This document shows, one piece after another, positions 1 to 64,000 of a stretch of DNA of 64,000 nucleotides. The notes below the pieces were generated by a model. The model was given only the letters and a program-made list of their open reading frames with translations, did not search any database and was not told where the DNA came from. Numbering within the stretch: position 1 is the stretch's first letter; every line of letters begins with the position of its first letter. The stretch is from NCBI GenBank assembly GCA_022820805.1, contig JAJEEV010000013.1:80967-144966 (forward strand), in the 5' to 3' direction. The position numbers and the translations under genes are program-made. This DNA is from Acidimicrobiia bacterium (GTDB taxonomy: Bacteria > Actinomycetota > Acidimicrobiia > Acidimicrobiales > Aldehydirespiratoraceae).

Positions 1-2
1 AG

Positions 3-3000
3 CGGCTGTCACAGTCCTACGCGCTGATGACGCTGGAACGCCTGGGCTGGCAGCGCACCGAGGGCGAGTCGGTGGAGCCGGATGGGCTGCGCGAGCAGCT
101 CGGCGTGCTGCCCGAGCACAGTCGCCTGTTCCGCCGGCTCTTCGAGATGCTGGCCCGAGCGGGCGTGGTCGAAGCCTCCGATGACGGGTTCGTCGTCAGG
201 CCCCGTCCCGAGGATCACAGCCCGCCGACGCTGCCCGCGGACGCCGAGGCGTTCGGGTCGGATATGGCGGACCGCTACGAGCACGGCTCGACCGAGATCG
301 GGCTGTTCCGGCGCAGCGCCGAAGCCCTGAGCGAGGTTCTGGTGGGCGATGCCGATCCGTTGACGCTGCTGTTCAGCAGCGGCGAGCCCACCGCGGCCGA
401 CCTGTACCTGAAGGCACCGGTGGCCAGGGCGGCCAACCAGATGCTGGCCGACGCGGTGGCAACCCTGCTCGAACAGATGCCCGACGGGCGCAGGCTGCGG
501 GTGATCGAGGTCGGGGCAGGCACGGGGTCGGCCACGGCCGCGGTGCTGCCCCAACTGCCCGAGGGTCGCTTCGACTACACCTACACCGATATCTCCGCTG
601 GCTTCTTCGCCGAGGCCGAGGGCCGTTTCGGCGGGCGTGCGGCGTCGATCGAGTACCGGGTGCTCGACATAGAGCAGGACCCGGGCTCCCAGGGCTTCGA
701 CTACCACGCCTACGACCTGGTGATCGCGTCCAACGTGCTGCACGCCACCCGCTACCTGTCCGAGACACTCGAGCACTGCCGGGATCTCCTGGCGCCGTCG
801 GGTCATGTGGTGGCTCTGGAGAACCTGAGAGGGCAGGGCTGGCTGGACCTGACCTTCGGGCAGCTGGACGGCTGGTGGCGCTTCGCCGACTCCTGCCGCC
901 CCCACCATGCCCTGGCCAGTCCCGCGGTCTGGCGGCAGGCACTCGACGACGCCGGCTTCGAGGGGGTCGAGGTCCTGGGCGCCGATGAAGCCGATCCTGA
1001 CGTCGAGCCCGACCGGGGCGTGATCCTGGCCCAGGGTCCGGCCGACGTGACCGAACGGCCCGGAGCGTGGGTCCTGGCCGCGGGCCGGGGCGGCCTGGCC
1101 GCCGAACTGGCCGAGAGGCTGGCGGCCCTCAACCAGACAGTGGTGCTGGCCAGCGGCGAGTCGTCTCCCGACACGGGCTCGGTGCCCGACGGAGTTGCTG
1201 CCGCGGTGATCGACATGGAGAGCCGGACCGAATGGCTCGAACTCCTCGGGACCCTCCCGCCCGGCCTCCCCCTGAACGGGGTCGTGCATCTCGCCGCGAC
1301 CGACGCCCACGGGGCGGGGGCCACCACCGAGCAGATGGCGACCGCAGTGAGGCGGGCCGGCGCCAGCGCGCTGGCGCTGGTGCAGGGCCTGGCCGACGCC
1401 GACGCGACCCCGACCAAGGGCGTGTGGTTCGTCACCCGTGGAGGCCAGGTGCTGGACCACGAGTCCGTCGAGGGCGTGGCCGGCGCGGTGCTGTGGGGCC
1501 TCGGGAAGGTCACAGCCCGCGAGGCCTCCCATCTCCAGCCGAGGATGATCGATCTGGACCCGGCCGCCGCGGAGCTGCCGCCCGACATACAGGACGAGTT
1601 CCTGCATCCCGATTCTGAGACTCACATCGCCTACCGCGTGGGACGCCGCCAAGCAGCCCGGCTGGTCCGGTTCGGCGCCGACGCCGGCGGCGCCGAACGG
1701 CTGAAGCTGCCCGAGCCGGCCGGCGAGACACCCTGGCTGCTCGAGCCCGACGAGGGCGGCGCGCTGGACGGACTGCGTGTGGAGACCGTCCCGGCCCGAC
1801 CGCTGGAACCGGGCGAGGTGCGGGTGGCGGTCGAGGCCACCGGACTCAACTTTTGGGACATGTTCCGATCCCTCGGCGTTATCGACGAGGGCCTGCTGGG
1901 AGGCGAGTTCTGCGGGCGGGTGCTGGAGGCCGGGCCGGGCGTGAGCACAGTCCAGGAGGGAGACCGGGTGGTCGGCCTCGCCTTCGGCACCTTCTCGGCG
2001 GAGGCGGTGATGCGCGAGGAAATGGTGGCACCGGCCCCACCTCACATCGGTGTCACCGCGCTGGCGACCATGCCGACCGCGTTCGTGTCGGCCGCCCTGT
2101 CGTTCGATCTCGCGGAGCTGAAGGCGGGCGACCAGGTGCTCATCCACGCGGCCGCCGGCGGCGTCGGCCTGGCTGCCGTCCAACTGGCCCAGGCCGCCGG
2201 AGCCGAGGTGTTCGCCACCGCCAGCGCTCCGAAGCAGGCCTACCTGCGCTCACTGGGCGTAGAGCACATCTTCGACAGCCGATCGACGGCCTTCGGCGAG
2301 CAGATCCTCGAAGCCACCGGCGGTGAAGGCGTCGATGTGGTGCTCAACAGCCTCACCGGACCAGGCTTCATCGACGCCAGCCTGTCGTGCCTGGCCCGCG
2401 GGGGCCGGTTCGTGGAACTGGCCAGGGTCGACATCCTGAGCCACGACGAGATGTCACAAGGCCGGCCCGACGTGGGCTACTGGATCCTGGAACTGGACGT
2501 CCTGAAGGAGCACGACCCCGCCCGGCCGGGCGACGCCCTCAGGCGGGTGATGCACCGCCTGGCCGCCGGCGAGTTGGCCCCGCTGGTGCACACCAGGTGG
2601 TCGCTGGCCGAGGCCGGTGCAGGCATGGAGTTCATGCGGGCCGCCCGCCACATCGGCAAGATCGTCTTCGCGGCCTCCCCGCTGGAGACAGGGCGGCTGC
2701 GCGGCGACCGGACCTACCTGGTCACTGGAGGCCTGGGCGGGATCGGCTGCACGGTGGCCGGATGGCTGTTCGATCGAGGCGCCGGTGCCATAGTGCTCAA
2801 CGGCCGGCGCGACCCGGACCCCGAAGCCGCCGAGGCCATCGCCGAGCTGCGCGAGCGGGGCGCGACGGTGAGCGTCGAGTTGGCCGACATCACCGACGCT
2901 GGCGCCGTGGACGCCATGCTGGCCCGAGTCTCCGACTCCCTGCCGCCGCTCGCGGGCGTCATCCACAGCGTGGGGGTGCTGTCCGACGCGGCCCTGACCA

Positions 3001-5333
3001 ACCAGAGCTGGGAGAGTTTCGAGAGGGTGCTGTGGCCCAAGGTGCTCGGGGCCTGGCACCTGCACCGGGCGACCGAGGACCGTGACCTCGACATGTTCGT
3101 GCTGTTCTCCAGCGTGGCCGGCGTGCTGGGCAACCCGGGCCAGGCCAACCACGCCGCGGCCAACGCGTTCCTCGACGTGCTCGCAGCCCACCGGCGTTCG
3201 CTGGGATTGGCAGGGCAGTCGATCGCGTGGGGGGCATGGTCGGGGCTGGGCGAGGCCGAGGAGCAGCGCGAGCGGATAGCCGCGCAGCTCGAGGCCGCGG
3301 GCACGGGCTGGATCACCCCCCAGCACGGCATGCGAGCCTTCGACCATCTCGTCCGCCAGGACACGACCGCGCCCATGGTGGCCGCGGTGGACTGGCAGAC
3401 GGTGGCCGACGATCACGAGAGCCGTTCGCCCCTGCTGGAGGACCTGCTGGCCGCGGTGGCCGGCCAGGCCGAAGGCCGCCAGGACTCACAGGCCGACCTG
3501 CTGGCCGAGTTGGGGGCATCGCCCGCGACGGAGCACGAACAGATCCTGGCCGGATTCCTGCAGCGAGAACTGCAGGCGGTGATGCGCCTGCCGGACCTTC
3601 CGGCTCCCTCCGTCGAGTTCGCCGACCTGGGAATGGACTCCCTGATGGCGGTGGAGTTGAGGAACCGCGTCAACCGCGGCTTCGCGGGCGCGTACACCGC
3701 CGGCAACACCGTGGTCTTCGACTACCCGAGCGTCCAGAGCCTCGCGGCCTACCTGGCAGCGGAGCTGGCCGAGTCGGGCGGCATCGAAGCGCCCGACGGC
3801 ACGGGGGAAGGACGCTTCGCCATCCAGGCCCCCGCCGCCACGGGCGGCACCGAGGCGGTCCAGGAGGCTGTTCAGCCGGAGAAGGTCCAGCCGGACCAGG
3901 ATCAACGGGACCAGCAGCAAGCAGACGTGCCGGAGCGTCCGGCACCGAAGGCGGTCGCACCCGTCATGCCGTCTAGTCCAACCGCCAACGACGGGATCGC
4001 CATCGTCGGGATGGCCTGCCGGTTCCCCGGCGCGCCCGACCTGGACAGCTTCTGGCGCATGCTGGAGGCGGGCAAGAACGCAGTAACGGACGGGCGGCCG
4101 GATCCGGGTCCCTGGAACGGCGCGTTCGGGGACCCGGCCAACCGGGATGCCAGCAGCCGAGTCGGTGCCTACGTGGAGGGCATCGACCGGTTCGATGCGG
4201 GCTTCTTCCGGATCAGACCGATCGAGGCCCGCATGATGGACCCGCAGCAGCGCATGCTGCTGGAGACGACCTGGCACGCCCTCGAGGACGCCGACATCGA
4301 CCCCGCCGGCCTGAAGGGGAGCCGCACCGGGGTGTACGCCGGGATCGGCGGCAGCAGCGAGTACCGCAGAGTCATCGCCGCGGCCGGACGGGGCGACAGC
4401 TACTTCGGCACCACCTCGAGCGTGGCCGTCGGGAGGATCGCATTCACACTGGGACTGGCCGGGCCGGCCGTGCCCTTCGACCTGGCCTGCGCGTCGTCGC
4501 TCGTCGCCATTCACCATGCAGTCACCGCGCTCCAGCGGGACGAGGTCGACATGGCTCTGGCCGGAGGGGCGAACGCAGTCCTGTCCCCGTCGATCGCGAG
4601 GTTCCTCGAAGAGACCGGCATGCTGTCGGCCAGCGGGCAGTGCCGAGCCTTCGACGCGGGCGCCGACGGCTACGTTCGAGGCGAGGGCTGCGGCATGGTC
4701 GTGCTCAAGCGACTGGACGATGCCGCCGCCGACGGCGACCGGATCTGGGGCGTCGTGCGGGGCACGGCAGTCAACCAGAATGCAACTGGCCTGGGCCTTA
4801 CGCAACCCAACGGTCCGGCGCAGATGCAAGCGATGGAACAGGCGCTAGAGCGAGCGGCGGTGGCACCTGCAAACGTGGACTATCTGGAGGCGCACGGACC
4901 GGGGTCACCGTTGGGCGACGCGGTCGAGATGAATGCGGCCGCGACCGTCTACGGAACCGGCCGCGACCCTGAGCGGCCGCTCCTGGTCGGATCGGTCAAG
5001 ACCAACATCGGTCACCTGGAGTGCGCGTCGGCCGTCGCCGGTCTCATCAAGGCAGCGCTGGCCATGAACCGGGGAAAGATCCCCAGGCACCTGCACCTGA
5101 GCGAGCCCAGCGAGCAGATCGACTGGGAGCGAATGCCGGTTCGGGTGACGACCGAAGTGACAGACTGGCCGGCCGCTCCTGGTCGGCCCCGGTTGGCCGC
5201 GGTGAACTCGTTCGCCATCTCGGGTGCCAACGCCCACCTCGTGCTCGAGGGTGAGGCCCGACGCCGGATCTCATTGCCGGGCTATCCGTTCCAGCGCCGA
5301 CGGCACTGGGTCGAACCGCTGGGTTCCGAATAA
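3..5333 (+). CDS. Type I polyketide synthase, C-terminal part (N-terminus upstream of window): cMT - structural KR - ER - KR - ACP - terminal KS with no AT
   Basis: Track ORF 27..5333, but the frame is open back to nt 3 (RLSQSYAL precedes the first Met). Motifs in the translation: SAM-MT VIEVGAGTGSAT; ER LIHAAAGGVGLAAVQLA; KR TYLVTGGLGGIG; ACP LGMDSLMAVE (Ser codon 3639-3641). KS motifs: IAIVGMACRFPGA, DLACASS (Cys codon 4488-4490), EAHGPGSPLGD, KTNIGHLE. The protein ends SGANAHLVLEG...PGYPFQRRRHWVEPLGSE. Confidence 0.93.
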   Translation, partial: RLSQSYALMTLERLGWQRTEGESVEPDGLREQLGVLPEHSRLFRRLFEMLARAGVVEASDDGFVVRPRPEDHSPPTLPADAEAFGSDMADRYEHGSTEIGLFRRSAEALSEVLVGDADPLTLLFSSGEPTAADLYLKAPVARAANQMLADAVATLLEQMPDGRRLRVIEVGAGTGSATAAVLPQLPEGRFDYTYTDISAGFFAEAEGRFGGRAASIEYRVLDIEQDPGSQGFDYHAYDLVIASNVLHATRYLSETLEHCRDLLAPSGHVVALENLRGQGWLDLTFGQLDGWWRFADSCRPHHALASPAVWRQALDDAGFEGVEVLGADEADPDVEPDRGVILAQGPADVTERPGAWVLAAGRGGLAAELAERLAALNQTVVLASGESSPDTGSVPDGVAAAVIDMESRTEWLELLGTLPPGLPLNGVVHLAATDAHGAGATTEQMATAVRRAGASALALVQGLADADATPTKGVWFVTRGGQVLDHESVEGVAGAVLWGLGKVTAREASHLQPRMIDLDPAAAELPPDIQDEFLHPDSETHIAYRVGRRQAARLVRFGADAGGAERLKLPEPAGETPWLLEPDEGGALDGLRVETVPARPLEPGEVRVAVEATGLNFWDMFRSLGVIDEGLLGGEFCGRVLEAGPGVSTVQEGDRVVGLAFGTFSAEAVMREEMVAPAPPHIGVTALATMPTAFVSAALSFDLAELKAGDQVLIHAAAGGVGLAAVQLAQAAGAEVFATASAPKQAYLRSLGVEHIFDSRSTAFGEQILEATGGEGVDVVLNSLTGPGFIDASLSCLARGGRFVELARVDILSHDEMSQGRPDVGYWILELDVLKEHDPARPGDALRRVMHRLAAGELAPLVHTRWSLAEAGAGMEFMRAARHIGKIVFAASPLETGRLRGDRTYLVTGGLGGIGCTVAGWLFDRGAGAIVLNGRRDPDPEAAEAIAELRERGATVSVELADITDAGAVDAMLARVSDSLPPLAGVIHSVGVLSDAALTNQSWESFERVLWPKVLGAWHLHRATEDRDLDMFVLFSSVAGVLGNPGQANHAAANAFLDVLAAHRRSLGLAGQSIAWGAWSGLGEAEEQRERIAAQLEAAGTGWITPQHGMRAFDHLVRQDTTAPMVAAVDWQTVADDHESRSPLLEDLLAAVAGQAEGRQDSQADLLAELGASPATEHEQILAGFLQRELQAVMRLPDLPAPSVEFADLGMDSLMAVELRNRVNRGFAGAYTAGNTVVFDYPSVQSLAAYLAAELAESGGIEAPDGTGEGRFAIQAPAATGGTEAVQEAVQPEKVQPDQDQRDQQQADVPERPAPKAVAPVMPSSPTANDGIAIVGMACRFPGAPDLDSFWRMLEAGKNAVTDGRPDPGPWNGAFGDPANRDASSRVGAYVEGIDRFDAGFFRIRPIEARMMDPQQRMLLETTWHALEDADIDPAGLKGSRTGVYAGIGGSSEYRRVIAAAGRGDSYFGTTSSVAVGRIAFTLGLAGPAVPFDLACASSLVAIHHAVTALQRDEVDMALAGGANAVLSPSIARFLEETGMLSASGQCRAFDAGADGYVRGEGCGMVVLKRLDDAAADGDRIWGVVRGTAVNQNATGLGLTQPNGPAQMQAMEQALERAAVAPANVDYLEAHGPGSPLGDAVEMNAAATVYGTGRDPERPLLVGSVKTNIGHLECASAVAGLIKAALAMNRGKIPRHLHLSEPSEQIDWERMPVRVTTEVTDWPAAPGRPRLAAVNSFAISGANAHLVLEGEARRRISLPGYPFQRRRHWVEPLGSE

Positions 5334-5414
5334 TCGCGCCAGTCTTGCCGCACCCCCGGGGACACGGTAGGCTTCGCTGGCCACCAACCACTGATCAACC
5401 AAAGGACACCTGCA

Positions 5415-5660
5415 ATGTCATCTACCGAAGACCGCCTACGCGCCCTCGTGGACTCCAGCCTTGAGATCGAGGGCCGGTCGCAAGGCCAGCCGCTGACTCC
5501 GGACCTCAACATCCTCGATGCGGGCGTCAACTCGACGGATGTGGTGGCGTTCTGGAGACTCGTCTGCGAGGAGTTCGGCATCGAGATTCCGGCCGAGGAG
5601 TTCGCCGAGCTCATGACGACGGGCGATCTGATCGCATACATCGACGCCCGGAGCGGCTGA
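5415..5660 (+). CDS. Discrete acyl carrier protein (phosphopantetheine-binding)
   Basis: 81-aa ORF with an AAAGGA Shine-Dalgarno just upstream. Acidic carrier-protein-like sequence with LDAGVNSTDVV at the usual GxDS attachment site. It lies between a PKS ending in a KS and a PPTase. Confidence 0.72.
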   Translation: MSSTEDRLRALVDSSLEIEGRSQGQPLTPDLNILDAGVNSTDVVAFWRLVCEEFGIEIPAEEFAELMTTGDLIAYIDARSG

Positions 5661-5732
5661 GTTCTCCGGATCGGACAGGCGCCCAGCTCCTGGATACCGA
5701 ACTGCGAGGGCCCGGCAGGGGCCGCTGCCACT

Positions 5733-6443
5733 GTGTCTGCTGGTATGGAGGCCAAGTGGTGGCAGCCGTTCAGGCAGCTTGACGATGTCGAGGTCGTGCA
5801 TGTTGATCTGTGCCCTGACGCGCCCAGAGAGCAGCGCGCCCGGACCTGGCTCGACGATGAGGAGCGCCAGCGAGCGGACCGCTTCCAGCATGAGGGGGCC
5901 AGGCGCCGGTACGTGCTGTGCCGCGCGGCGCTGCGCTCGCTGCTGATTAGCGCGCTCGACTGCCGCAACCAGCAACTCGCCTTCAAGGCGGCCGAGCACG
6001 GAAAGCCCTTCGCAACTGTCGACGGCCAACCGGCGCTGGTCAGCTTCAACGTCAGCCACAGCGGCCGGCACGGCTTGATCGCGCTGACTTGCCGGGGACG
6101 GGTTGGCGTGGATGTCGAGGAGCGGGTGCCGCAGCGCAATCTCGACCTTCTGGTCGGGGCCGTTCTCAGCCCCGAGGAGCGGGCCGAGGTGACCGCCGCC
6201 CGAGGACGCCGTCAGCTCCATCTGTTCCTCGATCTGTGGACGATGAAGGAGGCGCTCAGCAAGGCCCACGGCGAGGGCCTCTCCATGGACGTGGCCGCCT
6301 TCGAGATTCCCCGCCATCTGCGCAACGGCGCCAGGGGCGGGGAGTTCCGGTTCGCAGACGCCCTCGACGCCGCCTGGTGGCTGGAGAACATCGGCACGGA
6401 CCGCTTCGCGGCCGCGGTGGCCCACGAGAGGGACAGACGATGA
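5733..6443 (+). CDS. Sfp-type 4'-phosphopantetheinyl transferase
   Basis: Motifs FNVSHSGRHGLIAL, VGVDVEE and WTMKEALSKAHGEG are typical of group II PPTases. The track start at 5733 is GTG; the ATG at 5745 is an alternative. Confidence 0.85.
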   Translation: MSAGMEAKWWQPFRQLDDVEVVHVDLCPDAPREQRARTWLDDEERQRADRFQHEGARRRYVLCRAALRSLLISALDCRNQQLAFKAAEHGKPFATVDGQPALVSFNVSHSGRHGLIALTCRGRVGVDVEERVPQRNLDLLVGAVLSPEERAEVTAARGRRQLHLFLDLWTMKEALSKAHGEGLSMDVAAFEIPRHLRNGARGGEFRFADALDAAWWLENIGTDRFAAAVAHERDRR

Positions 6444-7369
6444 CCTCCGCCCTGCCCATGCGGGCCGTGACCGATGCCGAGACGGAGGCGTTCCACCGCG
6501 ACGGTGCGGTGCTGCTGCGCGGTGTGCTAGCGGCCGAATGGGTCGAACTGGTGGCCGACGGCCTGGAGGAGTGCTTCACCGAACGCGACCACATGTCCAG
6601 CGAGGTGGTGGCCCAGGGAGCGACCGTGAGGGCCGACCAGTTGCTTGCGGCCCGGTCGGCCAGCCTCCACCGTTTCGCCAACGATTCGCCCGTCGGCGGT
6701 CTCGTGGGCTCGGTCGTGGGCGGCCCGGTGCGCTTCTACATGGACCAGATGTTCTTCCGCCGGGCGGGCGTGATGGCCCCCACTCCCTGGCACCAGGACA
6801 TCAGCTACCACAACGTGGAGGGCACGGACCTGGTACGAGCCTGGACGTCACCCGATCCGGTACCCCGCTCCGCCAGCCTCGAGGTGGTCCGTGGCTCTCA
6901 CCGATGGAACGTCACCTACCGGCCGATGGTGGGTCTCGACCCCGACATGTCCGATGAGGAGAACGCATTGCGGATGGCGCTGGCCCGCAAGCGCGGCGTC
7001 TACGAGAAGGGCGGCGAGGAGTTCGCCTATCGCAGGGTCGTGATGGACAAGTCGTTGCCGGCCACGCCCGACGTGCCCCGCGACCGGGACTCCTTCGACA
7101 TCATGGGATGGGACTACGAGCCCGGTGACGTGATCCTGTTCCACGGGAACCTTCTCCACGGCACAGCCGAGGGCGTGACCCTGCACCGCGACCGGCGGGC
7201 GTATGCCGCCCTGTTCGCCGGTCCGAACGCGCGTTACGTCAAGCGCGTCGGTCAGATGGTCCCGGATCCTCCCGGCCTGGCCGACCACGAACCGCAGACT
7301 GGCCAGACCCTCGACAGCTTCGGTGACGTGTTCCCCCTGGTTTGGGCGCCGGAAGACTGCTTGCGATAG
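6440..7369 (+). CDS. Phytanoyl-CoA dioxygenase (PhyH) family Fe(II)/2-oxoglutarate oxygenase
   Basis: The in-frame ATG at 6440 overlaps the PPTase stop (ATGA at 6440-6443). The 5' part of track ORF 6089..7369 is Arg/Gly-rich out-of-context translation. It has a WHQDISY HxD triad and a distal His in NLLHGT. Confidence 0.8.
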   Translation: MTSALPMRAVTDAETEAFHRDGAVLLRGVLAAEWVELVADGLEECFTERDHMSSEVVAQGATVRADQLLAARSASLHRFANDSPVGGLVGSVVGGPVRFYMDQMFFRRAGVMAPTPWHQDISYHNVEGTDLVRAWTSPDPVPRSASLEVVRGSHRWNVTYRPMVGLDPDMSDEENALRMALARKRGVYEKGGEEFAYRRVVMDKSLPATPDVPRDRDSFDIMGWDYEPGDVILFHGNLLHGTAEGVTLHRDRRAYAALFAGPNARYVKRVGQMVPDPPGLADHEPQTGQTLDSFGDVFPLVWAPEDCLR

Positions 7370-7412
7370 ATGCAAAACGGTCCTTGCCTAGACAGAAAAA
7401 TATCGGTGACTC

Positions 7413-8741
7413 ATGAAAATTAAGGACATGATCGTGGATGATCGGGAGAGGGGTGCATTCAGAGTCCACCGATCGTCCATGACTTCCCCCGACCTGTTCC
7501 GCCTGGAACAGCAACAGATCCTCGACCGGTGCTGGCTCTATGTCGGACACGAGTCGGAGGTGGAGAAGCCCGGAGACTACCGGCGGCGCACCATAGCCGG
7601 TCGTCCGCTCTTCATGATCCGCGGCCGCGACGACCAGGTGCGGGTCCTCCTCAATTCATGCACGCACCGGGGCGCAATGATCTGCCGCCGCGACGCCGGC
7701 AACTCCCGTGTGTTCCAGTGCTTCTATCACGCCTGGACCTTCGACACGGCTGGAAACCTGGTCGGCGTTCCCGGCGACGATGCCTACAGCTCTGACTTCG
7801 ATCGCGCCGCCCTGGGGCTCAAGTCACCGCCCAGGGTGGACAACTACCGGGGCTTCTACTTCGTGAGCTTCAATCCTGATGTGGAGGATCTGGTTACCTA
7901 CCTGGCGGGGGCAAGGGAGTACATCGATCTGGTCCTGGATCAATCAGCCGAGGGCATGCGGGTGATGCCGGGCTCAGACAAGTTCACCGTGAAGGCCAAC
8001 TGGAAGATCGTGGTTGAGAACAGTCTCGACACATACCACGTCAACCCGATGCACCGGACGTACCTCCAATTCCTCGCCAGCTTCGGCACCGACGACAGCG
8101 GGCAGAGCATCGGGGACCGCATTCCCGGTTACGGGAAGGCTTTGGGCAACGGTCACGGAGTGGTTGAAGTCGCGGCGCGAGGGGGACGCCCCGCCGGCCG
8201 ATGGCACCCGATATACGGCGAGGATCTCAGGGATCCGATAGCGAGTCGCCGTCAGCGGTTAGTGGAGAAGCACGGCGAGAGCCGTGCCCACAGGATTGCA
8301 GACACCTACCGGCTGTTGCTGGTCTACCCCAACCTGGTAATCAACGACATCATGGCCACCGTCATCAAGTGCTACGAGCCTCTCGCGGTTGACCGCGTGG
8401 AGAGCTACCACTGGCACCTCGTCGCCAAGGATGAACCTCGGGAGATCCGGTCCATCCGGATGGACTCGTTCTTGACATTCTTCGGACCGGGGGGATTCGC
8501 CACTCCCGATGATGTGGAGGCCTTGGAATCCTGTCAGGCAGGGTTTCGAGCCACCGGGACCGAATGGTCCGATATCTCCAGAGGGATGCTGAGGCCTGTT
8601 CCCCTGGGCACAGATGAACTGCAACTACGCGGATTCTGGCGTCAATGGCACGCGAATGTTCAAGGTCTGAGCGAGACGAACGTACAGGATGGAGTGGCCA
8701 CGGAAGGCGAGATCCCGACGTCGCTGCGTACGGGCCGATGA
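7413..8741 (+). CDS. Rieske non-haem iron ring-hydroxylating oxygenase, alpha subunit
   Basis: Rieske CxH...CxxH motif: CTHRGAMICRR...CFYHAWTF. Mononuclear-iron region ENSLDTYHVNPMHRTY. Preceded by an AT-rich stretch (7372-7412). Confidence 0.9.
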   Translation: MKIKDMIVDDRERGAFRVHRSSMTSPDLFRLEQQQILDRCWLYVGHESEVEKPGDYRRRTIAGRPLFMIRGRDDQVRVLLNSCTHRGAMICRRDAGNSRVFQCFYHAWTFDTAGNLVGVPGDDAYSSDFDRAALGLKSPPRVDNYRGFYFVSFNPDVEDLVTYLAGAREYIDLVLDQSAEGMRVMPGSDKFTVKANWKIVVENSLDTYHVNPMHRTYLQFLASFGTDDSGQSIGDRIPGYGKALGNGHGVVEVAARGGRPAGRWHPIYGEDLRDPIASRRQRLVEKHGESRAHRIADTYRLLLVYPNLVINDIMATVIKCYEPLAVDRVESYHWHLVAKDEPREIRSIRMDSFLTFFGPGGFATPDDVEALESCQAGFRATGTEWSDISRGMLRPVPLGTDELQLRGFWRQWHANVQGLSETNVQDGVATEGEIPTSLRTGR

Positions 8742-8767
8742 TGCTCTCGTTCCTGATCGGGTGAGCG

Positions 8768-9262
8768 ATGGCGGCCGCGGACAAACCGTCATTGCGTGAA
8801 CTGGTAGAAGACTTCCTATTCAGGGAAGCTGCCCTTCTGGATGAATGGCGACTTGACGACTGGAGTGAACTCTTCACCGAGGATGCCCGCTACGTAGTTC
8901 CCACCACCGATCTGCCCGAAGGGGATCCCGAGCACGACCTGGTGTTCGTCAATGACGACATGACCCGTTTGCGCGGCCGGGTAAAGCGGCTCAAGAGCCG
9001 GTTTGCTCATCGAGAGTACCCCTCGTCTCGCACTCGCCGGTTCGTCTCCAATGTCCGGGTTGCAGAAACCGACGACGGTGCGGTCTCGGTCGAGTCGAAC
9101 GTTCTGGTGTATCGGTTCCGAAGCGGCGAGGCCGCGCCTTACGTCGGAAGCATCGCGTATGTCCTGCGCTGGGTCGACGGGGACCTGAAGATCGCCCACC
9201 GCCGAGCCGTGCTGGACCTGGAAGACCTGTCCTGGCACGGCGCTCTCAGCATCATCTTCTAG
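8768..9262 (+). CDS. Ring-hydroxylating oxygenase beta subunit (NTF2/SnoaL-like fold)
   Basis: 164 aa directly downstream of the alpha subunit. N-terminal FLFREAALLDEWRLDDWSELFTEDARYVVP is typical of small subunits. Confidence 0.8.
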   Translation: MAAADKPSLRELVEDFLFREAALLDEWRLDDWSELFTEDARYVVPTTDLPEGDPEHDLVFVNDDMTRLRGRVKRLKSRFAHREYPSSRTRRFVSNVRVAETDDGAVSVESNVLVYRFRSGEAAPYVGSIAYVLRWVDGDLKIAHRRAVLDLEDLSWHGALSIIF

Positions 9263-9295
9263 CGCGCCGGCCGCCGGTCTGGCTACGTTGCGGGG

Positions 9296-10888
9296 GTGGT
9301 CGACAATTGGCCGGTCACCGGCGGCGCAACCGAGATCCCCGAGGGGGTGCTGGCTGCGGCGGCCGCCGGCCAGGCAACGCTTCGCGACAAGCTCGAGGCG
9401 CTGCGCTCGCTGAGCGAGCCGTTCCCCGAGACCGTTGGACCCGCGGCCGGGGACCGTTGGATATCTGACGCCGAGCCACAAGTGGTCGCATCCGGCGCGA
9501 CACCAGCAGCGGATGCGTCACAGGGAGAGGCACCAGGCCGGGCCGGCGATGACCTGGCCGACCTGAGCGCGGCGGCGCTGCTGGAGGGCTACCGGACCGG
9601 GGCGTTCGACCCGATGGAGGTGGTCGACGCCTGCCTGGCCCGGATCGACGGCACCGACGGCGCCATCGGCGCGGTCGTGACCCTCGACCCGACCGCCCGC
9701 CGGCAGGCGGCCCGCTCGACTGAGCGGTGGCACGAAGGAGACGCCGGGCCGCTCGAAGGCGTCCCCGTCGGGGTGAAGGACATCATCGACACCCGCGGGC
9801 TGGCCACCGAGGCCGGGTCGACGCTGTTCGCCGGCAATGTCCCCGCCGCCGATGCCACCGTGGTGGCCCGGCTCCGGGACGCCGGCGCGGTGATCCTGGC
9901 CAAGACCACCACCCCGGAGTTCGCCTTCGGCGACGAGTCCGGCGACGGCGTGGCCAACCCGGGCGCGCCGGGCCGGTGGGCGGGCGGGAGCTCGTCGGGA
10001 TCGGCCGCAGGCCTGGCCGCCGGGCTGTTCCCGGTGGCGCTCGGCAGCGACACCGGCGGATCCATCCGGGTGCCCTCGTCGTACTGCGGTGTGAGCGGGA
10101 TCAAGCCCACGTTCGGGCGGGTGCCCCGCGACGGCGTCTTCGGCGTGTCCTGGACGCTGGACCATGTCGGCCCCATGGCCCGGACGGTCAAGGACCTGGG
10201 TCTGGTGCTGGGCGTCATCGCGGGCGGATGCGACGCCGATCCGTACGCGTCTGGGTGGCCGGTCCCCGACTACGGCCGGACGGCCGGGTCGATCCGGGGG
10301 ACACGCGTCGGCGTGGTCGACGGATGGCTGGCCGAGGGCTCCACCCCGGGCGTGGACGCGGCCCTGGCCGATGCGCTATCGCAGCTGGAAGAGCTCGGCT
10401 GCACCGTCGAGCCGGTGCCGTTCGGCTCCGCCGAACTGGCCGGGATCGTCGCCTGGGTCATCACCGTGGTGGAGTTCGCGGCCCACCACGCCGGCAACAT
10501 GGACCGCATCGGCGAGTTCACCCCCTCGGCGGCCTGCCGGCTGGCGGCCGGCGCCCGCACGAGCGCCTCCGACTACCTGAAGGCGCTGCGGGCCCGGGCT
10601 CTGGTGCAACAGGACCTCGACGCAGCGTTCGAGAAGGTCGACGTGCTGGTCACCGCGGCCACGCCCACCTCGGCCCCCGATCCGGCCACCTTCTTCGACG
10701 ACGGCGACCGGCTGTGGCTCGACAAGGTGGCCCGGACGTTCCTGCCGTTCAACGTGACCGGCCAGCCCGCGCTGGTGCTGCCGGTCGGTCTCGACGAGGA
10801 CCGTCCCGCCGCGGTCCAGGTCGTCGCCCCGCCCCACGCCGACGCCCTGTGCCTGCGGATCGGCACCGCCCTCCAGGGAGCATGCTGA
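9296..10888 (+). CDS. Amidase-signature family amidase (GatA-like)
   Basis: Amidase signature GGSSSGSAAGLAAG, catalytic-Lys region VGVKDIIDTRG, and GSDTGGSIRVPSSYCG. The first ~85 aa of the track ORF have no amidase-like character, so the true start may be downstream. Confidence 0.86.
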   Translation: MVDNWPVTGGATEIPEGVLAAAAAGQATLRDKLEALRSLSEPFPETVGPAAGDRWISDAEPQVVASGATPAADASQGEAPGRAGDDLADLSAAALLEGYRTGAFDPMEVVDACLARIDGTDGAIGAVVTLDPTARRQAARSTERWHEGDAGPLEGVPVGVKDIIDTRGLATEAGSTLFAGNVPAADATVVARLRDAGAVILAKTTTPEFAFGDESGDGVANPGAPGRWAGGSSSGSAAGLAAGLFPVALGSDTGGSIRVPSSYCGVSGIKPTFGRVPRDGVFGVSWTLDHVGPMARTVKDLGLVLGVIAGGCDADPYASGWPVPDYGRTAGSIRGTRVGVVDGWLAEGSTPGVDAALADALSQLEELGCTVEPVPFGSAELAGIVAWVITVVEFAAHHAGNMDRIGEFTPSAACRLAAGARTSASDYLKALRARALVQQDLDAAFEKVDVLVTAATPTSAPDPATFFDDGDRLWLDKVARTFLPFNVTGQPALVLPVGLDEDRPAAVQVVAPPHADALCLRIGTALQGAC

Positions 10889-10950
10889 TCGACAGCAGCA
10901 CGAACCAGACCCGATAGCGGTGATTCTCCAGTATTTTTCATTGATTGATG

Positions 10951-10978
10951 TTGCATCACAGGAACAGCCTGCTACGAT
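10951..10978 (+). promoter_or_regulatory. Candidate sigma-70/SigA-type promoter (-35 TTGCAT, 16-nt spacer, -10 TACGAT)
   Basis: Read directly in an AT-rich island (10921-10980) inside GC-rich DNA. TTGCAT at 10951-10956 and TACGAT at 10973-10978, about 38 nt upstream of the ATG at 11016. Confidence 0.3.
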
Positions 10979-11015
10979 CGCTGCCGTCACGACCGGGCCC
11001 GGAAGGAATGGCGCC

Positions 11016-11216
11016 ATGGAAGCTGCAGGAGTGCCATCGTCCGCCGTCCCGACAGACACGCTGGCCACCACCAAGGACTTGCAGGTTCTCGAGTCGAGAC
11101 TGATCGCCGAACTCCACAAGGAGATCGCAGAGTTGACCAGGACGATGATGAGGGTCGCGTTGATGATGGTCGCCGCTTTCGCGGGAGCGCTGGTCACCGT
11201 CGCGCTCGTCGTGTGA
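11016..11216 (+). CDS. Small coiled-coil protein with C-terminal transmembrane anchor (hypothetical)
   Basis: The ATG at 11016 is in frame with track ORF 10920..11216 and preceded by GGAAGGA. Sequence KDLQVLESRLIAELHKEIAELTRTMM is followed by the hydrophobic tail VALMMVAAFAGALVTVALVV. Confidence 0.5.
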   Translation: MEAAGVPSSAVPTDTLATTKDLQVLESRLIAELHKEIAELTRTMMRVALMMVAAFAGALVTVALVV

Positions 11217-11257
11217 GCAGCGTTCGCAGGAGCCGTGGAGTCGAGAGGAGCAACGCC

Positions 11258-11617
11258 ATGGGAGCGACCCACGTCACCGTCACCGTCCGCAACCCCGCCG
11301 ACCGGGACCGGTCGTGGGAGGGCCTGTTCCTCGTCGACACCGGTACGACCGACAGCCTGGTGCCGCGGCAGCACCTTGAAGCGATCGGTCTGGAACCCCG
11401 AGGCAGCCGCACCTACGAACTGGCTGACGGCAGCGCCGTCCGGTTCGATGTCGCCGGCGCGGACATCGAGTTCATGGGCGAGTACGTCGCGACGACCGTG
11501 CTCTTCGGCGACGACGACACCGAGCCCCTGCTGGGAGTCACTGCGCTGGAGTCGGTTGGCATAGAGGTGGACCCGCGGAACCAGCAACTGAAGCGACGGC
11601 CCGCCGTGCGGCTCTAA
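11258..11617 (+). CDS. Retropepsin-like (clan AA) aspartyl protease family protein
   Basis: ATG at 11258 preceded by GAGAGGAG. DTG active-site motif in LFLVDTGTTDSLVP. The ~119-aa size is typical of single-lobe bacterial retropepsin-like proteins. Confidence 0.72.
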   Translation: MGATHVTVTVRNPADRDRSWEGLFLVDTGTTDSLVPRQHLEAIGLEPRGSRTYELADGSAVRFDVAGADIEFMGEYVATTVLFGDDDTEPLLGVTALESVGIEVDPRNQQLKRRPAVRL

Positions 11618-11771
11618 CTGCTCGACTGGGGTTGGCGTTGATGGCGGCGTTGGACGCGGGAACCCTCCGCAACGAGCCCCGCGCCCGATATGAGGCTGCC
11701 TGAGCCCGCCAACTAGGTTCAGCGGCGCCGGGAACCTCCCCGACGCGCGTCCTCACAGCAAGGAGCAAGCC

Positions 11772-12941
11772 ATGACGGTCCTCACCGACGATCTCCTGGC
11801 CAGCTTCGACGACTCGGTCGGTCCGGTGGACGAGGCCAGGCTGCTGCCGCCGATCCTGTACACGTCGCCGGAGTTCTACGACTTCGAGCGGCGGGCCATA
11901 TTCCAGCGGGAATGGCTCTGCGTGGGCCGGGCCGACCAGCTGAAGGAGCCCGGCGACTACCGCTGCATCACCATCGCGGGCGAGCCCCTCATCGCGGCCC
12001 GGGACGCCGACGGCGAGCTGAGGGTGATGTCGGCGGTGTGCCGGCACCGGGGAATGGTGATCGCGGAGGGTTCGGGCAACTGCCGCCGGTTCACATGCCC
12101 GTACCACCACTGGACCTACGGCCTCGACGGGACGCTGCTCGGGACCCCGGCCATGGACAGGGCCGTGGGATTCGACCGGTCCGAGCATCCGCTGCCCCAG
12201 CTCAAGGTGGAGCTGTGGCAGGGGTTCATCATGGCCAACTTCGATCACGACGCCCGCCCGTTCGGCCCCACCATGACCAAGATCGACGAGATGCTCGTCA
12301 ACTACGGGCTGGAGTCGACGGCCACGCTGGAGGGCAAGACGATCCCGGACCTTCCCTGGAACTGGAAGGTCATGATGGAGAACTTCAACGACCCCTACCA
12401 CGCCAGCCGGCTCCACGGGCCGCTGCAGACGTTCGCACCGAGCCACATGAACGACTTCCTGCCATGGGACGACGACGACGGCGCGGTCGGCCGGATCCAG
12501 CACTTCACCGACATCGACGGATCGTTCAACCCGACCAAGCGCTGCATCCTGCCGGTGTTCGCCAACCTCACCACCGAGCAGCGCAAGCGGGGCGGGTTCG
12601 TGCTCATACCCCCCACCCTGGCCCTGGCCATCGTCCCCGACGAGGTCGCCTACTTCATCATCAGCCCCCAGGGGCCCGGCCACATCACCATCAACATCGG
12701 CTACTGCTTCGAGTCCTCCGCACTGGAGGACCCCATGTTCGAGTACCTGTTCGAAGCGGCCGAGGCCGGCGTCAACAACTTCAACATGCAGGACATCTAC
12801 GCCGACGAGATGACCCAGAAGGGCCTCAACTCGCTGCTGGCTCCCCGGGGCCGCTACTCGTGGCAGGAGGAGACGCTGGTGCAGTTCAACCGCTGGCTGG
12901 TGAGGCGCTACCGCCGGCACTGGCCCTCCAACGGAGCCTGA
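11772..12941 (+). CDS. Rieske non-haem iron oxygenase, alpha-only type (substrate unknown)
   Basis: AAGGAG RBS. Rieske motif CRHRGMVIAEG...CPYHHWTY. Iron site NWKVMMENFNDPYHASRLH. No beta subunit follows. Confidence 0.9.
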   Translation: MTVLTDDLLASFDDSVGPVDEARLLPPILYTSPEFYDFERRAIFQREWLCVGRADQLKEPGDYRCITIAGEPLIAARDADGELRVMSAVCRHRGMVIAEGSGNCRRFTCPYHHWTYGLDGTLLGTPAMDRAVGFDRSEHPLPQLKVELWQGFIMANFDHDARPFGPTMTKIDEMLVNYGLESTATLEGKTIPDLPWNWKVMMENFNDPYHASRLHGPLQTFAPSHMNDFLPWDDDDGAVGRIQHFTDIDGSFNPTKRCILPVFANLTTEQRKRGGFVLIPPTLALAIVPDEVAYFIISPQGPGHITINIGYCFESSALEDPMFEYLFEAAEAGVNNFNMQDIYADEMTQKGLNSLLAPRGRYSWQEETLVQFNRWLVRRYRRHWPSNGA

Positions 12942-12973
12942 GCGCAGCCGGACGACCAGGGAGCACCCCGAGC

Positions 12974-13651
12974 ATGGACCCGGACCGCACCATCACCTTC
13001 GACCCTGGCGAGAACCAGCCCATGGACCGCCAGTTCATGCTGTCGCAGCTGGTGGTTCCCCGGCCCATCGCCATGGTCTCGACCCGCAGCCCCGACGGGG
13101 TCGCCAACATCGCTCCCATGAGCTACTACCTGCCCATAACCGGCGACCCCATGCTGCTGGGAATCACCATGGGCCTGCGCGAGGACGGGCAGCTCAAGCA
13201 CACCTACCTCAACGCCATGGCCAGCGGCGACTTCGTCGTCAACGTCACCAGCGAGGCGTTCCGCGACGACATCGAGACCGTGGCCATGGAGTGCCCGGGC
13301 AACGTCGACGAGTTCGACCTGGCGGGGTGGACCACGGTTCCGGCCACCAAGGTGAGTTCGCCCGCCATCGGGGAGGCCCTGGCCCGCCTGGAGTGCGTGG
13401 TGCACAAGGTGGTGGACCTGGGGACGCCGGACCGGGTGTTCGGGGAAGTCCACCTCGTGATCGGCGAGGTGGTGTGGGTGGCCTACGACTCGGCCATCTG
13501 CGGCCCCAATGGCCGCATCGACCCGCTGCGCCTGGGCGCGATCGCACGCCTGGGCCTGCGCACCTTCCTGCGCACCGTGGACGAGGGCGCCTATTCCCTG
13601 CAGCGCACGCCATGGGCCGACTTCGTCGCGGCCGACGGCTCGACCAGCTAG
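12974..13651 (+). CDS. Flavin reductase-like FMN-binding (split-barrel) protein
   Basis: ATG at 12974 (AGGGAG RBS) in frame with the 3' part of track ORF 11912..13651. VVPRPIAMVSTRSPDGVANIAPMSYY is the typical flavin-reductase-domain core. Confidence 0.8.
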   Translation: MDPDRTITFDPGENQPMDRQFMLSQLVVPRPIAMVSTRSPDGVANIAPMSYYLPITGDPMLLGITMGLREDGQLKHTYLNAMASGDFVVNVTSEAFRDDIETVAMECPGNVDEFDLAGWTTVPATKVSSPAIGEALARLECVVHKVVDLGTPDRVFGEVHLVIGEVVWVAYDSAICGPNGRIDPLRLGAIARLGLRTFLRTVDEGAYSLQRTPWADFVAADGSTS

Positions 13652-13717
13652 CGGTCCCCGGCGAACTAGCTGATGGCGAGGGCTGCTGGGTAGCGTCACC
13701 GTCAGGCTCGGAGAATC

Positions 13718-14712
<995 letters not shown>

Positions 14713-14716
<4 letters not shown>

Positions 14717-15756
14717 CCGCGGCCGACACCGCCGCCCCGAAGCGGGCGGCCCGCACTCCCCGCAAGGCCCGGGACCGGGTCCGCAAGGTCGCCTTCACCC
14801 GGGCCCTCAACGATGCGCTGGACCTGGCCATGTCCAAGCACGACGAGATGTTCGTCATCGGCGAGGACATCGCCGAGATGGGCGGCGACTTCGGCGTCAC
14901 CAAGGGTCTGCTGGCCAAGTACGGGCCCGAGCGGGTGCGAGACACGCCCCTGTCGGAGGCGGCCATCATCGGCACCTGCGCGGGCGCGGCCATGGTCGGC
15001 ATGCGCCCGGTGGCCGAGATCATGTTCGCCGACTTCATCGCCGAGTGCTACGACCAGGTCGTCAACAACGTGGCCAAGATGCACTACATGTTCGACGGGC
15101 AGTTCAAGGCGCCGCTGGTGATCCGCACCGCCTGCGGGGGCGGGTTCGGCGGCGGGCCGCACCACTCCCAGAGCGTGGAGGGCTGGTTCCTGAACGTGCC
15201 CGGCATCGTGATCGTGGCCCCGTCCAACCCGGTCGACGCCAAGGGCCTGCTGCTGGCATCGATCGACAGCGACGACCCGGTCCTGTTCCTGGAGCACAAG
15301 GCCCTGTACCGCAGCCGGGCCGAGGTGCCCCCCGAGTACTACACCACCCCGCTGGGGCAGGCTGCCATCGCCCGCGAGGGCAGCGACGTGACCGTGGTCG
15401 CGGCCATGCGGATGGTGCCCATGGCGCTGGAGGCCGCCGAAGAGGCCGCCGACGCCGGCGTCGCGGTGGAGGTCGTGGACCTCAGGACCATCCGGCCCTA
15501 CGACGCCGAGACGGTGCTGGCCTCGGCAGCCAAGACCGGCCGGGTGGTGGTGGCCAACGAGGCGCCCAAGATCGGCGGGCTCGGCGCCGAGCTCAGCGCT
15601 CGCATCAGCGAGGAGTGCTTCAGCGACCTGAAGGGACCGGTGGTGCGCGTCGACGGCCTCGACACCCCCATCCCCTTCTCGGTGCCCCTGGAGGACGTGG
15701 TCCTGCCCGACGCGCAGGACATCGCGGCCGCCGTCAGCACCGCAGCCCAGTACTGA
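14713..15756 (+). CDS. 2-oxoacid/acetoin dehydrogenase E1 beta subunit
   Basis: The ATG at 14713 overlaps the E1-alpha stop (ATGA). VFVIGEDIAEMGGDFGVTKGLLAKYGPERVRDTPLSEAAIIG and a C-terminal transketolase-like domain. The 5' part of track ORF 14461.. is out of context. Confidence 0.92.
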
Positions 15757-15787
15757 CCCAGAACACGAAGACCATTAGGAGGGCCAG

Positions 15788-16057
15788 ATGGCCACCGATG
15801 TGATCCTGCCCAAGTGGGGCCTGACCATGGAGGACGGCACCGTCGTCGCGTGGTATGTGGACGAGGGCGACCATGTAGTGGAGGGCGAAGTGATCGCCGA
15901 AGTGGAGACCGAGAAGGTGGAGAACGAGCTGGAAGCACCCTGCGCCGGAGTGGTGGCCCGGATACTCGTGGACGAGGATGAGACCGTCGATGTGGGCACC
16001 GTGCTGGCGGTGATCGCCGGCAACGAGGCCGAGGCCGCAGCCATCGCTGGGGGTTGA
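15788..16057 (+). CDS. Free-standing lipoyl-attachment domain protein (E2 N-terminal domain only)
   Basis: 89 aa, AGGAGGG RBS. Lipoyl-lysine context VIAEVETEKVENELEAP (Lys codon 15914-15916). The stop at 16055-16057 is immediately overlapped by the next gene. No acyltransferase core follows. Confidence 0.85.
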   Translation: MATDVILPKWGLTMEDGTVVAWYVDEGDHVVEGEVIAEVETEKVENELEAPCAGVVARILVDEDETVDVGTVLAVIAGNEAEAAAIAGG

Positions 16058-16836
16058 TGATGAGACCTGATCGCTTCACAGGCGACACCGTGTTGATCAC
16101 CGGCTCGTCGCGGGGGATCGGTGCGGCCACGGCCCAGGCCTTCGCGGCCGAGGGAGCCAAGGTGGCGGTCAACTACCGCAGCGACGCCGCGGGCGCGGCG
16201 GCCACCCACCAGGCCATCGTCGACGCCGGCGGGGTCGCCGAGGTGTTCCAGGCCGACATCGGAAACGAGGCCGACGTGGCCCGTCTCGCCCGGCAGGTGG
16301 AGGACTCGCTGGGCCCGGTGTCGATCCTAGTCAACAACGCCGCCCTCATCGACCGGTCGTCGATGTCTGACCTGTCGCTGGAGGCGTTCGACACCGTCTG
16401 GCAGGCCAATGTGAGAGGGCTGTTCCAGCTCAGCCAGCTGGTGGCGTCCGGCATGGTGGAGCGGGGCCGGGGAGCCATCGTGAACCTCAGCTCGATCCTG
16501 GCCCGGCTGGGAGTGGCCAACCGCTGCGCCTACATCGCGTCCAAGGGCGCGGTGGAGGGCCTGACCCGGGCCATGGCGCTGGAACTGGGCCCCAGGGGCG
16601 TGCGGGTCAACGCGGTGGCCCCGGGCCTGATCGCCACCGAGGCGCTGCTGGCCGGGATGCCCGACCCTGAGGTGCAGACCGCGATCCAGCGTCACATCCC
16701 CGAGGGCCGGTTCGGCCGGCCCTCCGAGATCACCGCGGCCATCCTGTTCGCGGCGTCGCCGGAGGCCAGCTACGTCAACGGCTCCGTCATCGCGGTGGAC
16801 GCCGCCCTCGGCGCCCGCGAGTCCACCCCCGCCTGA
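16057..16836 (+). CDS. Short-chain dehydrogenase/reductase (FabG / butanediol-dehydrogenase-like)
   Basis: TGSSRGIG cofactor motif, NNAAL, and catalytic YIASKGAVEGLTRAMA. The track start is TTG at 16054; ATGs at 16057/16060 are more likely. Confidence 0.9.
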   Translation: MMRPDRFTGDTVLITGSSRGIGAATAQAFAAEGAKVAVNYRSDAAGAAATHQAIVDAGGVAEVFQADIGNEADVARLARQVEDSLGPVSILVNNAALIDRSSMSDLSLEAFDTVWQANVRGLFQLSQLVASGMVERGRGAIVNLSSILARLGVANRCAYIASKGAVEGLTRAMALELGPRGVRVNAVAPGLIATEALLAGMPDPEVQTAIQRHIPEGRFGRPSEITAAILFAASPEASYVNGSVIAVDAALGARESTPA

Positions 16837-16868
16837 GGGGGCTCCGGCATGCGAGTCAGGAGCCGACC

Positions 16869-17828
16869 ATGATCAGCATCAACCGTGAAGCCATGAAGAC
16901 GGTGCGGCTCATCCTGGATGAGGCCGACGCACTGGGCGTGACCGTCGACCGGCTCGACAACGGCAGCACCGTCATCGACATGGGCCTGCACGCCAAGGGA
17001 GGCTGGCGGGCCGCCCAGCTCTACACCCTGGCCAGCCTGGGCGGGCTCGGCACCGTGAGCTACGAGCCCTTCGAGCTGGCTGGACGGATGCTCACCGCGG
17101 TGCGGGTGATGATCGATCACCCCATCGAGGGCTGCGTGGCGTCGCAGATCGCAGGATGGCGCCTGCAAGCCCCCGGCACCGAGCACGCCGCCATCCTCGC
17201 CGGGCCGGGCCGGGCCCTGAACCGCGACAGCCTGGACCACTACTTCGAGTGGATCGACTACCGCGACGAGCATCACGAGGCGGTGGTGGCCATCCAGACC
17301 TCCGAGCCGGTCCCGGTGGAGATGGCCGACATGATCGCGTCGTCGTGCCGGATCGATCCCGGCGACCTCTACGTGCTGTTCGCCCCCAACCGCAGCCTGG
17401 TGACCGCGGTGCAGGTGGCGGCCCGGATCGTGGAGCAGTCCCTGCACCGGCTGGCCGAGGAGGGCATGGACCTGCGGGGACTGCGCTACGCGTACGGCCT
17501 GGGCGTGGTGCCGCCGCTGGTGGACGACGACCTGGTCTCGATGGGCCGCATCAACGACAGCCTCCTGTACGGGGGGATCTCCAACGTCACCGTGGACGGC
17601 GACGACGCCCAGTGCGCGGAGATCGTGGAGCGGGTGGTGTCGGTGGCCTGCGAGGCCTACGGCCGCCCGTTCATCGAGATCTACGAGGACGCCGGGCGGG
17701 ACTTCTACGAGATTCCCATTGAGCTGCACTCCCCGGCCGAGATCCACCTCACCAACCTGGCCAGCGGAAACACCTTCAGCGCCGGACACATCAACCACGA
17801 GGTGCTGACCGCCTCATTCTTCAGCTAA
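16869..17828 (+). CDS. mch: Methenyltetrahydromethanopterin cyclohydrolase (Mch) family protein
   Basis: AGGAG RBS. End-to-end resemblance to remembered archaeal/methylotroph Mch. The N-terminus ISINREAMKTVRLILDEADALGVTVDRLDNGSTVIDMG matches the pattern VSVN.EA...V..MIE.A.EL...V..L.NG.TVID.G. The C-terminus matches as well: GRPFIEIYEDAGRDFYEIP...NLASGNTFSAG.IN.E.L. ~320 aa, as for Mch. Confidence 0.82.
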   Translation: MISINREAMKTVRLILDEADALGVTVDRLDNGSTVIDMGLHAKGGWRAAQLYTLASLGGLGTVSYEPFELAGRMLTAVRVMIDHPIEGCVASQIAGWRLQAPGTEHAAILAGPGRALNRDSLDHYFEWIDYRDEHHEAVVAIQTSEPVPVEMADMIASSCRIDPGDLYVLFAPNRSLVTAVQVAARIVEQSLHRLAEEGMDLRGLRYAYGLGVVPPLVDDDLVSMGRINDSLLYGGISNVTVDGDDAQCAEIVERVVSVACEAYGRPFIEIYEDAGRDFYEIPIELHSPAEIHLTNLASGNTFSAGHINHEVLTASFFS

Positions 17829-17857
17829 TGGTTGAGGATGCATTCAAAAGCATTGTG

Positions 17858-17886
17858 TTGCATTGAACTGTGTCACAGCTTAGGGT
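17858..17886 (+). promoter_or_regulatory. Candidate promoter (-35 TTGCAT, 17-nt spacer, -10 TAGGGT) driving a possibly leaderless small gene
   Basis: TTGCAT at 17858-17863 and TAGGGT at 17881-17886. The GTG at 17893 lies 7 nt after the -10. It sits in an AT-rich island containing GCATT at 17840, 17850 and 17860 (exact 10-bp phasing). Confidence 0.3.
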
Positions 17887-17892
17887 GGGGGC

Positions 17893-18231
17893 GTGGCAGC
17901 ACCGGAAGCGCTCAGCGTCCCAGGCGACAGCACCGCTGCCGGGCCGGAGGTCGTCGTGCGGGCCGCTTCGCAACGGATGCCGCAGCTCATCCCCATCGCC
18001 CAGTTGGTCGCCGTCGTGCTCGGAGTGTTCGCCATCATCTGGCACCAGCAACAGACCACCGACAATCTGCGCACCGAGCTGATGGCCGAGATTGGTGGCG
18101 TCGAGACCGGGCTGGGCGCCGAGATCACCTCACTGCGGGCTGAGGTGGCCGAGAACGGGCAGCGGCTGGCCCGCATCGAGGGGTTCCTCGGGATCGGGGT
18201 CCCCGACGTTTCGCCACCATCGAATCCGTGA
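17893..18231 (+). CDS. Small membrane-anchored coiled-coil protein (hypothetical)
   Basis: Track ORF. Hydrophobic segment LIPIAQLVAVVLGVFAIIW followed by LRTELMAEIGGVETGLGAEITSLRAEVAENGQRLARIEGFLG. Its stop overlaps the next gene's start (GTGA). The alternative start is the ATG at 17977. Confidence 0.5.
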   Translation: MAAPEALSVPGDSTAAGPEVVVRAASQRMPQLIPIAQLVAVVLGVFAIIWHQQQTTDNLRTELMAEIGGVETGLGAEITSLRAEVAENGQRLARIEGFLGIGVPDVSPPSNP

Positions 18232-18950
18232 CACTGCAGCACCCTCTCGTGGCGGTCGTTACTGGCGCCGGGTCGGGGATCGGACTTGCCTGCGCGGGGG
18301 CGCTGGCGACTCGGGGCGCTCACTGCGTACTGGTGGGGCGCCGGCAGGACAGGCTTGAGGCCGCCGCGGCCGCGCTGGACAGCCCCGCGGCCGTTCTGCC
18401 CGCCGACCTGGCCGAGCCGAACGAGGCCGGGCGGATCGTTGCCGAGACGCTGGCCGCGTACGGCCGTATCGACGTGATCGTGCACAGCGCCGGCGTCTTC
18501 GAGAAAGCGCACGTGCCGGAGGTGACCGAGGACCACTGGCAGCGCGTCATGGACGTCAACCTCGGAGCGGTGATGGCCCTCACCGGCGCCGCCTGGGAAC
18601 CGCTGGCCGCGTCCAGCGGGCAGATCGTGCTCATAAGCAGCGTCGCCGCGGTGCAGGCCTTCGAGGGCAACGCGGCCTACGCGGCGTCGAAGGGCGGGCT
18701 GAACGCGCTGGGGGAGGTGCTGCGGCTGGAGGGGCGCGACAGGGGCATCAGGGTGATCACGCTGTCCCCCGCTCAGATCGACACGGCGCTCTGGGATGAC
18801 AAGGCCCCCGACCGCGTCAGGGCCCGTATGATGCCCGCCACCGGGGTGGGCGAACTGGTGGCCGACCTGGTGGGAACCGACCGGCGCATCGACATCGCCC
18901 CCGTCGTCATACGGCCGGTTCGCGACCCTTGGGTAGAGCCCGAGCCATGA
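18228..18950 (+). CDS. Short-chain dehydrogenase/reductase
   Basis: VAVVTGAGSGIGLA Rossmann motif and catalytic YAASKGGLNALGEVLRLE. Confidence 0.88.
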   Translation: MTLQHPLVAVVTGAGSGIGLACAGALATRGAHCVLVGRRQDRLEAAAAALDSPAAVLPADLAEPNEAGRIVAETLAAYGRIDVIVHSAGVFEKAHVPEVTEDHWQRVMDVNLGAVMALTGAAWEPLAASSGQIVLISSVAAVQAFEGNAAYAASKGGLNALGEVLRLEGRDRGIRVITLSPAQIDTALWDDKAPDRVRARMMPATGVGELVADLVGTDRRIDIAPVVIRPVRDPWVEPEP

Positions 18951-18984
18951 GCACACCGAGCGACCTGCCGGCGGTGACACTGCC

Positions 18985-19995
18985 ATGAGCACCGACCAGA
19001 TTGCTCTGGGACTGCAGATCGTCCCGACCATGGGCTCGGCCGAGTTGATCGACACGATCGTGGTGGCCGAGGAATTGGGCTACTCGTACTGCATGGTGGC
19101 CGACGAGGGCTTGATGCTCGACGTGTACGCGGTGCTGGGCGCCGCGGCCCGCATCACCAGCACAATCCGGCTGGGGGCGGTCACCAACCCCTACACCCGC
19201 CACCCGGCCGCCACCGCGGCCGCCCTGGCCACCGTCGACGAGATGAGCGGGGGCCGGGCCTTCGTGACCCTGGTGGCGGGCGGCACCATGGTGCTGCACC
19301 CCATGGGACTCCAGCGGTCGGCGCCCCTGGCCCTGATGGCCGACACCATCACCGCCCTGCGGCTGCTGTGGCGGGGGGAGCCGGTCACCTGGCAGGGACG
19401 GCGGCTGTCGCTGGAAGGGGCCCAGCTCACCACCGGCACCCACTCGATCCCGATCTGGGTCGCGGCCCGGGGCGAGAGGATGCTGGAGCTGGCCGGCACC
19501 CACGCCGACGGCCTGATGCTGATGGTCAAGTCCGATCTCGGCGACGCCTTCGGCATCGCCGAGCAGGCCCGGCAGGCGGCCGGGACGCAGGCCGGTGATG
19601 GACGCGGGGGCGCCCCGCTCATGCGGGCCTACCTCGACCGGCTGGCGTACCGGCCCGAGATGATCGAGGAGGCCAAGCACCTCTACGGCTACGCCATCAT
19701 GGACAGCCCGCCCCGGATCCTCAGGAACCTGGGCCTCGACGACGATGAGATCGCCGGCTTGAAGCACGCCTTCGCCCAGGGCGGCCCCGAGGCTGTGGGC
19801 CAGCTCGTGACCGACGAGCTGGTGGCCTCCTACCAGATCGCGGGCACTCCCGCCGAGTGCCGCGACCAGCTGGAGCACCTGATCGGCGCGCACCGGCTCG
19901 ACGCCTTCTTCGTGAACATCATCTCGCCGGGCCTGCCCGCCAACCGTGATCTGCTCACCGAGGTGAAGGCGATAGCCGCGGAAGCCTTGCGATAA
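18985..19995 (+). CDS. Luciferase-like monooxygenase (LLM) class oxidoreductase, F420-dependent methylene-H4MPT reductase (Mer)-like
   Basis: N-terminal TIM-barrel LLM pattern LGLQIVP...AEELGYSYCMVADE. VTNPYTRHPAATAAALATVDEMSGGRA closely matches the Mer-type NPYTRHP segment as remembered from archaeal Mer. That segment is shared by many actinobacterial F420 LLMs. Confidence 0.85.
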   Translation: MSTDQIALGLQIVPTMGSAELIDTIVVAEELGYSYCMVADEGLMLDVYAVLGAAARITSTIRLGAVTNPYTRHPAATAAALATVDEMSGGRAFVTLVAGGTMVLHPMGLQRSAPLALMADTITALRLLWRGEPVTWQGRRLSLEGAQLTTGTHSIPIWVAARGERMLELAGTHADGLMLMVKSDLGDAFGIAEQARQAAGTQAGDGRGGAPLMRAYLDRLAYRPEMIEEAKHLYGYAIMDSPPRILRNLGLDDDEIAGLKHAFAQGGPEAVGQLVTDELVASYQIAGTPAECRDQLEHLIGAHRLDAFFVNIISPGLPANRDLLTEVKAIAAEALR

Positions 19996-20002
19996 TCCTG
20001 GC

Positions 20003-20020
20003 GCGGCGGCACACCGCCGC
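20003..20020. terminator. GC hairpin between convergent genes (possible bidirectional terminator)
   Basis: gcggcgg (20003-20009) / caca loop / ccgccgc (20014-20020), between the stops at 19995 (+) and 20034 (-). No U-tract. Confidence 0.3.
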
Positions 20021-20033
20021 ACTCAGCGCTGCG

Positions 20034-21356
20034 TCATGAGGTGGTCAGCGAGGCGAGGTCCGACGCTTCGTGGTCGGCCGCGGCTGTGCCGAAGCGGCGC
20101 ACCCGGATGTCGGCCTGCGCCTGGTGGCCGGCGAAGTTCTCTATCGCGCACAGCCGGCTGCAGTACTCCCCGATGAGGGCGCTCGACGCCGGATCGGTGA
20201 CCCGCTGGTAGGTCACCGTCTTGAGGAACTTCCCCACCCACAGGCCGCCCGTGTAGCGAGCCGCGCCCTGCGTCGGGAGGGTGTGGTTGGTGCCGATCAC
20301 CTTGTCGCCGTAGGAGACATTGGTCATCGGACCCAGGAACAGGGCGCCGTAGTTCGTCAGGTTGTCGAGGAAGTAGTCGTCGTCGCCGGTCATCACCGAC
20401 ACATGCTCGAACGCCAACTCGTCAGCGAGGCGGAGCATCTCGGCCTTGTCCTCGCACACGATGACCCGCCCGTAGTCGGCCCACGACACGGACGCGACGT
20501 CGGCGGTCGGCAGGGTCTCGAGCTGGCGGTTGACCTCGGCGATCGTGTCCGCCGCCAACTGCCGTGACGTGGTGAGCAGGACGGCGGGTGACGTCGGCCC
20601 GTGCTCCGCCTGGCCCAGCAGGTCGGTGGCGCAGATCTCGCCGTCGGCGCTGTCGTCCGCGATCAGCAGCGTCTCGGTCGGGCCTGCGAGCAGGTCGATG
20701 CCCACCCGGCCGTAGAGCTGCCGCTTGGCCTCGGCCACGAACGCATTGCCCGGACCGACCAGCACGTCCACCCGGTCGACGAACTCGGTCCCCAGCGCCA
20801 GCGAGGCAACCGCCTGGACCCCGCCGAGCAGGTAGATCTCGTCCGCGCCGGCGAGGTGCATGGCGGCGACCGTCTCGGCCGGCACGCCGCTGTTGATCGG
20901 CGGAGTGCATGCGGCCACTCGCGGCACGCCCGCGACCTTGGCCGTGAGCACGCTCATGTGAGCCGACGCAACCATCGGGTAGCGACCTCCCGGGACGTAG
21001 GCCCCCACCGACGAGACGGGCAGGTGCTTGTGTCCCAGCGTCACACCCGGCAGCGTCTCCACTTCGACTTCTCGCATCGAGTCGAGCTGGACCTGGGCGA
21101 AGTTGCGGATCTGGGCCTGCGCGAAGCGGATGTCGTCCAGGGTTCCGGGGTCGACGCCCGCCACGATCCCGTCGATCTGCTCCGCGCTCAGCCGGAACTC
21201 CTCCGGCGCCCAGTCGTCGAACTCCTTCGACAGCTCCCGCACGGCCCGCTCGCCGCGCTCGGAGACGTCCGCGAGCAGGGTGCTCACCCGTTCGGCCAGC
21301 GCGGCGTCCGCTCCGTGAGCGCCCTTGCGGGCGGCTTCCTTCAATACCTCAGCCAT
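20034..21356 (-). CDS. Histidinol dehydrogenase family NAD-dependent dehydrogenase (HisD-like, not in a his operon)
   Basis: The ATG at 21356 gives [12 protein letters not shown]. Family motifs [28 protein letters not shown] and [15 protein letters not shown]. The track ORF extends 23 codons further upstream. Confidence 0.87.
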
Positions 21357-21541
21357 CGGGTCCTCCGTGTCGCCCTGCCCGTCCGGCCCGGAGCTCGCGA
21401 CGGCTCCGCTCCGGCAAATGAACAAGCGGTCAAGTATGCCGCCGCCGGGAGTTGATCCTTGCTCCCTGCGGCCGCTCGCCCCACCCGTGCCGGATCAGCC
21501 GACGTGACATCGGCGGCCCGGCGGCGGCAAGCTGTTCAGTC

Positions 21542-22414
21542 ATGAACGCTGCGGCAAGGCGCCCGACCCCGCGACCGGTGTTCGACCGGCCCACGGTCCT
21601 TCCTGCGTCGGACAGAGGCCGCCACGTCTGGGGCGACTCCGAGTCGGGCTTCGTGCTCGACCGCGTCCACCTGTCGTCGGAGATGCTGCACGTGCTGGAG
21701 TTCTCCATGCCACCCGGGGGGCGGTTCGGGCACTCCCCCGACAACCCCACGATCTTCGCGGCCGACGAGCTGCTGTACGTGCTCGAAGGGGTGCTGATGC
21801 TCAGTGACCCCTCGACCGGCGAGACCCAGAGGGCGGTTGCCGGCGAGGCGGTCTTCTTCCGCCGGGACACCTGGCACCACGGCCGGGCCGCCGGTGACGA
21901 GGGTGTGCGGGTGCTGGAGTTCTTCTCGCCCACTCCCGCCACCGGGGCCTCCAGCGCCTACGGCCGGACCCAGCCCTACCTGGAGCGCACCTCCACCGTC
22001 GACCAGCGGCTGCTCGGCTCCTGGCCCATGGCTTCCGGGCAGATCGAGCATCGCCTCACGCCGGTGCGGGAGCACGATGTGGCGTGGGCGACCCGGGGAG
22101 CACTCGAACTCGGGTTCCTGGCCGCCACCGAGCACCTGACCGTGCTGCGATGCCACCTTCGAGCCGGGGCCGCGTCCGCCGAGGAGCAGCATCCCGGAGA
22201 GGAGTTCGTGCTGCTGCTCTCGGGAAGCCTGGTGGTCATGACGCCCGCGGCTGAGGACGCCAACTGCCTGTACCTGGACGCGGGCGACGCCGCCGTGCTG
22301 CCGCCGGGCACGCAGCACTCGTACCTGTCGGCCGGCGACAGCCAGGCCGTCTGGCTGTGCGGGATCGGGCCCGGCTGGACCAGCACCGGCGACATCGGTC
22401 CCGATCCCGGCTGA
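21542..22414 (+). CDS. Bicupin domain protein
   Basis: ATG at 21542 within track ORF 21452..22414. Two cupin-like halves: LEFSMPPGGRFGHS...LYVLEGVLML and HLRAGAASAEEQHPGEEFVLLLSGSLVV. Confidence 0.68.
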   Translation: MNAAARRPTPRPVFDRPTVLPASDRGRHVWGDSESGFVLDRVHLSSEMLHVLEFSMPPGGRFGHSPDNPTIFAADELLYVLEGVLMLSDPSTGETQRAVAGEAVFFRRDTWHHGRAAGDEGVRVLEFFSPTPATGASSAYGRTQPYLERTSTVDQRLLGSWPMASGQIEHRLTPVREHDVAWATRGALELGFLAATEHLTVLRCHLRAGAASAEEQHPGEEFVLLLSGSLVVMTPAAEDANCLYLDAGDAAVLPPGTQHSYLSAGDSQAVWLCGIGPGWTSTGDIGPDPG

Positions 22415-22418
22415 CCCC

Positions 22419-23306
22419 ATGACGCGGGCCGCAGTGGGCGTCGATGTAGGCGGCACCAAGATCGCCGGCGCGGTCGTGGCCGCCAACGGAGGGGTACGCG
22501 ACCACGAGACGGTGGCCACACCCCATGACGGCGACGACGGCAGCGCCTCGGCGGTGCTGGCGCTCATCGACCACCTGGCCCGCCGGGCCGCCGACGAGGG
22601 CGTCGCCGTCGAGCGGGCCGGGGTGGGCGTTCCCGAGTACGTCACACCGCAAGGGCAGGTCAACAGCGCGCTCGTTCTGCCATCGATGCGGACACTGCCC
22701 GCTGTCACCGAGTCCGGTCTCGGGGTGGTGATCGACTCCGACGTGCGCTGCGCGGCCCGGGCCGAGTCCCGCCTCGGTCACGGGCGGGATGTGCCCAGCT
22801 TCGTGTTCGCGATCATCGGCACCGGCATCTCATCGACGCTGGTGATCGACGGCCGCCCTTGGGCCGGCCACCGGGGCGAGGCGATCGCGCTGGGCGAGCT
22901 CGGCGTGGACCCCGCGCTCGCGGTGCGACCCGAGGCTCCCCTCACTGTGGAGGAGCAGGCCTCGGGACGAGCCATCGGCGCGGCCGCCGATGCCCAGGCC
23001 GGTCGGGTCGATCCGGCCGGGACAGCTGCAATCCGGGACAGGATCGAGGCCCGGGCAGGACAGATCGTGGCAACCGCTCTGCAGAGCGCCGTGCACCTGC
23101 TGGATCCCGCCGCAGTGATCGTCGGTGGCGGCCTCGGCGCCAGCAGCGGCACCTTCTCCGACTCGCTGTCACGGCACTACCGGGAGCTCACCGCAGGCCG
23201 GCCGGACCCACCGCCGCTGATGCAGGCTCGGCTGGGGCCGCGCGCCGGTGTCATCGGCGCGGGCCTGCTGACCCTTGAAGGAGACTCAACCCGCTCGGCC
23301 TCTTGA
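22419..23306 (+). CDS. ROK family sugar kinase/regulator-like protein
   Basis: N-terminal ATP-binding AVGVDVGGTKIAGAVV. The size and layout fit ROK proteins. The last 6 codons are built from sequence resembling the 3' end of the repeat element. Confidence 0.82.
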   Translation: MTRAAVGVDVGGTKIAGAVVAANGGVRDHETVATPHDGDDGSASAVLALIDHLARRAADEGVAVERAGVGVPEYVTPQGQVNSALVLPSMRTLPAVTESGLGVVIDSDVRCAARAESRLGHGRDVPSFVFAIIGTGISSTLVIDGRPWAGHRGEAIALGELGVDPALAVRPEAPLTVEEQASGRAIGAAADAQAGRVDPAGTAAIRDRIEARAGQIVATALQSAVHLLDPAAVIVGGGLGASSGTFSDSLSRHYRELTAGRPDPPPLMQARLGPRAGVIGAGLLTLEGDSTRSAS

Positions 23307-23350
23307 GGGGCCCCGCGGGCAGGTGGGAGCCGATCGCGGTGCAGCGGTGT

Positions 23351-23446
23351 CATTCCCGCTCCTGTTCGCTGCGCTCACGGGCCGCTCGGGCCACGGCCTC
23401 GCGCCGTATGGACCCGCGTGTCCCGTCAACCCGCTCGGCCTCTTAG
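23351..23446 (+). repeat. Intergenic repeat element, copy 1 (~96 bp)
   Basis: Shares the invariant 36-nt core cgctgcgctcacgggccgctcgggccacggcctcgc (23367-23402) with copies at 29617-29713 and 51338-51430. The 19-nt end tcaacccgctcggcctctt (23426-23444) is also present at 23287-23305. The element lies between convergent genes. Confidence 0.85.
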
Positions 23447-24744
23447 ACCGGGAGGAGACGCTCGGGGAGGTAGTCGCGGTGGGCGTGGGCCATCTCGGCG
23501 TAGAGCCGCTCGGCCTTGTCGATCGAGCGGACCAGCGGGTGCGACGCCAGCGCCTGGACCGCCTCGTGGCTCGTCCCGCTCCAGGCCGCGTCGGCCGCGG
23601 CCTGCTGGTAGTAGCCCAGCGCCTCCACCAGACCCCGCGTGTGCGGCGGCAGGCTCGGCATCTCGATGGACCGCACCCCGGCCGCGTCGCAGCGACCGAG
23701 GGTCTCCACCACCAGCGTGTCCTCGAAGCCGGCGACGCTGCCGTTGTTGGCCACGTTGACGGTCATCACCTCGTCACGGTCGTTGAACACCGCGTCCATG
23801 CAGTCGATGGCCAACTCCAGTTCGTGGATGCCTCCACGTGACCTTGCCGGATCGAGTTCGGGATCGTCGCTCAGAGCCTGCTCCCGGTAGTGCGACCAGT
23901 ACGACGGCACCTCGGCCAGGATGTCCTCGGCCCGGGTGGTCCCCTTGGCGTGGTACTCGGCGAGGATCTCCTCCTCGAAGTAGTAGTACTGGAAGTAACC
24001 GCTGGGAACCGAGTCCATGGTGGCCGCAAGCTGGAGCATCCTGCGTTCCTGCCCCCCGAGGCTGGGATCTGCGGCTTCCTCGCTCCACTTCTCGCGCAGC
24101 AGCGGCAGCAGCGGCTCGCCGTCGTAGGTGTGGCTCACCGACCACGAGCCGTGGTTGAGGCCCACGCTGGCCACATCGAGCTTGTCGGGATCAAGGCCCA
24201 CCGCCTCGGCCAGCATCCGGGGGTAGACGATCGGCCCCTCGCACAGCGACACGATGCTGGCGTCGGAGTTGTCCGAGACGGCCTGGGAGACGATGTTGAC
24301 CGGGTTGGTGTAGTTGAAGATCGTGGCACCCGGGCATGCCGTTTCCATGTCGACGAGGATGTCCTTCATCGCCGCGATCGACCGCAGCGCCATGAAGAAC
24401 CCGCCCGGCCCCTGGGTCTCCTGGCCGATCACGTTGTGCGACAGCGGGATGCGCTCGTCGAGGACCCGAGCCTCGAAGCCGCCCGGCCGGTAGCTGGTGA
24501 GCACCGCGTCGCAACTGTCGAGCCCAGCCAGCCGGTCGGTGGTGGCCTTGACGGTGATGTCCAGGCCCCTCGCCGCCATCATCCGCTGCGCGATCTCCCT
24601 CGCCAGCGCGAGACGCTCGGCGTCCAGGTCGATCAGCACGACCTCGGAGCCGTCGAAGTTCTCCCCCTGATGGGCGAAGCTCGCCATCGTGCCCGGCGCG
24701 CGGGTCGATCCGCCCCCTATGTAGGCGAGCTTGATCCGTGCCAC
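23443..24744 (-). CDS. Glycoside hydrolase family 4 (NAD/Mn-dependent 6-phospho-glycosidase type)
   Basis: KLAYIGGGSTRAP Rossmann N-terminus. GH4 motifs FNYTNPVNIV, SLCEGPI and VGLNHGSW. Confidence 0.9.
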   Translation of the reverse strand: MARIKLAYIGGGSTRAPGTMASFAHQGENFDGSEVVLIDLDAERLALAREIAQRMMAARGLDITVKATTDRLAGLDSCDAVLTSYRPGGFEARVLDERIPLSHNVIGQETQGPGGFFMALRSIAAMKDILVDMETACPGATIFNYTNPVNIVSQAVSDNSDASIVSLCEGPIVYPRMLAEAVGLDPDKLDVASVGLNHGSWSVSHTYDGEPLLPLLREKWSEEAADPSLGGQERRMLQLAATMDSVPSGYFQYYYFEEEILAEYHAKGTTRAEDILAEVPSYWSHYREQALSDDPELDPARSRGGIHELELAIDCMDAVFNDRDEVMTVNVANNGSVAGFEDTLVVETLGRCDAAGVRSIEMPSLPPHTRGLVEALGYYQQAAADAAWSGTSHEAVQALASHPLVRSIDKAERLYAEMAHAHRDYLPERLLPV

Positions 24745-24792
24745 TACGCACCTCCCGGCGGCCTGGGCATGAGTCCCGTCACCGGCCCAACC

Positions 24793-25779
24793 CTACGCCC
24801 GCGGGCCGTCGTGCGAGGCTCGGAAGTCGACGAGAGAGCCGTTCAGCGCCTCGGCGTCGGAATCCAAACCGAGCCGGTCCCGGGCCAGCATCACCGCCCC
24901 GACCACCGGCGGCAGCGTGGTGCGAACCGGCACGGCGGCGGCCAGCTCGCTCATCACCGCATCGACCAGCACGGTGCTGGGATGCCGGAACAGACCGCCG
25001 CCCATCACCACGGTGGCGCCGGCCACGTCCATCTCGACCCGCTCGGCCGACGCCCGGCCCTGACCGCCCATGGCCCGGCCGGCGGCCGTCACGATCCCCG
25101 CGGCGACGGGGTCGCCCAGCGCGGCCTCATCGAGCAGCACCGGACTCATGCGCACCAGCTCAGCGGGCCCGTACCCGTCGCGCCGGGTGAACCGGTGCTG
25201 CAACTCGATGGGGTCGGCCGCGCCGTAGAGCGCCAGCGCCCGACCGGTGAGTGACGTGGCCGGACCCAGCCCCAGGTGGGCGCGCAGCACGGCGTCGAGC
25301 GCACCGCGGCTGAGTTTGGCCGCGCCGACGGTGTCGGGCCAGAAGCCGAGGTGGAACACCCTGCCGTCACCGCGCCGGGCCCCGACCGCGTTGCCGGTGC
25401 CGCAGATGACCGCGATCCCCTCCCATGACGGCGACCCGAGCCTGAGCCCGCCCATGGAGTCGTTCACGACGACCGGCTCGAAGCCGAACCCGCCGCCGGC
25501 GAGGTGGCTTCGCAGGTAGTCGTGATCCTCGGGCCAGTCGGCGCCGGCGAGGCTGAACACCCCGGCCCGCAGATCGGTGGCGCCCAGCCCGGCCTGGCGC
25601 AGCGCGGCCGACACGATGCGGTCCAGCTCGTGAAGGGCGTCCGGCGGCGATGCCACCCCGTATATGTCGGTGCAGCCGCCCTCACCGACCCCGACGACGT
25701 CCCCTGAGCCGTCCACCACCACCGCGGTCGTGCTCGTGTTGCCTCCGTCGACCCCTATGACGTGGATGCCCGAGCCCAT
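24793..25779 (-). CDS. BadF/BadG/BcrA/BcrD-type ATPase (N-acetylglucosamine-kinase-like)
   Basis: VIGVDGGNTSTTAVVVD phosphate-1 motif and CGTGNAVGAR. ~328 aa. Confidence 0.8.
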   Translation of the reverse strand: MGSGIHVIGVDGGNTSTTAVVVDGSGDVVGVGEGGCTDIYGVASPPDALHELDRIVSAALRQAGLGATDLRAGVFSLAGADWPEDHDYLRSHLAGGGFGFEPVVVNDSMGGLRLGSPSWEGIAVICGTGNAVGARRGDGRVFHLGFWPDTVGAAKLSRGALDAVLRAHLGLGPATSLTGRALALYGAADPIELQHRFTRRDGYGPAELVRMSPVLLDEAALGDPVAAGIVTAAGRAMGGQGRASAERVEMDVAGATVVMGGGLFRHPSTVLVDAVMSELAAAVPVRTTLPPVVGAVMLARDRLGLDSDAEALNGSLVDFRASHDGPRA

Positions 25780-25793
25780 GGAACGCCCGCCTG

Positions 25794-26954
25794 CTAGTCG
25801 TCGCGGTGGCGGCGGATCCGGTAGTCGTGTCCCACCTTGCCGCCGCGCTGGACGTAGATCGCCTCAGGATCGTAGGGCACCGGGTCGATGGTGCTCGACA
25901 CCGTCTGCACCTCCCCGGAGGACGCCGCCAGTTGCGCCTTGACCATCACCTCCAGGCAGTGGTAGGCGTGCTCGGGACGCACGAGCAGCTCCGCCCCGTC
26001 GAGGGCGCAGTCCACCAGGTGCCGCAGCCCCGCAGTCCACGGCCAGGCCGGGTCGACTTCGGCGTAGGTGGTCCAGCCGGCTGAGTCGGCCCGCACGATC
26101 TCGTACCCCTGCGGGGCCCAGTCGTCTCCCAGCATCTGAGCCACGCCACTGGTGCCGTACAGCTCGATCGCCGGCGAGCGGTACTCATGCATCGTGAACC
26201 CGGTCGTGACCGCGGCGAAGCGGGCGTCGCCGAAGTCGAGCAGCACCTGGTAGTTGTCGGGGTTGCGGACTTCGATCGTCTCGCCGTCCACCTCGCGCCG
26301 GGGTACCGCCGTGCCCGCCAGCGCAGCGACACGCCTGACGCTTCCCATCAGCCCGGTGAGCGAGGTGATGTTGTAGACGCCCAGATCGAACAGCGGGCCG
26401 CCGCCGGTGTCGTAGTACCAGCGTCCCCAAGTCGGACCCGACCAGCCGTATCGGGCCCGGGCGGTGAGCACCGTCCCGATCTCACCCTCGTCGACGACCC
26501 GCTTCCACAGAGCCTGGTAGGTGGGGCTGAGCACCACGTGGGGCGCACACATGAGCAGGCCGGGCACGGTCCCGGCCTTGGCCACGAGCTCGGCCGCCTC
26601 GTCCAGATGGACCGACATCGGCTTCTCCACAAGCACGTGCTTGCCGGCATCGAGCGCAGCGGCGGCGATCTCGCCGTGGCTGGGCATGGCCGTGAGCACC
26701 AGCACCGCGTCCACGTCGTCGCGCGCCACCACATCGGCGTAGTCGGTGCTGAACGCCGCGTCCTGGTGCAGGAAGTCGCGAACCCTGCGGGCACGGCCGG
26801 CCACGATGTCGCACGCCGCGACCACTTCGACCCGTCCGTAGTAGCGCAGCTCCCGGATCAGCGTCGCGTAGGGCTCGAACACGCTGCCCAGCCCGACGAT
26901 CCCGAGCCGCACCCTCGATGAAGACCCCATGCCGGCGGCGGCAGCACCGCTCAT
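25794..26954 (-). CDS. Gfo/Idh/MocA family oxidoreductase
   Basis: The ATG at 26954 overlaps the upstream gene's stop (ATGA). VRLGIVGLGSV Rossmann motif and HVLVEKPMS (EKP motif). Confidence 0.87.
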   Translation of the reverse strand: MSGAAAAGMGSSSRVRLGIVGLGSVFEPYATLIRELRYYGRVEVVAACDIVAGRARRVRDFLHQDAAFSTDYADVVARDDVDAVLVLTAMPSHGEIAAAALDAGKHVLVEKPMSVHLDEAAELVAKAGTVPGLLMCAPHVVLSPTYQALWKRVVDEGEIGTVLTARARYGWSGPTWGRWYYDTGGGPLFDLGVYNITSLTGLMGSVRRVAALAGTAVPRREVDGETIEVRNPDNYQVLLDFGDARFAAVTTGFTMHEYRSPAIELYGTSGVAQMLGDDWAPQGYEIVRADSAGWTTYAEVDPAWPWTAGLRHLVDCALDGAELLVRPEHAYHCLEVMVKAQLAASSGEVQTVSSTIDPVPYDPEAIYVQRGGKVGHDYRIRRHRDD

Positions 26955-27748
26955 GGCGCGCCTCCCCTCTCGGCGCCGGCATCGCTCCAGACGACGGCGC
27001 CCGGACATTCGTGTATGAACGTCGCCGGCCAGGCCGGATCATGGCCCGCCGCGGCCAGCACCCGCCGCAGCGACTCAGCCTTGTCCGCCCCGTGGAGCAC
27101 CAGCCACACAGAGCGCGACAGCGACCGGATCGTGCCCAGGCCCACCGACACGCCGTGGGTGGGAACCTCCCCGACCGAGGCGAACTCGGGGAACGTGACA
27201 AGGTTGTCGGCCCGGGTCGACGGGGCCAGCTCCACGATGGCACTGGCCCCGTCGAGGTCCGACTCCGGGCCGCAGAAGGCGACGTGCCCGTCCGACGCCC
27301 CGCTGGCCGCGATGAACACATCGACGCCGCCCGCGTCCGCGATGCGCCCGTCGTAGGCCGGGGGGTCGAGCGGATCCGGGAACCACACCGACTCGCCGGC
27401 CACGGCCCGCCAGGCCGGCAGCCCGCGGTTGATCACCAGGCGGATCTCCTGCTCCGCGAAGCGCCGGCAGGAGTTGTGAGCATCGCGCGAGACCGGTTCA
27501 GGTGTCGCGGAGTCGGGATCGAGGTAGTCGTCCATCATCACCAGCACCACCCCGGAGCAGTCGATCCCATCGCGATCACAGATGCGGCCCAGCTCGGCGT
27601 AGATGGGCTTGGGTGTCCGGCCTCCAGGGCACCCCAGAAGGTACGGGCGACCCGCCGCCCGGCTCCCGGCTATCCCGGCCGCGATCTCCGCGGCCGCGGC
27701 GGCTCCGAGTTCTAGCGGCGTGCCGAAGCGTCTGTGGCGGACCGTCAT
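26951..27748 (-). CDS. Glucosamine-6-phosphate deaminase / 6-phosphogluconolactonase (NagB) superfamily protein
   Basis: The ATG at 27748 overlaps the permease stop (ATGA). LLGCPGGRTPKPIY and VFIAASGASDGHVAF motifs. The rest of track ORF 26951..28405 is out-of-frame read-through of the permease gene. Confidence 0.8.
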   Translation of the reverse strand: MTVRHRRFGTPLELGAAAAAEIAAGIAGSRAAGRPYLLGCPGGRTPKPIYAELGRICDRDGIDCSGVVLVMMDDYLDPDSATPEPVSRDAHNSCRRFAEQEIRLVINRGLPAWRAVAGESVWFPDPLDPPAYDGRIADAGGVDVFIAASGASDGHVAFCGPESDLDGASAIVELAPSTRADNLVTFPEFASVGEVPTHGVSVGLGTIRSLSRSVWLVLHGADKAESLRRVLAAAGHDPAWPATFIHECPGAVVWSDAGAERGGAP

Positions 27749-28578
27749 CCCTTGGTGGCTCCGGTGGTGATCCCCTGGATGAAGCGCCGCTGCATGAAGA
27801 TGTAGACGATCAGCACCGGGAACGCCACCAGCAGCGCCGCCGCCGCGATCGTCGACGGCTCGCCGCCGCGTCGCAGCCCCGCGAAGAACGAGAGCGCCAG
27901 CGGAGCTGTCTGCGCCGCCTCGTTCTGGGGCAGCAGCACCAGCGCGAGCAGGAAGTCGTTCCACGCGAACAGGAACAGCAGCGCCGACAGCGACATGACC
28001 GCCGGGCCGCTGACCGGCAGCAGCACCCGTCTCAGGATGTCCCAGGTGTTGGCGCCGTCGAGTTGGGCTGCCTCCACCAGCGCGCCGCCCGACTGGGCCC
28101 AGAAGGCGGTGCGCATCCAGAACGTCCCGAACGACACGCTGAAGCCGATCTGCGGGAGGATCACGGCCCAGCGCGAGTCGAGCAGGCCGAGCGACCTGAA
28201 GTCGAAGTACAGCGGGACGATCAGCGCCTCGTAGGGCAGCATCAGCCCGGCGAGCAGGATCACGAACAGCGTGTTGCGCAGCGGGAAGCGCATCGTTGCG
28301 AACGCGTAGCCCGCCAGGATCGAGAAGGCCACGCTCGCGGCCACGACGGTCACCGCCACCACCGCGCTCGAGAACAACGCCTGCGCGAAGTTGCCTCGCT
28401 GCCACGCCAGCGTGAAGTTCTCGAATGAGATCGTGCTCGGGATGGTGAACCCGCTGACACGCTTGCCGGGCGGGTTCAGCGCCAGCAGCAGGATCGACAC
28501 GAACGGGTAGAGAGCGATCATGCTGGCGCCGAGCAGCACCAGATGGACGAAGCGGCGCTCGTGGCGGCTCTCGATCAC
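27745..28578 (-). CDS. Carbohydrate ABC transporter permease (MalG-like)
   Basis: Six-TM pattern. EAA loop VEAAQLDGANTWDILRRVLLPVSGPA. Confidence 0.9.
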   Translation of the reverse strand: MIESRHERRFVHLVLLGASMIALYPFVSILLLALNPPGKRVSGFTIPSTISFENFTLAWQRGNFAQALFSSAVVAVTVVAASVAFSILAGYAFATMRFPLRNTLFVILLAGLMLPYEALIVPLYFDFRSLGLLDSRWAVILPQIGFSVSFGTFWMRTAFWAQSGGALVEAAQLDGANTWDILRRVLLPVSGPAVMSLSALLFLFAWNDFLLALVLLPQNEAAQTAPLALSFFAGLRRGGEPSTIAAAALLVAFPVLIVYIFMQRRFIQGITTGATKG

Positions 28579-28642
28579 AGCAGCCGCTCCCCAGCCGCCC
28601 TGCCCCGGCCCGTGTCGCCTGCCCGGCCTGCGACCAGCGGGC

Positions 28643-29611
28643 TCATGCGGAGAGATCGCCGCGGCGGCGGTACCACAGCACGGCCAGGTTAACCGCCAGC
28701 AGCTCCAGCATCAGGATCACGCCGATGGCTGCGCCGAGGCCGATCGAGCGGATCTGGAACACTGAGCGGTAGATGAACATCGACGGGACCTCAGTGTTGG
28801 TCCCGGGGCCGCCGCGGGTCATCACGAACACGAGGTCGAAGTTGCGCAGCGCCGCGGTGACGGTGAGGATCAGCGCCACTGTGATCTCGCCGCGCAGAGC
28901 GGGCAGCGTCACCGCGAAGAACTCGCGGACCATGTTGGCGCCGTCGATGCGGGCCGACTCGTAGAGCTGCGACGGGATCTTCTGAACGCCCGCGGCGAAC
29001 AGTACGAACACGAGGCCGAAGGTCACCCAGGTGCCGACCATGCCCATCGACGGCAGCGCGAACGTGAAGTCGCCGAGCCATGCCCGGCTGACGAAGTCCA
29101 GCCCGATCAGGTCGAGCCCGAAGTTCAGCGGCCCGTCCGGCGCGTACACCCAGCGCCACGCCACGGCAACGACAGTCAACGGCAGGATCGTCGGCACGAA
29201 CAGCACCGCCCGGAACGCCGTCCGGCCCCGGATCCGGACCCTCGCCATCAGCCCGACGATCACCAGGGCGACGCAGATCGGCAGCACCGCGTAGAAGACG
29301 ATCAGGATGACCGAGTTCCACAGCGCGGCGCGCACATGGGGGTCGGTGAACACGGTGACGTAGTTGTCGAGGCCCACCCACACCTGATCGGTGATGCCGT
29401 TCCACTCGTAGAACGACAGCTTGAACGCGTGGACCAGCGGCGCCACCGCGAACACCGCGAAGAACGCGAACGCCGGAAGCAGGTACAGGTACGCGACCGG
29501 CTGGACGCGCCCTGACGGACCGCGGCGGACCGGGCGGGCCGGGCGGCTTGGACGGCTCAACTGGGGCGGCCTTAAAGGTGCGCGGGTAGGTGCAAGCCCG
29601 TCGCGTTGCAT
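28643..29611 (-). CDS. Carbohydrate ABC transporter permease (MalF-like)
   Basis: EAA loop YESARIDGANMVREFFAVTLPALRGE. The Arg/Pro-rich first ~40 aa look non-native, so an internal TTG start is possible. Confidence 0.87.
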   Translation of the reverse strand: MQRDGLAPTRAPLRPPQLSRPSRPARPVRRGPSGRVQPVAYLYLLPAFAFFAVFAVAPLVHAFKLSFYEWNGITDQVWVGLDNYVTVFTDPHVRAALWNSVILIVFYAVLPICVALVIVGLMARVRIRGRTAFRAVLFVPTILPLTVVAVAWRWVYAPDGPLNFGLDLIGLDFVSRAWLGDFTFALPSMGMVGTWVTFGLVFVLFAAGVQKIPSQLYESARIDGANMVREFFAVTLPALRGEITVALILTVTAALRNFDLVFVMTRGGPGTNTEVPSMFIYRSVFQIRSIGLGAAIGVILMLELLAVNLAVLWYRRRGDLSA

Positions 29612-29616
29612 CGGGG

Positions 29617-29713
29617 TCTTCCCCGCTCTTGTCCGCTGCGCTCACGGGCCGCTCGGGCCACGGCCTCGCGCCGTATGGGCCGCGTCATCCCCGCCTACTC
29701 GCTCGGCCTCTTA
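29617..29713 (+). repeat. Intergenic repeat element, copy 2 (~97 bp)
   Basis: Invariant core at 29633-29668. It lies between the SBP gene and the first permease gene of a minus-strand operon. Its 3' end gctcggcc (29700-29707) can pair with ggccgagc (29722-29729). Confidence 0.85.
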
Positions 29714-29790
29714 GGGGCCGCTGGCCGAGCCCCGACTGCTCCACGCCTTCAAGGCGATACGCAGCGGGGCCCGGCCGGGATCAGTCGGGG

Positions 29791-31086
29791 CTAGCCGTTG
29801 GCGGCGTCCCAGTCGGACTGCACGTCGTTGAGGAACTGCTCGCCGTCGATCTGGCCGCCGAGGAGCTCCTGGGTCTTCGACGTGAGCGTGTCGAACATCG
29901 TCGGCGTGGCCCAGTCGGCGTACAGCGTGACGCCCTCGTCGGCGATCACGGCCGCGGCGCCCGCGGTCACCTCTGCGAGCAGGCCCTCGATCTCGGTGTC
30001 CGACGACCGTGCGGCGACACGGCCCACCGACGCCAGATCATCCGCGAACTCCTCGCTGACGAGCAGGTTGATGAACTCCGCCGCCAGGTCGGGATCCTCG
30101 GCGCTGGTGGTGATGTGCCACGGAAGGGCCAGCGCCGCGGTGCCGCCGACAATCCCGCTGGGGCCGACCGGCATGGCGAAGTAGCCGGCGTTGGCGCCCA
30201 TTCCCTCGTCGAGGGTGGCCGTGTTCCAGTTGCCCGCGATCATGAACACGCCCTCGCCGGCGATGAAGTTGGCCACCGAGTCGTCGTAGGCGATGCCGTT
30301 GACGCCCTCGGGGAAGTAGCCGTTGTCGCGCCACTCCTCGAACTTGGCGGCGGCCTGCCGCTCGGTGTCGGTGACGACGGTCGCGCCCGGCTCGCCGAAG
30401 ACCCAGTCGCGAATCTCCGCCGCGGGCCGGTAGGCGGCCTCGACCATGCCGTAGACGTGCAGCGCGGGCCAGCCCTCGGCATTGCCGAGCTGGATCGGCA
30501 CCTCGCCGGCGTCCTTGGCCGCCGCGAGCAGAGCGTCGAACTCCTCGAAGGTGGCGGGCAGGCCGCCCAGCGCTGCGAGCTTCTCCTTGTTGTAGTAGAC
30601 GCCCACGAACTCGGCGACGCCGTTGATGCCCCAGAGGATGCCGTTGCCGAAGTCGGTGCCGTCCTCGGTGAACCGGTACTGGTCGAGCGTGCCGTCACCG
30701 AACGCATCGACCCAGCCGTACTGCGCCGCATAGTCGTCGAGCGGCAGGATCAAGCCGCCCTGTACGAGCAGGCCGTCGATCGTGTAGCCCTGGTTGCCGT
30801 GGGCGATGTCGGGCGGATCGTCGCTGGAGAGTATCCCCGGCGCGATCTGCATGTAGTCGTCGAAGGCGCGCAGCGTGATGTTGAAACTCACGTGCGGGTA
30901 CATCTCGGTGAACTGCGCCGTGGCGAGTTCGAGTGTGGCCTCGTCGCCGGCCTCGGCCAGCACGTCGAGAACAACCGGACCGGCCGTGGCGTCGTCATCG
31001 TCGCCGCTGCAGGCGGCCGAGATGAGCATGAACGCGAGGATCACAGTCAGGATCCTCACGACACGAGGAAGGGAGCGGCTCCTCAT
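29791..31086 (-). CDS. Carbohydrate ABC transporter substrate-binding lipoprotein
   Basis: ATG at 31086 with an AAAGGAGAAG RBS. Signal peptide plus lipobox MRSRSLPRVVRILTVILAFMLISAAC-SG. The 5' part of track ORF 29791..31533 is read-through. Confidence 0.88.
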   Translation of the reverse strand: MRSRSLPRVVRILTVILAFMLISAACSGDDDDATAGPVVLDVLAEAGDEATLELATAQFTEMYPHVSFNITLRAFDDYMQIAPGILSSDDPPDIAHGNQGYTIDGLLVQGGLILPLDDYAAQYGWVDAFGDGTLDQYRFTEDGTDFGNGILWGINGVAEFVGVYYNKEKLAALGGLPATFEEFDALLAAAKDAGEVPIQLGNAEGWPALHVYGMVEAAYRPAAEIRDWVFGEPGATVVTDTERQAAAKFEEWRDNGYFPEGVNGIAYDDSVANFIAGEGVFMIAGNWNTATLDEGMGANAGYFAMPVGPSGIVGGTAALALPWHITTSAEDPDLAAEFINLLVSEEFADDLASVGRVAARSSDTEIEGLLAEVTAGAAAVIADEGVTLYADWATPTMFDTLTSKTQELLGGQIDGEQFLNDVQSDWDAANG

Positions 31087-31144
31087 TACTTCTCCTTTGG
31101 ATTGCGTTTTGCTCAACGAACGGTGCTCGTCAAGGGCCAGACAC

Positions 31145-31166
31145 AAGCCCGGGCATCCCTGGGCTT
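31145..31166 (-). terminator. Hairpin downstream of the esterase gene (terminator candidate)
   Basis: aagcccggg / catc / ccctgggctt forms 9 bp including one G-U, 33 nt after the stop at 31199. No U-tract. Confidence 0.35.
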
Positions 31167-31198
31167 CACTGCTCGGCACACGGAGTGTATACCGTTGC

Positions 31199-32122
31199 TC
31201 AGTTCGCCAAGAAAGCGGCCAGGTCGTCGAGAGCCCGGCAAGCCTCCGGGACGCGGTACTGGAGCTGCCACCCGTGCCACAAGCCGTCCCAGACGTGCAG
31301 CGCGACCTCGGCGCCGGCGCGGCGGAGCGCGCCCTCCAGCAGGCAGGAGTCCGACAGCAGGATCTCGCGGCTGCCGGTCTGGATGAGCGACGGGGGCAGG
31401 GCGGCCAGATCGGCGAACAGCGGGGACGATCTGGGATCGGACGTGTCGGCACCCGCGTAGGCAGCCGCGAAGGAGGGCGGATCCAGAGGGCCCAGCACGG
31501 GGTCGGCCGCTGCCAGCGAGCGGTAGGTGTCACCCGAACAGGTCATGTCGACCCACGGCGACAGCAGCCCCAGCCGGGACGGCAACGGTGCGCCCCGATC
31601 GCGCAGCGCCACCGCTGCGGCCAGGCTGAGGTTGGCCCCGGCCGACTCGCCGAACACCGCCACGACCGACCGCGACGCCGCCAGCTCGTGGCACACGCGC
31701 ACGATGTCATCGAGCCCGGCCGGGCACGGATGCTCGGGAGCCAGGCGGTAGTCGACCGACACCACCGGCAACCCCGTGCGCTGGGCCACACCCACGGCCA
31801 GAGCGGCGCTGGCGGTCGGGGAGCCCAGCACGAACGCCCCGCCGTGGAGGTGCACGATCACACCGTCGGCACCCAGGGCGTGCTCGCCGGTGGCGAAGGC
31901 CACCACCGGCACGCCGGCGACCGTTGAAGGACGGCTGATCCACGGCCCCGGCAGCCCCTCGTTGTGGGCGACCCACCCGGCGAGGGATCCCCGGCGAGCC
32001 GCGGCCACCGCTTCGAGATCCCCCAGATCGAGCTCTGCGCCGACGACCCGGTAGTTCGTCAAGAACTCCCGGGCCTGCGAGCTCAAGTGCGAGGCCGGCT
32101 CCACGAGACCCATCGGCGCCAC
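31199..32122 (-). CDS. Alpha/beta hydrolase, hormone-sensitive-lipase-like esterase
   Basis: Oxyanion motif VHLHGGAFVLG and nucleophile elbow GESAGANL. Confidence 0.85.
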   Translation of the reverse strand: MAPMGLVEPASHLSSQAREFLTNYRVVGAELDLGDLEAVAAARRGSLAGWVAHNEGLPGPWISRPSTVAGVPVVAFATGEHALGADGVIVHLHGGAFVLGSPTASAALAVGVAQRTGLPVVSVDYRLAPEHPCPAGLDDIVRVCHELAASRSVVAVFGESAGANLSLAAAVALRDRGAPLPSRLGLLSPWVDMTCSGDTYRSLAAADPVLGPLDPPSFAAAYAGADTSDPRSSPLFADLAALPPSLIQTGSREILLSDSCLLEGALRRAGAEVALHVWDGLWHGWQLQYRVPEACRALDDLAAFLAN

Positions 32123-32145
32123 CCTACTGACCGGCGGACTCGTGC

Positions 32146-32754
32146 TCAGTCCCGGAGATCGGCCAGCGATGCCCTCACCAGGAAGTCGTCGTCGGAGCCG
32201 GGCTGCGTGTCGTCGCCGGGGTACTCGAGCCGGACCAGTCCGATCAGCCGGAACTGCTCGTCGGCGGGCTGGCCGGCGACATCGATCGAGAACCGGGCCG
32301 ACGACCCGTCGAGGCTCCCCTCGCAGGCGCCCGCATCGATCTGCTGCCTCGGCACTGTGTTCGGGTCGAAGGCGTAGGAACGAGCCTCCGAGACGGGCGG
32401 GCCGCCATCAGTGACGTTGGTCAGGCGGCAGATCACCCCGCCGTCGGTGAAGGCGTTGGCGGCCTCGACATAGAACTCGGCCGTCCACGCCAGATCCGGA
32501 CCGAGGTCCGGTGCCTCGGTGAGCCGCAGTTCGACCATCAACGCTCCATCGTCGGGTTGCCAGAGGTTGATCGCGGTGATGTCAGCCCCGGCATCGCAGG
32601 ACTCGCCCCTGTCGAGGCCGGCCTCGCGGCAGTCGCCCAGAGGGTCGTCCGCCTCCAGCCCCCGAGGCGTCTCGGGGGGAGCGAACGGGCCGAGGTCGAG
32701 AAGGGCGGCCGTGCCGAGAGCCAGGACCGCGAGCGCGCCCAGAGCCATTACCAC
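32146..32754 (-). CDS. Hypothetical secreted/membrane-anchored protein
   Basis: N-terminal hydrophobic MVMALGALAVLALGTAALL. Four Cys and no recognisable motif. GC3-rich frame. Confidence 0.5.
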   Translation of the reverse strand: MVMALGALAVLALGTAALLDLGPFAPPETPRGLEADDPLGDCREAGLDRGESCDAGADITAINLWQPDDGALMVELRLTEAPDLGPDLAWTAEFYVEAANAFTDGGVICRLTNVTDGGPPVSEARSYAFDPNTVPRQQIDAGACEGSLDGSSARFSIDVAGQPADEQFRLIGLVRLEYPGDDTQPGSDDDFLVRASLADLRD

Positions 32755-32791
32755 CGCGGCTAGCAGCAGGACGGCCCACCGCCCCCGCCCC

Positions 32792-33796
32792 TCAGGAATC
32801 CGCGTCGTCCTCGATCATGGACGCCGACTTGGCGGCGATCCACTCGCCCGACACCACCGGCTCGTAGCGGGCGGGGCGCTCCGGCGTGATGGTGGTCGGG
32901 ATGGTCTCGATGATCGCCCGGTACGACGGCTGGAAGAAGAACGGCACCGACATCCGGTCCCGACCCCGGTCGCCGCCCTCCGGGATGACCACCCGATGCA
33001 GCGTCGAGACCCAGCGGTCGTTGGTCCAGCGAGCCATCAGGTCGCCGAGGTTCACCACGAAGCCGCCCGGGACCATCGGCACATCGGCCCAGTCGCCGTT
33101 CGATCGGATCTGCAGACCGGGGATCTGCTCGGCCGCCACCACGGTGAACGCCCCGTAGTCGGTGTGCGCACCCCGGCGCAGCTGGCCGGGGCGGGCTGCT
33201 CCGGCCACTGGCGGGTACCAGTTGAACAGCAGCAGGGCGGTGTGGTCCCGCACCTTGTCGTCGAACCATCCGTCGGGAAGATCCAGTGCCCGGGCGAAGA
33301 GCGGCAGCATCTGCATGCACAGCCGCTCCAGCACCGCGTAGTAGTGCTCGAACAATGGCCGCAGCCCCGCAGGCTCCTCCGGCCACCGGTTGGGACAGAA
33401 CGTCGCCTCGCCACCGGCGACGAAGGCCCGGGCCCGGATTTCGGGATCGTCGAAGCGGCCCACGTTGAAGGACTCGCACAAATCGGGCGGGGTCTCGTTG
33501 TCGCCCAGGGTGGCCGCCAGCGAGGTGGTGTCCAGGCCCAGGAAGCCGCGGTAGTCCTCGAAGGTCGGCGGCGCCACCTTCGACTTCTCCTCGAACGGGA
33601 GCCGGAAGAAGTCCCGGGCCATGGCCATGGTCTCGTCCACCAGACCCGGCTCCACACCGTGCCCCACCGCTATGAAGAACCCGCTGTTCACGCAGGCCGT
33701 GTCGACCTGGTGGGCCACCGCATCCATCGCGCCGGGATCACCGGCCAGCGCGCCGCTGATGTCGACTGTGGGGACCGAGGATGCGGCGTCGCCCAT
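32792..33796 (-). CDS. 2-oxoglutarate/Fe(II)-dependent oxygenase (isopenicillin-N-synthase-like)
   Basis: N-terminal VPTVDISG...GFFIAVGHGV. Facial triad GAHTDYGAFTVV and distal WVSTLHRVV. Confidence 0.85.
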   Translation of the reverse strand: MGDAASSVPTVDISGALAGDPGAMDAVAHQVDTACVNSGFFIAVGHGVEPGLVDETMAMARDFFRLPFEEKSKVAPPTFEDYRGFLGLDTTSLAATLGDNETPPDLCESFNVGRFDDPEIRARAFVAGGEATFCPNRWPEEPAGLRPLFEHYYAVLERLCMQMLPLFARALDLPDGWFDDKVRDHTALLLFNWYPPVAGAARPGQLRRGAHTDYGAFTVVAAEQIPGLQIRSNGDWADVPMVPGGFVVNLGDLMARWTNDRWVSTLHRVVIPEGGDRGRDRMSVPFFFQPSYRAIIETIPTTITPERPARYEPVVSGEWIAAKSASMIEDDADS

Positions 33797-33815
33797 ATGC
33801 AGCTCGGTGAGGATC

Positions 33816-34751
33816 TCAGGTGAGGCCGCGGACGAAGGGCTGGGCCAGTGCCCGCGGCTCCCGGGTGCGGTGGGCGAAGAACGTCACCGTCACGATGGTC
33901 ACCACGAACGGTGCGGCCGACAGCAGCTCGGAGTTGAGCTCGTGGCCCACGGTGGGCAGCGTCAGCCGGAACGAGTTCACCGTGCCGAACAGCAGGCACC
34001 CGCCGATCACTCCCCGCATGGTCCATCCGCCGAAGATGACCGCCGCGATGGCGATGAACCCCTGGCCTCCCACGACCGCGTCCTCGAATCGCCCGATCTG
34101 GCCCAGTACCAGGTAGCCGCCGCCCAGGCCCGAGGTGAGCCCCGCGATGTAGATGGACTGGCGGCGACGCTTGTTCACGTCTATGCCCGACACGTCGGCC
34201 GACTGCGGGTTCTCGCCGACGGCCCGCACTTCGAGACCCCAGCGGGTGCGGTACAGCAGCCACCACGCGGCGGGAACCATCGGGTAAACCAGGTACAGGG
34301 GCCACGGCTGGTTGAAGAGAGCGTCGCCCACCAGGGGGATCTCCGCCACACCCGGGATCTTGAAGCGGTGGGCGGCCTTCGACACGGGCTGGATGCTGGT
34401 GTTCAGGAAGCTGGCGATACCGAGTACCAGCGTGTTGAGGGCCAGGCCGACCACGAACTGGTTGGCGGTGAGCCGGTGGCTCATGTTGGCCTGCACCGAA
34501 GCCACCAAGGCCCCGATCACAGTGGCGAAGATGAGCCCCACGGTCACCGACTCCGTCAGGTGCATTCCGAGCGCCCCCGCGAAGGCCCCGCCGAGCACCA
34601 TCCCCTCCAGGGAGATGTTGAGCGTGCCGGCCTTCTCGGCGATGGTCTCGCCGATGGCGGCGAAGGCCAGCAGGGCGGCGAAGCGCATGGCCCCCGAGTA
34701 GGTCACCTCATTGGTGACCACATCACCTATTGCCGAGAAGAAGCCGCCCAT
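33816..34751 (-). CDS. ABC transporter permease (BMP/nucleoside-type system)
   Basis: Polytopic hydrophobic 311-aa protein in an operon with the BMP-family SBP and a duplicated ATPase. Confidence 0.85.
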   Translation of the reverse strand: MGGFFSAIGDVVTNEVTYSGAMRFAALLAFAAIGETIAEKAGTLNISLEGMVLGGAFAGALGMHLTESVTVGLIFATVIGALVASVQANMSHRLTANQFVVGLALNTLVLGIASFLNTSIQPVSKAAHRFKIPGVAEIPLVGDALFNQPWPLYLVYPMVPAAWWLLYRTRWGLEVRAVGENPQSADVSGIDVNKRRRQSIYIAGLTSGLGGGYLVLGQIGRFEDAVVGGQGFIAIAAVIFGGWTMRGVIGGCLLFGTVNSFRLTLPTVGHELNSELLSAAPFVVTIVTVTFFAHRTREPRALAQPFVRGLT

Positions 34752-34754
34752 CGA

Positions 34755-35909
34755 TCAGGTCCTGTCTCTCGTGGCCGACAGCGCGCGGCGGCGCTCGCGG
34801 ATGAACAGGATCGCCGGAGGAACCAGCAGGGCCAGCACGAGGAGGGCCAGGACCACCTGGGAGATCTCGCGCTCCACGCCGGTGGCCGCCAGGAAGCCGG
34901 AGCCGGCGCGCAGTCCGGCGAAGCTGAAGGCCACGATGACGATCCCCACCGGGTGGGAGCGGGCCACCAGGGCCACCAGGAGCCCCTCCCAGCCGATGTT
35001 GTTGGCGAAGCCGGGCGTGAACCGGTAGTTGCCGAAGTCGCCGCCCGAGAGCATCAACGCCCCGGCCAGGCCCGCGCACGCGCCGGAGATCAGCATGGCG
35101 TTGGTGCCGTACTTGACGGTGGACACCCCGGCCCGCTGCGCGGTGCGGGCGTTGCGACCCAGCATCCTCATCCGGAAGCCCCACACGCTGCGCTTGAACA
35201 GCAGGAACACGATCACGGCCATCAGCACCACCGCGATGGCGCTGATCGGGAAGTCGTTGCCCCAGATGTCGATGCGGGGCAGCCGGGTGTCACCTGCGAG
35301 CTGATCGCTCACTTGGTTGCGGACCGAGCGGTCCTCCCGGAACGGAGCCAGCAGCAGCCAGTCGACCTTCAACGCGTAGCCGCTGATCTGGGAGGCCACC
35401 GTTATCAGCAGCAGCGTGGTGAGCACCTCCGGCACCCGCCGCCAGTACAGGAGCCAGCTGGCGATGCCGGCCCACATGGCCCCGGCCAGAGCCCCCACGA
35501 TGAGCAGGCACACGATCACCACCGGACCCGGGCCGCCCATGCGCACACCTACGTAGGTGGCGAAGGCCGTGCCCATCATCAACTGGCCCTCCTGGCCGAT
35601 GTTGACCACGCCGGCCCGACCGTTGATGGCCGTCCCCAGGGCCACCACCACCAGGGGGATGGCGATGCCGATGGTCTCGCCCCAGCGCCCCGGGGCCCGC
35701 AGGCTGCCGTCGAGAAGGGCCGAGAAGACGGCCTGCCACGAGCCCCCGGTCAGCCACACGATGACCGCTGAGATCAGCAGGGCTGCGGCGATGCAGCCCA
35801 GATACATCCCCGCAGCCACCCCGGCCTCACGCAGCCGCGACGGCGCCGGAGCAGTCGCGGCCGGCTCGGCACTCTTGGCGGCCGGCTGCGGAACCTGCTG
35901 TTCGCTCAT
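34755..35909 (-). CDS. ABC transporter permease (BMP/nucleoside-type system)
   Basis: Polytopic 384-aa protein, 3 nt upstream of the second permease. Confidence 0.85.
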   Translation of the reverse strand: MSEQQVPQPAAKSAEPAATAPAPSRLREAGVAAGMYLGCIAAALLISAVIVWLTGGSWQAVFSALLDGSLRAPGRWGETIGIAIPLVVVALGTAINGRAGVVNIGQEGQLMMGTAFATYVGVRMGGPGPVVIVCLLIVGALAGAMWAGIASWLLYWRRVPEVLTTLLLITVASQISGYALKVDWLLLAPFREDRSVRNQVSDQLAGDTRLPRIDIWGNDFPISAIAVVLMAVIVFLLFKRSVWGFRMRMLGRNARTAQRAGVSTVKYGTNAMLISGACAGLAGALMLSGGDFGNYRFTPGFANNIGWEGLLVALVARSHPVGIVIVAFSFAGLRAGSGFLAATGVEREISQVVLALLVLALLVPPAILFIRERRRALSATRDRT

Positions 35910-35927
35910 GCTGACACGCGACCGGAA

Positions 35928-37541
35928 CTAAGCAGCGGCCTCGGCGCCGGCGCCTCCCAGCAGGAGGCCCAGCTCCTCGAGGTCCACATCGGCCCGGTCC
36001 ATCTCGCCGATGATCCGACCCCGGAACAGCACCACGACGCGGTCCGAGAGTTGCAGGATCTCCTCCAACTCGCTCGAGATGAGCAGCACGCCGACACCGC
36101 TGTCGGCCACCTGGCGGAGACGGTCGGTCATCCATTCGATGGCGCCCACGTCGAGCCCTCGGGTGGGCTGGGCCGCCACCAGCACCTTGGGCGAGTAGCT
36201 CAGCTCCCGGGCGAGCACCACCCGCTGCTGGTTGCCGCCCGACAACGACCAGAACGGGGCGTCGGGACCAGCGGTCTGGATCTCGAAGTCCTCGATGAGG
36301 CGGGTCGCGTCCTGACGCATCACCGCCGGGTCGTAGATCCCGTGGGTGGAGATCCGTTCAATGTCGACCAGGAAGAGGTTCTCGGCCACGGTCATGTCGA
36401 GGACGCATCCGGAGGCGTGCCGGTCCTCGGGAATTACGGCCACCCCCGCGCCGGACATCGCGCCGGGCCGTCCGGGCTGCACCGCGACGCCGTCCACCTC
36501 GACCGTTCCGGCGTCGACACCCATGAGGCTCGACAGCAAGTCGGTCAAGGCTGACTGGCCGTTGCCCTCCACGCCGGCAACGCCCACGATCTCGGAGTCG
36601 AAGACATCGACACTCAGGCCGTCGAGCGAGACCCGCCCGTCGAGACCGCGGGCCACGATGTCGCGCAGGCGCAGCGCGGGCACCCGCGTCCCGGAGTCTG
36701 CGACGCCCCCGGTCTCGGAGTGGTGGGCGTCCTCGTCCTCGCCCGCGCTGGCCGCCACCGTCTCGATGAGGCCCAGGGCCGATGCCTCCGAACGGAGAGA
36801 CACCTCCCGGCCGACCATCGCCCTGGCCAGCATGGGCGCGTCGGCGTCGGCGGTCTCCATGCGCCGGACGACGGCACCGGCCCGCATGATGGTCACCTCG
36901 TCGGTGGCGTGCAGGATCTCGTCGAGCTTGTGGCTGACGAGGGCCACCGCCCGGTTCTCGTCGCGCACCGCCAGGCGCAAGACGTCGAAGAGCCGCTCGG
37001 ACTCGCCCGGGGTGAGCACGGAGGTGGGCTCGTCGAAGATAAGGATGCTGGGGTCGCGGCGCAGGCACTTGATGATCTCCACCCGCTGGCGGACCCCGGC
37101 CGAGAGGTCGCCCACCTTGGCGTCGGCGTCCACGCCCAGGCCGTAGTGCTCGCTGATCTCGGCCACCCGCCGGCGGGCGGCCGTCGCGTCGAACCGGCCG
37201 GTGTCGCCCAGCATCACGTTCTCCCACACCGTGAGCGGCTCCACCAGGCTGAAGTGCTGATGGACCATGGCGATGCCACGGCCCGCGGCGTCGTGGGGGT
37301 CGCGGATCTGGCACCGCTCGCCGTCCACCTCGATGGTGCCCCGGTCGGGGAGCACCAGCCCGATGAGCACCTTCATCAGCGTGGACTTGCCCGCGCCGTT
37401 CTCTCCGAGGAGGCCGTGGATGCGGCCCCGATGCAGGGCCAGGTCGACCTGGTCGCAGGCCACGATGGCCCCGAACGACTTGGAGATCGAGGTGAGCCGG
37501 ACGGCGGGAACGTCGGTTCCCGCCGTCCGTTGATCAGCCAT
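35928..37541 (-). CDS. ABC transporter ATP-binding protein with two fused ATPase domains
   Basis: Walker A GENGAGKST and the degenerate second site GVEGNGQS. Signatures LSAGVRQRV and LSGGNQQRV. Confidence 0.93.
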   Translation of the reverse strand: MADQRTAGTDVPAVRLTSISKSFGAIVACDQVDLALHRGRIHGLLGENGAGKSTLMKVLIGLVLPDRGTIEVDGERCQIRDPHDAAGRGIAMVHQHFSLVEPLTVWENVMLGDTGRFDATAARRRVAEISEHYGLGVDADAKVGDLSAGVRQRVEIIKCLRRDPSILIFDEPTSVLTPGESERLFDVLRLAVRDENRAVALVSHKLDEILHATDEVTIMRAGAVVRRMETADADAPMLARAMVGREVSLRSEASALGLIETVAASAGEDEDAHHSETGGVADSGTRVPALRLRDIVARGLDGRVSLDGLSVDVFDSEIVGVAGVEGNGQSALTDLLSSLMGVDAGTVEVDGVAVQPGRPGAMSGAGVAVIPEDRHASGCVLDMTVAENLFLVDIERISTHGIYDPAVMRQDATRLIEDFEIQTAGPDAPFWSLSGGNQQRVVLARELSYSPKVLVAAQPTRGLDVGAIEWMTDRLRQVADSGVGVLLISSELEEILQLSDRVVVLFRGRIIGEMDRADVDLEELGLLLGGAGAEAAA

Positions 37542-37586
37542 GCTGGTCCCGGGTCCGACTGCGGGGTGTGGAGCTCTAGGGAGCGC

Positions 37587-38873
37587 TCAGGCGTCCGAGC
37601 AGACCAGCGGAGCGTCGAGGTCGGCGCCGCCGTAGGCGATGGCCCGGATGGTGTCGAACTCAGCCAGGCAGTAGCCGTTCAGGACATCGGCGTGGGCCTG
37701 GTCGAGCAGCTCCTTCTGCTCCGGCGTGGGATTGCAGATCAGCGCGCCGACCTCCGGATCCCGGCCGACCGAGAACTTGTAGATGCTGCCCTCCTCGAAC
37801 TGACCCGACACGATCAGCGGGAACACTGCCCGGGCGAAGTCGCCGCCATCGAACAGTGCGGCCATGTCCCAATGCAGGTCGGTCCGCGAGCACACGTCGG
37901 ATGCGCCCGCGCTCGTCACCGGGATGTTGTGCTCGTTGGCCAACTGGACCAGGGGCTCGTGGGCGCCGCCCAGGTACGGGTAGACGAGGTCCATGCCCGC
38001 GTCGAGGGCGACGTTGAACGCCTCGGTAGCCCCGGCCACGTTGTCGAAGTCGAACGGGAAGTTGCCCGTCGGCGTGTAGACGACGTCATAGCTGGGATCC
38101 ACGGCCTTCATGCCGAGCCGCATCGCCAACTCGGTCTCGACCTCGAAGCCGAGCTCGCAGCAGCCGATCATGTACGCGGTGTCACCGCCCCGCTCCTGGA
38201 GGATCAGGCCGGCGGCCACGCCGACGACGTACTCGATCTCAGCCCCGTCGTTGGTGCTGAGGGCCACGCCGTCCATCTGCGGGAAGCCTGTGCCGCAGTT
38301 GCAGTACCAGAAGATGTCGGGATACTGCGCGACCAGGTCGGGCAGCGGGTCGGAGATCTCGCCCGCACCGACCGCGATGATGTCGACGCCCTGCGCGGCC
38401 AGGTTCTCCAGCTCGGTGGCGGCCACGGCCGGCTCGATGTTGTCAACCACGATCGGCGCCTCCCAGCCCTGTGCCGCCGAGATCTCCTCAGCCGCATCGA
38501 CCAGGGCCTGGTAGTAGGCGCCGTCGTCGCGGGGACCGGCGGCGGCCACGCCCAGGATGACCTTGCCGTCGCCGTTCGTGTCCATGTCAATGGTCGCGAC
38601 GTCTGTGATGTCGGATTCCTCGATGGCCTCGGTGATCTCCTCCTCCTCGGTCATCGGCTCCTCTTCAGCCATCGGCTCCTCTTCAGCCATCGGCTCTTCC
38701 TCAGCCATCGGCTCCTCTTCAGCCATCGGCTCTTCCTCAGCCATCGGCTCCTCTTCAGCCATCGGCTCGTCGGGGGTGACCGTCGTCTCGGCGTCGTCGT
38801 CTCCGCAGGAGGCGGCGACCAACGCGAACACCGCGAGCGCTGCTGCTAGCCATCTGAACGAATGTCGTCTCAT
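37587..38873 (-). CDS. BMP-family ABC substrate-binding lipoprotein with an acidic tandem-repeat linker
   Basis: GGAGGGA RBS. Lipobox LVAASC-GDDD, then seven EEPMA/T-E units, then a periplasmic-binding-protein fold (ILGVAAAGPRDDGAYYQ...). Confidence 0.9.
   Translation of the reverse strand: MRRHSFRWLAAALAVFALVAASCGDDDAETTVTPDEPMAEEEPMAEEEPMAEEEPMAEEEPMAEEEPMAEEEPMTEEEEITEAIEESDITDVATIDMDTNGDGKVILGVAAAGPRDDGAYYQALVDAAEEISAAQGWEAPIVVDNIEPAVAATELENLAAQGVDIIAVGAGEISDPLPDLVAQYPDIFWYCNCGTGFPQMDGVALSTNDGAEIEYVVGVAAGLILQERGGDTAYMIGCCELGFEVETELAMRLGMKAVDPSYDVVYTPTGNFPFDFDNVAGATEAFNVALDAGMDLVYPYLGGAHEPLVQLANEHNIPVTSAGASDVCSRTDLHWDMAALFDGGDFARAVFPLIVSGQFEEGSIYKFSVGRDPEVGALICNPTPEQKELLDQAHADVLNGYCLAEFDTIRAIAYGGADLDAPLVCSDA
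38652..38771 (-). repeat. 18-bp in-frame tandem repeat, about 6.7 copies
   Basis: Units start at 38652, 38670, 38688, 38706, 38724, 38742 and 38760 (plus-strand catcggctc...). Two synonymous variants alternate: ctcctcttcagc and ctcttcctcagc. It encodes PMAEEE repeats. Confidence 0.95.
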
Positions 38874-38899
38874 GTTCCCTCCAGTGTGGAACCGCTTGC

Positions 38900-38933
38900 G
38901 CCCCGGCGACTCTGCGCCGGGGCCTGTATACAG
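38900..38933. promoter_or_regulatory. 9-bp GC hairpin plus adjacent 10-bp perfect palindrome in a divergent intergenic region
   Basis: gccccggcg (38900-38908) / actctg / cgccggggc (38915-38923), followed by ctgtatacag (38924-38933). It lies 27 nt upstream of the BMP SBP start codon on the minus strand. Confidence 0.3.
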
Positions 38934-39012
38934 CCGACGTTAGCATTGCTGAGGCTTCGATGTCCTGCCGGGCCGAGCCGCACGACGACCGTGAGGAGAC
39001 CGCCCGAGGCGG

Positions 39013-39537
39013 GTGACCGGTTTCGCAGCGGGAGCAGCCCCTACAGTCGCGGGCGTGATCGTCAGGCTGACCGTCAACGGAGCCCAGACGACAGTCGACG
39101 CGGCCCCTGCAGGCAGGCTCTTGGACGTGCTGCGCGACCATCTGGGCCTCATCGGCACCAAGGAGGCCTGCGGCCGGGGCGACTGCGGAGCGTGCACCGT
39201 GCTGGTAGGCGAACGGGCCGTGCCATCGTGCCTGGTGCTGGCAGCCCGGGTGGACGAGCCGGTGCGCACCGTCGAGGGAATAGCCGCCGAGGCGGCCCGC
39301 CTGCGGCAGGCGTTGGCTGACTCGGGCGGGCTCCAGTGCGGCTACTGCACGCCCGGGCTGGTGGTGCGGGCCTACCAGCTCATCGCCTCCGGGGAGTGCG
39401 ACGGGACCGACCGCGACGCTGTCGGGCGGGCGCTGGCCGGGAACTTCTGCCGCTGCACCGGGTACAGCGGCGTCTTCGCAGCGGTGGCCGAGGCCGCCGG
39501 CAGCGTGACCGTCGAAACGACCGGAGACGGCCGTTGA
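39013..39537 (+). CDS. Xanthine dehydrogenase/CO dehydrogenase family [2Fe-2S] small subunit
   Basis: Cys clusters CGRGDCGACTV and QCGYCTPG...CRCTGY. The GTG at 39013 is the track start; the GTG at 39055 (VIVRLTVNG) is an alternative. Confidence 0.9.
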   Translation: MTGFAAGAAPTVAGVIVRLTVNGAQTTVDAAPAGRLLDVLRDHLGLIGTKEACGRGDCGACTVLVGERAVPSCLVLAARVDEPVRTVEGIAAEAARLRQALADSGGLQCGYCTPGLVVRAYQLIASGECDGTDRDAVGRALAGNFCRCTGYSGVFAAVAEAAGSVTVETTGDGR

Positions 39538-42500
39538 CGGCCCTCGGCCAACGGGTCCGGCCCGACCAGTGGGACGAACGGACCTCGGGAACGGCCGTCT
39601 ACACGACGGACATAGCGCTGCCCGGCATGCTCGAGGCCCGGATCCTGCGCAGCCCCCACCCCCACGCCGACATCCGCGGCATCGACACCTCCCGGGCCGA
39701 GGCCACCATCGGCGTGGCTGCGGTGATCACCGCCGACGACCTGCCCCACCACACCTACCTGCACCTGGGAGAGCCGTTCAGCGACCGCTGCGCGCTGGCA
39801 CGGGACCGGGTCCGCTTCATCGGTGAGGAAGTGGCGGCGGTGGCGGCCCGCACCCGGGCCGAAGCCGATGCGGCCCTGGACCTGATCGACGTCGACTACC
39901 AGCGGCGCGACAGCGTGCTCACCACCTCGCAAGCCCGTCTCATCGGCGCGGCCACGGTGCACGACGACACCGAAGGCAACCTGGCCCTCCAGACCGTGCG
40001 ATCCTACGGCGATCCCGACGAGGCCCGCTCGGACGCTGAGGCCTCGGTCAGCGGCACGTACGTCTACGCGCCCGCGGCCCACGTCTGCCTGGAGCGTCAC
40101 TCGACGGTGGCCCGCTGGGATCCGGGCCTGCAGCGACTCGACCTGTGGGTCTCGACCCAGGCGCCCTACTTCGTGCGCAAGGAAGTAGCCCACATGCTCG
40201 ACCTGCGCCCCGAGCAGATCCGCACCCACCCGGTGGCCGTGGGCGGCGGCTTCGGAGCGAAGGCCAAGGCCGGCTGCCACGAGGTGATCGCGGCGGCGCT
40301 CGCCATGCGGACCAAGCGGCCGGTGCGGCTGGTGCTCGACCGGGACGAGGAGTTCGCGGCCACCGCCGTGCGCCACTCCTTCAGCGTCGATCTCGCCACC
40401 GGCGCCCGCTCGGACGGAACCCTCACCCACCGCGACGGCTACGTCACGGTGGACAACGGCGCCTACAACCACGCCGGCCCCTCGGTGGCCGTCTACGCCA
40501 CCATGCTGGCCGCCGGCCCCTACCGTCTCGGCGGCTGCTCGACGGCCGTGTCGCTCGTCTACACCAACAAGCAGCCGGGAGCGTCGTTCCGGGGCTACGG
40601 CAACCCGCAGATGACCTTCGCGATGGAGTCGCAGATCGACGAGCTGGCCGACCGCCTCGGCATGGACCCGATCGACCTGCGGCTGCTCAACGCGCCCGAG
40701 TCGGGAGACGTGACCCTCGCCGGCTGGCGGCTGGGATCGGCCCGCCTGGCCGAGTGCCTCCAGCGGGCCCGCGACGAGATCGGCTGGGATGCCAAGCGGG
40801 CGCTCGGCGGCCGCGGGCGGGGAGTGGGGGTGGCCGCCGCCGTTCACGTGTCGGGCGCCAACGCCTTCGAGCACTCCGAGCTGAGCGAGGCCGCGGTGGA
40901 GCTCCACGACGATGGCACCGTCCGGGTGTGCTTCGCGGGCGCCGATGCCGGCACGGGCCAGGCTGCGTTGCTGCGACAGATCGCGGCCGACGAACTGGGA
41001 GTCGCCTTCGAGGACGTGGACGTGACCATGATGGACAGCCACGACGCCCCCCAGGACCTGGGGGCGTGGTCGTCGCGGGGGACCATGTGGAGCGGCCACG
41101 CCACCGCCGACGCGGCCCGCAATGCGGCCCGGTCCCTCAAGGACGCGGCCGCGGCCAAGTTCGGAACCGACCCGGCCCGGGTGCAGCTGGCCGGCGGCGA
41201 GGCTCGCTGCGGCGCCGACGCGGTGCCGATCGGCGATCTCGTGGCCCTTGCAGCGGACTCGACCGGGGGCGGCCTGCGGGCCGAGGGCAGCTACCTGACC
41301 GACGTAGACAAGATGGACAAGGAGCACGGCCGGGGCCACTTCTCCCCCGCGTACTCGTTCTGCGTGCAGGCGGTGGAGGTCGAGGTCGACTACGCCACCG
41401 GCCAGGTCGCCGTGCTGGACGCGGTCACGGTGCATGACTCGGGCGCGGCCCTCAATCCGGCTGCGGCCGAGGGCCAGGCGGTCGGGGCCATGACCATGGG
41501 ACTGGGCGCGGCTCTCAGCGAAGAGCTGGTGTACGAGCAGGGCCGCCTGGTCAATCCCAGCCTGCTCGAGTATCGGGCGCCACGAGCCGCCGACCTGCCC
41601 CCAGTCCGGGCTGTGCTCCTCGACGGCCACGACCCGGCCGGACCCTACGGAGCCAAGGGCATCGGCGAGATCGGAGTGGTGCCCACGCCCGCGGCGGTGG
41701 CCAACGCGGTGGCCCACGCCACCGGCCTGCGCGTCCGCGAGGTGCCCATAACCCCCGACAAGCTGCTACCCCGCCTGAGTCCTCACACGTCCACGGCCCG
41801 GACTACGCGCCGGCGGCCTCCGCCCGACGCCTACGGACTGGCGATGATCGGGGTGCTCTGGATCGACTTCGTACGGGCCCTCTACGGCATGGGCCTGTTC
41901 AAGCTCCTCGAACGCCTGTCCCGCCGACGCAGAGCGAAGCGGGGCCGGCGGGCGCCTGTCCCGCCGATCGAGTCGATCGAGCGGCCCACGGAACCCGAGG
42001 CGGCCACCGCCGCCTGCTCGGACCGCGACGCCGGCACCCGCTACATCGCGGGGGGAACCGACCTGCTGGTGGCCCGCCAGCAGCGGCTGGCCACACCGGT
42101 GCGCCTGGTCGACACCACCTCCATCAAGGAGCTCCGGCGGCTGGACGAGACTCCGGACGGCGACCTGCGCGTCGGTGCGGCCGTGACTCTCGAAGACCTG
42201 CGTCGCCGGCTCGCCCAGGGCGACGCCATGCCCGGCGACGCCATGCTGGCCGAGCTGCTGGCCGAGCTCGCCACCAGCGGGATCCGGGAGCTGGCCACGG
42301 TGGGCGGCAACCTGCTCCAGGACAAGCGCTGCGCCTTCTACCGCAACGGCTTCGGGTGCTACAAGCGCAACGGCCGGACTGCTCCGTGCTACGCGGTGCT
42401 GGGCGACAACCGGTTCCATCACGCCGTGCTGGGCGCCCACCGCTGCCAGGCCGTCACCCCGTCGGACCTGGCCACCGGCCTGCTGGCCCTCGACGCGGTG

Positions 42501-42956
42501 GCCCACAGCGTCCTGCCCGGGTCGAAGCCGCCCCGCGGCCGTGCCGTGGACCAGCTCTACTCGGGGCCGGGCGAACCCGATCTGGTCGCCGGGGAGCTGC
42601 TCACCACGGTCGAGGTGCCCGCGGCGGCCCGGGCCCGTCCGGCCGCCTTCGAGAAGCTGAGGCTCTACGCCGGCGACTTCGCGGTGTGCTCGGCCGCGGT
42701 GTCCGTCGAACTCGCCGGCGACGGGGCCGCCATCGCGGAGGCCAGGGTCTCGCTGGGGGCGGTAGCGCCGACGCCGTACCGGGCCGAGCGCAGCGAGAAG
42801 CGGCTGGCCGGCGTCCGGCTCGACGATCAGGCCGGTCTCAAGGAGGCGTCATGGGCGTGGGTCCGCGACACCAACCCCCTGCCCGGCAACCGGTGGAAGG
42901 TCGAGGCCACCTGCGGCCTGCTCCTCCGAGCCCTCAACCGCCTGGCGGTCGTCTAG
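39534..42956 (+). CDS. Molybdopterin-binding large subunit fused in frame to the FAD-binding (CoxM-like) subunit
   Basis: The TTG at 39534 overlaps the small-subunit stop. Hammerhead region LEARILRSPHPHADIRGID. Moco-domain motifs VGGGFGAKA, FRGYGNPQ and GAKGIGEIGVVP. After a ~70-aa linker come the FAD-domain motifs YIAGGTDLLV and ATVGGNLL. No stop codon separates the two parts. Confidence 0.85.
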   Translation: MTALGQRVRPDQWDERTSGTAVYTTDIALPGMLEARILRSPHPHADIRGIDTSRAEATIGVAAVITADDLPHHTYLHLGEPFSDRCALARDRVRFIGEEVAAVAARTRAEADAALDLIDVDYQRRDSVLTTSQARLIGAATVHDDTEGNLALQTVRSYGDPDEARSDAEASVSGTYVYAPAAHVCLERHSTVARWDPGLQRLDLWVSTQAPYFVRKEVAHMLDLRPEQIRTHPVAVGGGFGAKAKAGCHEVIAAALAMRTKRPVRLVLDRDEEFAATAVRHSFSVDLATGARSDGTLTHRDGYVTVDNGAYNHAGPSVAVYATMLAAGPYRLGGCSTAVSLVYTNKQPGASFRGYGNPQMTFAMESQIDELADRLGMDPIDLRLLNAPESGDVTLAGWRLGSARLAECLQRARDEIGWDAKRALGGRGRGVGVAAAVHVSGANAFEHSELSEAAVELHDDGTVRVCFAGADAGTGQAALLRQIAADELGVAFEDVDVTMMDSHDAPQDLGAWSSRGTMWSGHATADAARNAARSLKDAAAAKFGTDPARVQLAGGEARCGADAVPIGDLVALAADSTGGGLRAEGSYLTDVDKMDKEHGRGHFSPAYSFCVQAVEVEVDYATGQVAVLDAVTVHDSGAALNPAAAEGQAVGAMTMGLGAALSEELVYEQGRLVNPSLLEYRAPRAADLPPVRAVLLDGHDPAGPYGAKGIGEIGVVPTPAAVANAVAHATGLRVREVPITPDKLLPRLSPHTSTARTTRRRPPPDAYGLAMIGVLWIDFVRALYGMGLFKLLERLSRRRRAKRGRRAPVPPIESIERPTEPEAATAACSDRDAGTRYIAGGTDLLVARQQRLATPVRLVDTTSIKELRRLDETPDGDLRVGAAVTLEDLRRRLAQGDAMPGDAMLAELLAELATSGIRELATVGGNLLQDKRCAFYRNGFGCYKRNGRTAPCYAVLGDNRFHHAVLGAHRCQAVTPSDLATGLLALDAVAHSVLPGSKPPRGRAVDQLYSGPGEPDLVAGELLTTVEVPAAARARPAAFEKLRLYAGDFAVCSAAVSVELAGDGAAIAEARVSLGAVAPTPYRAERSEKRLAGVRLDDQAGLKEASWAWVRDTNPLPGNRWKVEATCGLLLRALNRLAVV

Positions 42957-44503
42957 GGGACTGGGGCGGAGGCCTGTTCGGCTAGGAGGAACTTGCGAAT
43001 CTTGCCGACGCTGGTGCGGGGCAGTTCGTCGATGAGGGTGATGGTTGCCGGCCGTTTGGCCTTGGCCAGCCGCTGCTCGCACCAGGCGTGCAGTTCGTCG
43101 AGCGTGGGCACCGCCGACGGGTCGGCCGCCACCACGAAGGCCACAGGCACCTCGTCGCGGATGTCGTCGGCCCGTCCCACCACCGCAGCCTCCAGCACCG
43201 CGGGGTGCTCGGACAGGGTGGACTCGACCTCGACGATGGAGACGTTCTCGCCGGACACCTTCAGCACATCGGAGCGTCGCCCGTCGAAGTAGTGGCGCCC
43301 GGTCCCGTCGCGAACGGCACGGTCGCCGGTCAGGAACCAGTCCCCCCGGAAGCTGGCCTCGGTGATGCCGGGGGCGTCGAGATAGCCGGCGAACAGGGTG
43401 ATGCCGGGCTCGCCGCCCACAACGACCTCTCCGACCACCCCGGGCTCGACCGACGCGCCGGTCGCATCCTGGACGTCGACCGAGCAGCCCGGCGAGACCC
43501 GGCCCATGGATGCGTGGTGGGGGTCGGCGGCCTCATCGGTCAGGACCGCGGGGATGGTCTCGGTCATGCCGTAGAGCTGGCGGGGCCGGCAGCCGAACCA
43601 CTCCGCCACCGTCGCGTGCTGGTCGGCCGAGATGTTCTGCGCGTACCAGCAGTGGCGCAGGCGCAGGCCGCTCACAGGCCCGCCGCGGGCCAGGATCATG
43701 CGGATCGGCGCCGCGAACAGGCTGGCGCAGGTGGCCGAGTGCCGGGCCGCGGCCGGCAGGAACCCCGACGCCGAGAAGGCCGGCATCAGAGCCACGCTGG
43801 CACCGGTCCAGATGGCCGACGCGAACGAGTAGTACTGCGCGTTGGCGTGGAACAGGGGCAGCACCACCAGCTGGCGGTCGTCGGGGGTCAGCCCGGCCGC
43901 CTCCGCCATGACCTTGCCCGCGAAGGCGTAGTTGGCCTGGGTCACCTCGACCCCCTTGGGCCGCCCGGTGGTGCCGGAGGTGAACATCACCGCGGCCCGA
44001 TCGTGCAGGTCCGGCTCGGACCGATCGGTCGAGGCCAGCGGCGAGGCGTCGAAGGGTGCGAGGGTCGTGTCGGCCTCGTCGATCTCGATCACGGCCAGAT
44101 CGCCCCGTCCCGCCTCCGCGACCGCGGCCCGGTAGATGCCGGCCCTGTCACCGGCGCAGAGGCCCACTGCGGGGCGGGTGCACCCGATATGGCCGGCCAG
44201 CTCGGGAGTGCGGCCCAAGGGGTCCGACGGGACGATCCACGCACCCAGGCGGGAGGCGGCCAGCCACACCGCGATGAACGTCGGCGAGTTGGTCAGAGCC
44301 AGATGGACGGCCGAGCCCGGCCCGGCACCGAGCACGCCCAGCGTGCCCGCGACCCGATCGACAGCAGCGTCGAAGTCACCATAGGACCAGCGGGCCACAT
44401 CGCCGGAGGGCGCCTCGAAGATCAGGAACGTCTCGTCGGCCCGGCCGGCCACGGCCCGGTCCCACACCGAGGCGAAGGACACGGGCGCGGCCCAGGCCTT
44501 CAC
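42953..44503 (-). CDS. AMP-dependent acyl-CoA synthetase/ligase
   Basis: AMP-binding motif MFTSGTTGRPKGV, plus GDWFLTGD and the C-terminal PRTSVGKIRK. Its stop overlaps the convergent XDH stop (CTAG at 42953-42956). Confidence 0.9.
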   Translation of the reverse strand: MKAWAAPVSFASVWDRAVAGRADETFLIFEAPSGDVARWSYGDFDAAVDRVAGTLGVLGAGPGSAVHLALTNSPTFIAVWLAASRLGAWIVPSDPLGRTPELAGHIGCTRPAVGLCAGDRAGIYRAAVAEAGRGDLAVIEIDEADTTLAPFDASPLASTDRSEPDLHDRAAVMFTSGTTGRPKGVEVTQANYAFAGKVMAEAAGLTPDDRQLVVLPLFHANAQYYSFASAIWTGASVALMPAFSASGFLPAAARHSATCASLFAAPIRMILARGGPVSGLRLRHCWYAQNISADQHATVAEWFGCRPRQLYGMTETIPAVLTDEAADPHHASMGRVSPGCSVDVQDATGASVEPGVVGEVVVGGEPGITLFAGYLDAPGITEASFRGDWFLTGDRAVRDGTGRHYFDGRRSDVLKVSGENVSIVEVESTLSEHPAVLEAAVVGRADDIRDEVPVAFVVAADPSAVPTLDELHAWCEQRLAKAKRPATITLIDELPRTSVGKIRKFLLAEQASAPVP

Positions 44504-46137
44504 GACGTGACCGGCAGATCCTGATCTCGGGTGCTGGCCCCCGGCAAGCCGTACCCGCCGCCTCCGGGCAGCTCCAAGCGCACCGTGTCGCCGGGCTGGA
44601 GCGTGATGCGGGTCTGGGTGGTGACCGGCTCCCCGTTCACCCGGAACGACCCGGGCGCGCCGGGCTCACCGCCGAAGATGCCCTGGGGCGGCTCGGTGAG
44701 GCGGCTGGTCACCGCGTTGAGCTGCCAGGGCCGGGCCGTGTCCACTTCGAACTCGATCACCTGGCCCAGGCCGCCGGGCTGCTCGCCGGCCCCTCCCGAA
44801 CCGGGGCGCAGCGCCTTCTGCAGGAACCGCACCGGGGCGGACGCCTCCACCACCTCTATGGGCACGGCCGACACCCCGGTGGGATAGGAGCAGGCGTCGA
44901 GCCCGGGCTTGGCGGCCCGGGCGCCCACCCCGCCCGCGTACGTGAACATGGCGGTGATGAAGGGGGATCCGTCCTCGTGGTGGCCGTTCACCTGCATCGT
45001 CCACACCGCTCCCGCACCCTCGGCCATCGCACCGTCGGGCTTCACCTGCGCCAGGGCCTTCAGCAGCGCGTTGGGCAGGAACATGCCCACCACATGGCGG
45101 GCGGTGCCGGGCTGCGGGGGCACGGCGTGCACGACCGACCCCTCGGGCGCCCGCATCCTGATGGGCGCCAGGCTCCCGTGATTGTTGGGTATGTCCGGAT
45201 TGAGGACCGAGCGCACCGTGAAGGTGGTGTAGGCGTGGGTGTAGTTGCGCACCACGTTGATGCCCCACGGGCTGGCGTCGCTGGAACCCTCGTAGTCGAC
45301 GACGATCTCGCCGGCGTCAGGATCCACCGTCATGGAGCAGACGATGTCGACCCGGCTCCCGTCGGCCAGGTCCAGAATGGCCGACGCGTCGTGGGTTCCC
45401 GCTCCGAGCTCGCGGATGGTGGCCCTGGTGGCCGCCTCGGACCGCTCGATGATCTCGTCGGCCAGATCCTCGACGTCGTCGAGGCCGTGGCTGTCGCACA
45501 GCGTGGCCAGCCGCTGGGCCCCGACCTCGCCCGACGCCATCTGGGCGTGCAGGTCGCCGGCCATGTGGTCGGGCTGGCGGACATTGGAGAGGATGAACTT
45601 CCAGACGTCGCCATTGCGCTCCGAGCCGCCGGCGCCGTCGCCTGTCATCAGCTTGCAGATCGGGATCCACAGCCCCTCCTCGAAGCAGTCGCGTCCCCCG
45701 GCGCCGATGCCGTAGCCGCCCACGTCGGTGTGGTGGATCGTGGACCCGAACAGGGCGATGAGTCGGGGCTCGCCGCCCGAGGCCGGCGTGCGCCAGGCGG
45801 GCACGAGCACGGTGACGTCGAGGAGCTGGCCCGCAGTCTTGTAGGGGTCGTTGGTGATGAGCACGTCGCCGGGAACCAGGGAGTCCACCGGGTACTCCTC
45901 GAGCATGGCGGCCGCGCCGAGGGCCAGGCTGTTGATGTGCCCGGGCGTGCCGGTGACGGCCTGGGCCACCATCCGACCCCGGCGGTCGAACACCGCGTTG
46001 GCCAGGTCGCCCGCCTCCCGAACGATGGGGCTGAAGGCTGCCCGCTGCAAGGCCCGGGCCTGCTCGTTCACGGTGGAGATCAGCGACTGCCACAGGATCT
46101 CCAGCTCGACCGGGTCGAAGTCCCGAACCGCGCTCAC
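44500..46137 (-). CDS. Hydantoinase B / oxoprolinase family protein
   Basis: The GTG at 46137 overlaps the HyuA-type stop (TAGTG). FDPVELEILWQSLISTVNEQARALQRAAFSPIVREAGD is the typical family N-terminus. The rest of the 1394-aa track ORF is read-through in another gene's space. Confidence 0.9.
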   Translation of the reverse strand: MSAVRDFDPVELEILWQSLISTVNEQARALQRAAFSPIVREAGDLANAVFDRRGRMVAQAVTGTPGHINSLALGAAAMLEEYPVDSLVPGDVLITNDPYKTAGQLLDVTVLVPAWRTPASGGEPRLIALFGSTIHHTDVGGYGIGAGGRDCFEEGLWIPICKLMTGDGAGGSERNGDVWKFILSNVRQPDHMAGDLHAQMASGEVGAQRLATLCDSHGLDDVEDLADEIIERSEAATRATIRELGAGTHDASAILDLADGSRVDIVCSMTVDPDAGEIVVDYEGSSDASPWGINVVRNYTHAYTTFTVRSVLNPDIPNNHGSLAPIRMRAPEGSVVHAVPPQPGTARHVVGMFLPNALLKALAQVKPDGAMAEGAGAVWTMQVNGHHEDGSPFITAMFTYAGGVGARAAKPGLDACSYPTGVSAVPIEVVEASAPVRFLQKALRPGSGGAGEQPGGLGQVIEFEVDTARPWQLNAVTSRLTEPPQGIFGGEPGAPGSFRVNGEPVTTQTRITLQPGDTVRLELPGGGGYGLPGASTRDQDLPVTS

Positions 46138-48218
46138 TATGGGCTCCTCTCCGCCACCAGGCTGCCGTCGGGGGCCACCTCGGCCCGCCAGCCGGAGCGG
46201 ATGACCGTGGTGGTCTCGCGTTCCTCCACGATGGCCGGCCCCGCGAACGCCGCTCCCACGCTCAGATCCTGCCGCCGGTACACGGGCACCACCAGCGGGT
46301 CGGCGCCCCGCTCGAACACTGCGGGCCGCCGCGCCACCGGCTCGACCGGTCCGCCGCCGGCGCCGGCCGCCACTTCGGGGGTCACGGCGGACTCCTCGGC
46401 GTAGGCCGACAGCCGCCAGGTCACGGCCTCGACCGGGACATCGGGAATGGTCATCCCGTAGATGCGCCGGTACTCCGCCTCGAAGCCCTCCAGTACCTCG
46501 GAGTCCGAGGCGGGCCACGACTCCCCGGTTCCCAGCCACACGGTGATCTCGTTCCCCTGCCCCGCGTACCGGGCGTCCAGCCCGTACCGGAACCGCACCT
46601 CGGCTTCGGGCACCCCGGCGGCCAGCAGCACCCTGCGGCCCTCGCCGCGGAGCTCGTCCAGCAGGCCGTCCCGCTCGGTGCCGTCGATGCCGTGCAGCAG
46701 CCGGGGCATGGACCGGGCCAGATCGATCCGCACCGGCGACACCAGCGTCCCGAACGCCGACAGCACGCTGGCGTTGGGCGGGAAGATGATCTTGTCGCTC
46801 TCGAGGAGATCGGCCACACCGCAGGCATGGACCGGTCCGGCGCCGCCGAAGGCGAGGATGGTCACGCCGCGCAGGTCCACACCCTGCTCGACCCCGTGCA
46901 TCCGGGCGGCCGCGGCCATGTTCTGGTCGACCACCTCGGAGATGCCGGCCGCAGTGTCCATGACCGGCAGCCCGAGTCCCGCCGCGGTGCGGGCGACCGC
47001 AGCATCGGCCGCGGCGCGGTCGAGCGGCATGTCCCCGCCCAGGAAGGCGTCGGGGTCGAGGAGGCCCAGCACCACGTCGGCGTCGGTCACGGCCGCCGTC
47101 GTGCCACCCCGGCCGTAGGACGCCGGACCCGGATCGGCGCCCGCGGACTCCGGGCCGACCTTGAGCAGGCCGAACCGGTCCAGGTGGGCCAGCGACCCCC
47201 CGCCTGCGCCGATCTCGACCAGATCCACCGACGGCACCGACACCGGGAAGCCCGATCCCTTCTTGAACCGGTAGATCCTGGCCACCTCGAAGGTGTTGGT
47301 CAGGGCCGGTTCGCCGTCGGTGATCATGCAGGCCTTGGCCGTGGTGCCGCCCATGTCGAAACAGAGCAGCCGCTCCGTTCCGAGCCGGTCGGCGTACCAC
47401 TTGCCGGCCAGTGCGCCGGCCGCCGGACCGGACTCCACCAGCCGGATCGGGCCCCTGGCCGCGTCGTCGGCCGACACCACGCCGCCGTTGGACAGCATCA
47501 TCAGCACCGACCCACCGAACCCCTCGGCCGCCAGCCACTTCTGCAGCTCGTCCAGGTAGGGGCCGATCACCGGCATGGTGGCCGCGTTGCACGCCGCGGT
47601 GATCATGCGGGGGTACTCGCGGATCTGTGGCGAGATCTCCGCCGAGATGCACACCGGCACGCCCAGATCCCTGCGCAGGCGGGCCGCCACCGCCTGCTCG
47701 TTGGCCGGGTTCACGTAGGAGTTGAGCAGGCACACCGCCACCGACTCGACGCCGGCCGCGGCCAGCTCGGAGCAGAGTCTCCCGAGATCCGCCTCGTCCG
47801 GCTCGGCCAGCACCGCGCCGGTTGCCGACGTGCGCTCGTCTATCTCGAAGGTGAGGTCCCGGCCGATGGGGGGATCCGGGAACTCGATCTGCAGGTCGTA
47901 CATGTCGTAGCGGTGCTCGTCGCGGATCAGCAACGTGTCGCCGAAACCGGTGGTCGTGACCAGCCCGGCCCGGCCCGTGCGTCCGGTGATCAGCGAGTTC
48001 GTGATCAGCGTGGTGGCGTGCACGATGGGTGCGGTGATGTCCGGCGGCGCCACGCCGGCCTTGGCCAGCAGGGCGGTGACCCCCGTCCTCACCCCTTCGA
48101 GGGGCGCCTCGGGGGTGGTGAGCGTCTTGTCCACCACGACCCGGCCGGAGGCGGCGTCGAGCAGCACGACATCGGTGAAGGTCCCCCCGATGTCGACAGC
48201 CAGCCGCCAGTCGGCCAT
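46137..48218 (-). CDS. Hydantoinase A / oxoprolinase family protein
   Basis: ATP-binding N-terminus WRLAVDIGGTFTDVVLLD and a second motif CFDMGGTTAKA. 693 aa. Confidence 0.92.
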   Translation of the reverse strand: MADWRLAVDIGGTFTDVVLLDAASGRVVVDKTLTTPEAPLEGVRTGVTALLAKAGVAPPDITAPIVHATTLITNSLITGRTGRAGLVTTTGFGDTLLIRDEHRYDMYDLQIEFPDPPIGRDLTFEIDERTSATGAVLAEPDEADLGRLCSELAAAGVESVAVCLLNSYVNPANEQAVAARLRRDLGVPVCISAEISPQIREYPRMITAACNAATMPVIGPYLDELQKWLAAEGFGGSVLMMLSNGGVVSADDAARGPIRLVESGPAAGALAGKWYADRLGTERLLCFDMGGTTAKACMITDGEPALTNTFEVARIYRFKKGSGFPVSVPSVDLVEIGAGGGSLAHLDRFGLLKVGPESAGADPGPASYGRGGTTAAVTDADVVLGLLDPDAFLGGDMPLDRAAADAAVARTAAGLGLPVMDTAAGISEVVDQNMAAAARMHGVEQGVDLRGVTILAFGGAGPVHACGVADLLESDKIIFPPNASVLSAFGTLVSPVRIDLARSMPRLLHGIDGTERDGLLDELRGEGRRVLLAAGVPEAEVRFRYGLDARYAGQGNEITVWLGTGESWPASDSEVLEGFEAEYRRIYGMTIPDVPVEAVTWRLSAYAEESAVTPEVAAGAGGGPVEPVARRPAVFERGADPLVVPVYRRQDLSVGAAFAGPAIVEERETTTVIRSGWRAEVAPDGSLVAERSP

Positions 48219-48227
48219 GGTCAGGAC

Positions 48228-48626
48228 TCAGCCGGTGGTGGCGAGGTCGGCCCGGGGCGGCGCGAACACGTCGAGGATCCAGCACTCCCCGTACGTCTCG
48301 TCCCCTATGAAGACCGAGTCGCCGTGCCACACCGATCGGGGCGCCAGGTAAGAGTCGCCCTCGCTGAGCACGATGCGCTCGTCGTTGTCGCCCTCGGGTC
48401 CGATGCGGAAGTCGAGCTTGCCCTTCATGATGATTCCGAGCTGCTCGTTCTCGGTGTGGTTGTGCAGCACCGACCCTGAGGCGCCGCCGGCGATGCGCCA
48501 GAAGCAGAACTGGAGGTGCTCGCCGGTGATGACCCGGTGCCTGAAGCCGGGACGGGCCGTCTCGACGAATGCGTCGTCGTCGAGGAAGTAGCAGTACGGG
48601 TTGCCGAGGCTTTCGGCGATGCTCAT
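48228..48626 (-). CDS. Cupin domain protein
   Basis: The ATG at 48626 gives MSIAESLG. Cupin motifs GSVLHNHTENEQLGIIMKG and SVWHGDS. Confidence 0.7.
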   Translation of the reverse strand: MSIAESLGNPYCYFLDDDAFVETARPGFRHRVITGEHLQFCFWRIAGGASGSVLHNHTENEQLGIIMKGKLDFRIGPEGDNDERIVLSEGDSYLAPRSVWHGDSVFIGDETYGECWILDVFAPPRADLATTG

Positions 48627-48649
48627 TGACGGTGCTCCTTCGTGTGCGC

Positions 48650-49123
48650 TCAGCCGAGCGCTGCGATACGCGCTCTGTCGGCATCGAGGTCGAGGGGGCG
48701 GATGATGGCCTGATGCTCCTCGTCGCCCCAGTACTGCGGAGGCACCAGCCACATGACCTCGAACTCCAGGCCGTCGGGATCCTTGGCGTACAGGCTCTTG
48801 TTGGGTCCGTGGTCGCTCTGGCCGACCAGGGCCCGGGCCGAGATCAGCCGGTCGCGCATTTCGGCCAGCTCGTCGAGACTGCCCACCTCCCAGGCGATGT
48901 GGTAGAGGCCGACCGTGCTGCGCCCGGCCTCAGAAGCGCCGGCGGACTCACCGATCGAGAAGAAGACGATGTCGTGGTGATTCTGCGAGCCTGGGGCCCG
49001 CATGAAGACGTAGGCGCCGGGCCCGTCTATCACCGTGGTGAAGCCGAGCACGTCGGCGTAGAACTCCTGATGACGGCGGGCGTCGCGTACATACAGGACG
49101 GCGTGGTTCATTCCCGAGATCAT
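48650..49123 (-). CDS. VOC (glyoxalase/bleomycin-resistance/extradiol dioxygenase) family protein
   Basis: MNHAVLYVRDARRHQEFYADVLGF and the second module LYHIAWEV... Confidence 0.85.
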   Translation of the reverse strand: MISGMNHAVLYVRDARRHQEFYADVLGFTTVIDGPGAYVFMRAPGSQNHHDIVFFSIGESAGASEAGRSTVGLYHIAWEVGSLDELAEMRDRLISARALVGQSDHGPNKSLYAKDPDGLEFEVMWLVPPQYWGDEEHQAIIRPLDLDADRARIAALG

Positions 49124-49226
49124 CGTTGCCCGCCCCTCAGAGCCGAAGCCATGGACCTGAGTGACGATACGCCCGGCCGGTCATCTCGGCAAAGCCCGGC
49201 CCGGGCCGCGCCGCCGGCTCATTCGG

Positions 49227-49991
49227 CTAGTTGATGTGGCGGGCCGGGCACCAGTTGAAGTCGGTGAGGACCAGCCGGCGCGACACCGGCCCGAAGGCCG
49301 TGACGGAGGCGAGGCTCACCCGCAGGCGCATGATCATCTCAGCGCCGCCGCCGAGCAGCCACACCACGGCCGATTTGATGGGGGTGGCGTGGGTCACCAC
49401 CAGAATGTTGCTCGTCGTGGCCTCCTCGGCGAGCTCCGCCACCGCCTCCCCGACCCGCCCGTGCAGGCAGGCCATCGACTCGCCCCCGGGCGGCATGTAG
49501 GATATGTCGGAGGCCCACGCCGCCCCGAGCTCGGCCATGACTTCGGAGATCCGGCGGTCGTCATAGGCACCGAAGTCGATCTCCATCCACCGGTCGTCGA
49601 CCGTGGTCGGCGCATCGGCCAGACCAGCCGCCCGCGCCGTCTGCTGGGTGCGACGGCGCGACGACACCACCACCCGGTCCACCGGCCAGCGCTCCCGCAG
49701 AGCCTCCCCCACCAGTGCAGACTGCTCGAGACCGACCTCGTCGAGAGGCGAGTCGAACTGGCCCTGGAGCCGCGCCTGGGCGTTGTTGGGCGTTCGGCCG
49801 TGACGCAGGAGGATCAGGATGAACCGATGGTAGATGGCGGAGTCGTGGCTCGCCCCGCCCCCGCGCGGCGACGGCCGTACCGGCCCTGATGGCCCGCGGT
49901 TCGTCGCGAACTGCCTGACAGTGGCAATAATCGGGGCATGGCATCCGTGGCCGGCGCCGATCCCGACCCTGGCAGAGAGCGCATAGAACAT
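49227..49991 (-). CDS. Histidine phosphatase (phosphoglycerate-mutase-like) family protein; start unresolved
   Basis: RHG motif ILILLRHGRTPNN and a second His in LVVTHATPIK. The only in-frame ATG/GTG/TTG upstream of RHG is the ATG at 49991. That start adds ~60 non-family residues and overlaps the divergent regulator's annotated start. Confidence 0.65.
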   Translation of the reverse strand: MFYALSARVGIGAGHGCHAPIIATVRQFATNRGPSGPVRPSPRGGGASHDSAIYHRFILILLRHGRTPNNAQARLQGQFDSPLDEVGLEQSALVGEALRERWPVDRVVVSSRRRTQQTARAAGLADAPTTVDDRWMEIDFGAYDDRRISEVMAELGAAWASDISYMPPGGESMACLHGRVGEAVAELAEEATTSNILVVTHATPIKSAVVWLLGGGAEMIMRLRVSLASVTAFGPVSRRLVLTDFNWCPARHIN

Positions 49992-50618
49992 CGGCTCAGC
50001 GAGGCTCTCGGCTCGCCGGTCTCCGCCGCGGAGCTGTGCCGGGTGGTGGGCAGCCGGGTCCGGGAGCTGCGCCAGGCGATGAACATGACGATGTCGGCCT
50101 TCGCCGCGGAGGCCGACATCTCGCTGGGGATGCTCTCCAAGATCGAGCACGGCCAGAGCGCGCCGAGCCTGTCGACGCTGGTGCGGCTGGCCGCGACGGC
50201 GCGGGTGCCGGTCACCGCGCTGTTCAGAGGACTCGACGAGGAGCACGACCTGGTGATCGTGAGATCCGGCGAGGGCCACGAGATCCACCACCAGGGCGGC
50301 GGCCCCGGTCGGCTCTACCAGGACCTCGGCACCCTGCGCGGCCCCAACCGGGTGATCGAGCCGATGATCACCACCATCACCGAGCCGGGCGGCGTCTTCC
50401 CGCTCTACCAGCATCCCGGCGTCGAGTTCCTGCACGTGCTCGAGGGATGCCTGGACTACGGCTACGGCGGGACCGCCTACCGCCTGAACGCGGGCGACAC
50501 CATGCAGATCCACGGCGAGGTGGCCCACGGTCCGGTCGAGCTGGTGCAGTTGCCGATCCGGTTCATCTCAATAAAGGTGTACCCGGCCACCGAGCCGCGG
50601 GCCGCGGCAGGAGGATGA
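49938..50618 (+). CDS. XRE-family HTH transcriptional regulator with C-terminal cupin sensor domain
   Basis: HTH region VGSRVRELRQAMNMTMSAFAAEADISLGMLSKIEHG. Cupin region YQHPGVEFLHVLEG...MQIHGEVAHG. The GTG at 50043 is an alternative start that removes the overlap with the phosphatase gene. Confidence 0.85.
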   Translation: MASVAGADPDPGRERIEHRLSEALGSPVSAAELCRVVGSRVRELRQAMNMTMSAFAAEADISLGMLSKIEHGQSAPSLSTLVRLAATARVPVTALFRGLDEEHDLVIVRSGEGHEIHHQGGGPGRLYQDLGTLRGPNRVIEPMITTITEPGGVFPLYQHPGVEFLHVLEGCLDYGYGGTAYRLNAGDTMQIHGEVAHGPVELVQLPIRFISIKVYPATEPRAAAGG

Positions 50619-50664
50619 ACGCCATGGGGCTCCTGTCCCTCTCCGCCAGGACCAGGGTGAAACT

Positions 50665-50892
50665 GTGGGCCTGCTGATCGTCGTCGACTGGATCAGCGAC
50701 ACCGGCGGTGCCCGCAGCAACATCGTCCTCTGGATCATGCTGGCCGCGGCCGTGGGTCTCACGGTCTGGGAGTGCCGCGAGCGGGGCTACCGGACCATGG
50801 TGCTGTTGTGGTGGGTTAGCTTCGTGGCCATCACCCATGTGTTAGGATACATCATCCTGCGCTTCTTCGTCCGCCCGCCCCGCGGGGACTGA
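50665..50892 (+). CDS. Small two-TM membrane protein (hypothetical)
   Basis: GTG start and a GC3-rich frame. Hydrophobic segments IVLWIMLAAAVGLTVW and MVLLWWVSFVAITHVLGYIIL. Confidence 0.5.
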   Translation: MGLLIVVDWISDTGGARSNIVLWIMLAAAVGLTVWECRERGYRTMVLLWWVSFVAITHVLGYIILRFFVRPPRGD

Positions 50893-50894
50893 CC

Positions 50895-51308
50895 ATGCCC
50901 CTCCTGCCAGCGCGGCCAGACCCTGAACCGGCCGGCGGGCGGCCGACCAACCCATTCATGCGGTTGGTCAGGCTGCCAGGGCGCACCAAGCTGCTCATAG
51001 CGCTCGGGGTGCTGCTGGTGGTCATCTTTGCAACCCGGAGCTGCTCGGGCGTGGACATCACCCAGGAGGAGGCGATCGCGGCCGCCCGCACCGCGCTGGC
51101 GGCCCACCCGGACGCGTTCGAGCCCGCCAGGGTCGAGGCCAAGGTGCTGCGCCAGGGCTTCCCGCCCGATCCCGTGTGGGTCGTGGTGCTAACCGTCGCC
51201 GATCCCGACGGCAGTTCCGAGGACTTCCTTCACCACGCCGGGATCTGGGTGGACGCCAAGACGGCCCAAGTCCGCCAGATCGACATCAGCGGCTCCGCCC
51301 AGGGCTAG
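50895..51308 (+). CDS. Membrane-anchored PepSY-like domain protein (hypothetical)
   Basis: One TM (LLIALGVLLVVIF), then ITQEEAIAAARTAL...GIWVDAKTAQVRQIDISG, which resembles PepSY-type domains. It starts 2 nt after the previous stop. Confidence 0.5.
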   Translation: MPLLPARPDPEPAGGRPTNPFMRLVRLPGRTKLLIALGVLLVVIFATRSCSGVDITQEEAIAAARTALAAHPDAFEPARVEAKVLRQGFPPDPVWVVVLTVADPDGSSEDFLHHAGIWVDAKTAQVRQIDISGSAQG

Positions 51309-51337
51309 CGCCTCCCCTCGGCCCGCTGGCGCGGGAT

Positions 51338-51430
51338 GTTTCCCGCTCTTGTTCGCTGCGCTCACGGGCCGCTCGGGCCACGGCCTCGCCCGTTTGGAGC
51401 GAATTCGCTCGCCTACCCGCTCGGCCTCGG
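51338..51430 (+). repeat. Intergenic repeat element, copy 3 (~93 bp)
   Basis: Invariant core at 51354-51389. The 3' part diverges and contains the perfect palindrome gagcgaattcgctc (51397-51410). It lies upstream of amt. Confidence 0.85.
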
Positions 51431-51569
51431 TCGCGAATCTGAGGAAAGGATCGCGAACGCTCGGAAAGGTCTCACGGGCCCGAAGAGAACCGGCCGCAAC
51501 GACTGTGCTACTGTTTGCGGATTCCGGCCTGACCGGTCGGAACGGACAAGAGGAATTGGGGGTGAGTCA

Positions 51570-52958
51570 ATGAGCACAGCTATTGTGTTCACTGAGGCTT
51601 ACTACTTCTTCACTGTCGCGCTCATGTGGTTCTTGCACGTGGGCTTCATGACATATGAAGCCGGTGTATCACGGCGCAAGAACATCATGTCAACGGCAAT
51701 GAAGAACATCATGACGATAGCCGTCGTCACGCCGACGTTCTACTATTTCGGCTGGTACGTGTACTTCTGCATGCAGGAGGGCCTCAAGTTCACGGTGTCG
51801 GCCAACGGAGGCAGCCCCGCAGGACTTGAGGGGCTCTACTTCTGCGGCGACGGCTACGGACTGCCGTGGGACGGCTCCGCAGGACCGAACCTCGGCGACA
51901 ACATCACCGGCGTGTTCTGGGCGGCATTCGTGCTGTTCTCCTGGACCACCGGATCCATCATGTCGGGCGCGGTGCTGGAGCGCATCCGCATCTCGGCCTA
52001 CCTCTGGCTGACCGCCCTGATGGGCGGCATCGTGTGGGTCGTCGCGGCGGCCTGGGGCTGGAGCTACGGAGGCTGGTTGACGGTTCATTTCGGCTACCAC
52101 GACTTCGCGGCGTCCGGCGTGGTCCACGGCATCTCGGGCATCTTCGCTCTGGGCGTGCTGTTGAACCTCGGACCGAGGATCGGGCGGTACGATGCCGACG
52201 GCAACGCGAGAACGTTCAAACCCCACAACGTGCACATGACACTGATGGGGCTGATGATCATCTTCTCGGCGTTCTACGCGTTCTACGCGGCGTGCCTGGC
52301 GATCACCGCCGACACCACTCCGGGTTGGGCCAACATCTACTTCAGCCCGACCACGCTGTCGGCCATCACCTACACCATCACCATGGGCTTCGCGGGCGGC
52401 TTCGCCGGCGGCTACATCTTCTCGCGGGGAGATCCCTTCTGGACCATTTCCGGAGGCCTCGCCGGTGTTGTGACCGTCTCGGCAGGAGCCGACATCTACA
52501 GCCCGAACCTGGTCCTGGTCCTCGCCTTCGTCTCGGCCGGGATCGCCTTCCACGTCGGCAACTGGTTCGACACGAAGGCCCGCATCGACGATGCGGTAGG
52601 GGCGGTGACCGTCCACGGCGTGATGGGCTTCATCGGTGTGATCTGCGTCGGCATCTTCGCAGCCGGGTACCCGACCGGTCCGGCCGGCGTGGAGACCAGC
52701 TTCCTGGGCCAGCTCGTCGGAGCTACCGCTCTGATACCGCTGGCGTTCTTCACGGGTTACATCGCCTCGTGGATCCTCAAGAAACTGAACCTCTTGAGGG
52801 TGCCGGCCGAGGTCGAGGTCGAGGGCCTCGACATGGCCGAGTACGGCATGGACTTCTTCCCGGAGCACGGCCGAGCCGACGAGACGATCATCCAGGCCGA
52901 CGGCACCGAAGTGGTCTCTGCGGGCGTCCTGCAGGGCGACTTCAACTCCAACCGCTAG
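51570..52958 (+). CDS. amt: Ammonium (possibly methylammonium) transporter, Amt/MEP/Rh family
   Basis: ATG at 51570 inside track ORF 51336... Family motifs LHVGFMTYEAGVSRRKN and DFAASGVVHGISGIFALGVLLNLGPRIGRY. About 11 TM segments. Confidence 0.92.
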   Translation: MSTAIVFTEAYYFFTVALMWFLHVGFMTYEAGVSRRKNIMSTAMKNIMTIAVVTPTFYYFGWYVYFCMQEGLKFTVSANGGSPAGLEGLYFCGDGYGLPWDGSAGPNLGDNITGVFWAAFVLFSWTTGSIMSGAVLERIRISAYLWLTALMGGIVWVVAAAWGWSYGGWLTVHFGYHDFAASGVVHGISGIFALGVLLNLGPRIGRYDADGNARTFKPHNVHMTLMGLMIIFSAFYAFYAACLAITADTTPGWANIYFSPTTLSAITYTITMGFAGGFAGGYIFSRGDPFWTISGGLAGVVTVSAGADIYSPNLVLVLAFVSAGIAFHVGNWFDTKARIDDAVGAVTVHGVMGFIGVICVGIFAAGYPTGPAGVETSFLGQLVGATALIPLAFFTGYIASWILKKLNLLRVPAEVEVEGLDMAEYGMDFFPEHGRADETIIQADGTEVVSAGVLQGDFNSNR

Positions 52959-53116
52959 CGCCGGGTGTCCGCCTCATGGCTGCAGTTCGCAGGCGCCGTG
53001 GCCCTCATGTACGCGGTGGTCCTCGCCGCCGGGTACTGGGGCAAGCGCAAGCGTACACAGCAGCAGGAGGCGCACCAACGCAACGACCGACTTCGTTCAC
53101 GTAACAGGAGGACTGA

Positions 53117-53341
53117 ATGAACACCTTCCCATACGACAGCTGGGAGGCCGCGCTGGAAGCAGCGGACGGCACCACCGGGTACTTCACCTGGGGACCCGGC
53201 GGCAACACTGGCTCGGTGGTCCTGGCCATCCTCGGCATCGCCGTCTCGGTGGTGATGGCCGTGATGATTACCGCCCGCGAGAACAAGATTCTCAACGACG
53301 CGGCTGACCAGCTCGCCGACAAGTACAACTCGGAGGGCTGA
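53117..53341 (+). CDS. Small single-TM protein (hypothetical)
   Basis: Strong AGGAGGA RBS and a GC3-rich frame. TM segment VVLAILGIAVSVVMAVMI. Confidence 0.6.
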   Translation: MNTFPYDSWEAALEAADGTTGYFTWGPGGNTGSVVLAILGIAVSVVMAVMITARENKILNDAADQLADKYNSEG

Positions 53342-53342
53342 C

Positions 53343-53465
53343 ATGGCCAACAAGCAGTTTGAGCTCAAGGGCAAGCAGGGCCACGACAAGGGCATCGAGA
53401 TGGCCATTGTCGTTGTCTGCCTGGCCATGGTCGTCTTCACGATCATCGCCATCCAGGCTCTCTGA
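53343..53465 (+). CDS. 40-aa micro membrane protein (hypothetical; below the ORF-track cutoff)
   Basis: My own reading: the ATG at 53343, 1 nt after the previous stop and preceded by GGAGGG, gives MANKQFELKGKQGHDKGIEMAIVVVCLAMVVFTIIAIQAL, with the stop at 53463-53465. Confidence 0.42.
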   Translation: MANKQFELKGKQGHDKGIEMAIVVVCLAMVVFTIIAIQAL

Positions 53466-53490
53466 CGACTGACTCACCCCAATCAAGGCA

Positions 53491-53529
53491 GGCTGGCGCC
53501 GCGTCGTCCATGACGATGCGGCGCCAGCC
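53491..53529 (+). terminator. Very stable 18-bp hairpin ending the amt / small-gene unit
   Basis: ggctggcgccgcgtcgtc / cat / gacgatgcggcgccagcc. It has 12 perfect GC-rich bp plus 6 more with one G-U, 26 nt after the stop at 53465. No U-tract. Confidence 0.55.
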
Positions 53530-53566
53530 CCTGCATTCAGGGATTTGACCTGATTGACCTGCGGCT

Positions 53567-53980
53567 GTGAACCTCCCACGTAAGCGGATCGCCCAGGTGT
53601 GCGGGGCCGTCGCGGCCCTGACGACGTTCCTGCCGTGGCAGACGACCGCCGGAGCCAGCGGCGCGGAATCGGTGGCCGGCACCAGCACCAGCGCGGGACA
53701 GCTCGTCCTGGTCGTGTGCCTCGTCACGGTCGGGCTGGTGCAGGTGGGCTGGCGGCCCGCGTGGATCGGTGCCGGCTTCGGGGCCGCCACCGCGATCCGC
53801 GAGCTGTTCGACCGCGAGGCCGACCCCGCGTGGGGTCTCGGCGTAGTGATCGCCGCCTGTGTTGTGGCCACGGTCCTGCTGGTCTGGGACATGTTCGCCA
53901 ACGTCGCCGGTCCGGGCGACGACCCCGGCGGGCCCGGAGGACGGGGACTGTCGGGACCCCTGGGCCGGCGCCGAGGCTGA
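53567..53980 (+). CDS. Hypothetical polytopic membrane protein
   Basis: Track ORF with a GTG start. Hydrophobic segments VCGAVAALTTFLPW, LVLVVCLVTVGLV and GVVIAACVVATVLLVW, with a Gly/Pro/Arg tail. Confidence 0.42.
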   Translation: MNLPRKRIAQVCGAVAALTTFLPWQTTAGASGAESVAGTSTSAGQLVLVVCLVTVGLVQVGWRPAWIGAGFGAATAIRELFDREADPAWGLGVVIAACVVATVLLVWDMFANVAGPGDDPGGPGGRGLSGPLGRRRG

Positions 53981-54046
53981 ATCTGTTGCACCGGTGAGAC
54001 TCCGCCGCGAGACTGGCTGGAGCGCACACACTCTCGGGAGGCGGCC

Positions 54047-56440
54047 ATGACGGCGATTGTGTTGGAGCAGCCCCGGGTCCTGGTGCCCGGGCTGTTGATG
54101 GTTGAACCCGGCGTGGAGCGCTACCGGGTGACCGGAGGCGGCGCGACCGTGCTGGCGCTCGCGGCCGGTGACGAACTGGAGGTGGTGGACCCAGAGGGGC
54201 GCCAGCGCTGCGAGCTGGTCGCCTTCGACGCGGACGGGCGGTCCGACCCTGGATTGCTCCGCCCAGCCAGATCCGGGGGGAACGGCTCCAGCCCAGCATC
54301 AACCCACGAGCCCGCCGCTCTCGACATCCTGTCGGCCGACCTCAAGGACGCACGACGGGTGCGGGCCGGTCTCGAGCGGGCCGGCATCGACCTGACGGCT
54401 GTGCGTGCAGCCCGCCCCCTGAGGCTGCTCGACAGCGACACGCCCCCGGGGACCCGAGCCCGGGTGGTGGCTCACGCCGACGTGGCCTGCGTGGTGGCGG
54501 CTCCGGGCGAGGCCATGTCGTCCCACGGCGGGGTCCCGCCCACCGACCTGATCGCATACGTGCACCGCCACGACCCGGCCGCCAACGACGGCAGACCCCT
54601 GCTTCCCGCTCCGCTGGCCGACCCCAGCCAGGACTTCATCATCGAGCACAGCACCGCCGTCGCCTACCAGGTGGCCAAGGGAGACTGGTTCCAGGTGCTC
54701 GACATCGAGGGCCGGCAGTGCTCGGACTTCCAGTGCTTCGCGACAGCCGATCTCGAAGCGGGCGCCGAGCTCTCCCTCGACGCCACCATCACCCGCACCC
54801 TCATGGGCGCCACCTGCCCTGCTCCCGGCCTGTACTCGAAGTTCTACAACGCCAGGATGCAGCCCCTCGTGGAGGTGGTCCAGGACACCGTTGGCCGCCA
54901 CGACACGTTCAACACGGCCTGCAACGCCCGGTACTACGAGGAGATGGGCTACCCCGGCCACGTCAACTGCACCGAGAACATCAACGGCGTGCTCAGCCCC
55001 TACGGCGTGGCTCGCCGCCGGGGTTGGGAGGCCATCAACTTCTTCTACAACACCCAGCTGGACGACGCCAACCAGATCTACCTCGACGAGCCGTGGTCCC
55101 GTCCCGGCGACTATGTGCTGCTGCGAGCCCTGGAGGATCTGGTGTGCGTGTCCACCTCGTGCCCCGACGACGTCGACGCGGCCAACGGCTGGAACCCCAC
55201 CGACATCGCGGTGCGCGTCTACCCGGCCGCCAACCGGTTCAAGAAAGCGACGGCTGTTCGAATGACTGCAGACTCCGAGGCAAAGCTCACCGCCGAGACC
55301 GGGTTCCACCCCCGCACGTCGGCCCTGACCCGCAGCTTCACCGAGTACTGCGGCTACTGGCTGGCCGACTCCTACACGGGGCACGGCCCCATCAACGAGT
55401 ACTGGGCCTGCCGGCAGGCCGCGGCGGCCATCGACCTGTCGCCGCTGCGCAAGTACGAGGTGACCGGGCCCGACGCCGAGCTGCTGATGCAGACCTGCGT
55501 CACCCGCAATGTCCGCAAGCTGGCCGACGGCCAGGTGTCCTACACCGCGATGTGCCTCGACACCGGCGGCATGATCGACGACGGCACCGTGTTCCGGCTC
55601 GGGCAACAGAACTTCCGCTGGATCGGGGGGCAGCTCGGGTACAGCGGTGTGTGGCTCCGGGAGCAGGCCCAGCGCCTGGGGCTGCAGGTCTGGGTGCGCA
55701 GCTCCACCGAGCAGCTCCACAACCTGCAGGTCCAGGGCCCCAACAGCCGCCGCATCCTCGAGCAGGTCGTCTGGACCCGGCCCGACCAGCCGACGATCGC
55801 CGAGCTCGGATGGTTCCGGTTCACCATCGCACGCATCGGCGACTTCGACGGGATCCCGCTGGTGGTGTCCCGCACGGGCTACACCGGCGAACTCGGGTAC
55901 GAGGTGTTCTGCCACCCCTCCGACGCCCCGGCGGTATGGGACGCCGTCTTTGAGGCCGGCGCCGACCACGGCCTGGTGCCGATGGGGCTGGCCGCGCTCG
56001 ACATCCTGCGCATCGAGTCCGGCCTGGTGTTCGCCGGCTACGAGTTCTGCGACCAGACCGACCCCTACGAGGCCGGCATCGGCTTCACCGTGCCGCTCAA
56101 GACCAAGGAGGACGACTTCATCGGCCGCGACGCCCTCCTGGGGCGCCGTGACAACCCGCAGCGCCGTCTGGTGGGGCTGGAGGTGGCCGGGGGCGAACCG
56201 GCCGCCCACGGCGACGGTGTGTACGTCGGGCGCAACCAGGTCGGCGTCGTCACCAGCGCCACCATCTCGCCCATCCTCCGCAAGAACATCGCGCTGTGCC
56301 GCATGGCGGTGGAGCACTCCGAGATCGGCACCGGTGTCGAGGTCGGCAAGCTCGACGGACACGAGAAGCGCATCGCGGCCGAGGTGGTGCGGTACCCGTT
56401 CTACGACCCGGAAAAGACCAGGGTCCGCGGCCTGTCCTGA
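54047..56440 (+). CDS. tdm: Trimethylamine-N-oxide demethylase-like protein: DUF1989 region fused to a GcvT-type aminomethyltransferase (tetrahydrofolate-binding) domain
   Basis: GGGAGG RBS. DUF1989-type core KGDWFQVLDIEGRQCSDFQCF...GRHDTFNTACNARYYEEMGYPGH. The C-terminal half carries GcvT folds (YEVTGPDAELLMQ..., SRTGYTGELGYEVF). This two-part architecture is that of characterised Tdm. Confidence 0.82.
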   Translation: MTAIVLEQPRVLVPGLLMVEPGVERYRVTGGGATVLALAAGDELEVVDPEGRQRCELVAFDADGRSDPGLLRPARSGGNGSSPASTHEPAALDILSADLKDARRVRAGLERAGIDLTAVRAARPLRLLDSDTPPGTRARVVAHADVACVVAAPGEAMSSHGGVPPTDLIAYVHRHDPAANDGRPLLPAPLADPSQDFIIEHSTAVAYQVAKGDWFQVLDIEGRQCSDFQCFATADLEAGAELSLDATITRTLMGATCPAPGLYSKFYNARMQPLVEVVQDTVGRHDTFNTACNARYYEEMGYPGHVNCTENINGVLSPYGVARRRGWEAINFFYNTQLDDANQIYLDEPWSRPGDYVLLRALEDLVCVSTSCPDDVDAANGWNPTDIAVRVYPAANRFKKATAVRMTADSEAKLTAETGFHPRTSALTRSFTEYCGYWLADSYTGHGPINEYWACRQAAAAIDLSPLRKYEVTGPDAELLMQTCVTRNVRKLADGQVSYTAMCLDTGGMIDDGTVFRLGQQNFRWIGGQLGYSGVWLREQAQRLGLQVWVRSSTEQLHNLQVQGPNSRRILEQVVWTRPDQPTIAELGWFRFTIARIGDFDGIPLVVSRTGYTGELGYEVFCHPSDAPAVWDAVFEAGADHGLVPMGLAALDILRIESGLVFAGYEFCDQTDPYEAGIGFTVPLKTKEDDFIGRDALLGRRDNPQRRLVGLEVAGGEPAAHGDGVYVGRNQVGVVTSATISPILRKNIALCRMAVEHSEIGTGVEVGKLDGHEKRIAAEVVRYPFYDPEKTRVRGLS

Positions 56441-56443
56441 CCG

Positions 56444-56471
56444 CAGCCCGCAGCCCGCTGCCCGCTGCCCG
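56444..56471. repeat. Heptanucleotide tandem repeat (cagcccg x2, ctgcccg x2)
   Basis: Read directly between the convergent stops at 56440 (+) and 56479 (-). It overlaps a hairpin ccgctg...cagcgg (56462-56485). Confidence 0.85.
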
Positions 56472-56478
56472 GGCGGGG

Positions 56479-57363
56479 TCAGCGGCGCAGGACCTTGGGC
56501 ACGATCGTGCCGAAGTCCGACGGCAGCTTCACGATCGTCACGCCGCACTCCCGCATGAGCTGGACCTTCTCGGCCGCCGACTCGCCCACGGTGGAGACGA
56601 TGGCCCCGGCGTGGCCCATGGTCCGCCCCCTGGGCGCGGTGAGCCCCGCGATGTAGCCCACCACCGGCTTGTGCATGTGATCACGGGCGTACTGGGCGGC
56701 CTGCGCCTCCTGGAGCCCGCCGATCTCGCCGATCATCACGATCGCCTCGGTGTCGCCGTCCCTCTCGAACCGCTTGAGGTGATCCATGAAGGAGCTGCCG
56801 TTGATGGGGTCGCCGCCGATGCCGACGCTGGTGCTCACCCCGATGCCGACTGCTTTGAGCTGTGATGCCGCCTCGTAGCCGAGGGTCCCGGACCGGCTGA
56901 CGATGCCGACGGGACCCCGCTCGTAGATGTGCGGGGGCATGATGCCCATCATCGCCCGATCCGGGCTGATCACCCCGGCGCAGTTCGGTCCGATCAGGCA
57001 CATCCGGCCGGCGTGCTGGTAGCGCCGCTGGTAGCGCTTCACCTTGATCATGTCCTGGACCGGGATGCCCTCGGTGATGCACACGCAGTACTCGATCCCG
57101 GCGTCGGCCGCCTCCATGATGGCGTCGGCCGCGAAGGGCGGCGGCACGAACACGATGCTGGCGGTCGCCTCCGTGGCTGCCACTGCCTGCTTCATGGTGT
57201 CGAACACGTCGACGCCGCAGTGGCTGCTGCCGCCCCGTCCCGGGGTCACCCCGCCCACCACGTTGGTCCCGTACTCGAGCATCTCGGTTGTGTGGAAGGT
57301 GGCTATCCGTCCGGTTATGCCCTGCACCAGCACCGGCGTCTGCTCATCGAGGATGATGCTCAT
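56479..57363 (-). CDS. mtkB: Malate-CoA ligase (malate thiokinase) alpha subunit, SucD-like
   Basis: [18 protein letters not shown]..., [11 protein letters not shown] and [22 protein letters not shown]. From memory it is closer to Methylorubrum MtkB than to SucD. It lies next to mcl. The start overlaps the mtkA stop (ATGA). Confidence 0.8.
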
Positions 57364-58535
57364 CTGGCCGCGCTCCCTTCCAGGGACTCCACCGCTCTCA
57401 CTCCGGCCTCGGCCAGCGAGTCCGCGGTCACCACCCCGACTCCGGCCTCGGACAGGATGCGCCGTCCCTCCTCGACGTTGGTCCCCGACAGCCGCACCAC
57501 CACCGGGACCTTGGGCTCGAGCTGCTGCACGGCTTGGACCACACCATCCGCCACCCAGTCGCAGCGGTTGATGCCAGCGAAGATGTTGACCAGCACGGCC
57601 TCGACGTTCTCGTCGGAGAGCACCAGCCGGAAGGCCTTCAGGACCCGTTCGGGCGAGGCACCGCCCCCGATGTCGAGGAAGTTGGCCGGCTCGCCGCCCG
57701 CGTGCTTGATCATGTCCAGGGTGGCCATGGCCAACCCGGCGCCGTTGATGATGCAGCCGATGCTGCCGTCGAGCCCCACGTAGCTGAGACCGCGGTCGAT
57801 GGCAGTCCGCTCCCGGGGGTCCTCCTGGGACTTGTCCCGCAGCTCGGACACGTCCTGGTGCCGGAACAGGGCGTTGTCGTCGAAGGTCATCTTGGCGTCC
57901 AGAGCCACCAGACGGCCGTCGGAGGTGACCGCCAGCGGGTTGATCTCGAGCATGGTGGCGTCCAGATCGCCGAAGGTGCGGTAGCAGGCCGACATGACCT
58001 GGACCGCCTGCGGGACCAGCGCCGCCTCGAGTCCCACCGCGAAGGCGATCTCGCGGGCCTCGAACGCCTGGAGTCCCACCGCCGGCTCGACGTTCACCCG
58101 CACGATGCCGGCGGGATCGCGGGCCGCGATCTCCTCGATGTCCATCCCGCCCTCGGCGGAGGCCACGACCATCACCCGCTCGGCCGAGCGGTCGAGCACG
58201 AACCCCAGGTAGATCTCCCGCTCAGCGGCGACGGCGGCCTCGACATAGAGCCGGTACACGCCTATGCCCCGCTCGCCGGTCTGCTGGGTCACCAGCCGCT
58301 TCCCGAGCAGGTCGTCGGCCGCGTCCCAGACCTCCCGCTCGTTGCTGCACATCCTGATCCCGCCGGCCTGGCCCCGGGCGCCGGTATGGACCTGAGCCTT
58401 GACGACCCACTGCTCGCCACCGATCTCCGAGGCCCGGTAGGTCGCCTGCTCGGGGCTGTAGGCCAGACCTCCCTCGGGAATGGCCACGCCGTAGTCGGCC
58501 AGGATCGCCTTGGCCTGATACTCGTGAATCTCCAT
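57360..58535 (-). CDS. mtkA: Malate-CoA ligase (malate thiokinase) beta subunit, SucC-like
   Basis: ATG at 58535 with an [23 protein letters not shown].... The segment [17 protein letters not shown] matches the MtkA form (SucC has NIFGGIVRCD). [27 protein letters not shown] is likewise MtkA-like. Confidence 0.82.
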
Positions 58536-58597
58536 GAACGTCCCTCCTGTCGCTCGATCCCTGTGCGCTCGCCGCGGAGACCGCCTGCGATCCCGCT

Positions 58598-59542
58598 TCA
58601 GCACCCCCGGGCCGAGATGGCCCCGGCCGTCTCGACCACGTTGGCGGCCATCCGGGCTGAGGCCGCGTCGATCATGCGGCCGTCGAGCTGGGCGGCGCCC
58701 CGGCCGGCCGCGGCCGCCTCCTCCAGTGCTTGGAGCACCCGGCGGGCCTGATCCACCTCGGCGGGTGGAGGGGTGAACACCTCGTTGGCCAGATCGACCT
58801 GCGACGGGTGGATGGCCCACTTGCCGTCATAGCCGAGAGCCGCGGCCCGGCGGGCCCCCGCGGTGAAGCCCTCGGGATCACCGAAGTCCCCGAAGGGTCC
58901 GTCGATGGCGCGCAGCCCGTTGGCCCGGCACGCCACCAGCATGCGCGACAGCGCCGAATGCCACTGGTCGCCCGGATAGTCGGGGTTGAGCCCTCCGATG
59001 GTGATCGTGCGAGCACGGCACGAGGCTGCGTAGTCCGCCACCCCGAAGTGGAGCGCCTCGAGCCGCGGGCTCGACGCGGCCACCGCCTCCACGTTGGCCA
59101 TTCCCAGCGCCGTCTCGATGAGGGCCTCCACGCCGATGCGGTGGTCCAGGCCCACCGCCTGCTCGATCTGGGTGACGATCGCGTCGACGGTGTAGATGTC
59201 GCCGGGCACCCCCACCTTGGGGACCAGGATCGTGTCGAGCCGAGCCCCGGCCTGCTCCACCACATCGATCAGATCGCGGTACATGTAAGGCGTGTCGAGG
59301 CCGTTGATCCGCACCGACACCGTCTTCTTGGCCCGGTGCCAGTCGATGTTGCCCAGGGCCTCGATGACGTTGCGCCGGGCCGCTTCCTTGTCGTCGGGAG
59401 CGACCGCGTCCTCCAGGTCCAGGAAGACGTAGTCGGCCCGGCCGGCCGCGGCCTTCTCGAACAACTCGGGCCGCGAGCCGGGCACCGCCAACTCGCTGCG
59501 GTGCAGCCGACGCTTCGCCTCGGTGATCTGATGATGGCTCAT
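58598..59542 (-). CDS. mcl: L-malyl-CoA / beta-methylmalyl-CoA lyase (HpcH/CitE family)
   Basis: The ATG at 59542 gives [23 protein letters not shown].... [26 protein letters not shown] and [19 protein letters not shown] track the remembered MclA sequence almost motif for motif. Confidence 0.87.
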
Positions 59543-59652
59543 ACTCGACGCCTCCCCGTCTGTCATCGAGGTACCCCGGTTGACGGCCAACGGCGAGAAT
59601 GGACCCGCACATCGGCCGTCTCTCTTGCGACCTCCAAGCCTGAACCACTACT

Positions 59653-59668
59653 GTGATGAAAGTATCAC
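59653..59668. promoter_or_regulatory. 16-bp palindrome GTGATgaaagtATCAC in the mcl / aminotransferase divergent intergenic region
   Basis: Perfect 5-bp arms with a 6-bp spacer inside an AT-rich patch (59641-59680), between divergent starts at 59542 (-) and 59693 (+). Confidence 0.3.
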
Positions 59669-59692
59669 TAATTGGATGGGTGGTCCAGTCCG

Positions 59693-60787
59693 ATGCAGCA
59701 CGCCGAAAGAATCCTCATGGGCCCAGGCCCGTCGAATCCCTATCCAGAGGTCATCGAGGCCTTCACCCGGCCGGTGATGGGCCACCTGGACGGCGACTTC
59801 CTCGAGTTGCTCGACGACACCTGCGACCGCCTGCGAGCGGTGTTCCGCACACAGAACGCCCTGACCTTTCCCGTGTCGGGAACCGGGTCGGCCGGTATGG
59901 AGGCCGCGTTCGTGAACCTGGTCTCCGGAGGCGAGACAGTGGTCGTGGGCGTGAACGGGGTGTTCGGCGAGCGCATGTGCGACGCAGCAGCCCGGTGCGG
60001 CGCGCGAGTCGTGCGAGTGGACGAGGAATGGGGCACGCCGCTGGAGCCGCAGCGCATCCTGGAAGCTCATCCCGACCCGGCCGTGATCGCGGTCGTCCAC
60101 GCGGAGACATCCACCGGGGTTCGCAACGATCTGGCCGGGCTGGGCTCGGCCAAGGGGGACGCGCTGCTGCTGGCGGACTGCGTCACGTCGCTCGGCGGGA
60201 TCGACGTTCGCCTCGACGACTGGGGCGTGGACATCGCCTTCAGCGGAACCCAGAAGTGCCTCGGGGTGCCGCCGGGCCTGGCGCCCGTCAGCGTCTCGCC
60301 CCGGGCCGTCGAGCGGATGCACTGCCGGCCCCAGTCGTGGTACTTCGACATGGGGATGATCGCCGACTACGTCAACGGCGCCGGCGCGAGGGCCTATCAC
60401 CACACCGCTCCGATCTCGATGATCTACGCGCTCCACGCCGGCCTGGGCGTGGTGCTGGACGAGGGGCTGGAGGAAGCCCACGCCCGGCACCAGGAATGCG
60501 GGGACATGCTCCAGGCCGGACTCGAGGCCCGGGGATTCGACCTGGTGGCTCCGAGCGAGGCCCGCCTGCCCCAGCTCACCTCGGTGCACGTGCCCGAGGC
60601 GCGCCTGCCACCAGACACGGGCGAGGCCGACATCCGCCGAGTGCTGCTCGAGCGCTACGGCATCGAGATCGGCGGCGGGCTGGGTGCCCTGGCGGGCAAG
60701 TGCTGGCGTATCGGTTGCATGGGACACACCGCCCGGGCCCGCAACGTGACGCTGGTTCTGGCAGCCCTCGACGAGGTGCTCGCCTAG
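59693..60787 (+). CDS. Class V aminotransferase, alanine/serine-glyoxylate aminotransferase type
   Basis: The ATG at 59693 gives MQHAERILMGPGPSN; the track start at 59672 is TTG. PLP-lysine context FSGTQKCLG and the C-terminal WRIGCMGH are typical of the AGXT/Sga family. Confidence 0.85.
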   Translation: MQHAERILMGPGPSNPYPEVIEAFTRPVMGHLDGDFLELLDDTCDRLRAVFRTQNALTFPVSGTGSAGMEAAFVNLVSGGETVVVGVNGVFGERMCDAAARCGARVVRVDEEWGTPLEPQRILEAHPDPAVIAVVHAETSTGVRNDLAGLGSAKGDALLLADCVTSLGGIDVRLDDWGVDIAFSGTQKCLGVPPGLAPVSVSPRAVERMHCRPQSWYFDMGMIADYVNGAGARAYHHTAPISMIYALHAGLGVVLDEGLEEAHARHQECGDMLQAGLEARGFDLVAPSEARLPQLTSVHVPEARLPPDTGEADIRRVLLERYGIEIGGGLGALAGKCWRIGCMGHTARARNVTLVLAALDEVLA

Positions 60788-60875
60788 CGGCTAGTTTCGC
60801 CCCCGCGCGTTGGCATCAGGGTGCGCTAGGTTTTACTGTCACTACCGATACACATAATCACAGGGGGGATTCTCC

Positions 60876-62222
60876 ATGACTCGAGTAGCTGTCATCGGTG
60901 CCGGGCCGTGCGGGCTGTCGCAGTTGCATGCCTTCGCCAGCGATTCCGGGGCAGGCGGCGCAGACGCGCCCGAGATCGTCTGCTACGAGAAGCAGTCCGA
61001 CTGGGGCGGGCTCTGGAACTACGACTGGCGCACCGGGCTCGATGAGCACGGCGAGCCCTGCCACGCCAGTATGTACCGCTACCTGTGGTCCAACGGCCCC
61101 AAGGAGTGCCTGGAGTTCGCCGACTACAGCTTCGAGGAGCACTTCGGCAAGCCGATCGCGTCGTTCCCGCCCCGCGAGGTCCTCTACGACTACATCATCG
61201 GACGGGCCAGCCGCAGCGGCTTCCGCGACCAGATCCGCTTCAACCATCCGGTGCGCCGCGTCAGCCGCTCGGCCGGTGGCGACGGGTTCACGGTCACTGC
61301 CCACGACCAGGCCAACGACACCGACACCAGCGAGGACTTCGACTACGTGGTGGTGTCCACCGGGCACTTCTCCATCCCCAACATGCCCCACTACCCCGGC
61401 TACGAGACCTTCGGCGGCACGCTGCTGCACGCCCACGACTTCCGCGACGCAGTGCAGTTCGAGGACCGGAACGTCCTCGTGATCGGATCGAGCTACTCGG
61501 CCGAGGACATCGCCTCACAGCTCTGGAAGTACGGCGCCCGCTCGGTGATCTGCACGTCCCGCAGCGGCCCAATGGGCTTCGACTGGCCCGACGGCATCAC
61601 TGAGAGGCCCATCCTGACCCATGTCGACGGCCGCACCGTGCACTTCGTCGACGGGTCCACTGCCGACGTGGACGCCATCGTCTCCTGCACCGGCTACCTG
61701 CACCACTTCCCGTTCGTGGACGACGACCTGCGCCTGGTCACCGCCAACCGGCTGGCCACCTCCATGCTGTACCGCGGCGTGGTGTTCCAGCCCGAGAACC
61801 GGATCCTCTACCTGGGGATGCAGGACCAGTGGTACACGTTCAACATGTTCGACGCCCAGGCCTGGTACGCCCGCGACGTGATCCTGGGCCGCATCGAGCT
61901 GCCCGGCGCGGCCGAGCAGGCCCGCTGGATCGAGGAGCGCCAGGCAGAGGAGGACGCGCTGGCAGACGACTACGCGTGCATCGACTTCCAGGGCGCCTAC
62001 ACCCAGGACCTGGTGGACCAGACCGACTATCCCGACTTCAACACGCCGCTGGTCAACCAGATGTTCTACGACTGGAAGAAGCACAAGAAGCAGTCGATCA
62101 TCGGCTACCGCGACCACGGGCACACCTCGCCGCTGACGGGCACGGTGGCACCCATCCACCACACGTCGTGGGAGGACGCCCTCGACGACTCGCTGGAGTC
62201 CTACCTGGCCGACTCGGCCTGA
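60876..62222 (+). CDS. tmm: Trimethylamine monooxygenase (bacterial flavin-containing monooxygenase)
   Basis: AGGGGGGA RBS. FAD motif VIGAGPCG, FMO motif FGGTLLHAHDF and NADPH motif VIGSSYSAEDI. The stretch CYEKQSDWGGLWNYDWRTGLDEHGEPCHASMYRYLWSNGPKECLEFADYSFEEHFGKPI is near-identical in pattern to remembered Tmm sequences. Confidence 0.9.
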   Translation: MTRVAVIGAGPCGLSQLHAFASDSGAGGADAPEIVCYEKQSDWGGLWNYDWRTGLDEHGEPCHASMYRYLWSNGPKECLEFADYSFEEHFGKPIASFPPREVLYDYIIGRASRSGFRDQIRFNHPVRRVSRSAGGDGFTVTAHDQANDTDTSEDFDYVVVSTGHFSIPNMPHYPGYETFGGTLLHAHDFRDAVQFEDRNVLVIGSSYSAEDIASQLWKYGARSVICTSRSGPMGFDWPDGITERPILTHVDGRTVHFVDGSTADVDAIVSCTGYLHHFPFVDDDLRLVTANRLATSMLYRGVVFQPENRILYLGMQDQWYTFNMFDAQAWYARDVILGRIELPGAAEQARWIEERQAEEDALADDYACIDFQGAYTQDLVDQTDYPDFNTPLVNQMFYDWKKHKKQSIIGYRDHGHTSPLTGTVAPIHHTSWEDALDDSLESYLADSA

Positions 62223-62250
62223 GAGGCCGAGCAGTCCCAACCTGCCCGCC

Positions 62251-63504
62251 ATGGACGATGTGATCATCGTCGGGGGCGGGATCGGCGGGCTCACGCTGGC
62301 GCTCATGCTGCACGAGCGCGGCATCGGCGCACGCGTCTACGAGGCCGCGCCGGAGATCAAGCCCATCGGGGTGGGGATCAGCCTGCTTCCCCACGCCAGC
62401 AAGGAGCTGGGTCTGCTGGGACTCACCGGCGCCCTGGCCGACGTGGCCGTGACCACCAGGGAGTCCTGCTTCTTCAACCGGTTCGGGCAGTTCGTCTACT
62501 CCGAGCCCGTGGGCCGCTACGCCGGCTACGACTGGCCCCAGTTCCAGATCCACCGGGGCGATCTGCAGCAGGTGCTGTACGAGGCCTACGTCGAACGGGT
62601 CGTCGGGGGCGCCGGGCGAGTGCTGACCGGGCATCGCTGCACCGGCACCGACTCGGACGCCCGGGGAGCGGTGGCCCACTTCGTCGACTCCAGCACCGGC
62701 GCCCGGCTGCAGGCGGCGCGGGGCGCCGCGGTCATCGGCTGCGACGGCATTCACTCCGCGGTGCGGAGGCAGTTCTTCGGTGACGAGGGCCCGCCCGTCT
62801 ACTCCGGTGTCAACATGTGGCGGGGCACCACCGTCTGGGAGCCGTTCCTCAGCGGGTCCACCTACCTCAGGGCCGGCTGGCTGACAGTCGGAAAGATGGT
62901 GATCTACCCGATCCGCCACAACGTCGACGGCCGGGGCCGCCAGCTCGTCAACTGGGTGGCCGAGGTGCAGACCGACTCCTACAACGAGCAGGACTGGAAC
63001 CGGGTCGGCCGCCTCGAGGACTTCCACCACGTCTTCGCCGACTGGACCTTCGACTGGCTCGATGTGGCCGGGCTGATCCGGGACTCCGAGCAGATCCTCG
63101 AGTATCCGATGGTGGACCGGGATCCGCTGCCGAGATGGACCCACGGACGGGTGACGCTGCTGGGCGACGCGGCCCATCCCATGTACCCGCGCGGCTCCAA
63201 CGGCGCGGGCCAAGCCATCCTGGACGCAAGGGCGCTGGCCGACGCCCTGCAGTCGCGAGGGTCGGTGACCGAAGCCCTGCAGGCCTACGAGGACCAGCGA
63301 CTCGCAGCCACCGCCGCAGTGGTGCACGCCAGCCGGTCGGCGCCCCCCGACGTGATCCTGAAGGCGGTCCACGAGCGCACCGGGGACCGCCCCTTCGGGC
63401 GCATCGACGACGTGATCACCGCGCAGGAGATGGCGGCCCTGTCCGACAGCTACAAGCGAGTCGCCGGGTACCACCGCGACTCCCTCGCGACACCCTCGTC
63501 CTAG
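62251..63504 (+). CDS. FAD-dependent aromatic-ring-hydroxylase-like monooxygenase
   Basis: IIVGGGIGGLTLA dinucleotide fold, GCDGIHSAVR, and LLGDAAHPMYPRGSNGAGQAILDA. Confidence 0.85.
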   Translation: MDDVIIVGGGIGGLTLALMLHERGIGARVYEAAPEIKPIGVGISLLPHASKELGLLGLTGALADVAVTTRESCFFNRFGQFVYSEPVGRYAGYDWPQFQIHRGDLQQVLYEAYVERVVGGAGRVLTGHRCTGTDSDARGAVAHFVDSSTGARLQAARGAAVIGCDGIHSAVRRQFFGDEGPPVYSGVNMWRGTTVWEPFLSGSTYLRAGWLTVGKMVIYPIRHNVDGRGRQLVNWVAEVQTDSYNEQDWNRVGRLEDFHHVFADWTFDWLDVAGLIRDSEQILEYPMVDRDPLPRWTHGRVTLLGDAAHPMYPRGSNGAGQAILDARALADALQSRGSVTEALQAYEDQRLAATAAVVHASRSAPPDVILKAVHERTGDRPFGRIDDVITAQEMAALSDSYKRVAGYHRDSLATPSS

Positions 63505-63552
63505 CCGCAAGGCCGATTGGGTCGAGCCGCTAAGCCTCTTACGCTTGGGCGA

Positions 63553-64000
63553 ATGCGTGCCGGTTCACTTGAGATCGCTCCTCCCCTCTATGAGTTCATC
63601 GCTGTCGAGGCCCTTCCGGGAACCGGCGTGCAGATCGACGAGTTCTGGAGCGCGCTGCAGTCCATCCTGACCGACCTCGGACCCCGCAACGCCGCGCTGT
63701 TGAGCCGGCGCGACGAACTGCAGTCCCAGATCGACGACTGGCACCGGGCGGCCCGGGCCGAGGGCCGGGACAGCGACGGCGAGGCCTACGCCAACTTCCT
63801 GCGCGACATCGGCTACCTGCGCTACATGGACGGGTCGGTCACCGCCACGACGGCCAATGTGGACGCCGAGATCGCCGAGGTGGCCGGACCGCAGCTGGTG
63901 GTGCCCCTCGACAACGCCCGCTACGCGCTGAACGCGGCCAACGCCCGCTGGGGAAGCCTCTACGACGCGCTGTACGGCACCGACGTGCTCAGCGAGTCGG
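63553..64000 (+). CDS. glcB: Malate synthase G, N-terminal part (3' end beyond the window)
   Basis: ALPGTGVQIDEFW... and GPQLVVPLDNARYALNAANARWGSLYDALYGTDV match the GlcB N-terminus. The reading frame runs off the window. Confidence 0.87.
   Translation, partial: MRAGSLEIAPPLYEFIAVEALPGTGVQIDEFWSALQSILTDLGPRNAALLSRRDELQSQIDDWHRAARAEGRDSDGEAYANFLRDIGYLRYMDGSVTATTANVDAEIAEVAGPQLVVPLDNARYALNAANARWGSLYDALYGTDVLSES

Follow-up and report, generated by a model that had tools for sequence, protein, structure and literature searches.

How is a 20-kb run of closely packed genes to be read when it joins a PKS, several oxygenases, an E1/lipoyl system and homologues of C1 enzymes on one strand? The window analysed here is a stretch of 64,000 nucleotides from an Acidimicrobiia sponge symbiont (Aldehydirespiratoraceae/UBA11606), and the related loci lie in MAGs of sponge-associated Acidimicrobiia (PMC11706023). 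The run itself is real. Analysis of open reading frames and of GC3 by frame places all 19 genes between positions 3 and 19995 on the plus strand, and independent gene calls on the identical metagenome scaffold return the same set, bearing out the original prediction of 19 plus-strand genes with tiny gaps. Profile searches against Pfam and NCBIfam assigned the domain content, and they agree with the domains first called by eye (a PKS with cMT, an AT-less KS, ACP, PPTase, PhyH, Rieske, E1/lipoyl, SDRs, Mch and LLM). Three small ORFs had been left unnamed: two coiled-coil/TM proteins of 66 and 112 aa, and a clan-AA aspartic-protease-like protein.

Gaps between genes do not exceed 154 bp, the two widest being 154 bp at 11617/11772 and 127 bp at 10888/11016. 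Four junctions are 4-base overlaps at the predicted positions, namely ATGA at 6440 and at 14713, TTGA at 16054 (and not the predicted ATGA or GTGA) and GTGA at 18228; a possible fifth, GTGA at 11213, hinges on the choice of start codon. A scan that is weak at such GC content found no terminator-like site in the 20 kb, where shuffled sequences led us to expect 4.6. The composition of the array is stratified, a feature missed at first: GC3 is 0.83-0.88 from the PKS to PhyH, 0.73-0.76 in RieA1 and RieB1, and 0.93-0.97 in most genes from RieA2 to the LLM gene.

Four units form a mosaic in the array: a Sup-like cassette, a low-GC Rieske insert, an amidase unit and a Mch module. Probably these units evolve separately and stand in a close, lineage-specific juxtaposition in the chromosome, and do not constitute a single biosynthetic pathway. 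The alternative offered originally, in which a biosynthetic cluster lies beside a catabolic one, is backed by the comparative data that follow.

The first unit opens with the C-terminal 1776 aa of a Sup-like single-module type I PKS (3-5333; cMT-ER-KR-ACP-KS2 by Pfam). The whole gene, read on locus L001, encodes 3071 aa and one module, KS-AT-DH-cMT-ER-KR-ACP-KS, with residue 1 in the window corresponding to residue 1296. Upstream of the window the protein thus runs on as KS-AT-DH, as anticipated, but the additional modules envisaged there were not found: gene calls on a scaffold reaching beyond the window show no further PKS module, and an alpha/beta hydrolase (Abhydrolase_6) instead. The cMT keeps its SAM motif (VIEVGAGTGS), and KS2 retains Cys-His-His (DLACAS/HGPGS/NIGH). 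A discrete 81-aa acyl carrier protein (5415-5660; PP-binding) and an Sfp/HetI-type 4'-phosphopantetheinyl transferase (5733-6443; ACPS and AASDHPPT_N, top NCBIfam match HetI) complete the core of the cassette. PhyH, an Fe(II)/2-oxoglutarate oxygenase (6440-7369) whose start overlaps the PPTase stop, is an optional member, seen only in PKS-carrying loci and always between the PPTase and amidase genes; MysH and ectoine hydroxylase are its nearest relatives of solved structure.

In three papers, Sup ('sponge symbiont ubiquitous PKS', SupA) is described as a small FAS-like type I PKS that is monomodular and includes a C-methyltransferase, and mid-chain methyl-branched fatty acids are proposed as its product (PMC3908369, PMC4245539, PMC4210886). 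The present PKS shares the monomodular FAS-like architecture with cMT and the accompanying ACP, PPTase and hydrolase, and its homologues are likewise restricted to sponge-associated bacteria of many phyla, where they are highly diverse; one from a Gemmatimonadota sponge MAG is 57% identical over the full length. It differs in its producer, which is an acidimicrobiial lineage, whereas earlier work attributed Sup to Poribacteria or Deinococcus-Thermus. We therefore call it Sup-like on the grounds of architecture, distribution and the original paper, the comparison with SupA being by description. Sup clusters of sponge microbiomes were reportedly the subject of work by Fieseler in 2007 and Hochmuth in 2010. 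To our knowledge, the published Sup description includes no PhyH partner, no recurring NCS2 permease of ~585 aa and no neighbouring catabolic block. We infer, as we do for each substrate and reaction step proposed below, that the KS-AT-DH-cMT-ER-KR-ACP module would extend an acyl chain by a C2 unit, alpha-methylated and fully reduced, and that the catalytically intact KS2 would condense this chain with malonyl on the discrete ACP to give a methyl-branched fatty acyl chain.

The second unit (7413-9262) comprises a BenA-like Rieske oxygenase alpha subunit, RieA1 (7413-8741; Rieske and Ring_hydroxyl_A), and a beta subunit, RieB1 (8768-9262; Ring_hydroxyl_B). RieA1 has a GC content of 0.61 and a GC3 of 0.76, and RieB1 a GC3 of 0.73. 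RieA1 is missing from the loci of all other species compared and RieB1 orthologues are confined to L001-L003, while relatives of RieA1 at 64-70% identity are very abundant, those with names being Chloroflexota. This low-GC dioxygenase is probably a recent acquisition.

The third unit (9296-13651) begins the catabolic part with an amidase-signature amidase (9296-10888; Amidase) whose nearest PDB entries are AtzE (6c62) and GatA. Two small ORFs follow: the 66-aa protein (11016-11216), which has a coiled coil, a C-terminal TM segment and no family match and occurs in many sister loci, and the sporadic aspartic-protease-like protein (11213-11617, or from 11258 by the gene caller's start; TIGR03698), found beyond the window's own lineage only in L007 and L013. 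RieA2 (11772-12941; assigned by Pfam) is a Rieske monooxygenase alpha subunit of the quaternary-amine group, and its orthologues (64-99% identity) occur in sponge-associated Acidimicrobiia and Gammaproteobacteria. Like CntA, GbcA and Stc2 it is a beta-subunit-less Rieske oxygenase, and these are its top solved and NCBIfam relatives (carnitine monooxygenase CntA in the PDB, 1.6e-36; GbcA in NCBIfam), but it scores far below the family cut-offs (120 versus 670), and its partner is a flavin-reductase-domain protein and not a reductase of the CntB/GbcB type. That partner (12974-13651; Flavin_Reduct) lies beside RieA2 in most sister loci and is presumed to be the electron donor. Together, the amidase, RieA2 and the flavin reductase would attack an amine or amide substrate that is N-methylated or quaternary.

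The fourth unit, the Mch module (13718-19995), starts with a PDH-like TPP-dependent E1 alpha (13718-14716; E1_dh, nearest PDB entry PDH E1 alpha) and an E1 beta that overlaps its stop (14713-15756; Transket_pyr and Transketolase_C) and clears the NCBIfam cut-off of the PDH E1-beta subfamily. Next comes Lip (15788-16057; Biotin_lipoyl), a free-standing 89-aa lipoyl carrier with its lipoyl-Lys in ETEKV; an orthologue of 87-89 aa is present in every module locus. As in acetoin and pyruvate dehydrogenases, a heterodimeric TPP E1 is paired with a lipoyl acceptor; the N-terminus of an acetoin-dehydrogenase E2 is the top match of Lip, and the SDRs are similar to butanediol dehydrogenase. In contrast to those enzymes, the E2 of the module is split: the lipoyl protein is free-standing, and other lineages have a likewise free catalytic domain of ~232 aa that has no E3-binding domain. 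The sponge clade has no catalytic part at all, and no E2cat-like sequence was found after Lip or elsewhere in the window. An FabG/BudC-like SDR (16054-16836), which at many loci overlaps or directly adjoins Mch, precedes the signature gene, a homologue of methenyl-H4MPT cyclohydrolase (16869-17828; PF02289, 1e-100), whose family at 64-94% identity occurs in Acidimicrobiia, Ilumatobacteraceae and Caldilineaceae. The 112-aa TM and coiled-coil protein (17893-18231) is a filler ORF with no family match, poorly conserved in sister loci (46-73% identity) and missing from several. A second SDR (18228-18950), with similar genes after Mch or LLM at L094, L096, L097, L099, L117 and L119, and a Mer-like luciferase-like (LLM) oxidoreductase (18985-19995; Bac_luciferase), which comes after Mch at almost every module locus, close the unit.

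Judged by its distribution in sequenced genomes, this E1/lipoyl-SDR-Mch-Mer-like module is autonomous and widespread without any PKS. Outside the PKS-bearing group it occurs at 14 loci lacking both PKS and ACP, its hosts being Actinomycetota and the owners of probable Chloroflexota loci, where a distinct gene for the E2 catalytic domain usually accompanies it; the order E1a-E1b-Lip-E2cat-SDR-Mch-LLM is found without a PKS at L087, L088, L089, L117 and L118. Among the 11 module loci with enough upstream sequence to be mapped, all have E1a-E1b-Lip and nine have E2cat, and ACP/PPT appear only on the sponge-clade contig L090. In a close relative, the genome that also contains L025, locus L119 has the module by itself, flanked by the housekeeping genes SecA/S30AE and UvrD; its Mch is 84% identical, and PKS, Amid/RieA2 and E2cat are all lacking.

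These loci bear directly on the idea, central to the original prediction, that the E1/lipoyl unit makes an acyl unit which the discrete ACP passes to the terminal KS. Extended to the whole array, it would yield one biosynthetic supercluster in which tailoring of the product falls to the oxygenases, the amidase, Mch and the LLM. The precedent invoked is real: in Qnc/Scl systems a lipoyl domain fused to an acyltransferase catalytic domain, with a dedicated ACP adjacent, feeds an NRPS (PMC6335953, PMC7570522). The window resembles the glycolicacyl-ACP route of QncN/QncL/QncM (NapB/NapD/NapC; SclQ1-4) in its two-component ThDP E1/transketolase-like enzyme and lipoyl domain, and in having an ACP and a PPTase somewhere in the locus. 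Moreover, a lipoyl carrier without an E2 catalytic domain, as in the window's lineage, implies that an acyl-lipoyl needs another acceptor. However, the catalytic domain that defines the Qnc/Scl systems is nowhere in the window and was already missing in PKS-less loci (L119, L102, L010 and L023); the ACP is part of the PKS cassette, adjoining the PKS 10 kb from Lip; and orthologous modules elsewhere carry an E2cat gene and no ACP. Conversely, Sup-like PKSs of other phyla (L113-L116) are accompanied by ACP (adjoining at L113 and L116), PPTase (beside the PKS at L113) and hydrolase, and the Mch module is absent there. An E1ab-E2 set does lie directly upstream of the Sup-like PKS in Gemmatimonadota-type loci (L114 and L116), which would favour a single pathway, but it is independent and non-orthologous: these E1s are 37-45% identical to those of the window (37% for E1a beside the L114 PKS, an E1 of another family), whereas module E1s, E1a included, share 71-75% across phyla.

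The histories of the two parts also diverge. Across the 11 genomes that have a PKS as well as the module, Mantel tests on distance matrices link the PKS with ACP/PPT (r=0.74, p=0.001) and Amid/RieA2/FlvR with the module (r=0.81, p=0.0005), but neither the PKS (r=0.14, p=0.16) nor ACP/PPT (r=0.03, p=0.39) with the module. Between L007 and the window, for example, the module is 96% identical and the PKS 77%. PKS cassette and module thus have incongruent, separate histories, with which the GC3 strata and the lineage-unique RieA1/B1 agree. The cassette can also be lost from an intact block, as at L024, where the PKS is reduced to a 209-aa KS remnant. Set against this, about 16 species of Aldehydirespiratoraceae have the PKS cassette adjacent to and colinear with the catabolic block, the gaps being tiny; the parts do occur as separate units elsewhere, but the outcome named as refuting linkage, that they are always separated and never co-conserved, is not what this family displays. 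On balance, we think a single supercluster very improbable.

The conserved adjacency could instead reflect selection for a co-regulated 'supra-operon' of biochemically independent units, in which, for example, catabolism of a host-derived N-compound induces the cluster and supplies acetyl-CoA for methyl-branched lipid synthesis. The shared strand, the PPTase-to-amidase spacing of 20-60 bp in many sister species and the lack of terminator-like sites fit such an arrangement, as does the swapping of the PKS cassette among genomes with its position unchanged, but homologous replacement via shared flanks can account for that stability. About a third of the block-bearing sister species have no PKS, and in PKS-less ones (L010, L012, L014, L023 and L027) divergent genes precede the plus-strand block, whose first gene is the amidase. 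A permease gene on the minus strand comes between E1b and Lip in six loci, so transcription of the array as one operon is not obligatory. A selected supra-operon is a less likely reading, although co-transcription or some shared role of the PKS cassette and the catabolic part is possible. One ~585-aa NCS2 permease subfamily recurs both beside Sup-like PKSs of other phyla and inside the module in Aldehydirespiratoraceae; juxtaposition of separate units, our preferred explanation, accounts neither for this nor for the recurrence of an E1ab-E2 set near Sup-like PKSs.

What, then, might the catabolic units do? They could form a route for methylated amines and C1 units in which Mch and Mer have their genuine activities. 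A quaternary amine would be demethylated or cleaved by the CntA/GbcA-like Rieske enzyme, and the C1 unit would be oxidised or reduced on an H4MPT-like pterin by Mch and Mer, with an SDR as Mtd analogue. The homology to the H4MPT enzymes of methanogens and methylotrophs is clear and full-length. Mch passes the NCBIfam equivalog cut-off for the true cyclohydrolase (TIGR03120: 275 > 228.8) and is ~45% identical to archaeal Mch (1QLM), with ARxVE kept; the top NCBIfam match of LLM is Mer (178.6 bits, against 81 for the runner-up family), and at E<=1e-10 its PDB matches are Mer structures only. The SDR gene overlaps or adjoins that of Mch, as though the two were translationally coupled, and Tdm-like, Tmm-like (TMA-oxidation) and serine-cycle-like genes lie at 54-62 kb of the window. 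Yet the host belongs to an aerobic heterotrophic actinobacterial lineage, and among 38 mapped or annotated module loci there is no call for Fae, Mtd, Ftr/Fhc or H4MPT biosynthesis, nor any RieA2 outside the sponge clade. The genes share an operon with SDRs and a PDH-like E1/lipoyl/E2 set that has no place in known H4MPT pathways, and the module's neighbours are not C1 genes. We consider such a route unlikely.

Those neighbours, in distant genomes, are genes for the breakdown of nucleobases and N-heterocycles, namely XDH, XdhC, SsnA-like, D-hydantoinase, M20, OTCase-like, PALP and nucleoside ABC genes. [quoted passage not shown] The module's LLM is placed where that reductase is, and pyruvate is the substrate of a PDH-type E1. 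The module differs in that E1ab, lipoyl carrier, SDRs and Mch lie outside the described pathway, and in the window homologues of SsnA, HyuA and YgeWXY are not beside it. The chemistry of the Mch and Mer families, hydrolysis of cyclic amidinium and flavin- or deazaflavin-dependent C=N reduction on a pterin, would suit the opening of a reduced N-heterocycle. The module may act on a purine- or pterin-type ring, reductively dearomatised by the Mer-like LLM; the Mch-like enzyme would hydrolyse the resulting cyclic amidine to a formamide, the SDRs would oxidise hydroxyl intermediates, and the PDH-like E1/lipoyl system would oxidatively decarboxylate a 2-oxo-acid end product such as pyruvate. This Mch/Mer-like module, apparently undescribed until now, is the part of the array that holds most remaining interest.

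Each domain call of the original prediction for the plus-strand array at 3-19995 was borne out by Pfam and NCBIfam, as were its 19 genes by ORF listing and GC3 frame analysis (the window is ~70% GC). The truncated polyketide synthase (PKS) ends in cMT-ER-KR-ACP-KS and is accompanied by a discrete ACP, an Sfp/HetI-type PPTase (PPT) and PhyH. On the oxygenase side there are a Rieske alpha/beta pair (RieA1/RieB1), an amidase (Amid), a second Rieske alpha subunit (RieA2) and a flavin reductase (FlvR), and the array also encodes E1 alpha/beta (E1a, E1b), a lone lipoyl protein of 89 aa (Lip), two SDRs, Mch and an LLM protein. Three small ORFs had been missed: two coiled-coil/TM proteins of 66 and 112 aa (sm66 and u112) and a clan-AA aspartic-protease-like protein (AspP). 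The former two (11016-11216 and 17893-18231) share a similar design, a coiled coil plus a single TM helix, and are weakly conserved among sister species; both lie squeezed inside the catabolic block. The idea that sm66 might supply the AtzE-like amidase with a small subunit of the GatC/AtzG type was rejected, because the protein is a coiled coil ending in a TM helix and matches no family. The 4-base overlaps at 6440, 14713, 16054 (TTGA) and 18228 were confirmed, a further one is possible at 11213, and the largest intergenic gap is at most 154 bp. A promoter and terminator scan was uninformative: the array gave no terminator, and the single promoter-like site was on the strand opposite to the genes. 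Rfam, consulted for riboswitch or other RNA clues to the substrate, gave no matches in the window or in seven loci carrying the Mch genes.

Metagenome scaffolds from sponge studies carry the exact ACP sequence, as does a MAG. A search with the central Rieske gene, limited to one genome per species, yielded 80 loci, and all those at 84-99% identity belong to Acidimicrobiia MAGs classified as 'Candidatus Aldehydirespirator' or Aldehydirespiratoraceae (GTDB UBA11606), many of which stem from sponge studies. A sponge-symbiotic lineage is known within this family (PMC11706023). Comparison of all window proteins with these loci by tblastn revealed the colinear order PKS-ACP-PPT-(PhyH)-Amid-(sm66)-(AspP)-RieA2-FlvR-E1a-E1b-Lip-SDR1-Mch-(u112)-SDR2-LLM in ~16 species, and the gap between PPT and amidase is frequently just 20-60 bp in sister species. 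Given this colinearity, the PKS and E1/Mch parts cannot be called never co-conserved, the strict ground on which their association was to have been dismissed.

Despite this conserved order, the array is a mosaic. The block from amidase to LLM occurs without a PKS in six or seven species (L010, L012, L014, L023, L024 and L027), and in L010 and L023, where upstream ORFs were examined, the genes upstream of the block lie on the minus strand. The sole PKS trace in L024 is a 209-aa KS C-terminus (6686-7315) between a permease and the amidase; here the PKS has decayed and the catabolic block persists. In the synteny map PhyH is present solely where the PKS is present, amidase and RieA2 occur without nearby Mch genes in L025 and L028-L030, and RieA1/RieB1 are restricted to the window's own lineage. 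The latter pair (7413-9262), an insertion unique to that lineage, has a GC content of 0.61 and a GC3 of 0.73-0.76, compared with a GC3 of 0.93-0.97 downstream; its relatives at 64-70% identity are extremely abundant in metagenomes, the named ones being from Chloroflexota. At locus L016 the nearest PKS fragment (57% identical; 1-2859, minus strand) and ACP-PPT (6886-7882, plus strand) lie on opposite strands, which suggests a rearrangement at the PKS cassette.

The units also differ in their histories. When pairwise identity matrices were compared across 11 genomes carrying every unit, the PKS correlated with ACP/PPT (Spearman r 0.74, Mantel p 0.001) and the amidase/RieA2/FlvR unit with the E1-to-LLM genes, hereafter the Mch module (r 0.81, p 0.0005), whereas neither the PKS (r 0.14, p 0.16) nor ACP/PPT (r 0.03, p 0.39) correlated with the module. 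The module of L007 is 96% identical to that of the window and its PKS 77%; the same L007 PKS is 91-93% identical to PKSs of genomes whose modules share 88-91% identity with that of L007. From these incongruent identities it follows that the cassette has been swapped independently of its neighbours, without changing position.

An identical metagenome scaffold (L001) extends the PKS upstream to a single protein of 3071 aa with the order KS-AT-DH-cMT-ER-KR-ACP-KS. It is preceded by an alpha/beta hydrolase (Abhydrolase_6), giving the order Abhydrolase_6-PKS-ACP-PPT, and therefore neither additional modules nor a loading module lie upstream. The protein thus comprises one FAS-like type I module with a C-methyltransferase (KS-AT-DH-cMT-ER-KR-ACP) and a C-terminal KS (KS2). 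Both KS domains retain Cys-His-His, the SAM motif of the cMT is intact, and the AT specificity motif, YHSA, is ambiguous as to extender unit. We take accessory ACP, PPTase and hydrolase genes beside the PKS to be typical of Sup-type clusters; this set is present on L001 and again in L113, a locus from another phylum. KS2 relatives at 55-90% identity, none of them named SupA, occur in MAGs assigned to Dehalococcoidia, Gammaproteobacteria, Acidobacteria, Gemmatimonadota and others; the homologues are highly diverse and, judged by sponge-study bin names, confined to sponges, and the sister loci are sponge MAGs. Sup PKSs have been described as small, monomodular, sponge-specific and highly diverse, with mid-chain-branched fatty acids as proposed products (PMC3908369, PMC4245539, PMC4210886). 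By architecture, partner genes and distribution, the window PKS appears to match this published picture.

The PKS contexts in other phyla contain full-length orthologues, of which that in L114 is 57% identical over the whole protein, terminal KS included. Besides L113, with its ACP, PPTase and hydrolase, L116 has an ACP, and the Mch module is absent from all other-phyla PKS contexts mapped. The PKS part is hence an autonomous cassette. Its module would extend the chain by a single C2 unit that is alpha-methylated and fully reduced, KS2 and the discrete ACP would hand the chain on for further elongation, and the hydrolase would release it; PhyH, which is closest to MysH and ectoine hydroxylase, may hydroxylate the chain.

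The Mch module likewise stands alone elsewhere. Homologues of Mch at 64-94% identity are found in Acidimicrobiia, Ilumatobacteraceae and Caldilineaceae, and the module is distributed over Actinomycetota and probably Chloroflexota. All five annotated distant loci (L087, 5571-12123; L088, 6261-11954; L089, 6167-12105; L117, 6131-12736; L118, 6278-11982) have the order E1a-E1b-Lip-E2cat-SDR-MCH-(SDR)-LLM, in which Lip is 87-89 aa and the E2 catalytic domain (E2cat) a separate ORF of ~232 aa, and their annotated contexts lack any PKS or ACP. E1a-E1b-Lip accompanies Mch in 11 of the 11 mapped loci with enough upstream sequence, together with E2cat in nine; ACP/PPT occurs in just one of the 11, the sponge-clade contig L090, and all 14 module loci from outside the PKS-bearing group lack an ACP. 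The decisive case for an autonomous E1/Mch part is L119 (6796-12900; Mch 84% identical), which lies between SecA/S30AE and UvrD without PKS, amidase or E2cat, and 1.3 Mb from RieA2 (locus L025) of the same 3.15-Mb genome. A second MCH paralogue in L089 (18417-19385, minus strand), divergent at 34% identity, neighbours genes for an aldo-keto reductase and an FGGY kinase. We found no description of the module in the searchable literature, and nothing relevant on H4MPT genes in Acidimicrobiia or on catabolic or PKS clusters that encode Mch-like proteins; the module is apparently undescribed.

These observations bear directly on the proposal that the E1/lipoyl unit supplies an unusual acyl group to the discrete ACP. 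The precedent invoked, the glycolicacyl-ACP route of the Qnc/Nap/Scl systems, is real, and the window shares with it a two-component ThDP E1/transketolase-like enzyme (E1_dh; Transket_pyr/Transketolase_C). In QncL and SclQ4, however, the lipoyl domain is joined to an acyltransferase catalytic domain, whereas the 89-aa lipoyl protein of the window stands alone, and the dedicated ACP of those systems lies inside the E1/lipoyl set, whereas that of the window adjoins and co-varies with the PKS. An E2 catalytic domain (PF00198-like) is absent from the entire 64-kb window; as it is also missing from the PKS-less loci L119, L102, L010 and L023, its loss is unlinked to the PKS. With an ACP that tracks the PKS, a missing E2-type domain and an autonomous module, transfer of the acyl unit finds no support.

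A broader functional link between PKS and 2-oxo-acid dehydrogenase is kept alive by two recurrences. In L114 (4915-20669) and L116 (4849-21110), both Gemmatimonadota-type sponge MAGs with PhyH-like and WelO5-like (Fe/2OG halogenase family) genes divergently upstream, PDH-like E1a, E1b and a full E2 lie directly upstream of the Sup-like PKS on the same strand. The second concerns a subfamily of NCS2/xanthine-uracil permeases of unusual length (~585 aa), with 39-52% identity from one lineage to another. It occurs beside Sup-like PKSs (L115, 8250-10004; L116, 21259-end), at the KS remnant (L024, 4931-6682), in L014 (6001-7761) and L008 (13909-15744, minus strand), and inside the module in six Aldehydirespirator loci, where a minus-strand permease gene splits E1b from Lip. 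The E1ab-E2 of L114 and L116 is not the same system as the window E1, with 37-45% identity compared with 71-75% within the module family, and the permease cannot be assigned to one unit because it flanks both. We regard such a link as very unlikely. The permease was also considered as evidence for a nucleobase substrate of the block, an argument weakened because other phyla have it beside Sup-like PKSs; it is absent from the window, and L113 has a SulP transporter at the equivalent position.

The Mch protein, at 275 bits, exceeds the equivalog cut-off of 228.8 (PF02289/TIGR03120) and is ~45% identical to the archaeal Mch 1QLM; the ARxVE motif, presumably containing the catalytic Arg and Glu, is present in 115 of 120 family members. 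The LLM protein falls below the Mer cut-offs (178.6 against 276 bits for PRK02271 and 161 against 348.7 for TIGR03555), with Mer its closest family (178.6 bits versus 81 for the next) and its only PDB relative at E<=1e-10. The identity to archaeal Mch and the conserved ARxVE are the reasons for retaining the reading that both are genuine H4MPT enzymes. Against it, the other C1-pterin genes are absent from every annotated module locus: no Fae, Mtd, Ftr/Fhc or H4MPT biosynthesis gene was called within +-10 kb of the module in six Pfam-annotated loci (the other module loci were mapped against a reference protein set without C1 genes). Judged from these sequences, a genuine H4MPT role seems improbable.

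The neighbours of the module in other lineages point elsewhere. Among them are genes for XDH subunits, XdhC, YqeC, PALP and M20 peptidases, for a D-hydantoinase that scores above its equivalog cut-off, and for an SsnA-like amidohydrolase directly 3' of LLM, along with an OTCase-like gene, nucleoside ABC transporters and HTH-cupin regulators; together they are essentially the genes described for reductive uric-acid degradation. In that pathway, which ends in pyruvate, a putative F420 'luciferase-family' enzyme was noted to stand in for the dearomatising reductase in Chloroflexota (PMC12507026). Parts of this gene set surround the module in L087-L089, L097, L104, L106 and L107, whereas the characteristic cluster (SsnA, HyuA, YgeW/UacY, YgeY, YgeX, XdhD-type) is not adjacent to the window module, where an XDH-like enzyme and an ATP-dependent hydantoinase A/B lie 20-28 kb away. 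The window region 33816-48218, at a distance of 14-28 kb from the module, is probably a second neighbourhood of N-heterocycle catabolism. It encodes a nucleoside ABC transporter of Bmp/PnrA type, a 2OG oxygenase, an AMP-ligase, the hydantoinase B/A (44500-48218) and the XDH-like enzyme, which consists of a small Fer2 subunit (38995-39537) and a fused Mo/FAD protein (39336-42956). Just after LLM, a histidinol-dehydrogenase-family gene that passes the hisD domain model (20034-21425, minus strand) is divergent to a bicupin gene (21452-22414, plus strand); L018 likewise has a HisD-like gene close to its module, and L007 and L022 share the bicupin-ROK-GH4 set.

In the mechanism that we propose, the Mer-like LLM would reduce, and thereby dearomatise, a purine- or pterin-type heterocycle, the Mch-like enzyme would hydrolyse the resulting cyclic amidine, in chemistry equal to the conversion of methenyl- to formyl-H4MPT, and the PDH-like E1/lipoyl(/E2) system would oxidise a 2-oxo acid. 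These specific steps, read from sequence, are tentative, and the balance leans somewhat against them. The wider reading, that the module of seven to eight genes is an undescribed, widespread catabolic pathway in which Mer and Mch homologues act on a non-H4MPT substrate with a split PDH-like step, and which in sponge symbionts has lost E2cat and become linked to genes for quaternary-amine oxygenases and Sup PKSs, comes a little short of an even chance.

The amidase-RieA2-FlvR unit may serve the catabolism of quaternary or methylated amines of the host, since RieA2 has carnitine monooxygenase CntA as its best solved relative and GbcA as its best NCBIfam match, the nearest relatives of the amidase are AtzE and GatA, and Tdm-like, Tmm-like and serine-cycle-like genes are present at 54-62 kb. 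This last set (54047-56440; 57360-59590, minus strand; 59672-62222) comprises a DUF1989+GcvT fusion (TMAO-demethylase-like) and malate-thiokinase-like, malyl-CoA-lyase-like, class-V aminotransferase and FMO/Tmm-like monooxygenase genes; they look like a methylated-amine/serine-cycle set in an Acidimicrobiia symbiont.

A genome-mining tool or reader would take these 20 kb for one exotic hybrid cluster. The comparative data support the alternative already raised, a biosynthetic cluster abutting a catabolic one: what seemed a new cluster type is an ordinary PKS of an apparently known, sponge-specific kind beside catabolic genes, and a false 'new BGC class' is avoided. Sup-type PKSs would thereby be firmly placed in Acidimicrobiia symbionts, and exchange of the cassette between genomes is shown to be independent of its neighbours. 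It is the Mch/Mer-containing module that merits follow-up, as it joins Mch and Mer homologues to a split 2-oxo-acid dehydrogenase in organisms without obvious H4MPT metabolism, and present pipelines will assign its genes to methanogenesis or methylotrophy. Should it indeed open reduced purine or pterin rings, the module would represent a new branch of the recently discovered reductive purine degradation pathways and a fresh case of C1 enzyme recruitment.

Follow-up and report, generated by a model that had tools for sequence, protein, structure and literature searches.

An apparently Sup-type polyketide synthase from a sponge-symbiotic Acidimicrobiia bacterium ends in a ketosynthase without acyltransferase or linker domain

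The polyketide synthases (PKSs) closest in kind to the one considered here are those of the Sup (sponge symbiont ubiquitous PKS) clusters, whose genes, supA-E, were reportedly described by Fieseler et al. in AEM in 2007 and by Hochmuth et al. in 2010. Published descriptions portray these enzymes as small, monomodular, sponge-specific PKSs that occur across phyla, with mid-chain methyl-branched fatty acids as their proposed products. Such clusters have been reported from Chloroflexota, Proteobacteria, and others (PMC9426513), and their SupE protein is a permease (PMC3908369). In PKS surveys of sponge microbiomes, clusters of the Sup type predominate. The SupA protein itself carries an extra ketosynthase (KS) at its end, and its gene is accompanied by genes for an acyl carrier protein (ACP), a phosphopantetheinyl transferase (PPTase), and a hydrolase.

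The host of the present cluster is an uncultivated sponge symbiont of the Acidimicrobiia, near Candidatus Aldehydirespirator. The stretch of DNA that was analysed, 64,000 nucleotides in length and hereafter called the window, holds the 3' end of this small cluster and opens in the middle of a PKS gene, with the part encoding KS1-LD-AT-DH (LD, KS-AT linker domain; AT, acyltransferase) lying upstream of window position 1. The complete gene, found at 704-9919 of an identical contig (L001), encodes a protein of 3071 aa with the order KS1-LD-AT-DH-cMT-ER-KR-ACP1-KS2, an unusually small PKS in which one complete module, its methyltransferase and all of its reductive domains included, is followed by a second KS (Table 1). 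By its architecture, its habitat, and its fit to the published descriptions, the cluster is apparently of the Sup type. Both systems occupy sponge symbionts and are spread over several phyla (here Acidimicrobiia, Chloroflexota, and Gammaproteobacteria), and in both just one module is full, containing a C-methyltransferase and the entire reductive loop. A permease, as SupE is, is encoded beside the cluster in relatives and may be a further point in common. The present system differs in the addition of a PhyH-like dioxygenase to the cluster and, in the window lineage, in a terminal KS that is devoid of the LD as well as the AT. No protein named Sup was found among the ACP matches, the cluster members, or the permease matches from a Chloroflexi locus, so that the assignment to the Sup type is an indirect one, and the domain order of SupA is not given in other sponge-PKS papers. 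With an intact AT encoded just upstream of the window, the AT-less terminal KS and its separate ACP are best placed as an uncommon variation on a system already known, and not as a new system, making this an incremental finding.

Table 1. Features of the PKS locus in window coordinates
Feature	Position	Strand	Evidence
Type I PKS, C-terminal 1776 aa of 3071	3..5333	+	translation, Pfam; in-window cMT-ER-KR-ACP1-KS2-tail
C-methyltransferase (cMT) region	3..1052	+	Pfam HTH_51 and Methyltransf_12/23, residues 1-62 and 147-323
Enoylreductase (ER; ADH_N, ADH_zinc_N)	1770..2672	+	Pfam, residues 603-888
Ketoreductase (KR)	2712..3242	+	Pfam KR, 214.8 bits
ACP1, canonical LGMDSL site, Ser codon 3639-3641	3558..3755	+	Pfam PP-binding, motif position
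KS2, terminal ketosynthase, ends NAHLVLEG	3993..5252	+	Pfam, motifs, AF2 core pLDDT >90
Retained post-AT-linker tail EARRRISLPGYPFQRRRHWVEPLGSE	5253..5330	+	alignment to CurL/DEBS post-AT linker
ACP2, free-standing 81-aa carrier protein, Ser40 codon 5532-5534 in GVNST	5415..5660	+	Pfam PP-binding, 37.6 bits
Sfp/HetI-type PPTase	5733..6443	+	Pfam ACPS and AASDHPPT_N; NCBIfam HetI-like, below cut-off
PhyH-family Fe(II)/2-oxoglutarate dioxygenase, HxD motif (WHQD)	6440..7369	+	Pfam PhyH

The order of module 1, KS-AT-DH-(cMT)-ER-KR-ACP, is also that of highly reducing iterative PKSs and of those resembling mycocerosic acid synthase, and KS2 strongly matches the MAS and Pks13 structures (phmmer against PDB sequences), although a second KS at the end and a free-standing ACP of their own are both lacking in those enzymes. 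The synthase is bimodular by origin, with module 1 complete and module 2 split and eroded to KS2 followed by the free-standing ACP2. KS2 retains the whole Cys-His-His triad and the active-site Lys, the Cys (TGC, 4488-4490) lying in DLACASS, the first His (4893-4895) in EAHGPGS, and the Lys (4998-5000) and second His (5013-5015) together in SVKTNIGHLE; an earlier note, made from the letters of the window, had read the Cys and both His correctly. The usual HGTGT context of the first His is altered to HGPGS. The domain ends with SGANAHLVLEG (5220-5252), and after a mere eight residues, EARRRISL, the polypeptide continues with PGYPFQRRRHW (5277-5309; the 5283 given in the earlier note is the position of its Tyr) and terminates at a stop codon at 5331-5333. 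In phmmer searches against PDB sequences, this tail aligned to the post-AT linker of CurL (residues 918-937) and of DEBS module 5 (2HG4, residues 883-900). Since that linker lies about 450 residues downstream of the KS in CurL and DEBS, both the LD and the AT are absent after KS2, just as had been supposed, and the deletion junction falls between the Gly codon at 5250-5252 and the Glu codon at 5253-5255. The tail also closely resembles the post-AT tail of module 1, GEARRRVALRGYRFQHHRYW. The AF2 model of KS2 and its tail has a confident core and leaves the tail undocked (pLDDT ~40); the tail of an LD-bearing homologue, run as a control, was likewise undocked, and the model therefore says nothing about tail packing. 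A Foldseek search re-found KS domains alone.

A KS that has no AT and ends in a YPF..W motif is reminiscent of the KSs of trans-AT PKSs, such as those of bacillaene PksJ/PksL (PDB 4NA1, 5ERF), which KS2 matches in fold (TM 0.84) and with which it would share the loading of an extender in trans relative to the module. Trans-AT KSs, however, keep a linker (flanking) subdomain, whereas KS2 has none, and KS2 is nearer in sequence to cis-AT enzymes, scoring 415 bits with CurL and 374 with DEBS as opposed to about 270 with trans-AT KSs (phmmer against PDB sequences). Its best matches in both sequence and fold are the cis-AT KS-AT didomains of DEBS module 5 (2HG4) and CurL (4MZ0), whose post-AT linker motif, to which the KS2 tail aligns, packs on the KS. 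Unlike these didomains, KS2 has lost the roughly 450 residues of LD and AT between the KS and the motif, and module 2 departs from a canonical cis-AT module in this and in having its ACP encoded by a separate gene.

The suggestion in the earlier note that the split module needs a trans-acting acyltransferase stands as far as the split itself is concerned (KS2 and ACP2, with no AT of their own) and fails as regards a trans-AT type of system. The note had seen no AT, and none is present within the window; the full-length protein nevertheless carries an intact AT1 (GHSLGE and PAYHS) in module 1, on the same polypeptide as KS2, which is the very arrangement that the note had named as contradicting its reading. 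It is quite improbable, then, that module 2 truly depends on an AT in trans in the way that modules of trans-AT PKSs do, with a free-standing acyltransferase dedicated to it and encoded at some other place in the genome. The missing AT and the discrete ACP are what such a module would look like, yet KS2 is closer to cis-AT than to trans-AT KSs, an intact AT resides in the same protein, and relatives have a dead AT in cis in module 2. Furthermore, no free-standing AT gene was found in the 64-kb window, nor was one conserved in the flanks of 70 related loci (tblastn with AT1, E <= 1e-5, a search that a distant FabD-like AT could escape).

The same cluster, comprising the PKS, an 80-aa ACP, the PPTase, the hydrolase, and usually a permease, occurs in about 70 sponge-symbiont genomes, the 70 related loci belonging nearly all to metagenome-assembled sponge symbionts of the Acidimicrobiia, Dehalococcoidia/Chloroflexi, and Gammaproteobacteria. 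In the Chloroflexi loci, the gene order is ACP-PPTase-hydrolase-permease-PKS, and a gene for a 580-aa permease of the NCS2 type is next to the cluster in L007 and L008 as well as in some 30 further loci. Comparison of the terminal modules yields a series that runs from KS2-LD-dead AT-tail, through KS2-LD-tail in most genomes, to KS2-tail in the window lineage, its sister L029, and L031. Among 53 scorable loci (species representatives), 49 have the form with the LD only and two, in addition to the window, are LD-less. Where an AT follows KS2 in relatives, it is shortened and has lost the catalytic Ser, with GHSxG replaced by GHGAG, GQGVG, GYGLA, and similar motifs, and no member examined has a live AT in module 2, the domain being either dead or missing. 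Since relatives thus keep a shortened, Ser-less AT in cis after KS2, the AT-less state of KS2 is the outcome of the decay of a cis-AT module; the LD2 and dead AT of these relatives match LD1 and AT1. The window and L029 are sisters with 100% bootstrap support, while L031 is nested among LD-bearing lineages with 97%, and judging from these relationships the LD was lost twice independently, in frame, with the KS-binding tail retained on both occasions.

Relative to L007, the window lineage has an in-frame deletion of 147 aa, bounded by ..LEG and ..FEG, that leaves the tail and the stop codon in place. Six assemblies of differing sample origin share the resulting end, LVLEG-E(A/T)RRRISLPGYPFQRRRHW, in which one residue is polymorphic (Ala or Thr), and the junction is contiguous in contigs from two further sponge-metagenome runs; it is not an assembly artefact. 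Many sponge metagenomes carry the window sequence, and the runs that contain it are mainly of that kind. Nor is there a frameshift whose correction would let an AT follow the KS, which the earlier note had considered, and the PKS stop and the separate ACP gene that it described are kept in about 70 genomes. These observations bear on a further reading, already largely refuted, in which the truncated end has no function and is on its way to becoming a pseudogene, or else is an artefact of assembly or frameshift. The rarity of the LD-less form would suit such a reading, as would the frameshifts that break many database relatives, probably because of noisy long-read assemblies, but it is made very improbable by the shared, in-frame junction with its conserved tail and stop, by a dN/dS of 0.16-0.17 between LD-less lineages, and by the transcription of ACP2, which is spanned at 5481-5700 by a metatranscriptome contig. 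Across the comparisons made, KS2 has a dN/dS of 0.11-0.17 (KS1, 0.06-0.11) and is still under purifying selection.

The attachment site of ACP2, GVNST, had been regarded as a departure from GxDSL. In the ACP2 family, however, Ser40 is invariant and the residue preceding it varies freely, and by this comparison GVNST is the family norm and no aberration. At the majority of the related loci, the genes for the PPTase and ACP2 are neighbors.

For Sup clusters, these findings narrow the mechanistic question to whether the chain on ACP2 is elongated or just transferred. On balance, we favor a Sup-type PKS whose second module, though split, still condenses, with ACP2 loaded by AT1 or FabD. Module 2 began as a cis-AT module whose AT lost its catalytic Ser, shrank, and was then deleted; in the window lineage, the 147-aa deletion also took the LD, fusing the end of KS2 to the KS-binding motif of the post-AT linker. 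On ACP1, module 1 is predicted to assemble an acyl chain that is methyl-branched and reduced, which KS2 would receive on Cys1496 (numbered in the window translation from base 3) and condense one more time with malonyl-ACP2. The malonyl group may be supplied by the sole AT of the system (AT1, either of that subunit or of its partner) or by the FabD of housekeeping metabolism. For the resulting 3-oxoacyl-ACP2, the adjacent hydrolase could effect release, the PhyH-like enzyme could modify the chain, or the chain could pass to enzymes of type II fatty-acid synthesis. That KS2 condenses, where its extender comes from, and what becomes of the product are inferred, whereas the anatomy, the decay series, the reality of the junction, the purifying selection, and the conservation of the cluster are shown. 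As for release, the earlier note was right that the window holds no release enzyme, but directly upstream of the PKS gene, just outside the window, is an alpha/beta-hydrolase gene that is a candidate for this role.

The main rival to an elongating KS2 is a non-elongating, KS0-like transfer ketosynthase that would merely move the finished chain from ACP1 to ACP2 for use by the hydrolase, the PhyH-like enzyme, or lipid enzymes. A KS of this kind uses no extender and so needs no AT, which would have left the AT, and subsequently the LD, free to decay; this agrees with an AT that is dead or missing in all examined members. The HGTGT motif, strict in KS1, is likewise relaxed in the KS2 clade to HG[P/A/V/S/I][G/A][S/T], and its His is replaced by Gln or Asn in three of 120 relatives (P0034, P0075, and P0083), which hints that decarboxylative condensation is perhaps not strictly required everywhere. 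In KSs, both His and the Lys are required solely for decarboxylation and condensation. Their retention, along with the Cys, in about 95% of the 120 relatives (MAFFT alignment) at 55-90% identity, and under the purifying selection noted above, argues against transfer alone, as does the intact AT on hand in the same protein. The two independent in-frame deletions, moreover, spared the tail, and the LPTY(A/P)FQ(H/R)xRYWL motif to which it corresponds is reported to bind the KS surface and to be critical for condensation (PMC10423236). Taken together, a KS2 limited to transfer is rather unlikely.

The linker domain merits separate mention. In cis-AT PKSs, the LD touches the ACP during elongation (PMC10423236), and its loss fits poorly with an elongating KS; that the domain was lost twice speaks for transfer.

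A bolder form of the elongation proposal is that KS2 is a natural "minimal" type I KS which, without an AT or LD and with a KS-binding tail of 20 residues, elongates with a free-standing, AcpP-like ACP. This is conceivable but doubtful. If it were true, the LD would be dispensable for ACP docking during elongation, KS2 and ACP2 would constitute an adaptor through which an intermediate with methyl branches leaves a type I PKS and reaches lipid enzymes that are free-standing and type II-like, and a testable path to the mid-chain-branched fatty acids of sponges would be at hand. The series in which the AT is first dead, then absent, and at last the LD is gone too, with a selected KS and a constant tail, amounts to a natural deletion experiment that marks the parts of the KS-AT core needed by a ketosynthase and could help in choosing domain boundaries for PKS engineering.

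Among the neighboring genes, that of the PhyH-like dioxygenase is conserved at 80-90% identity in about 20 loci of the Acidimicrobiia, where it comes directly after ACP2/PPTase, its start overlapping the PPTase stop in the window, and the enzyme is probably a tailoring enzyme of this subtype of the cluster. A role as a carrier-protein-dependent halogenase was considered and rejected, as the HxD motif is present and points to a hydroxylase-like enzyme. Also rejected was the loading of ACP2 with an unusual unit by the products of the downstream E1-alpha, E1-beta, and lipoyl genes, in the manner of the quinocarcin-type glycolyl-ACP pathway, because these genes, the Rieske oxygenases, and an amidase are not conserved with the cluster beyond close relatives. 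All of them stand amid genes for the catabolism of methylated amines and C1 compounds.

The frame open from base 3 of the window encodes cMT-ER-KR-ACP1-KS (translation and Pfam), and its terminal ketosynthase, KS2, runs through a short tail into the stop ahead of a separate carrier protein gene, ACP2. A phmmer search against PDB sequences aligned this tail to CurL residues 918-937 (...IPTYPFQRESYW) and to residues 883-900 of DEBS module 5 (...LPVYPFQRQRYW), the end of the post-AT linker, which lies ~450 residues past the KS in those proteins. The earlier note had described, from sequence alone, a KS joined to a post-AT motif and followed by a separate ACP; residues, coordinates and the C-terminal alignment agree with that description.

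Features of the window, with positions in nucleotides
Feature	Position	Motif or remark
KS2 catalytic Cys	4488-4490	DLACASS
KS2 first His	4893-4895	EAHGPGS
KS2 Lys	4998-5000	SVKTNIGHLE
KS2 second His	5013-5015	SVKTNIGHLE
KS2 end	5220-5252	SGANAHLVLEG
Post-AT linker motif	5277-5309	PGYPFQRRRHW, eight residues past KS2 end
PKS stop	5331-5333	
ACP2	5415-5660	81-aa PP-binding protein with GVNST, next gene after the PKS
PhyH-family Fe(II)/2OG dioxygenase	6440-7369	HxD motif; start overlaps PPTase stop
Rieske/amidase/E1 block	7413-16057	separates the PKS cluster from the C1 genes
Methylated-amine and C1 metabolism block	16869-19995, 51336-63999	

The junction between KS2 and its tail is genuine. An exact-match search with the ACP located this locus in six assemblies of different samples, two of them from ENA, one a MAG at NCBI (GCA_022822485.1) and three from Logan runs, and in all six the PKS ends in ...NAHLVLEG-E[A/T]RRRISLPGYPFQRRRHWVEPLGSE followed by a stop. 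Contigs from two sponge-metagenome runs span 4900-5700 without a gap, and a metatranscriptome contig spans 5481-5700, within the ACP2 gene.

The rest of the gene was obtained from L001, a contig that runs on upstream and shows one difference from the window in 15,000 overlapping bases compared. The whole PKS is 3071 aa in length, KS1-LD-AT-DH-cMT-ER-KR-ACP1-KS2, where LD denotes the KS-AT linker domain. AT1 is intact (GHSLGE and PAYHS) and lies in the same polypeptide as KS2, the very finding that the earlier note had named as refuting its reading of a module in need of a trans-acting AT. Where no release domain had been seen, the Abhydrolase_6 gene directly upstream of the PKS is a candidate for the product-releasing enzyme. 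The post-AT tail of module 1 (GEARRRVALRGYRFQHHRYW) is nearly equal to that of KS2, so module 2 is a paralogue of the module 1 KS-AT core. Just upstream of window position 1 (L001 613-763), the ATG called as the PKS start interrupts the conserved IAVVGMACRFPG motif; because the frame stays open upstream of this ATG (…RSPIAVVGMACRF) and continues back into the end of the hydrolase gene, translation probably begins at an upstream TTG or GTG overlapping that gene. A loading domain is absent.

Relatives of KS2 form a series of terminal-module decay. At 86-90% identity, homologues with non-frameshifted ends consist of KS2, an LD of ~150 aa, the same tail and a stop, without an AT, and this form recurs in other homologues down to ~60% identity. 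More distant homologues possess KS2-LD followed by a shortened AT and then the tail. Every one of these retained ATs has lost its catalytic Ser: GHSxG has become GHGAG, GQGVG, GCGPG, GYGVG or a similar variant. Many database homologues of 450-800 aa (P0003, P0004, P0008, P0076 and others) have out-of-frame, Arg-rich ends and look like indel-split PKS genes from long-read metagenome assemblies, not stand-alone KS proteins; among the matches listed none exceeded 800 aa, and the window's own PKS protein was also not among them.

An ACP-alignment scan of one genome per species yielded 70 loci, nearly all in sponge-symbiont MAGs of Acidimicrobiia (Ca. Poriferisocius and Ca. Aldehydirespirator), Dehalococcoidia/Chloroflexi and two Gammaproteobacteria. 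In tblastn domain maps, the conserved order is (permease) (hydrolase) PKS, ACP2, PPTase, (hydrolase), and in Chloroflexi it is ACP2-PPTase-hydrolase-permease-PKS; three Dehalococcoidia/Chloroflexi loci with the latter order (L065, L072 and L073) have no cMT match. One acidimicrobial contig (L061, 1-13730) carries two Sup-like clusters in tandem, the second without a methyltransferase match.

Measured from the end of KS2, YPFQ lay 144-218 aa away in 49 of the 53 scorable loci (LD only), 364-389 aa away in two (dead AT retained) and 11-12 aa away in two, L029 and L031 (LD-less). Relative to the LD-bearing L007, the window is 147 aa shorter, in frame, between ..LVLEG and ..FEG/ETRRR (slash, junction), with the same Glu-Gly codon pair at both edges of the deletion. 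The KS2 tree places the window as sister to L029 (100% bootstrap), and these two have a common junction; that of L031 differs (EG/SETRRPTSPPGYSFQ), and L031 is nested apart from them among LD-bearing lineages (97%). These differences indicate at least two losses of the LD, all of them in frame and sparing the tail. L031 also has an extra ~390-aa ORF between the PKS stop and ACP2 (8810-10000), which the PhyH-like protein of the window did not match at E <= 1e-5. Compared with L028 (LD-bearing) and L029 across window 3-5660, the PKS gene is a mosaic: dS versus L028 is 0.08-0.09 in cMT and KR, 0.47 in KS2 and 1.13 in ACP2, and KS2 is nearest to L029 (dS 0.22), which points to a recombination breakpoint immediately ahead of KS2 and movement of the LD-less allele between lineages.

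Is such a KS still functional? The dN/dS of KS2 is 0.11-0.17 (0.16-0.17 among LD-less lineages), next to 0.06-0.11 for KS1, 0.13-0.36 for ACP2 and 0.24-0.44 for the PPTase. Of the 120 relatives, all but one frameshift-damaged fragment (P0092) retain Cys, Lys and the second His, and all but three, which have Gln or Asn there, retain the first His. HGTGT is relaxed to HG[P/A/V/S/I][G/A][S/T] in the KS2 clade and is strictly HGTGT in KS1-type sequences. This relaxation, the decay of the AT in every member and the loss of the LD, which contacts the ACP in elongation (PMC10423236), would fit a KS2 that only transfers its chain without elongating it. We regard this main rival as less likely and favour a KS2 that still condenses, given its full catalytic set, purifying selection and a tail kept through two independent deletions. 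According to published work, condensation depends critically on the LPTY(A/P)FQ(H/R)xRYWL stretch of the post-AT linker, which binds to the surface of the KS (PMC10423236). The AF2 model of KS2 has a confident core (pTM 0.90) and an unplaced tail, and the tail of an LD-bearing control is equally unplaced, so the modelling is uninformative about the tail.

A condensing KS2 would use malonyl-ACP2 as its partner, loaded by AT1 or a housekeeping FabD, and the resulting 3-oxoacyl-ACP2 would be taken over by the hydrolase, by the PhyH-like dioxygenase or by type II enzymes. GVNST had been taken for a deviant attachment site; it is normal within the ACP2 family, where Ser40 is invariant and can be preceded by N, S, D, T, A or P. 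ACP2 is weakly similar to AcpP-type ACPs, under curated cut-offs. A dedicated trans-AT system for module 2 is very unlikely: the score of KS2 is 415 bits against CurL and 374 bits against DEBS versus ~270 bits against trans-AT KSs, a dead AT is present in cis in its relatives, no conserved AT gene was found in the flanks of the 70 related loci (tblastn with AT1, E <= 1e-5), and no free-standing AT gene was seen within the 64-kb window.

In the sponge symbiont ubiquitous PKS (Sup) clusters, SupA probably has an additional KS at its own C-terminus, and ACP, PPTase and hydrolase are probably encoded alongside. Sup enzymes are small monomodular PKSs, ubiquitous in and specific to high-microbial-abundance sponges and absent from MIBiG; they are spread over several phyla (PMC9426513). 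Mid-chain methyl-branched fatty acids have been suggested as their products, and SupE is a permease (PMC3908369). The family described here agrees with Sup in architecture and habitat, and the permease gene next to many of the related clusters (L007, L008 and ~30 other loci) may be the counterpart of SupE. No Sup-named protein was found among the ACP-search matches, the cluster members or a permease search from a Chloroflexi locus; for this reason, the cluster is treated as probably Sup-type. Within a cluster family that is known but still uncharacterised, it represents a rare structural variant. Its terminal-module decay series, in particular the LD-less KS, looks new and provides natural deletions across the KS-AT core as well as a sharpened, testable question on the second module of Sup clusters. 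What the earlier note observed stands, and its interpretation does so in part only.

Directly after ACP2/PPTase, the PhyH-like gene also occurs in ~20 Acidimicrobiia loci at 80-90% identity (L009-L018, L022, L023, L025, L027-L030, L032 and L033). Its product appears to be a tailoring enzyme that this cluster subtype has recruited, and it may hydroxylate the ACP2-bound or released acyl chain. Further downstream lie Rieske oxygenase alpha and beta subunits, an amidase, a second Rieske alpha with a flavin reductase, E1-alpha, E1-beta and a stand-alone 92-aa lipoyl protein without an E2 catalytic domain; as this block is syntenic only in part in L007 and not in distant loci, it is probably catabolic and outside the PKS cluster. 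The methylated-amine and C1 block encodes an ammonium transporter, a DUF1989+GCV_T protein (Tdm-like), an FMO-like monooxygenase (Tmm-like), a two-subunit CoA ligase with an HpcH-type lyase (malyl-CoA-like), a class V aminotransferase, a malate synthase N-terminus, methenyl-H4MPT cyclohydrolase (MCH) and a luciferase-like oxidoreductase.

Follow-up and report, generated by a model that had tools for sequence, protein, structure and literature searches.

The 64,000-nt stretch of acidimicrobial DNA analysed here (the window) encodes a homologue of methenyl-H4MPT cyclohydrolase (Mch; below, MCH for the window protein and its relatives) and, close to it, a luciferase-like oxidoreductase (LLM) resembling the F420-dependent enzyme Mer. 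Do these proteins belong to a methanogen-type one-carbon pathway in a bacterium, or do they serve another reaction? The initial annotation had offered both readings: a cryptic pterin-linked C1 route for formaldehyde that TMAO demethylation, encoded 35 kb away, would release, or an Mch fold put to use in a new cyclohydrolase reaction. Our evidence does not support the first and favours the second; both proteins belong to one widely conserved, previously uncharacterised operon and are not a fragment of an H4MPT or methanogenic C1 route.

The MCH operon and its surroundings

The operon and adjacent genes are arranged as follows:

11772..12941, + strand: Rieske [2Fe-2S] non-haem oxygenase, alpha subunit only (PF00355 and PF00848)
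12974..13651, + strand: flavin reductase (PF01613 Flavin_Reduct, E=2.3e-22)
13718..14716, + strand: E1alpha of a TPP-dependent dehydrogenase, pyruvate/acetoin-dehydrogenase type (PF00676, E=1.5e-55)
14713..15756, + strand: E1beta (PF02779 and PF02780)
15788..16057, + strand: free-standing lipoyl carrier, 89 aa (PF00364, E=2.4e-21; ETEK lipoyl-lysine motif)
16054..16836, + strand: SDR1, classical NAD(P)-dependent short-chain dehydrogenase (PF13561/PF00106)
16869..17828, + strand: Mch-family cyclohydrolase of a non-canonical, E1-linked clade, 319 aa (PF02289, TIGR03120, fold match)
17893..18231, + strand: small variable ORF, 112 aa, one predicted membrane helix and a coiled coil, non-core
18228..18950, + strand: SDR2, second short-chain dehydrogenase (PF00106, E=1.1e-46)
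18985..19995, + strand: Mer-related F420-class luciferase-like oxidoreductase without the Mer catalytic Glu, 336 aa (PF00296)
20034-21425, - strand: HisD-like gene, convergent, between the LLM and bicupin genes
21452..22414, + strand: bicupin protein, two Cupin_2 domains

The E1beta start codon overlaps the E1alpha stop by 4 nt. E1alpha scores 251 bits with TIGR03182, below the cut-off, and its nearest solved structure is human PDH E1alpha; E1beta passes NF006667 (PDH E1beta; 326.9 versus a cut-off of 321). The best NCBIfam match of the lipoyl carrier is the lipoyl part of acetoin-dehydrogenase E2; neither an E3-binding nor an acyltransferase domain was found in its 89 residues, and the window encodes neither an E2 catalytic domain nor E3. 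PDB matches of SDR1 are generic (FabG- or glucose-dehydrogenase-like), and in NCBIfam both SDRs match BudC-like models. As initially described, the LLM lies three genes downstream of MCH, with the 112-aa ORF and SDR2 in between; the former has no Pfam or NCBIfam match above threshold, and in sister genomes it is absent, single or duplicated (45-73% identity).

The genes at either end are less constant. The best NCBIfam match of the Rieske protein is the glycine-betaine monooxygenase GbcA (120 bits versus a cut-off of 670), which makes it only a distant relative. The Rieske gene is a genus-level add-on upstream of the operon core, being found 5' of it in 23 of 57 related loci, all from close relatives. 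The flavin reductase gene, which starts 33 nt past it, probably encodes the electron donor of the oxygenase. The bicupin, for which NCBIfam gave no match, is possibly an accessory operon member: in four related loci (L004, L008, L018, L033) its gene is directly 3' of the LLM gene on the same strand.

An Mch-family protein outside the canonical clade

The proposed resemblance of the 319-aa protein to Mch along its whole length is borne out by profile searches, which place it inside the family: residues 3-317 match positions 1-311 of the 311 in PF02289 (E=1e-100), and the TIGR03120 equivalog model gives 275.3 bits against a cut-off of 228.8. Mch of M. kandleri (1QLM) is matched over the full length by phmmer (6.5e-72), and the AlphaFold model (pLDDT 84) aligns with this structure with a TM score of 0.90 at 41% identity. 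With 41-45% identity to archaeal Mch, the protein is a bacterial relative of the methanogen one-carbon enzyme.

The active site gives a divided picture. The catalytic pair is kept as Arg186/Glu189 (Arg183/Glu186 in A. fulgidus) and is present in 129 of 135 MCH family members, but five residues common to all seven canonical anchors that we compared, S109, E140, G176, D276 and F280, are replaced by A111, Q143, T179, P283 and H287. Glu140 is Gln in 95% of the E1-linked MCH sequences. In the family tree the window MCH was placed outside the clade that contains every canonical anchor. Mch of Halorubrum, a presumed folate user, groups with canonical Mch and retains Glu140, Ser109, Asp276 and Phe280, positions at which the E1-linked clade is altered.

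A Mer-related reductase without the catalytic glutamate

All best NCBIfam and PDB matches of the LLM are to Mer (8QQ8/8QPL, about 2e-38), and the reported Mer-type NPYTRHP segment was found, within the string VTNPYTRHPA. The protein nevertheless missed both equivalog cut-offs (NF002619, 178.6 bits versus 276; TIGR03555, 161 versus 348.7) and by these profiles does not pass as a member of the Mer family. Relative to jMer, Gln11, Gly100 and Tyr236 stand in place of Glu6, Asp96 and Phe233. Among 60 LLM orthologues the first position is Gln in 56 and His in 4, the second Gly in all 60 and the third Tyr in 58, so that every orthologue lacks both Glu6 and Asp96. The glutamate at position 6 is catalytic and common to Mer, Mfr and MetF, and the E6Q variant keeps only 0.4% of kcat. 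The loss of Glu6 and Asp96 fits direct C=N reduction better than the opening of a methylene-pterin ring.

One-carbon genes and the H4MPT question

The tmm, tdm and serine-cycle genes attributed to the window were all found:

54047-56440: tdm (DUF1989 and GCV_T)
60876-62222: tmm (FMO)

Malate thiokinase-, malyl-CoA lyase- and class-V aminotransferase-like genes accompany them. Together with the TIGR03120 score of MCH and the Mer matches of the LLM, these genes speak for a canonical H4MPT/F420 pathway which would take up methylamine- or TMAO-derived C1 units and have its remaining genes elsewhere in the genome. However, the reported lack of companions was confirmed, with 0 matches to Fae, Ftr/Fhc, Mtd and H4MPT-biosynthesis families among roughly 55 window ORFs (a few small ORFs lay outside the scan), and H4MPT-pathway genes are likewise missing from the fully annotated related loci. 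The formaldehyde reading is unsupported because the E1/lipoyl/SDR operon is conserved in about 80 genomes of two phyla with no H4MPT companions, because the LLM is below the Mer cut-offs and has Glu6 and Asp96 replaced in all orthologues, because MCH falls outside the canonical clade and has lost the five anchor residues, and because the window Tdm bears a folate-binding GCV_T domain of its own. Moreover, Halanaerobiales, Spirochaetes and Anaerolineales, which have members of the same MCH group, are not known as H4MPT makers. We thus disfavour this pathway and consider it extremely unlikely.

Conservation of the operon across phyla

The order E1alpha-E1beta-lipoyl carrier-SDR-MCH-(SDR)-LLM is syntenic in about 80 genomes (the sample comprised 80 genome loci) of Acidimicrobiia, including Ca. 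Aldehydirespirator, and Chloroflexota. SDR1 is the tightest partner of MCH, lying immediately upstream in 73 of 75 loci; E1alpha is upstream in 63, E1beta present in 62 and the lipoyl gene in 59 of 65 loci. Downstream of MCH, SDR2 occurs within 4 kb in 43 of 62 loci and an LLM orthologue in 46 of 62, and in Chloroflexota two types of Mer-like LLM are found in this position. More distant MCH clades (30-43% identity) in Halanaerobiales, Spirochaetales, a second acidimicrobial clade and three metagenome contigs also adjoin E1 and/or E2 and an SDR or DAO-type dehydrogenase. The anaerobic versions carry E3 and LplA, and in Halanaerobiales B12-binding, URO-D and Pterin_bind genes adjoin the module. 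The SDRs and the E1/lipoyl unit beside MCH, which had been treated as mere flanking context, are indeed present but are the defining partners of this MCH clade.

Could the operon be a common dehydrogenase system of the acetoin/2,3-butanediol or pyruvate type, with MCH and LLM co-located for an unrelated or accessory function? The best matches of E1alpha/beta and the lipoyl carrier, the BudC-like SDRs and the E3 and LplA genes of the anaerobic versions, as in classical aco operons, agree with this. Yet MCH and E1/E2 are co-located in at least four phyla through many rearrangements of gene order, a persistence hard to explain other than by a shared pathway, and what recurs beside them are genes for amidohydrolases, XDH and nucleobase transporters rather than for sugar or diol utilisation. 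We know of no classical aco operon that contains MCH, and regard this explanation as quite unlikely.

The small lipoyl protein invites another comparison, with the glycine cleavage system. In such a glyoxylate cleavage system E1 would decarboxylate glyoxylate and leave the formyl group on the lipoyl protein, as the aminomethyl group is carried on H-protein; MCH would join it to a tetrahydropterin to give methenyl-pterin, which SDR and LLM would reduce. The free 89-aa carrier without an E2 core in the window's genus, the malate synthase G gene found behind the LLM gene at four of the related loci (L001, L026, L029, L032), the serine-cycle and glyoxylate genes of the window and a single metagenomic protein in which lipoyl and E3-binding domains are fused to MCH are all in keeping with it. 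However, in 26 of 65 loci the lipoyl gene is followed by a gene of its own for the E2 catalytic domain, its DHRFIDG motif intact; these loci include most Chloroflexota and deeper Acidimicrobiia and none of the window's genus, in which the loss of the E2 gene therefore looks derived. The fusion is a singleton with the catalytic Glu changed to Gly, and since its nearest relatives encode a normal E2 with MCH as a distinct protein behind it, the fusion looks like an in-frame deletion. The LLM also lacks the Glu needed for methylene-pterin reduction, and we know of no E1 with glyoxylate as its physiological substrate. This system is very unlikely.

A proposed link to purine degradation

In Chloroflexota the MCH operon stands amid homologues of XdhD, SsnA, HyuA, YgeY and YgeW, the enzyme types which define the reductive urate pathway (PMC12507026). 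The cluster encodes an XdhD-type Mo enzyme (TIGR03313, 735 bits), a HyuA-type dihydropyrimidinase (520 bits versus a cut-off of 393), a YgeY-family hydrolase (392 versus 321), an SsnA-like amidohydrolase, a YgeW/OTCase-like transferase and a Bmp nucleoside-type ABC transporter; a YgeX-type PALP gene was not found in the two fully annotated Chloroflexota loci. For Chloroflexota, a 2025 paper describes a putative F420 luciferase-family reductase in place of YgfK/UacX and proposes it as the dearomatising reductase, with no mention of MCH or E1/E2 for those clusters (PMC12507026). For the window's genus, the link rests on relatives and on an NCS2 xanthine-permease-like gene between E1beta and the lipoyl gene in six sister genomes, since the window contains no SsnA, HyuA, YgeY or YgeW homologue. 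The characterised pathway needs no cyclohydrolase, as C8 leaves as a carbamoyl group; an MCH step thus requires a C8-H or C2-H variant substrate or a methylated purinium.

On this evidence the operon suggests that purine-like compounds are broken down by way of a ring-opening step not described before. Our preferred explanation, which we hold tentatively, is that MCH is a new cyclohydrolase of Mch fold within a catabolic module dependent on TPP and lipoyl, acting on what we infer to be a purine-like N-heterocycle. From the family assignments, conserved residues and synteny observed here we infer every chemical step of the following scheme. The substrate would be taken up by a nucleobase- or nucleoside-type transporter and, in the window's genus, demethylated or hydroxylated by the Rieske oxygenase and flavin reductase. 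The LLM would dearomatise the ring by hydride transfer to one of its C=N bonds, after which the Arg/Glu pair of MCH would direct water onto the resulting cyclic formamidine (an imidazoline-type N-CH=N carbon), opening the ring to an N-formyl amine. One or both SDRs may oxidise the opened chain, giving a 2-oxo acid or alpha-hydroxyketone to be decarboxylated or cleaved by E1; the acyl group would pass to the lipoyl carrier and then to CoA via an E2 core, operon-encoded in many lineages and here presumably supplied in trans.

Against this explanation count the lack of urate-pathway hydrolase and transferase genes, of an E2 catalytic domain and of E3 in the window, and a characterised pathway that needs no cyclohydrolase; the identity to archaeal Mch and the intact catalytic pair would also suit a methenyl-pterin substrate. 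A folate-linked C1 role, though rather unlikely, is a live rival. SDR and MCH would act as a split FolD (methylene- to methenyl- to formyl-tetrahydrofolate) and the LLM as an F420-dependent methylene-folate reductase, with C1 units coming from the adjacent demethylase or from purine ring cleavage and E1/lipoyl taking the leftover carbon skeleton. PTR1, FolM, QDPR and SPR are pterin reductases of the SDR family, SDR-MCH adjacency is the tightest link in the operon, and demethylation genes adjoin the module in two lineages (the Rieske/flavin reductase pair and the Halanaerobiales genes). Haloarchaea without H4MPT keep Mch and Mer homologues, HVO_2573 and HVO_1937, which are proposed to use tetrahydrofolate (PMC8305020). 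On the other hand, Gln or His replaces in the LLM the glutamate shared by Mer, Mfr and MetF, and the Mch of Halorubrum retains the residues altered in the E1-linked clade. Neither formiminotransferase, cyclodeaminase nor formate-THF ligase was found in the annotated loci, and the folate role would leave the MCH-E1/E2 tie in every examined lineage unexplained.

Comparison with known systems

Mch of M. kandleri (1QLM) and A. fulgidus (4GVQ/4GVR/4GVS) has the same full-length fold as the window MCH (Foldseek TM 0.87-0.90, 33-41% identity), which differs in the five replaced residues and in having E1, lipoyl and SDR partners instead of fae, fhc, mtd or H4MPT-biosynthesis genes. We also know of no H4MPT makers in its host phyla. 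Mer of M. jannaschii (8QPL/8QPM; PMC11094777) shares the TIM-barrel LLM fold, the VTNPYxRxPA segment and the F420 class with the window LLM, which is set apart by its sub-cut-off scores and its replaced Glu6, Asp96 and Phe233. The haloarchaeal proteins show that Mch and Mer homologues can occur where H4MPT is lacking, but their locus tags are distant from each other and no adjoining E1/lipoyl system is described (PMC8305020); Halorubrum Mch is canonical in clade and residues, unlike the window MCH.

The reductive uric-acid (2,8-dioxopurine) cluster XdhD-YgfK/UacX-SsnA-HyuA-YgeW/UacY-YgeY-YgeX (PMC12507026) shares a gene cluster with the Chloroflexota MCH operon, with an LLM standing in for YgfK/UacX as published. 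The pathway itself, which ends with YgeX, includes no cyclohydrolase, SDR or 2-oxoacid dehydrogenase, and the window module is in turn without the hydrolase and transferase genes of the cluster. AcoABCL acetoin dehydrogenase and the PDH E1alpha/beta-E2-E3 complex have the same heterotetramer-type E1alpha/beta and provide the best profile matches for the lipoyl domain, and aco clusters have BudC alongside as the window E1 has an SDR. In the window, however, the lipoyl domain stands alone as a protein of 89 aa, E2 core and E3 being absent, and the E1/lipoyl system of the MCH operon is invariably tied to an Mch-fold enzyme.

The MCH operon

The MCH gene lies in a run of ten plus-strand genes at 11772-19995 of the window, with intergenic gaps of at most 66 nt and three gene pairs that overlap by 4 nt.

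Genes of the MCH operon in the window (coordinates, strand, product)
11772-12941, +, Rieske oxygenase
12974-13651, +, flavin reductase
13718-14716, +, E1alpha (PF00676)
14713-15756, +, E1beta (PF02779 and PF02780)
15788-16057, +, 89-aa lipoyl protein (PF00364; 'ETEK' motif with the lipoyl-lysine)
16054-16836, +, SDR1
16869-17828, +, MCH (PF02289, TIGR03120)
17893-18231, +, 112-aa membrane/coiled-coil ORF
18228-18950, +, SDR2
18985-19995, +, LLM

Among the parts of a 2-oxoacid or acetoin dehydrogenase, E1alpha, E1beta and a lipoyl domain with its lipoyl-lysine are all present in the operon; an E2 acyltransferase core (2-oxoacid_dh) domain was not found in the window, nor an E3 gene near the operon. 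Compared with solved structures, SDR1 and E1alpha gave generic FabG-like and PDH-like matches only. A HisD-like gene on the minus strand is convergent with the operon. Scanning 10800-21600 for consensus promoters and terminators gave no match. The window has a G+C content of about 70%, and its closest relatives are MAGs of Acidimicrobiia that carry the name Candidatus Aldehydirespirator and in many cases come from sponges; the MCH of one related locus (L004) is 97% identical to that of the window.

Several further genes surround the operon. The 112-aa ORF and an ORF at 11016-11216 (+) are both small and each contain a single hydrophobic helix and a stretch resembling a coiled coil; the former is present in zero, one or two/three copies between MCH and SDR2 in sister genomes (L005, L006, L021). 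A partial type I polyketide synthase with methyltransferase, ER, KR, ACP and KS domains enters from the window edge (3-5333, +) and is followed by a 4'-phosphopantetheinyl transferase (5661-6443, +). Just upstream of the operon are the alpha and beta subunits of a benzoate/anthranilate-type ring-hydroxylating dioxygenase (7413-8741 and 8768-9262, +) and an AtzE-like amidase (9296-10888, +). For the operon module, with which it is not conserved, the amidase might serve as a deformylase or deamidase. Between the amidase and the Rieske gene, an ORF at 11258-11617 (+) carries a 'DTGT' motif like that of retropepsin-like aspartic proteases.

MCH as a divergent member of the Mch family

The initial annotation had described MCH as a full-length homologue of methenyl-H4MPT cyclohydrolase (Mch), which our comparisons bear out. 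PF02289 matches with 337 bits (cut-off 25; E=1e-100) from profile position 1 to 311 of 311, and the equivalog model TIGR03120 with 275.3 bits against a cut-off of 228.8. The protein aligns over its full length with Mch of M. kandleri, M. ruminantium and A. fulgidus, and its AlphaFold model (pLDDT 84) reaches a Foldseek TM score of 0.90 to 1QLM. A check of the active-site residues, which the annotation had proposed, gave a divided picture. The catalytic pair is kept, Arg186/Glu189 in the 'ARIVEQ' segment of MCH being equivalent to A. fulgidus Arg183/Glu186, and is present in 129 of 135 aligned family members. A 2012 structural study of Mch reportedly established the catalytic role of Arg183/Glu186 (A. 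fulgidus numbering); 4GVR and 4GVS we take to be the E186Q variant of this enzyme. On the other hand, five residues that all seven canonical anchors share and at least 85% of the canonical sequences keep, Ser109, Glu140, Gly176, Asp276 and Phe280, are replaced in MCH by Ala111, Gln143, Thr179, Pro283 and His287. The contrast is sharpest at the Glu140 position: 7/7 anchors and 90% of the canonical sequences have Glu here, whereas 95% of the E1-linked sequences, and 100% of those in the window clade, have Gln. Speculatively, this Glu-to-Gln change might mirror a change from a 2-amino to a 2-oxo group in the substrate. Of the 38 columns in which at least 80% of the canonical sequences agree, nine are different in the window clade.

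A neighbour-joining tree of 135 sequences places the window clade and all other MCHs found beside E1/E2 outside one large canonical clade, which holds the archaeal crystal structures, the Mch of Methanoplanus and Halorubrum, and the GXGXG-MCH and ATP-grasp-MCH fusions typical of the H4MPT pathway. The Mch of Halorubrum has been argued to use folate, since haloarchaea lack H4MPT (PMC8305020). Because Halorubrum Mch keeps all canonical residues, a plain switch from H4MPT to folate does not explain the residue changes in MCH.

LLM as a relative of Mer

The best matches of the window LLM are, by a wide margin, Mer models and Mer structures, and its twelve top NCBIfam matches are all F420-class LLM families. 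In this respect its description as Mer-like in the initial annotation holds; it falls short of both Mer equivalog cut-offs, however (TIGR03555, 161.1 vs 348.7; NF002619, 178.6 vs 276), and lacks key residues of the enzyme. In jMer, Glu6 is the key catalytic residue, common to MetF and Mfr, and the E6Q variant retains 0.4% of kcat; the pterin site is lined by Asp96, Phe233 and a fourth position (PMC11094777). The equivalents of Glu6, Asp96 and Phe233 in the window LLM are Gln11, Gly100 and Tyr236. The Glu position holds Gln in 56, His in four and Glu in none of 60 LLM orthologues from related loci, and the Asp position holds Gly in 60/60. PMC11094777 further names Gln178 as a residue of the jMer pterin/F420 site, for which 8QQ8 as aligned has Asn178; Glu6 (as Gln) and Phe233 map correctly. 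On these grounds, neither MCH nor LLM is likely to be a true Mch or Mer.

The canonical H4MPT reading is now unlikely. As the initial annotation had stated, genes of the H4MPT pathway are not in the window: families for Fae, Ftr/Fhc, Mtd and H4MPT biosynthesis found no match among about 55 scanned ORFs, and the annotated loci L001, L002 and L087 likewise contain no fae, fhc/ftr, mtd or H4MPT-biosynthesis genes. The tdm, tmm and serine-cycle-type genes that it had reported were recovered at 54-62 kb. A folate-linked C1 module, with SDR and MCH as a split FolD and LLM as a methylene-folate reductase, is consistent with some of the evidence, namely the haloarchaeal precedent and the demethylases in the neighbourhood; it leaves the link to E1 unexplained, and both an LLM without the Glu and residue changes that do not occur in Halorubrum Mch speak against it.

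Genomic context across loci

The genomic context is the main result of this analysis. A protein search returned 365 MCH relatives, the named ones from Acidimicrobiia, Ilumatobacteraceae and Caldilineaceae, and a scan with one genome per species gave 80 loci in Acidimicrobiia and Chloroflexota.

Partners of MCH, counted in those loci with enough flanking sequence (position, gene, loci)
Directly upstream, SDR1, 73/75
Upstream, E1alpha, 63/65
Upstream, E1beta, 62/65
Upstream, lipoyl protein, 59/65
Upstream, separate E2 catalytic domain with intact DHRFIDG motif, 26/65
Upstream, Rieske oxygenase with flavin reductase (Aldehydirespirator group only), 23/57
Downstream, orthologous LLM, 46/62
Downstream, SDR2, 43/62

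In an exhaustive profile search, the next full-length relatives of MCH were merely 36-43% identical. Seven loci of these distant clades and the second MCH paralogue of the Chloroflexota locus L087 were inspected, and the same partners were found each time.

Gene order or content of distant-clade loci
L084 (Halanaerobiales): two SDR-MCH pairs around E1alpha-E1beta-E2-LplA-GntR-E3
L091 (Spirochaetales): amidohydrolase-E3-GntR-SDR-E1alpha-E1beta-E2-MCH, with an XDH-like enzyme downstream
L086 (second Acidimicrobiia clade): MCH-E1alpha-E1beta-E2-OTCase-M20, with UbiD/UbiX and a cytosine-deaminase-like amidohydrolase nearby
L088, L089, L085: E1 and/or E2; SsnA-, HyuA- and HutI-like amidohydrolases; a UacX-like DHO_dh-Fer4 protein; a four-subunit DAO/sarcosine-oxidase-like dehydrogenase replacing the SDR; a FolB-cyclase (formamidase-type) fusion; ECF or Bmp transporters; XRE-cupin regulators

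An E3 is encoded in L084, L089 and L091, and the neighbours of the L084 genes include B12-binding, URO-D and Pterin_bind methyltransferase genes and a deaminase-type amidohydrolase. That these genes share a location but no pathway is difficult to square with a conservation that spans four phyla. In the literature that we searched, we found no account of this operon, nor of Mch-family proteins linked with 2-oxoacid dehydrogenases or purine catabolism.

The free lipoyl protein and a malate synthase G gene downstream in four loci make a glycine-cleavage-like 'glyoxylate cleavage' system an attractive alternative. Its main support, however, was a lipoyl-E3-binding-MCH fusion protein (P0191; locus L090, 6478-7848), which is a metagenomic singleton with a dead catalytic site, the catalytic Glu being Gly. 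In Spirochaete relatives, a normal E2 precedes a separate MCH; the fusion thus seems to have arisen by an in-frame deletion. We therefore no longer regard it as strong evidence of a physical E1-lipoyl-MCH complex. That the Mch-fold enzyme is part of a lipoyl complex, in which the E1-loaded lipoyl arm would bring a C1 (formyl) or acyl group to the active site of MCH or MCH would channel an unstable ring-opened product to E1, seems to us very improbable. If it is true, the 2-oxoacid dehydrogenases and the glycine cleavage system would be joined by a third kind of lipoyl multienzyme system, one that links a 2-oxo acid (e.g. glyoxylate) or a purine fragment directly to pterin-type or amidine chemistry.

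Some additional features of these loci were recorded. A regulator with an XRE-type HTH and a Cupin_2 domain is encoded in the window at 49938-50618 (+), 30 kb from MCH and adjoining an ammonium transporter and tdm; regulators of the same architecture lie directly beside MCH in L002, L086, L087, L088 and L089. The second, divergent MCH paralogue of Chloroflexota (about 35% identical; L087, 17338-20959; L064, about 12100-15700) lies a few kb from the main operon, with an aldo-keto reductase on one side and an FGGY sugar kinase on the other, and FGGY kinases recur near the operon in deeper Acidimicrobiia, too. An Rfam scan of the window and seven related loci detected no riboswitch; the sole match was a group II intron remnant in L091 (domain 5, 13178-13255) by a reverse-transcriptase fragment and an IS110 transposase, downstream of the MCH operon.

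Proposed link to purine catabolism

The MCH operon of Chloroflexota shares its cluster with, or adjoins, five purine-related genes.

Purine-related genes of the Chloroflexota cluster
XdhD-type molybdenum enzyme with FAD subunit (TIGR03313, 735 bits)
HyuA-type dihydropyrimidinase (TIGR02033, 520 vs cut-off 393)
SsnA-like amidohydrolase
YgeY-family hydrolase (NF009555, 392 vs cut-off 321)
YgeW/OTCase-like carbamoyltransferase, with a Bmp-type ABC transporter

Such enzymes have been established as the reductive uric acid pathway, in which XdhD reduces urate to 2,8-dioxopurine, YgfK or UacX dearomatises the ring, ring opening falls to SsnA and HyuA for both rings, YgeW/UacY and YgeY lead to 2,3-diaminopropionate, and YgeX forms pyruvate (PMC12507026). 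The description of the Chloroflexota variant in the same paper, with a putative F420 luciferase-family reductase in place of YgfK/UacX, fits the position of LLM in the MCH operons. Downstream of MCH two types of LLM occur, the Caldilinea type with 52-54% and the Anaerolineales type with 28% identity to the window LLM. The two fully annotated Chloroflexota loci contain no PALP/YgeX gene.

In the window's own genus, uricolytic genes are not adjacent to the operon: with tblastn, homologues of SsnA, HyuA, YgeY and YgeW/UacY were not found co-located in the window, the only related gene being a distant XDH-family gene (34% identity) about 20 kb off. Six sister genomes carry an NCS2 gene on the opposite strand between the E1beta and lipoyl genes (L005, 6964-8850, -; L006, L009, L011, L024, L055). 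It matches PF00860 with 154 bits, its best NCBIfam match is the xanthine permease pbuX (below cut-off), and it has an extra C-terminal domain of about 150 aa. Between 14 and 28 kb downstream of the operon, the window itself encodes a Bmp-type ABC transporter, an XDH-family enzyme and a hydantoinase/caprolactamase-like pair. They belong to a second gene set of N-heterocycle type at 32792-48218, which also includes a 2OG-Fe(II) oxygenase and an acyl-CoA/AMP ligase.

Main genes of the second N-heterocycle-type set in the window
33816-38939, -, Bmp-type ABC transporter
39321-42956, XDH-family Mo enzyme fused to FAD subunit
44500-48218, -, caprolactamase/hydantoinase A/B-like pair

Proposed mechanism

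From family memberships, kept and lost residues, operon structure, conservation and partners we infer the following chemical steps, which we put forward as a reasoned proposal. LLM would catalyze an F420H2-dependent reduction of a ring C=N bond; the absence of the Glu with which Mer opens the methylene bridge fits this role. MCH might then use its Arg/Glu pair to hydrate a cyclic formamidine carbon, so that a ring of imidazoline or imidazolinium type would be opened and yield an N-formyl amine. The SDR, or in one lineage a DAO-type dehydrogenase instead, may oxidize the product to a 2-oxo acid or alpha-hydroxyketone, and E1/lipoyl/E2 would convert this to an acyl-CoA, as a functional substitute for the YgeX ending of the published pathway. 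N-methylated forms may be handled as well, as suggested by the Rieske oxygenase in the window and the corrinoid methyltransferases of Halanaerobiales. Creatinine, ectoine, thiamine, ribityl-lumazine, N-methyl-diaminopropionate and pterin/biopterin side-chain cleavage were considered by reasoning only, and none fits all partners better than a purine-like substrate.

Implications and comparison with known systems

Mch is regarded as a single-function family and serves as a metagenomic marker for H4MPT-linked C1 metabolism. A large, coherent Mch branch tied to TPP/lipoyl dehydrogenases and nucleobase-catabolic genes would represent a second function for this fold, which would gain a new hydrolytic ring-opening reaction. 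The E1-linked branch was found in Acidimicrobiia, Chloroflexota, Halanaerobiales and Spirochaetes, which to our knowledge are not known as H4MPT makers. The initial annotation had weighed a cryptic pterin-linked C1 pathway against recruitment of the Mch fold to a new reaction; the finding itself is real, but the first of these explanations is unlikely to be the right one. If our proposal is true, the labels 'mch' and 'mer' over-call methylotrophy or methanogenesis-like potential in these bacteria, which are abundant in marine, sponge-associated, wastewater and sediment habitats, and such annotations in these phyla should not be taken as H4MPT-linked C1 metabolism. With small, soluble proteins and candidate substrates that can be purchased or synthesized, the idea is directly testable.

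We rate as new both the functional branch of the Mch fold and the extension of the reductive purine pathway, which is undescribed. PMC12507026 and its companion preprint mention no cyclohydrolase, SDR or lipoyl enzyme in the reductive urate pathway. There, C8 leaves as a carbamoyl group and no cyclohydrolase is needed; the substrate of an MCH step would thus have to be an alkylated purinium or carry C8 or C2 in unoxidised form. By this addition the reductive purine pathway described in 2025 would acquire a branch that depends on F420, a cyclohydrolase and a lipoyl enzyme and does not end with YgeX.
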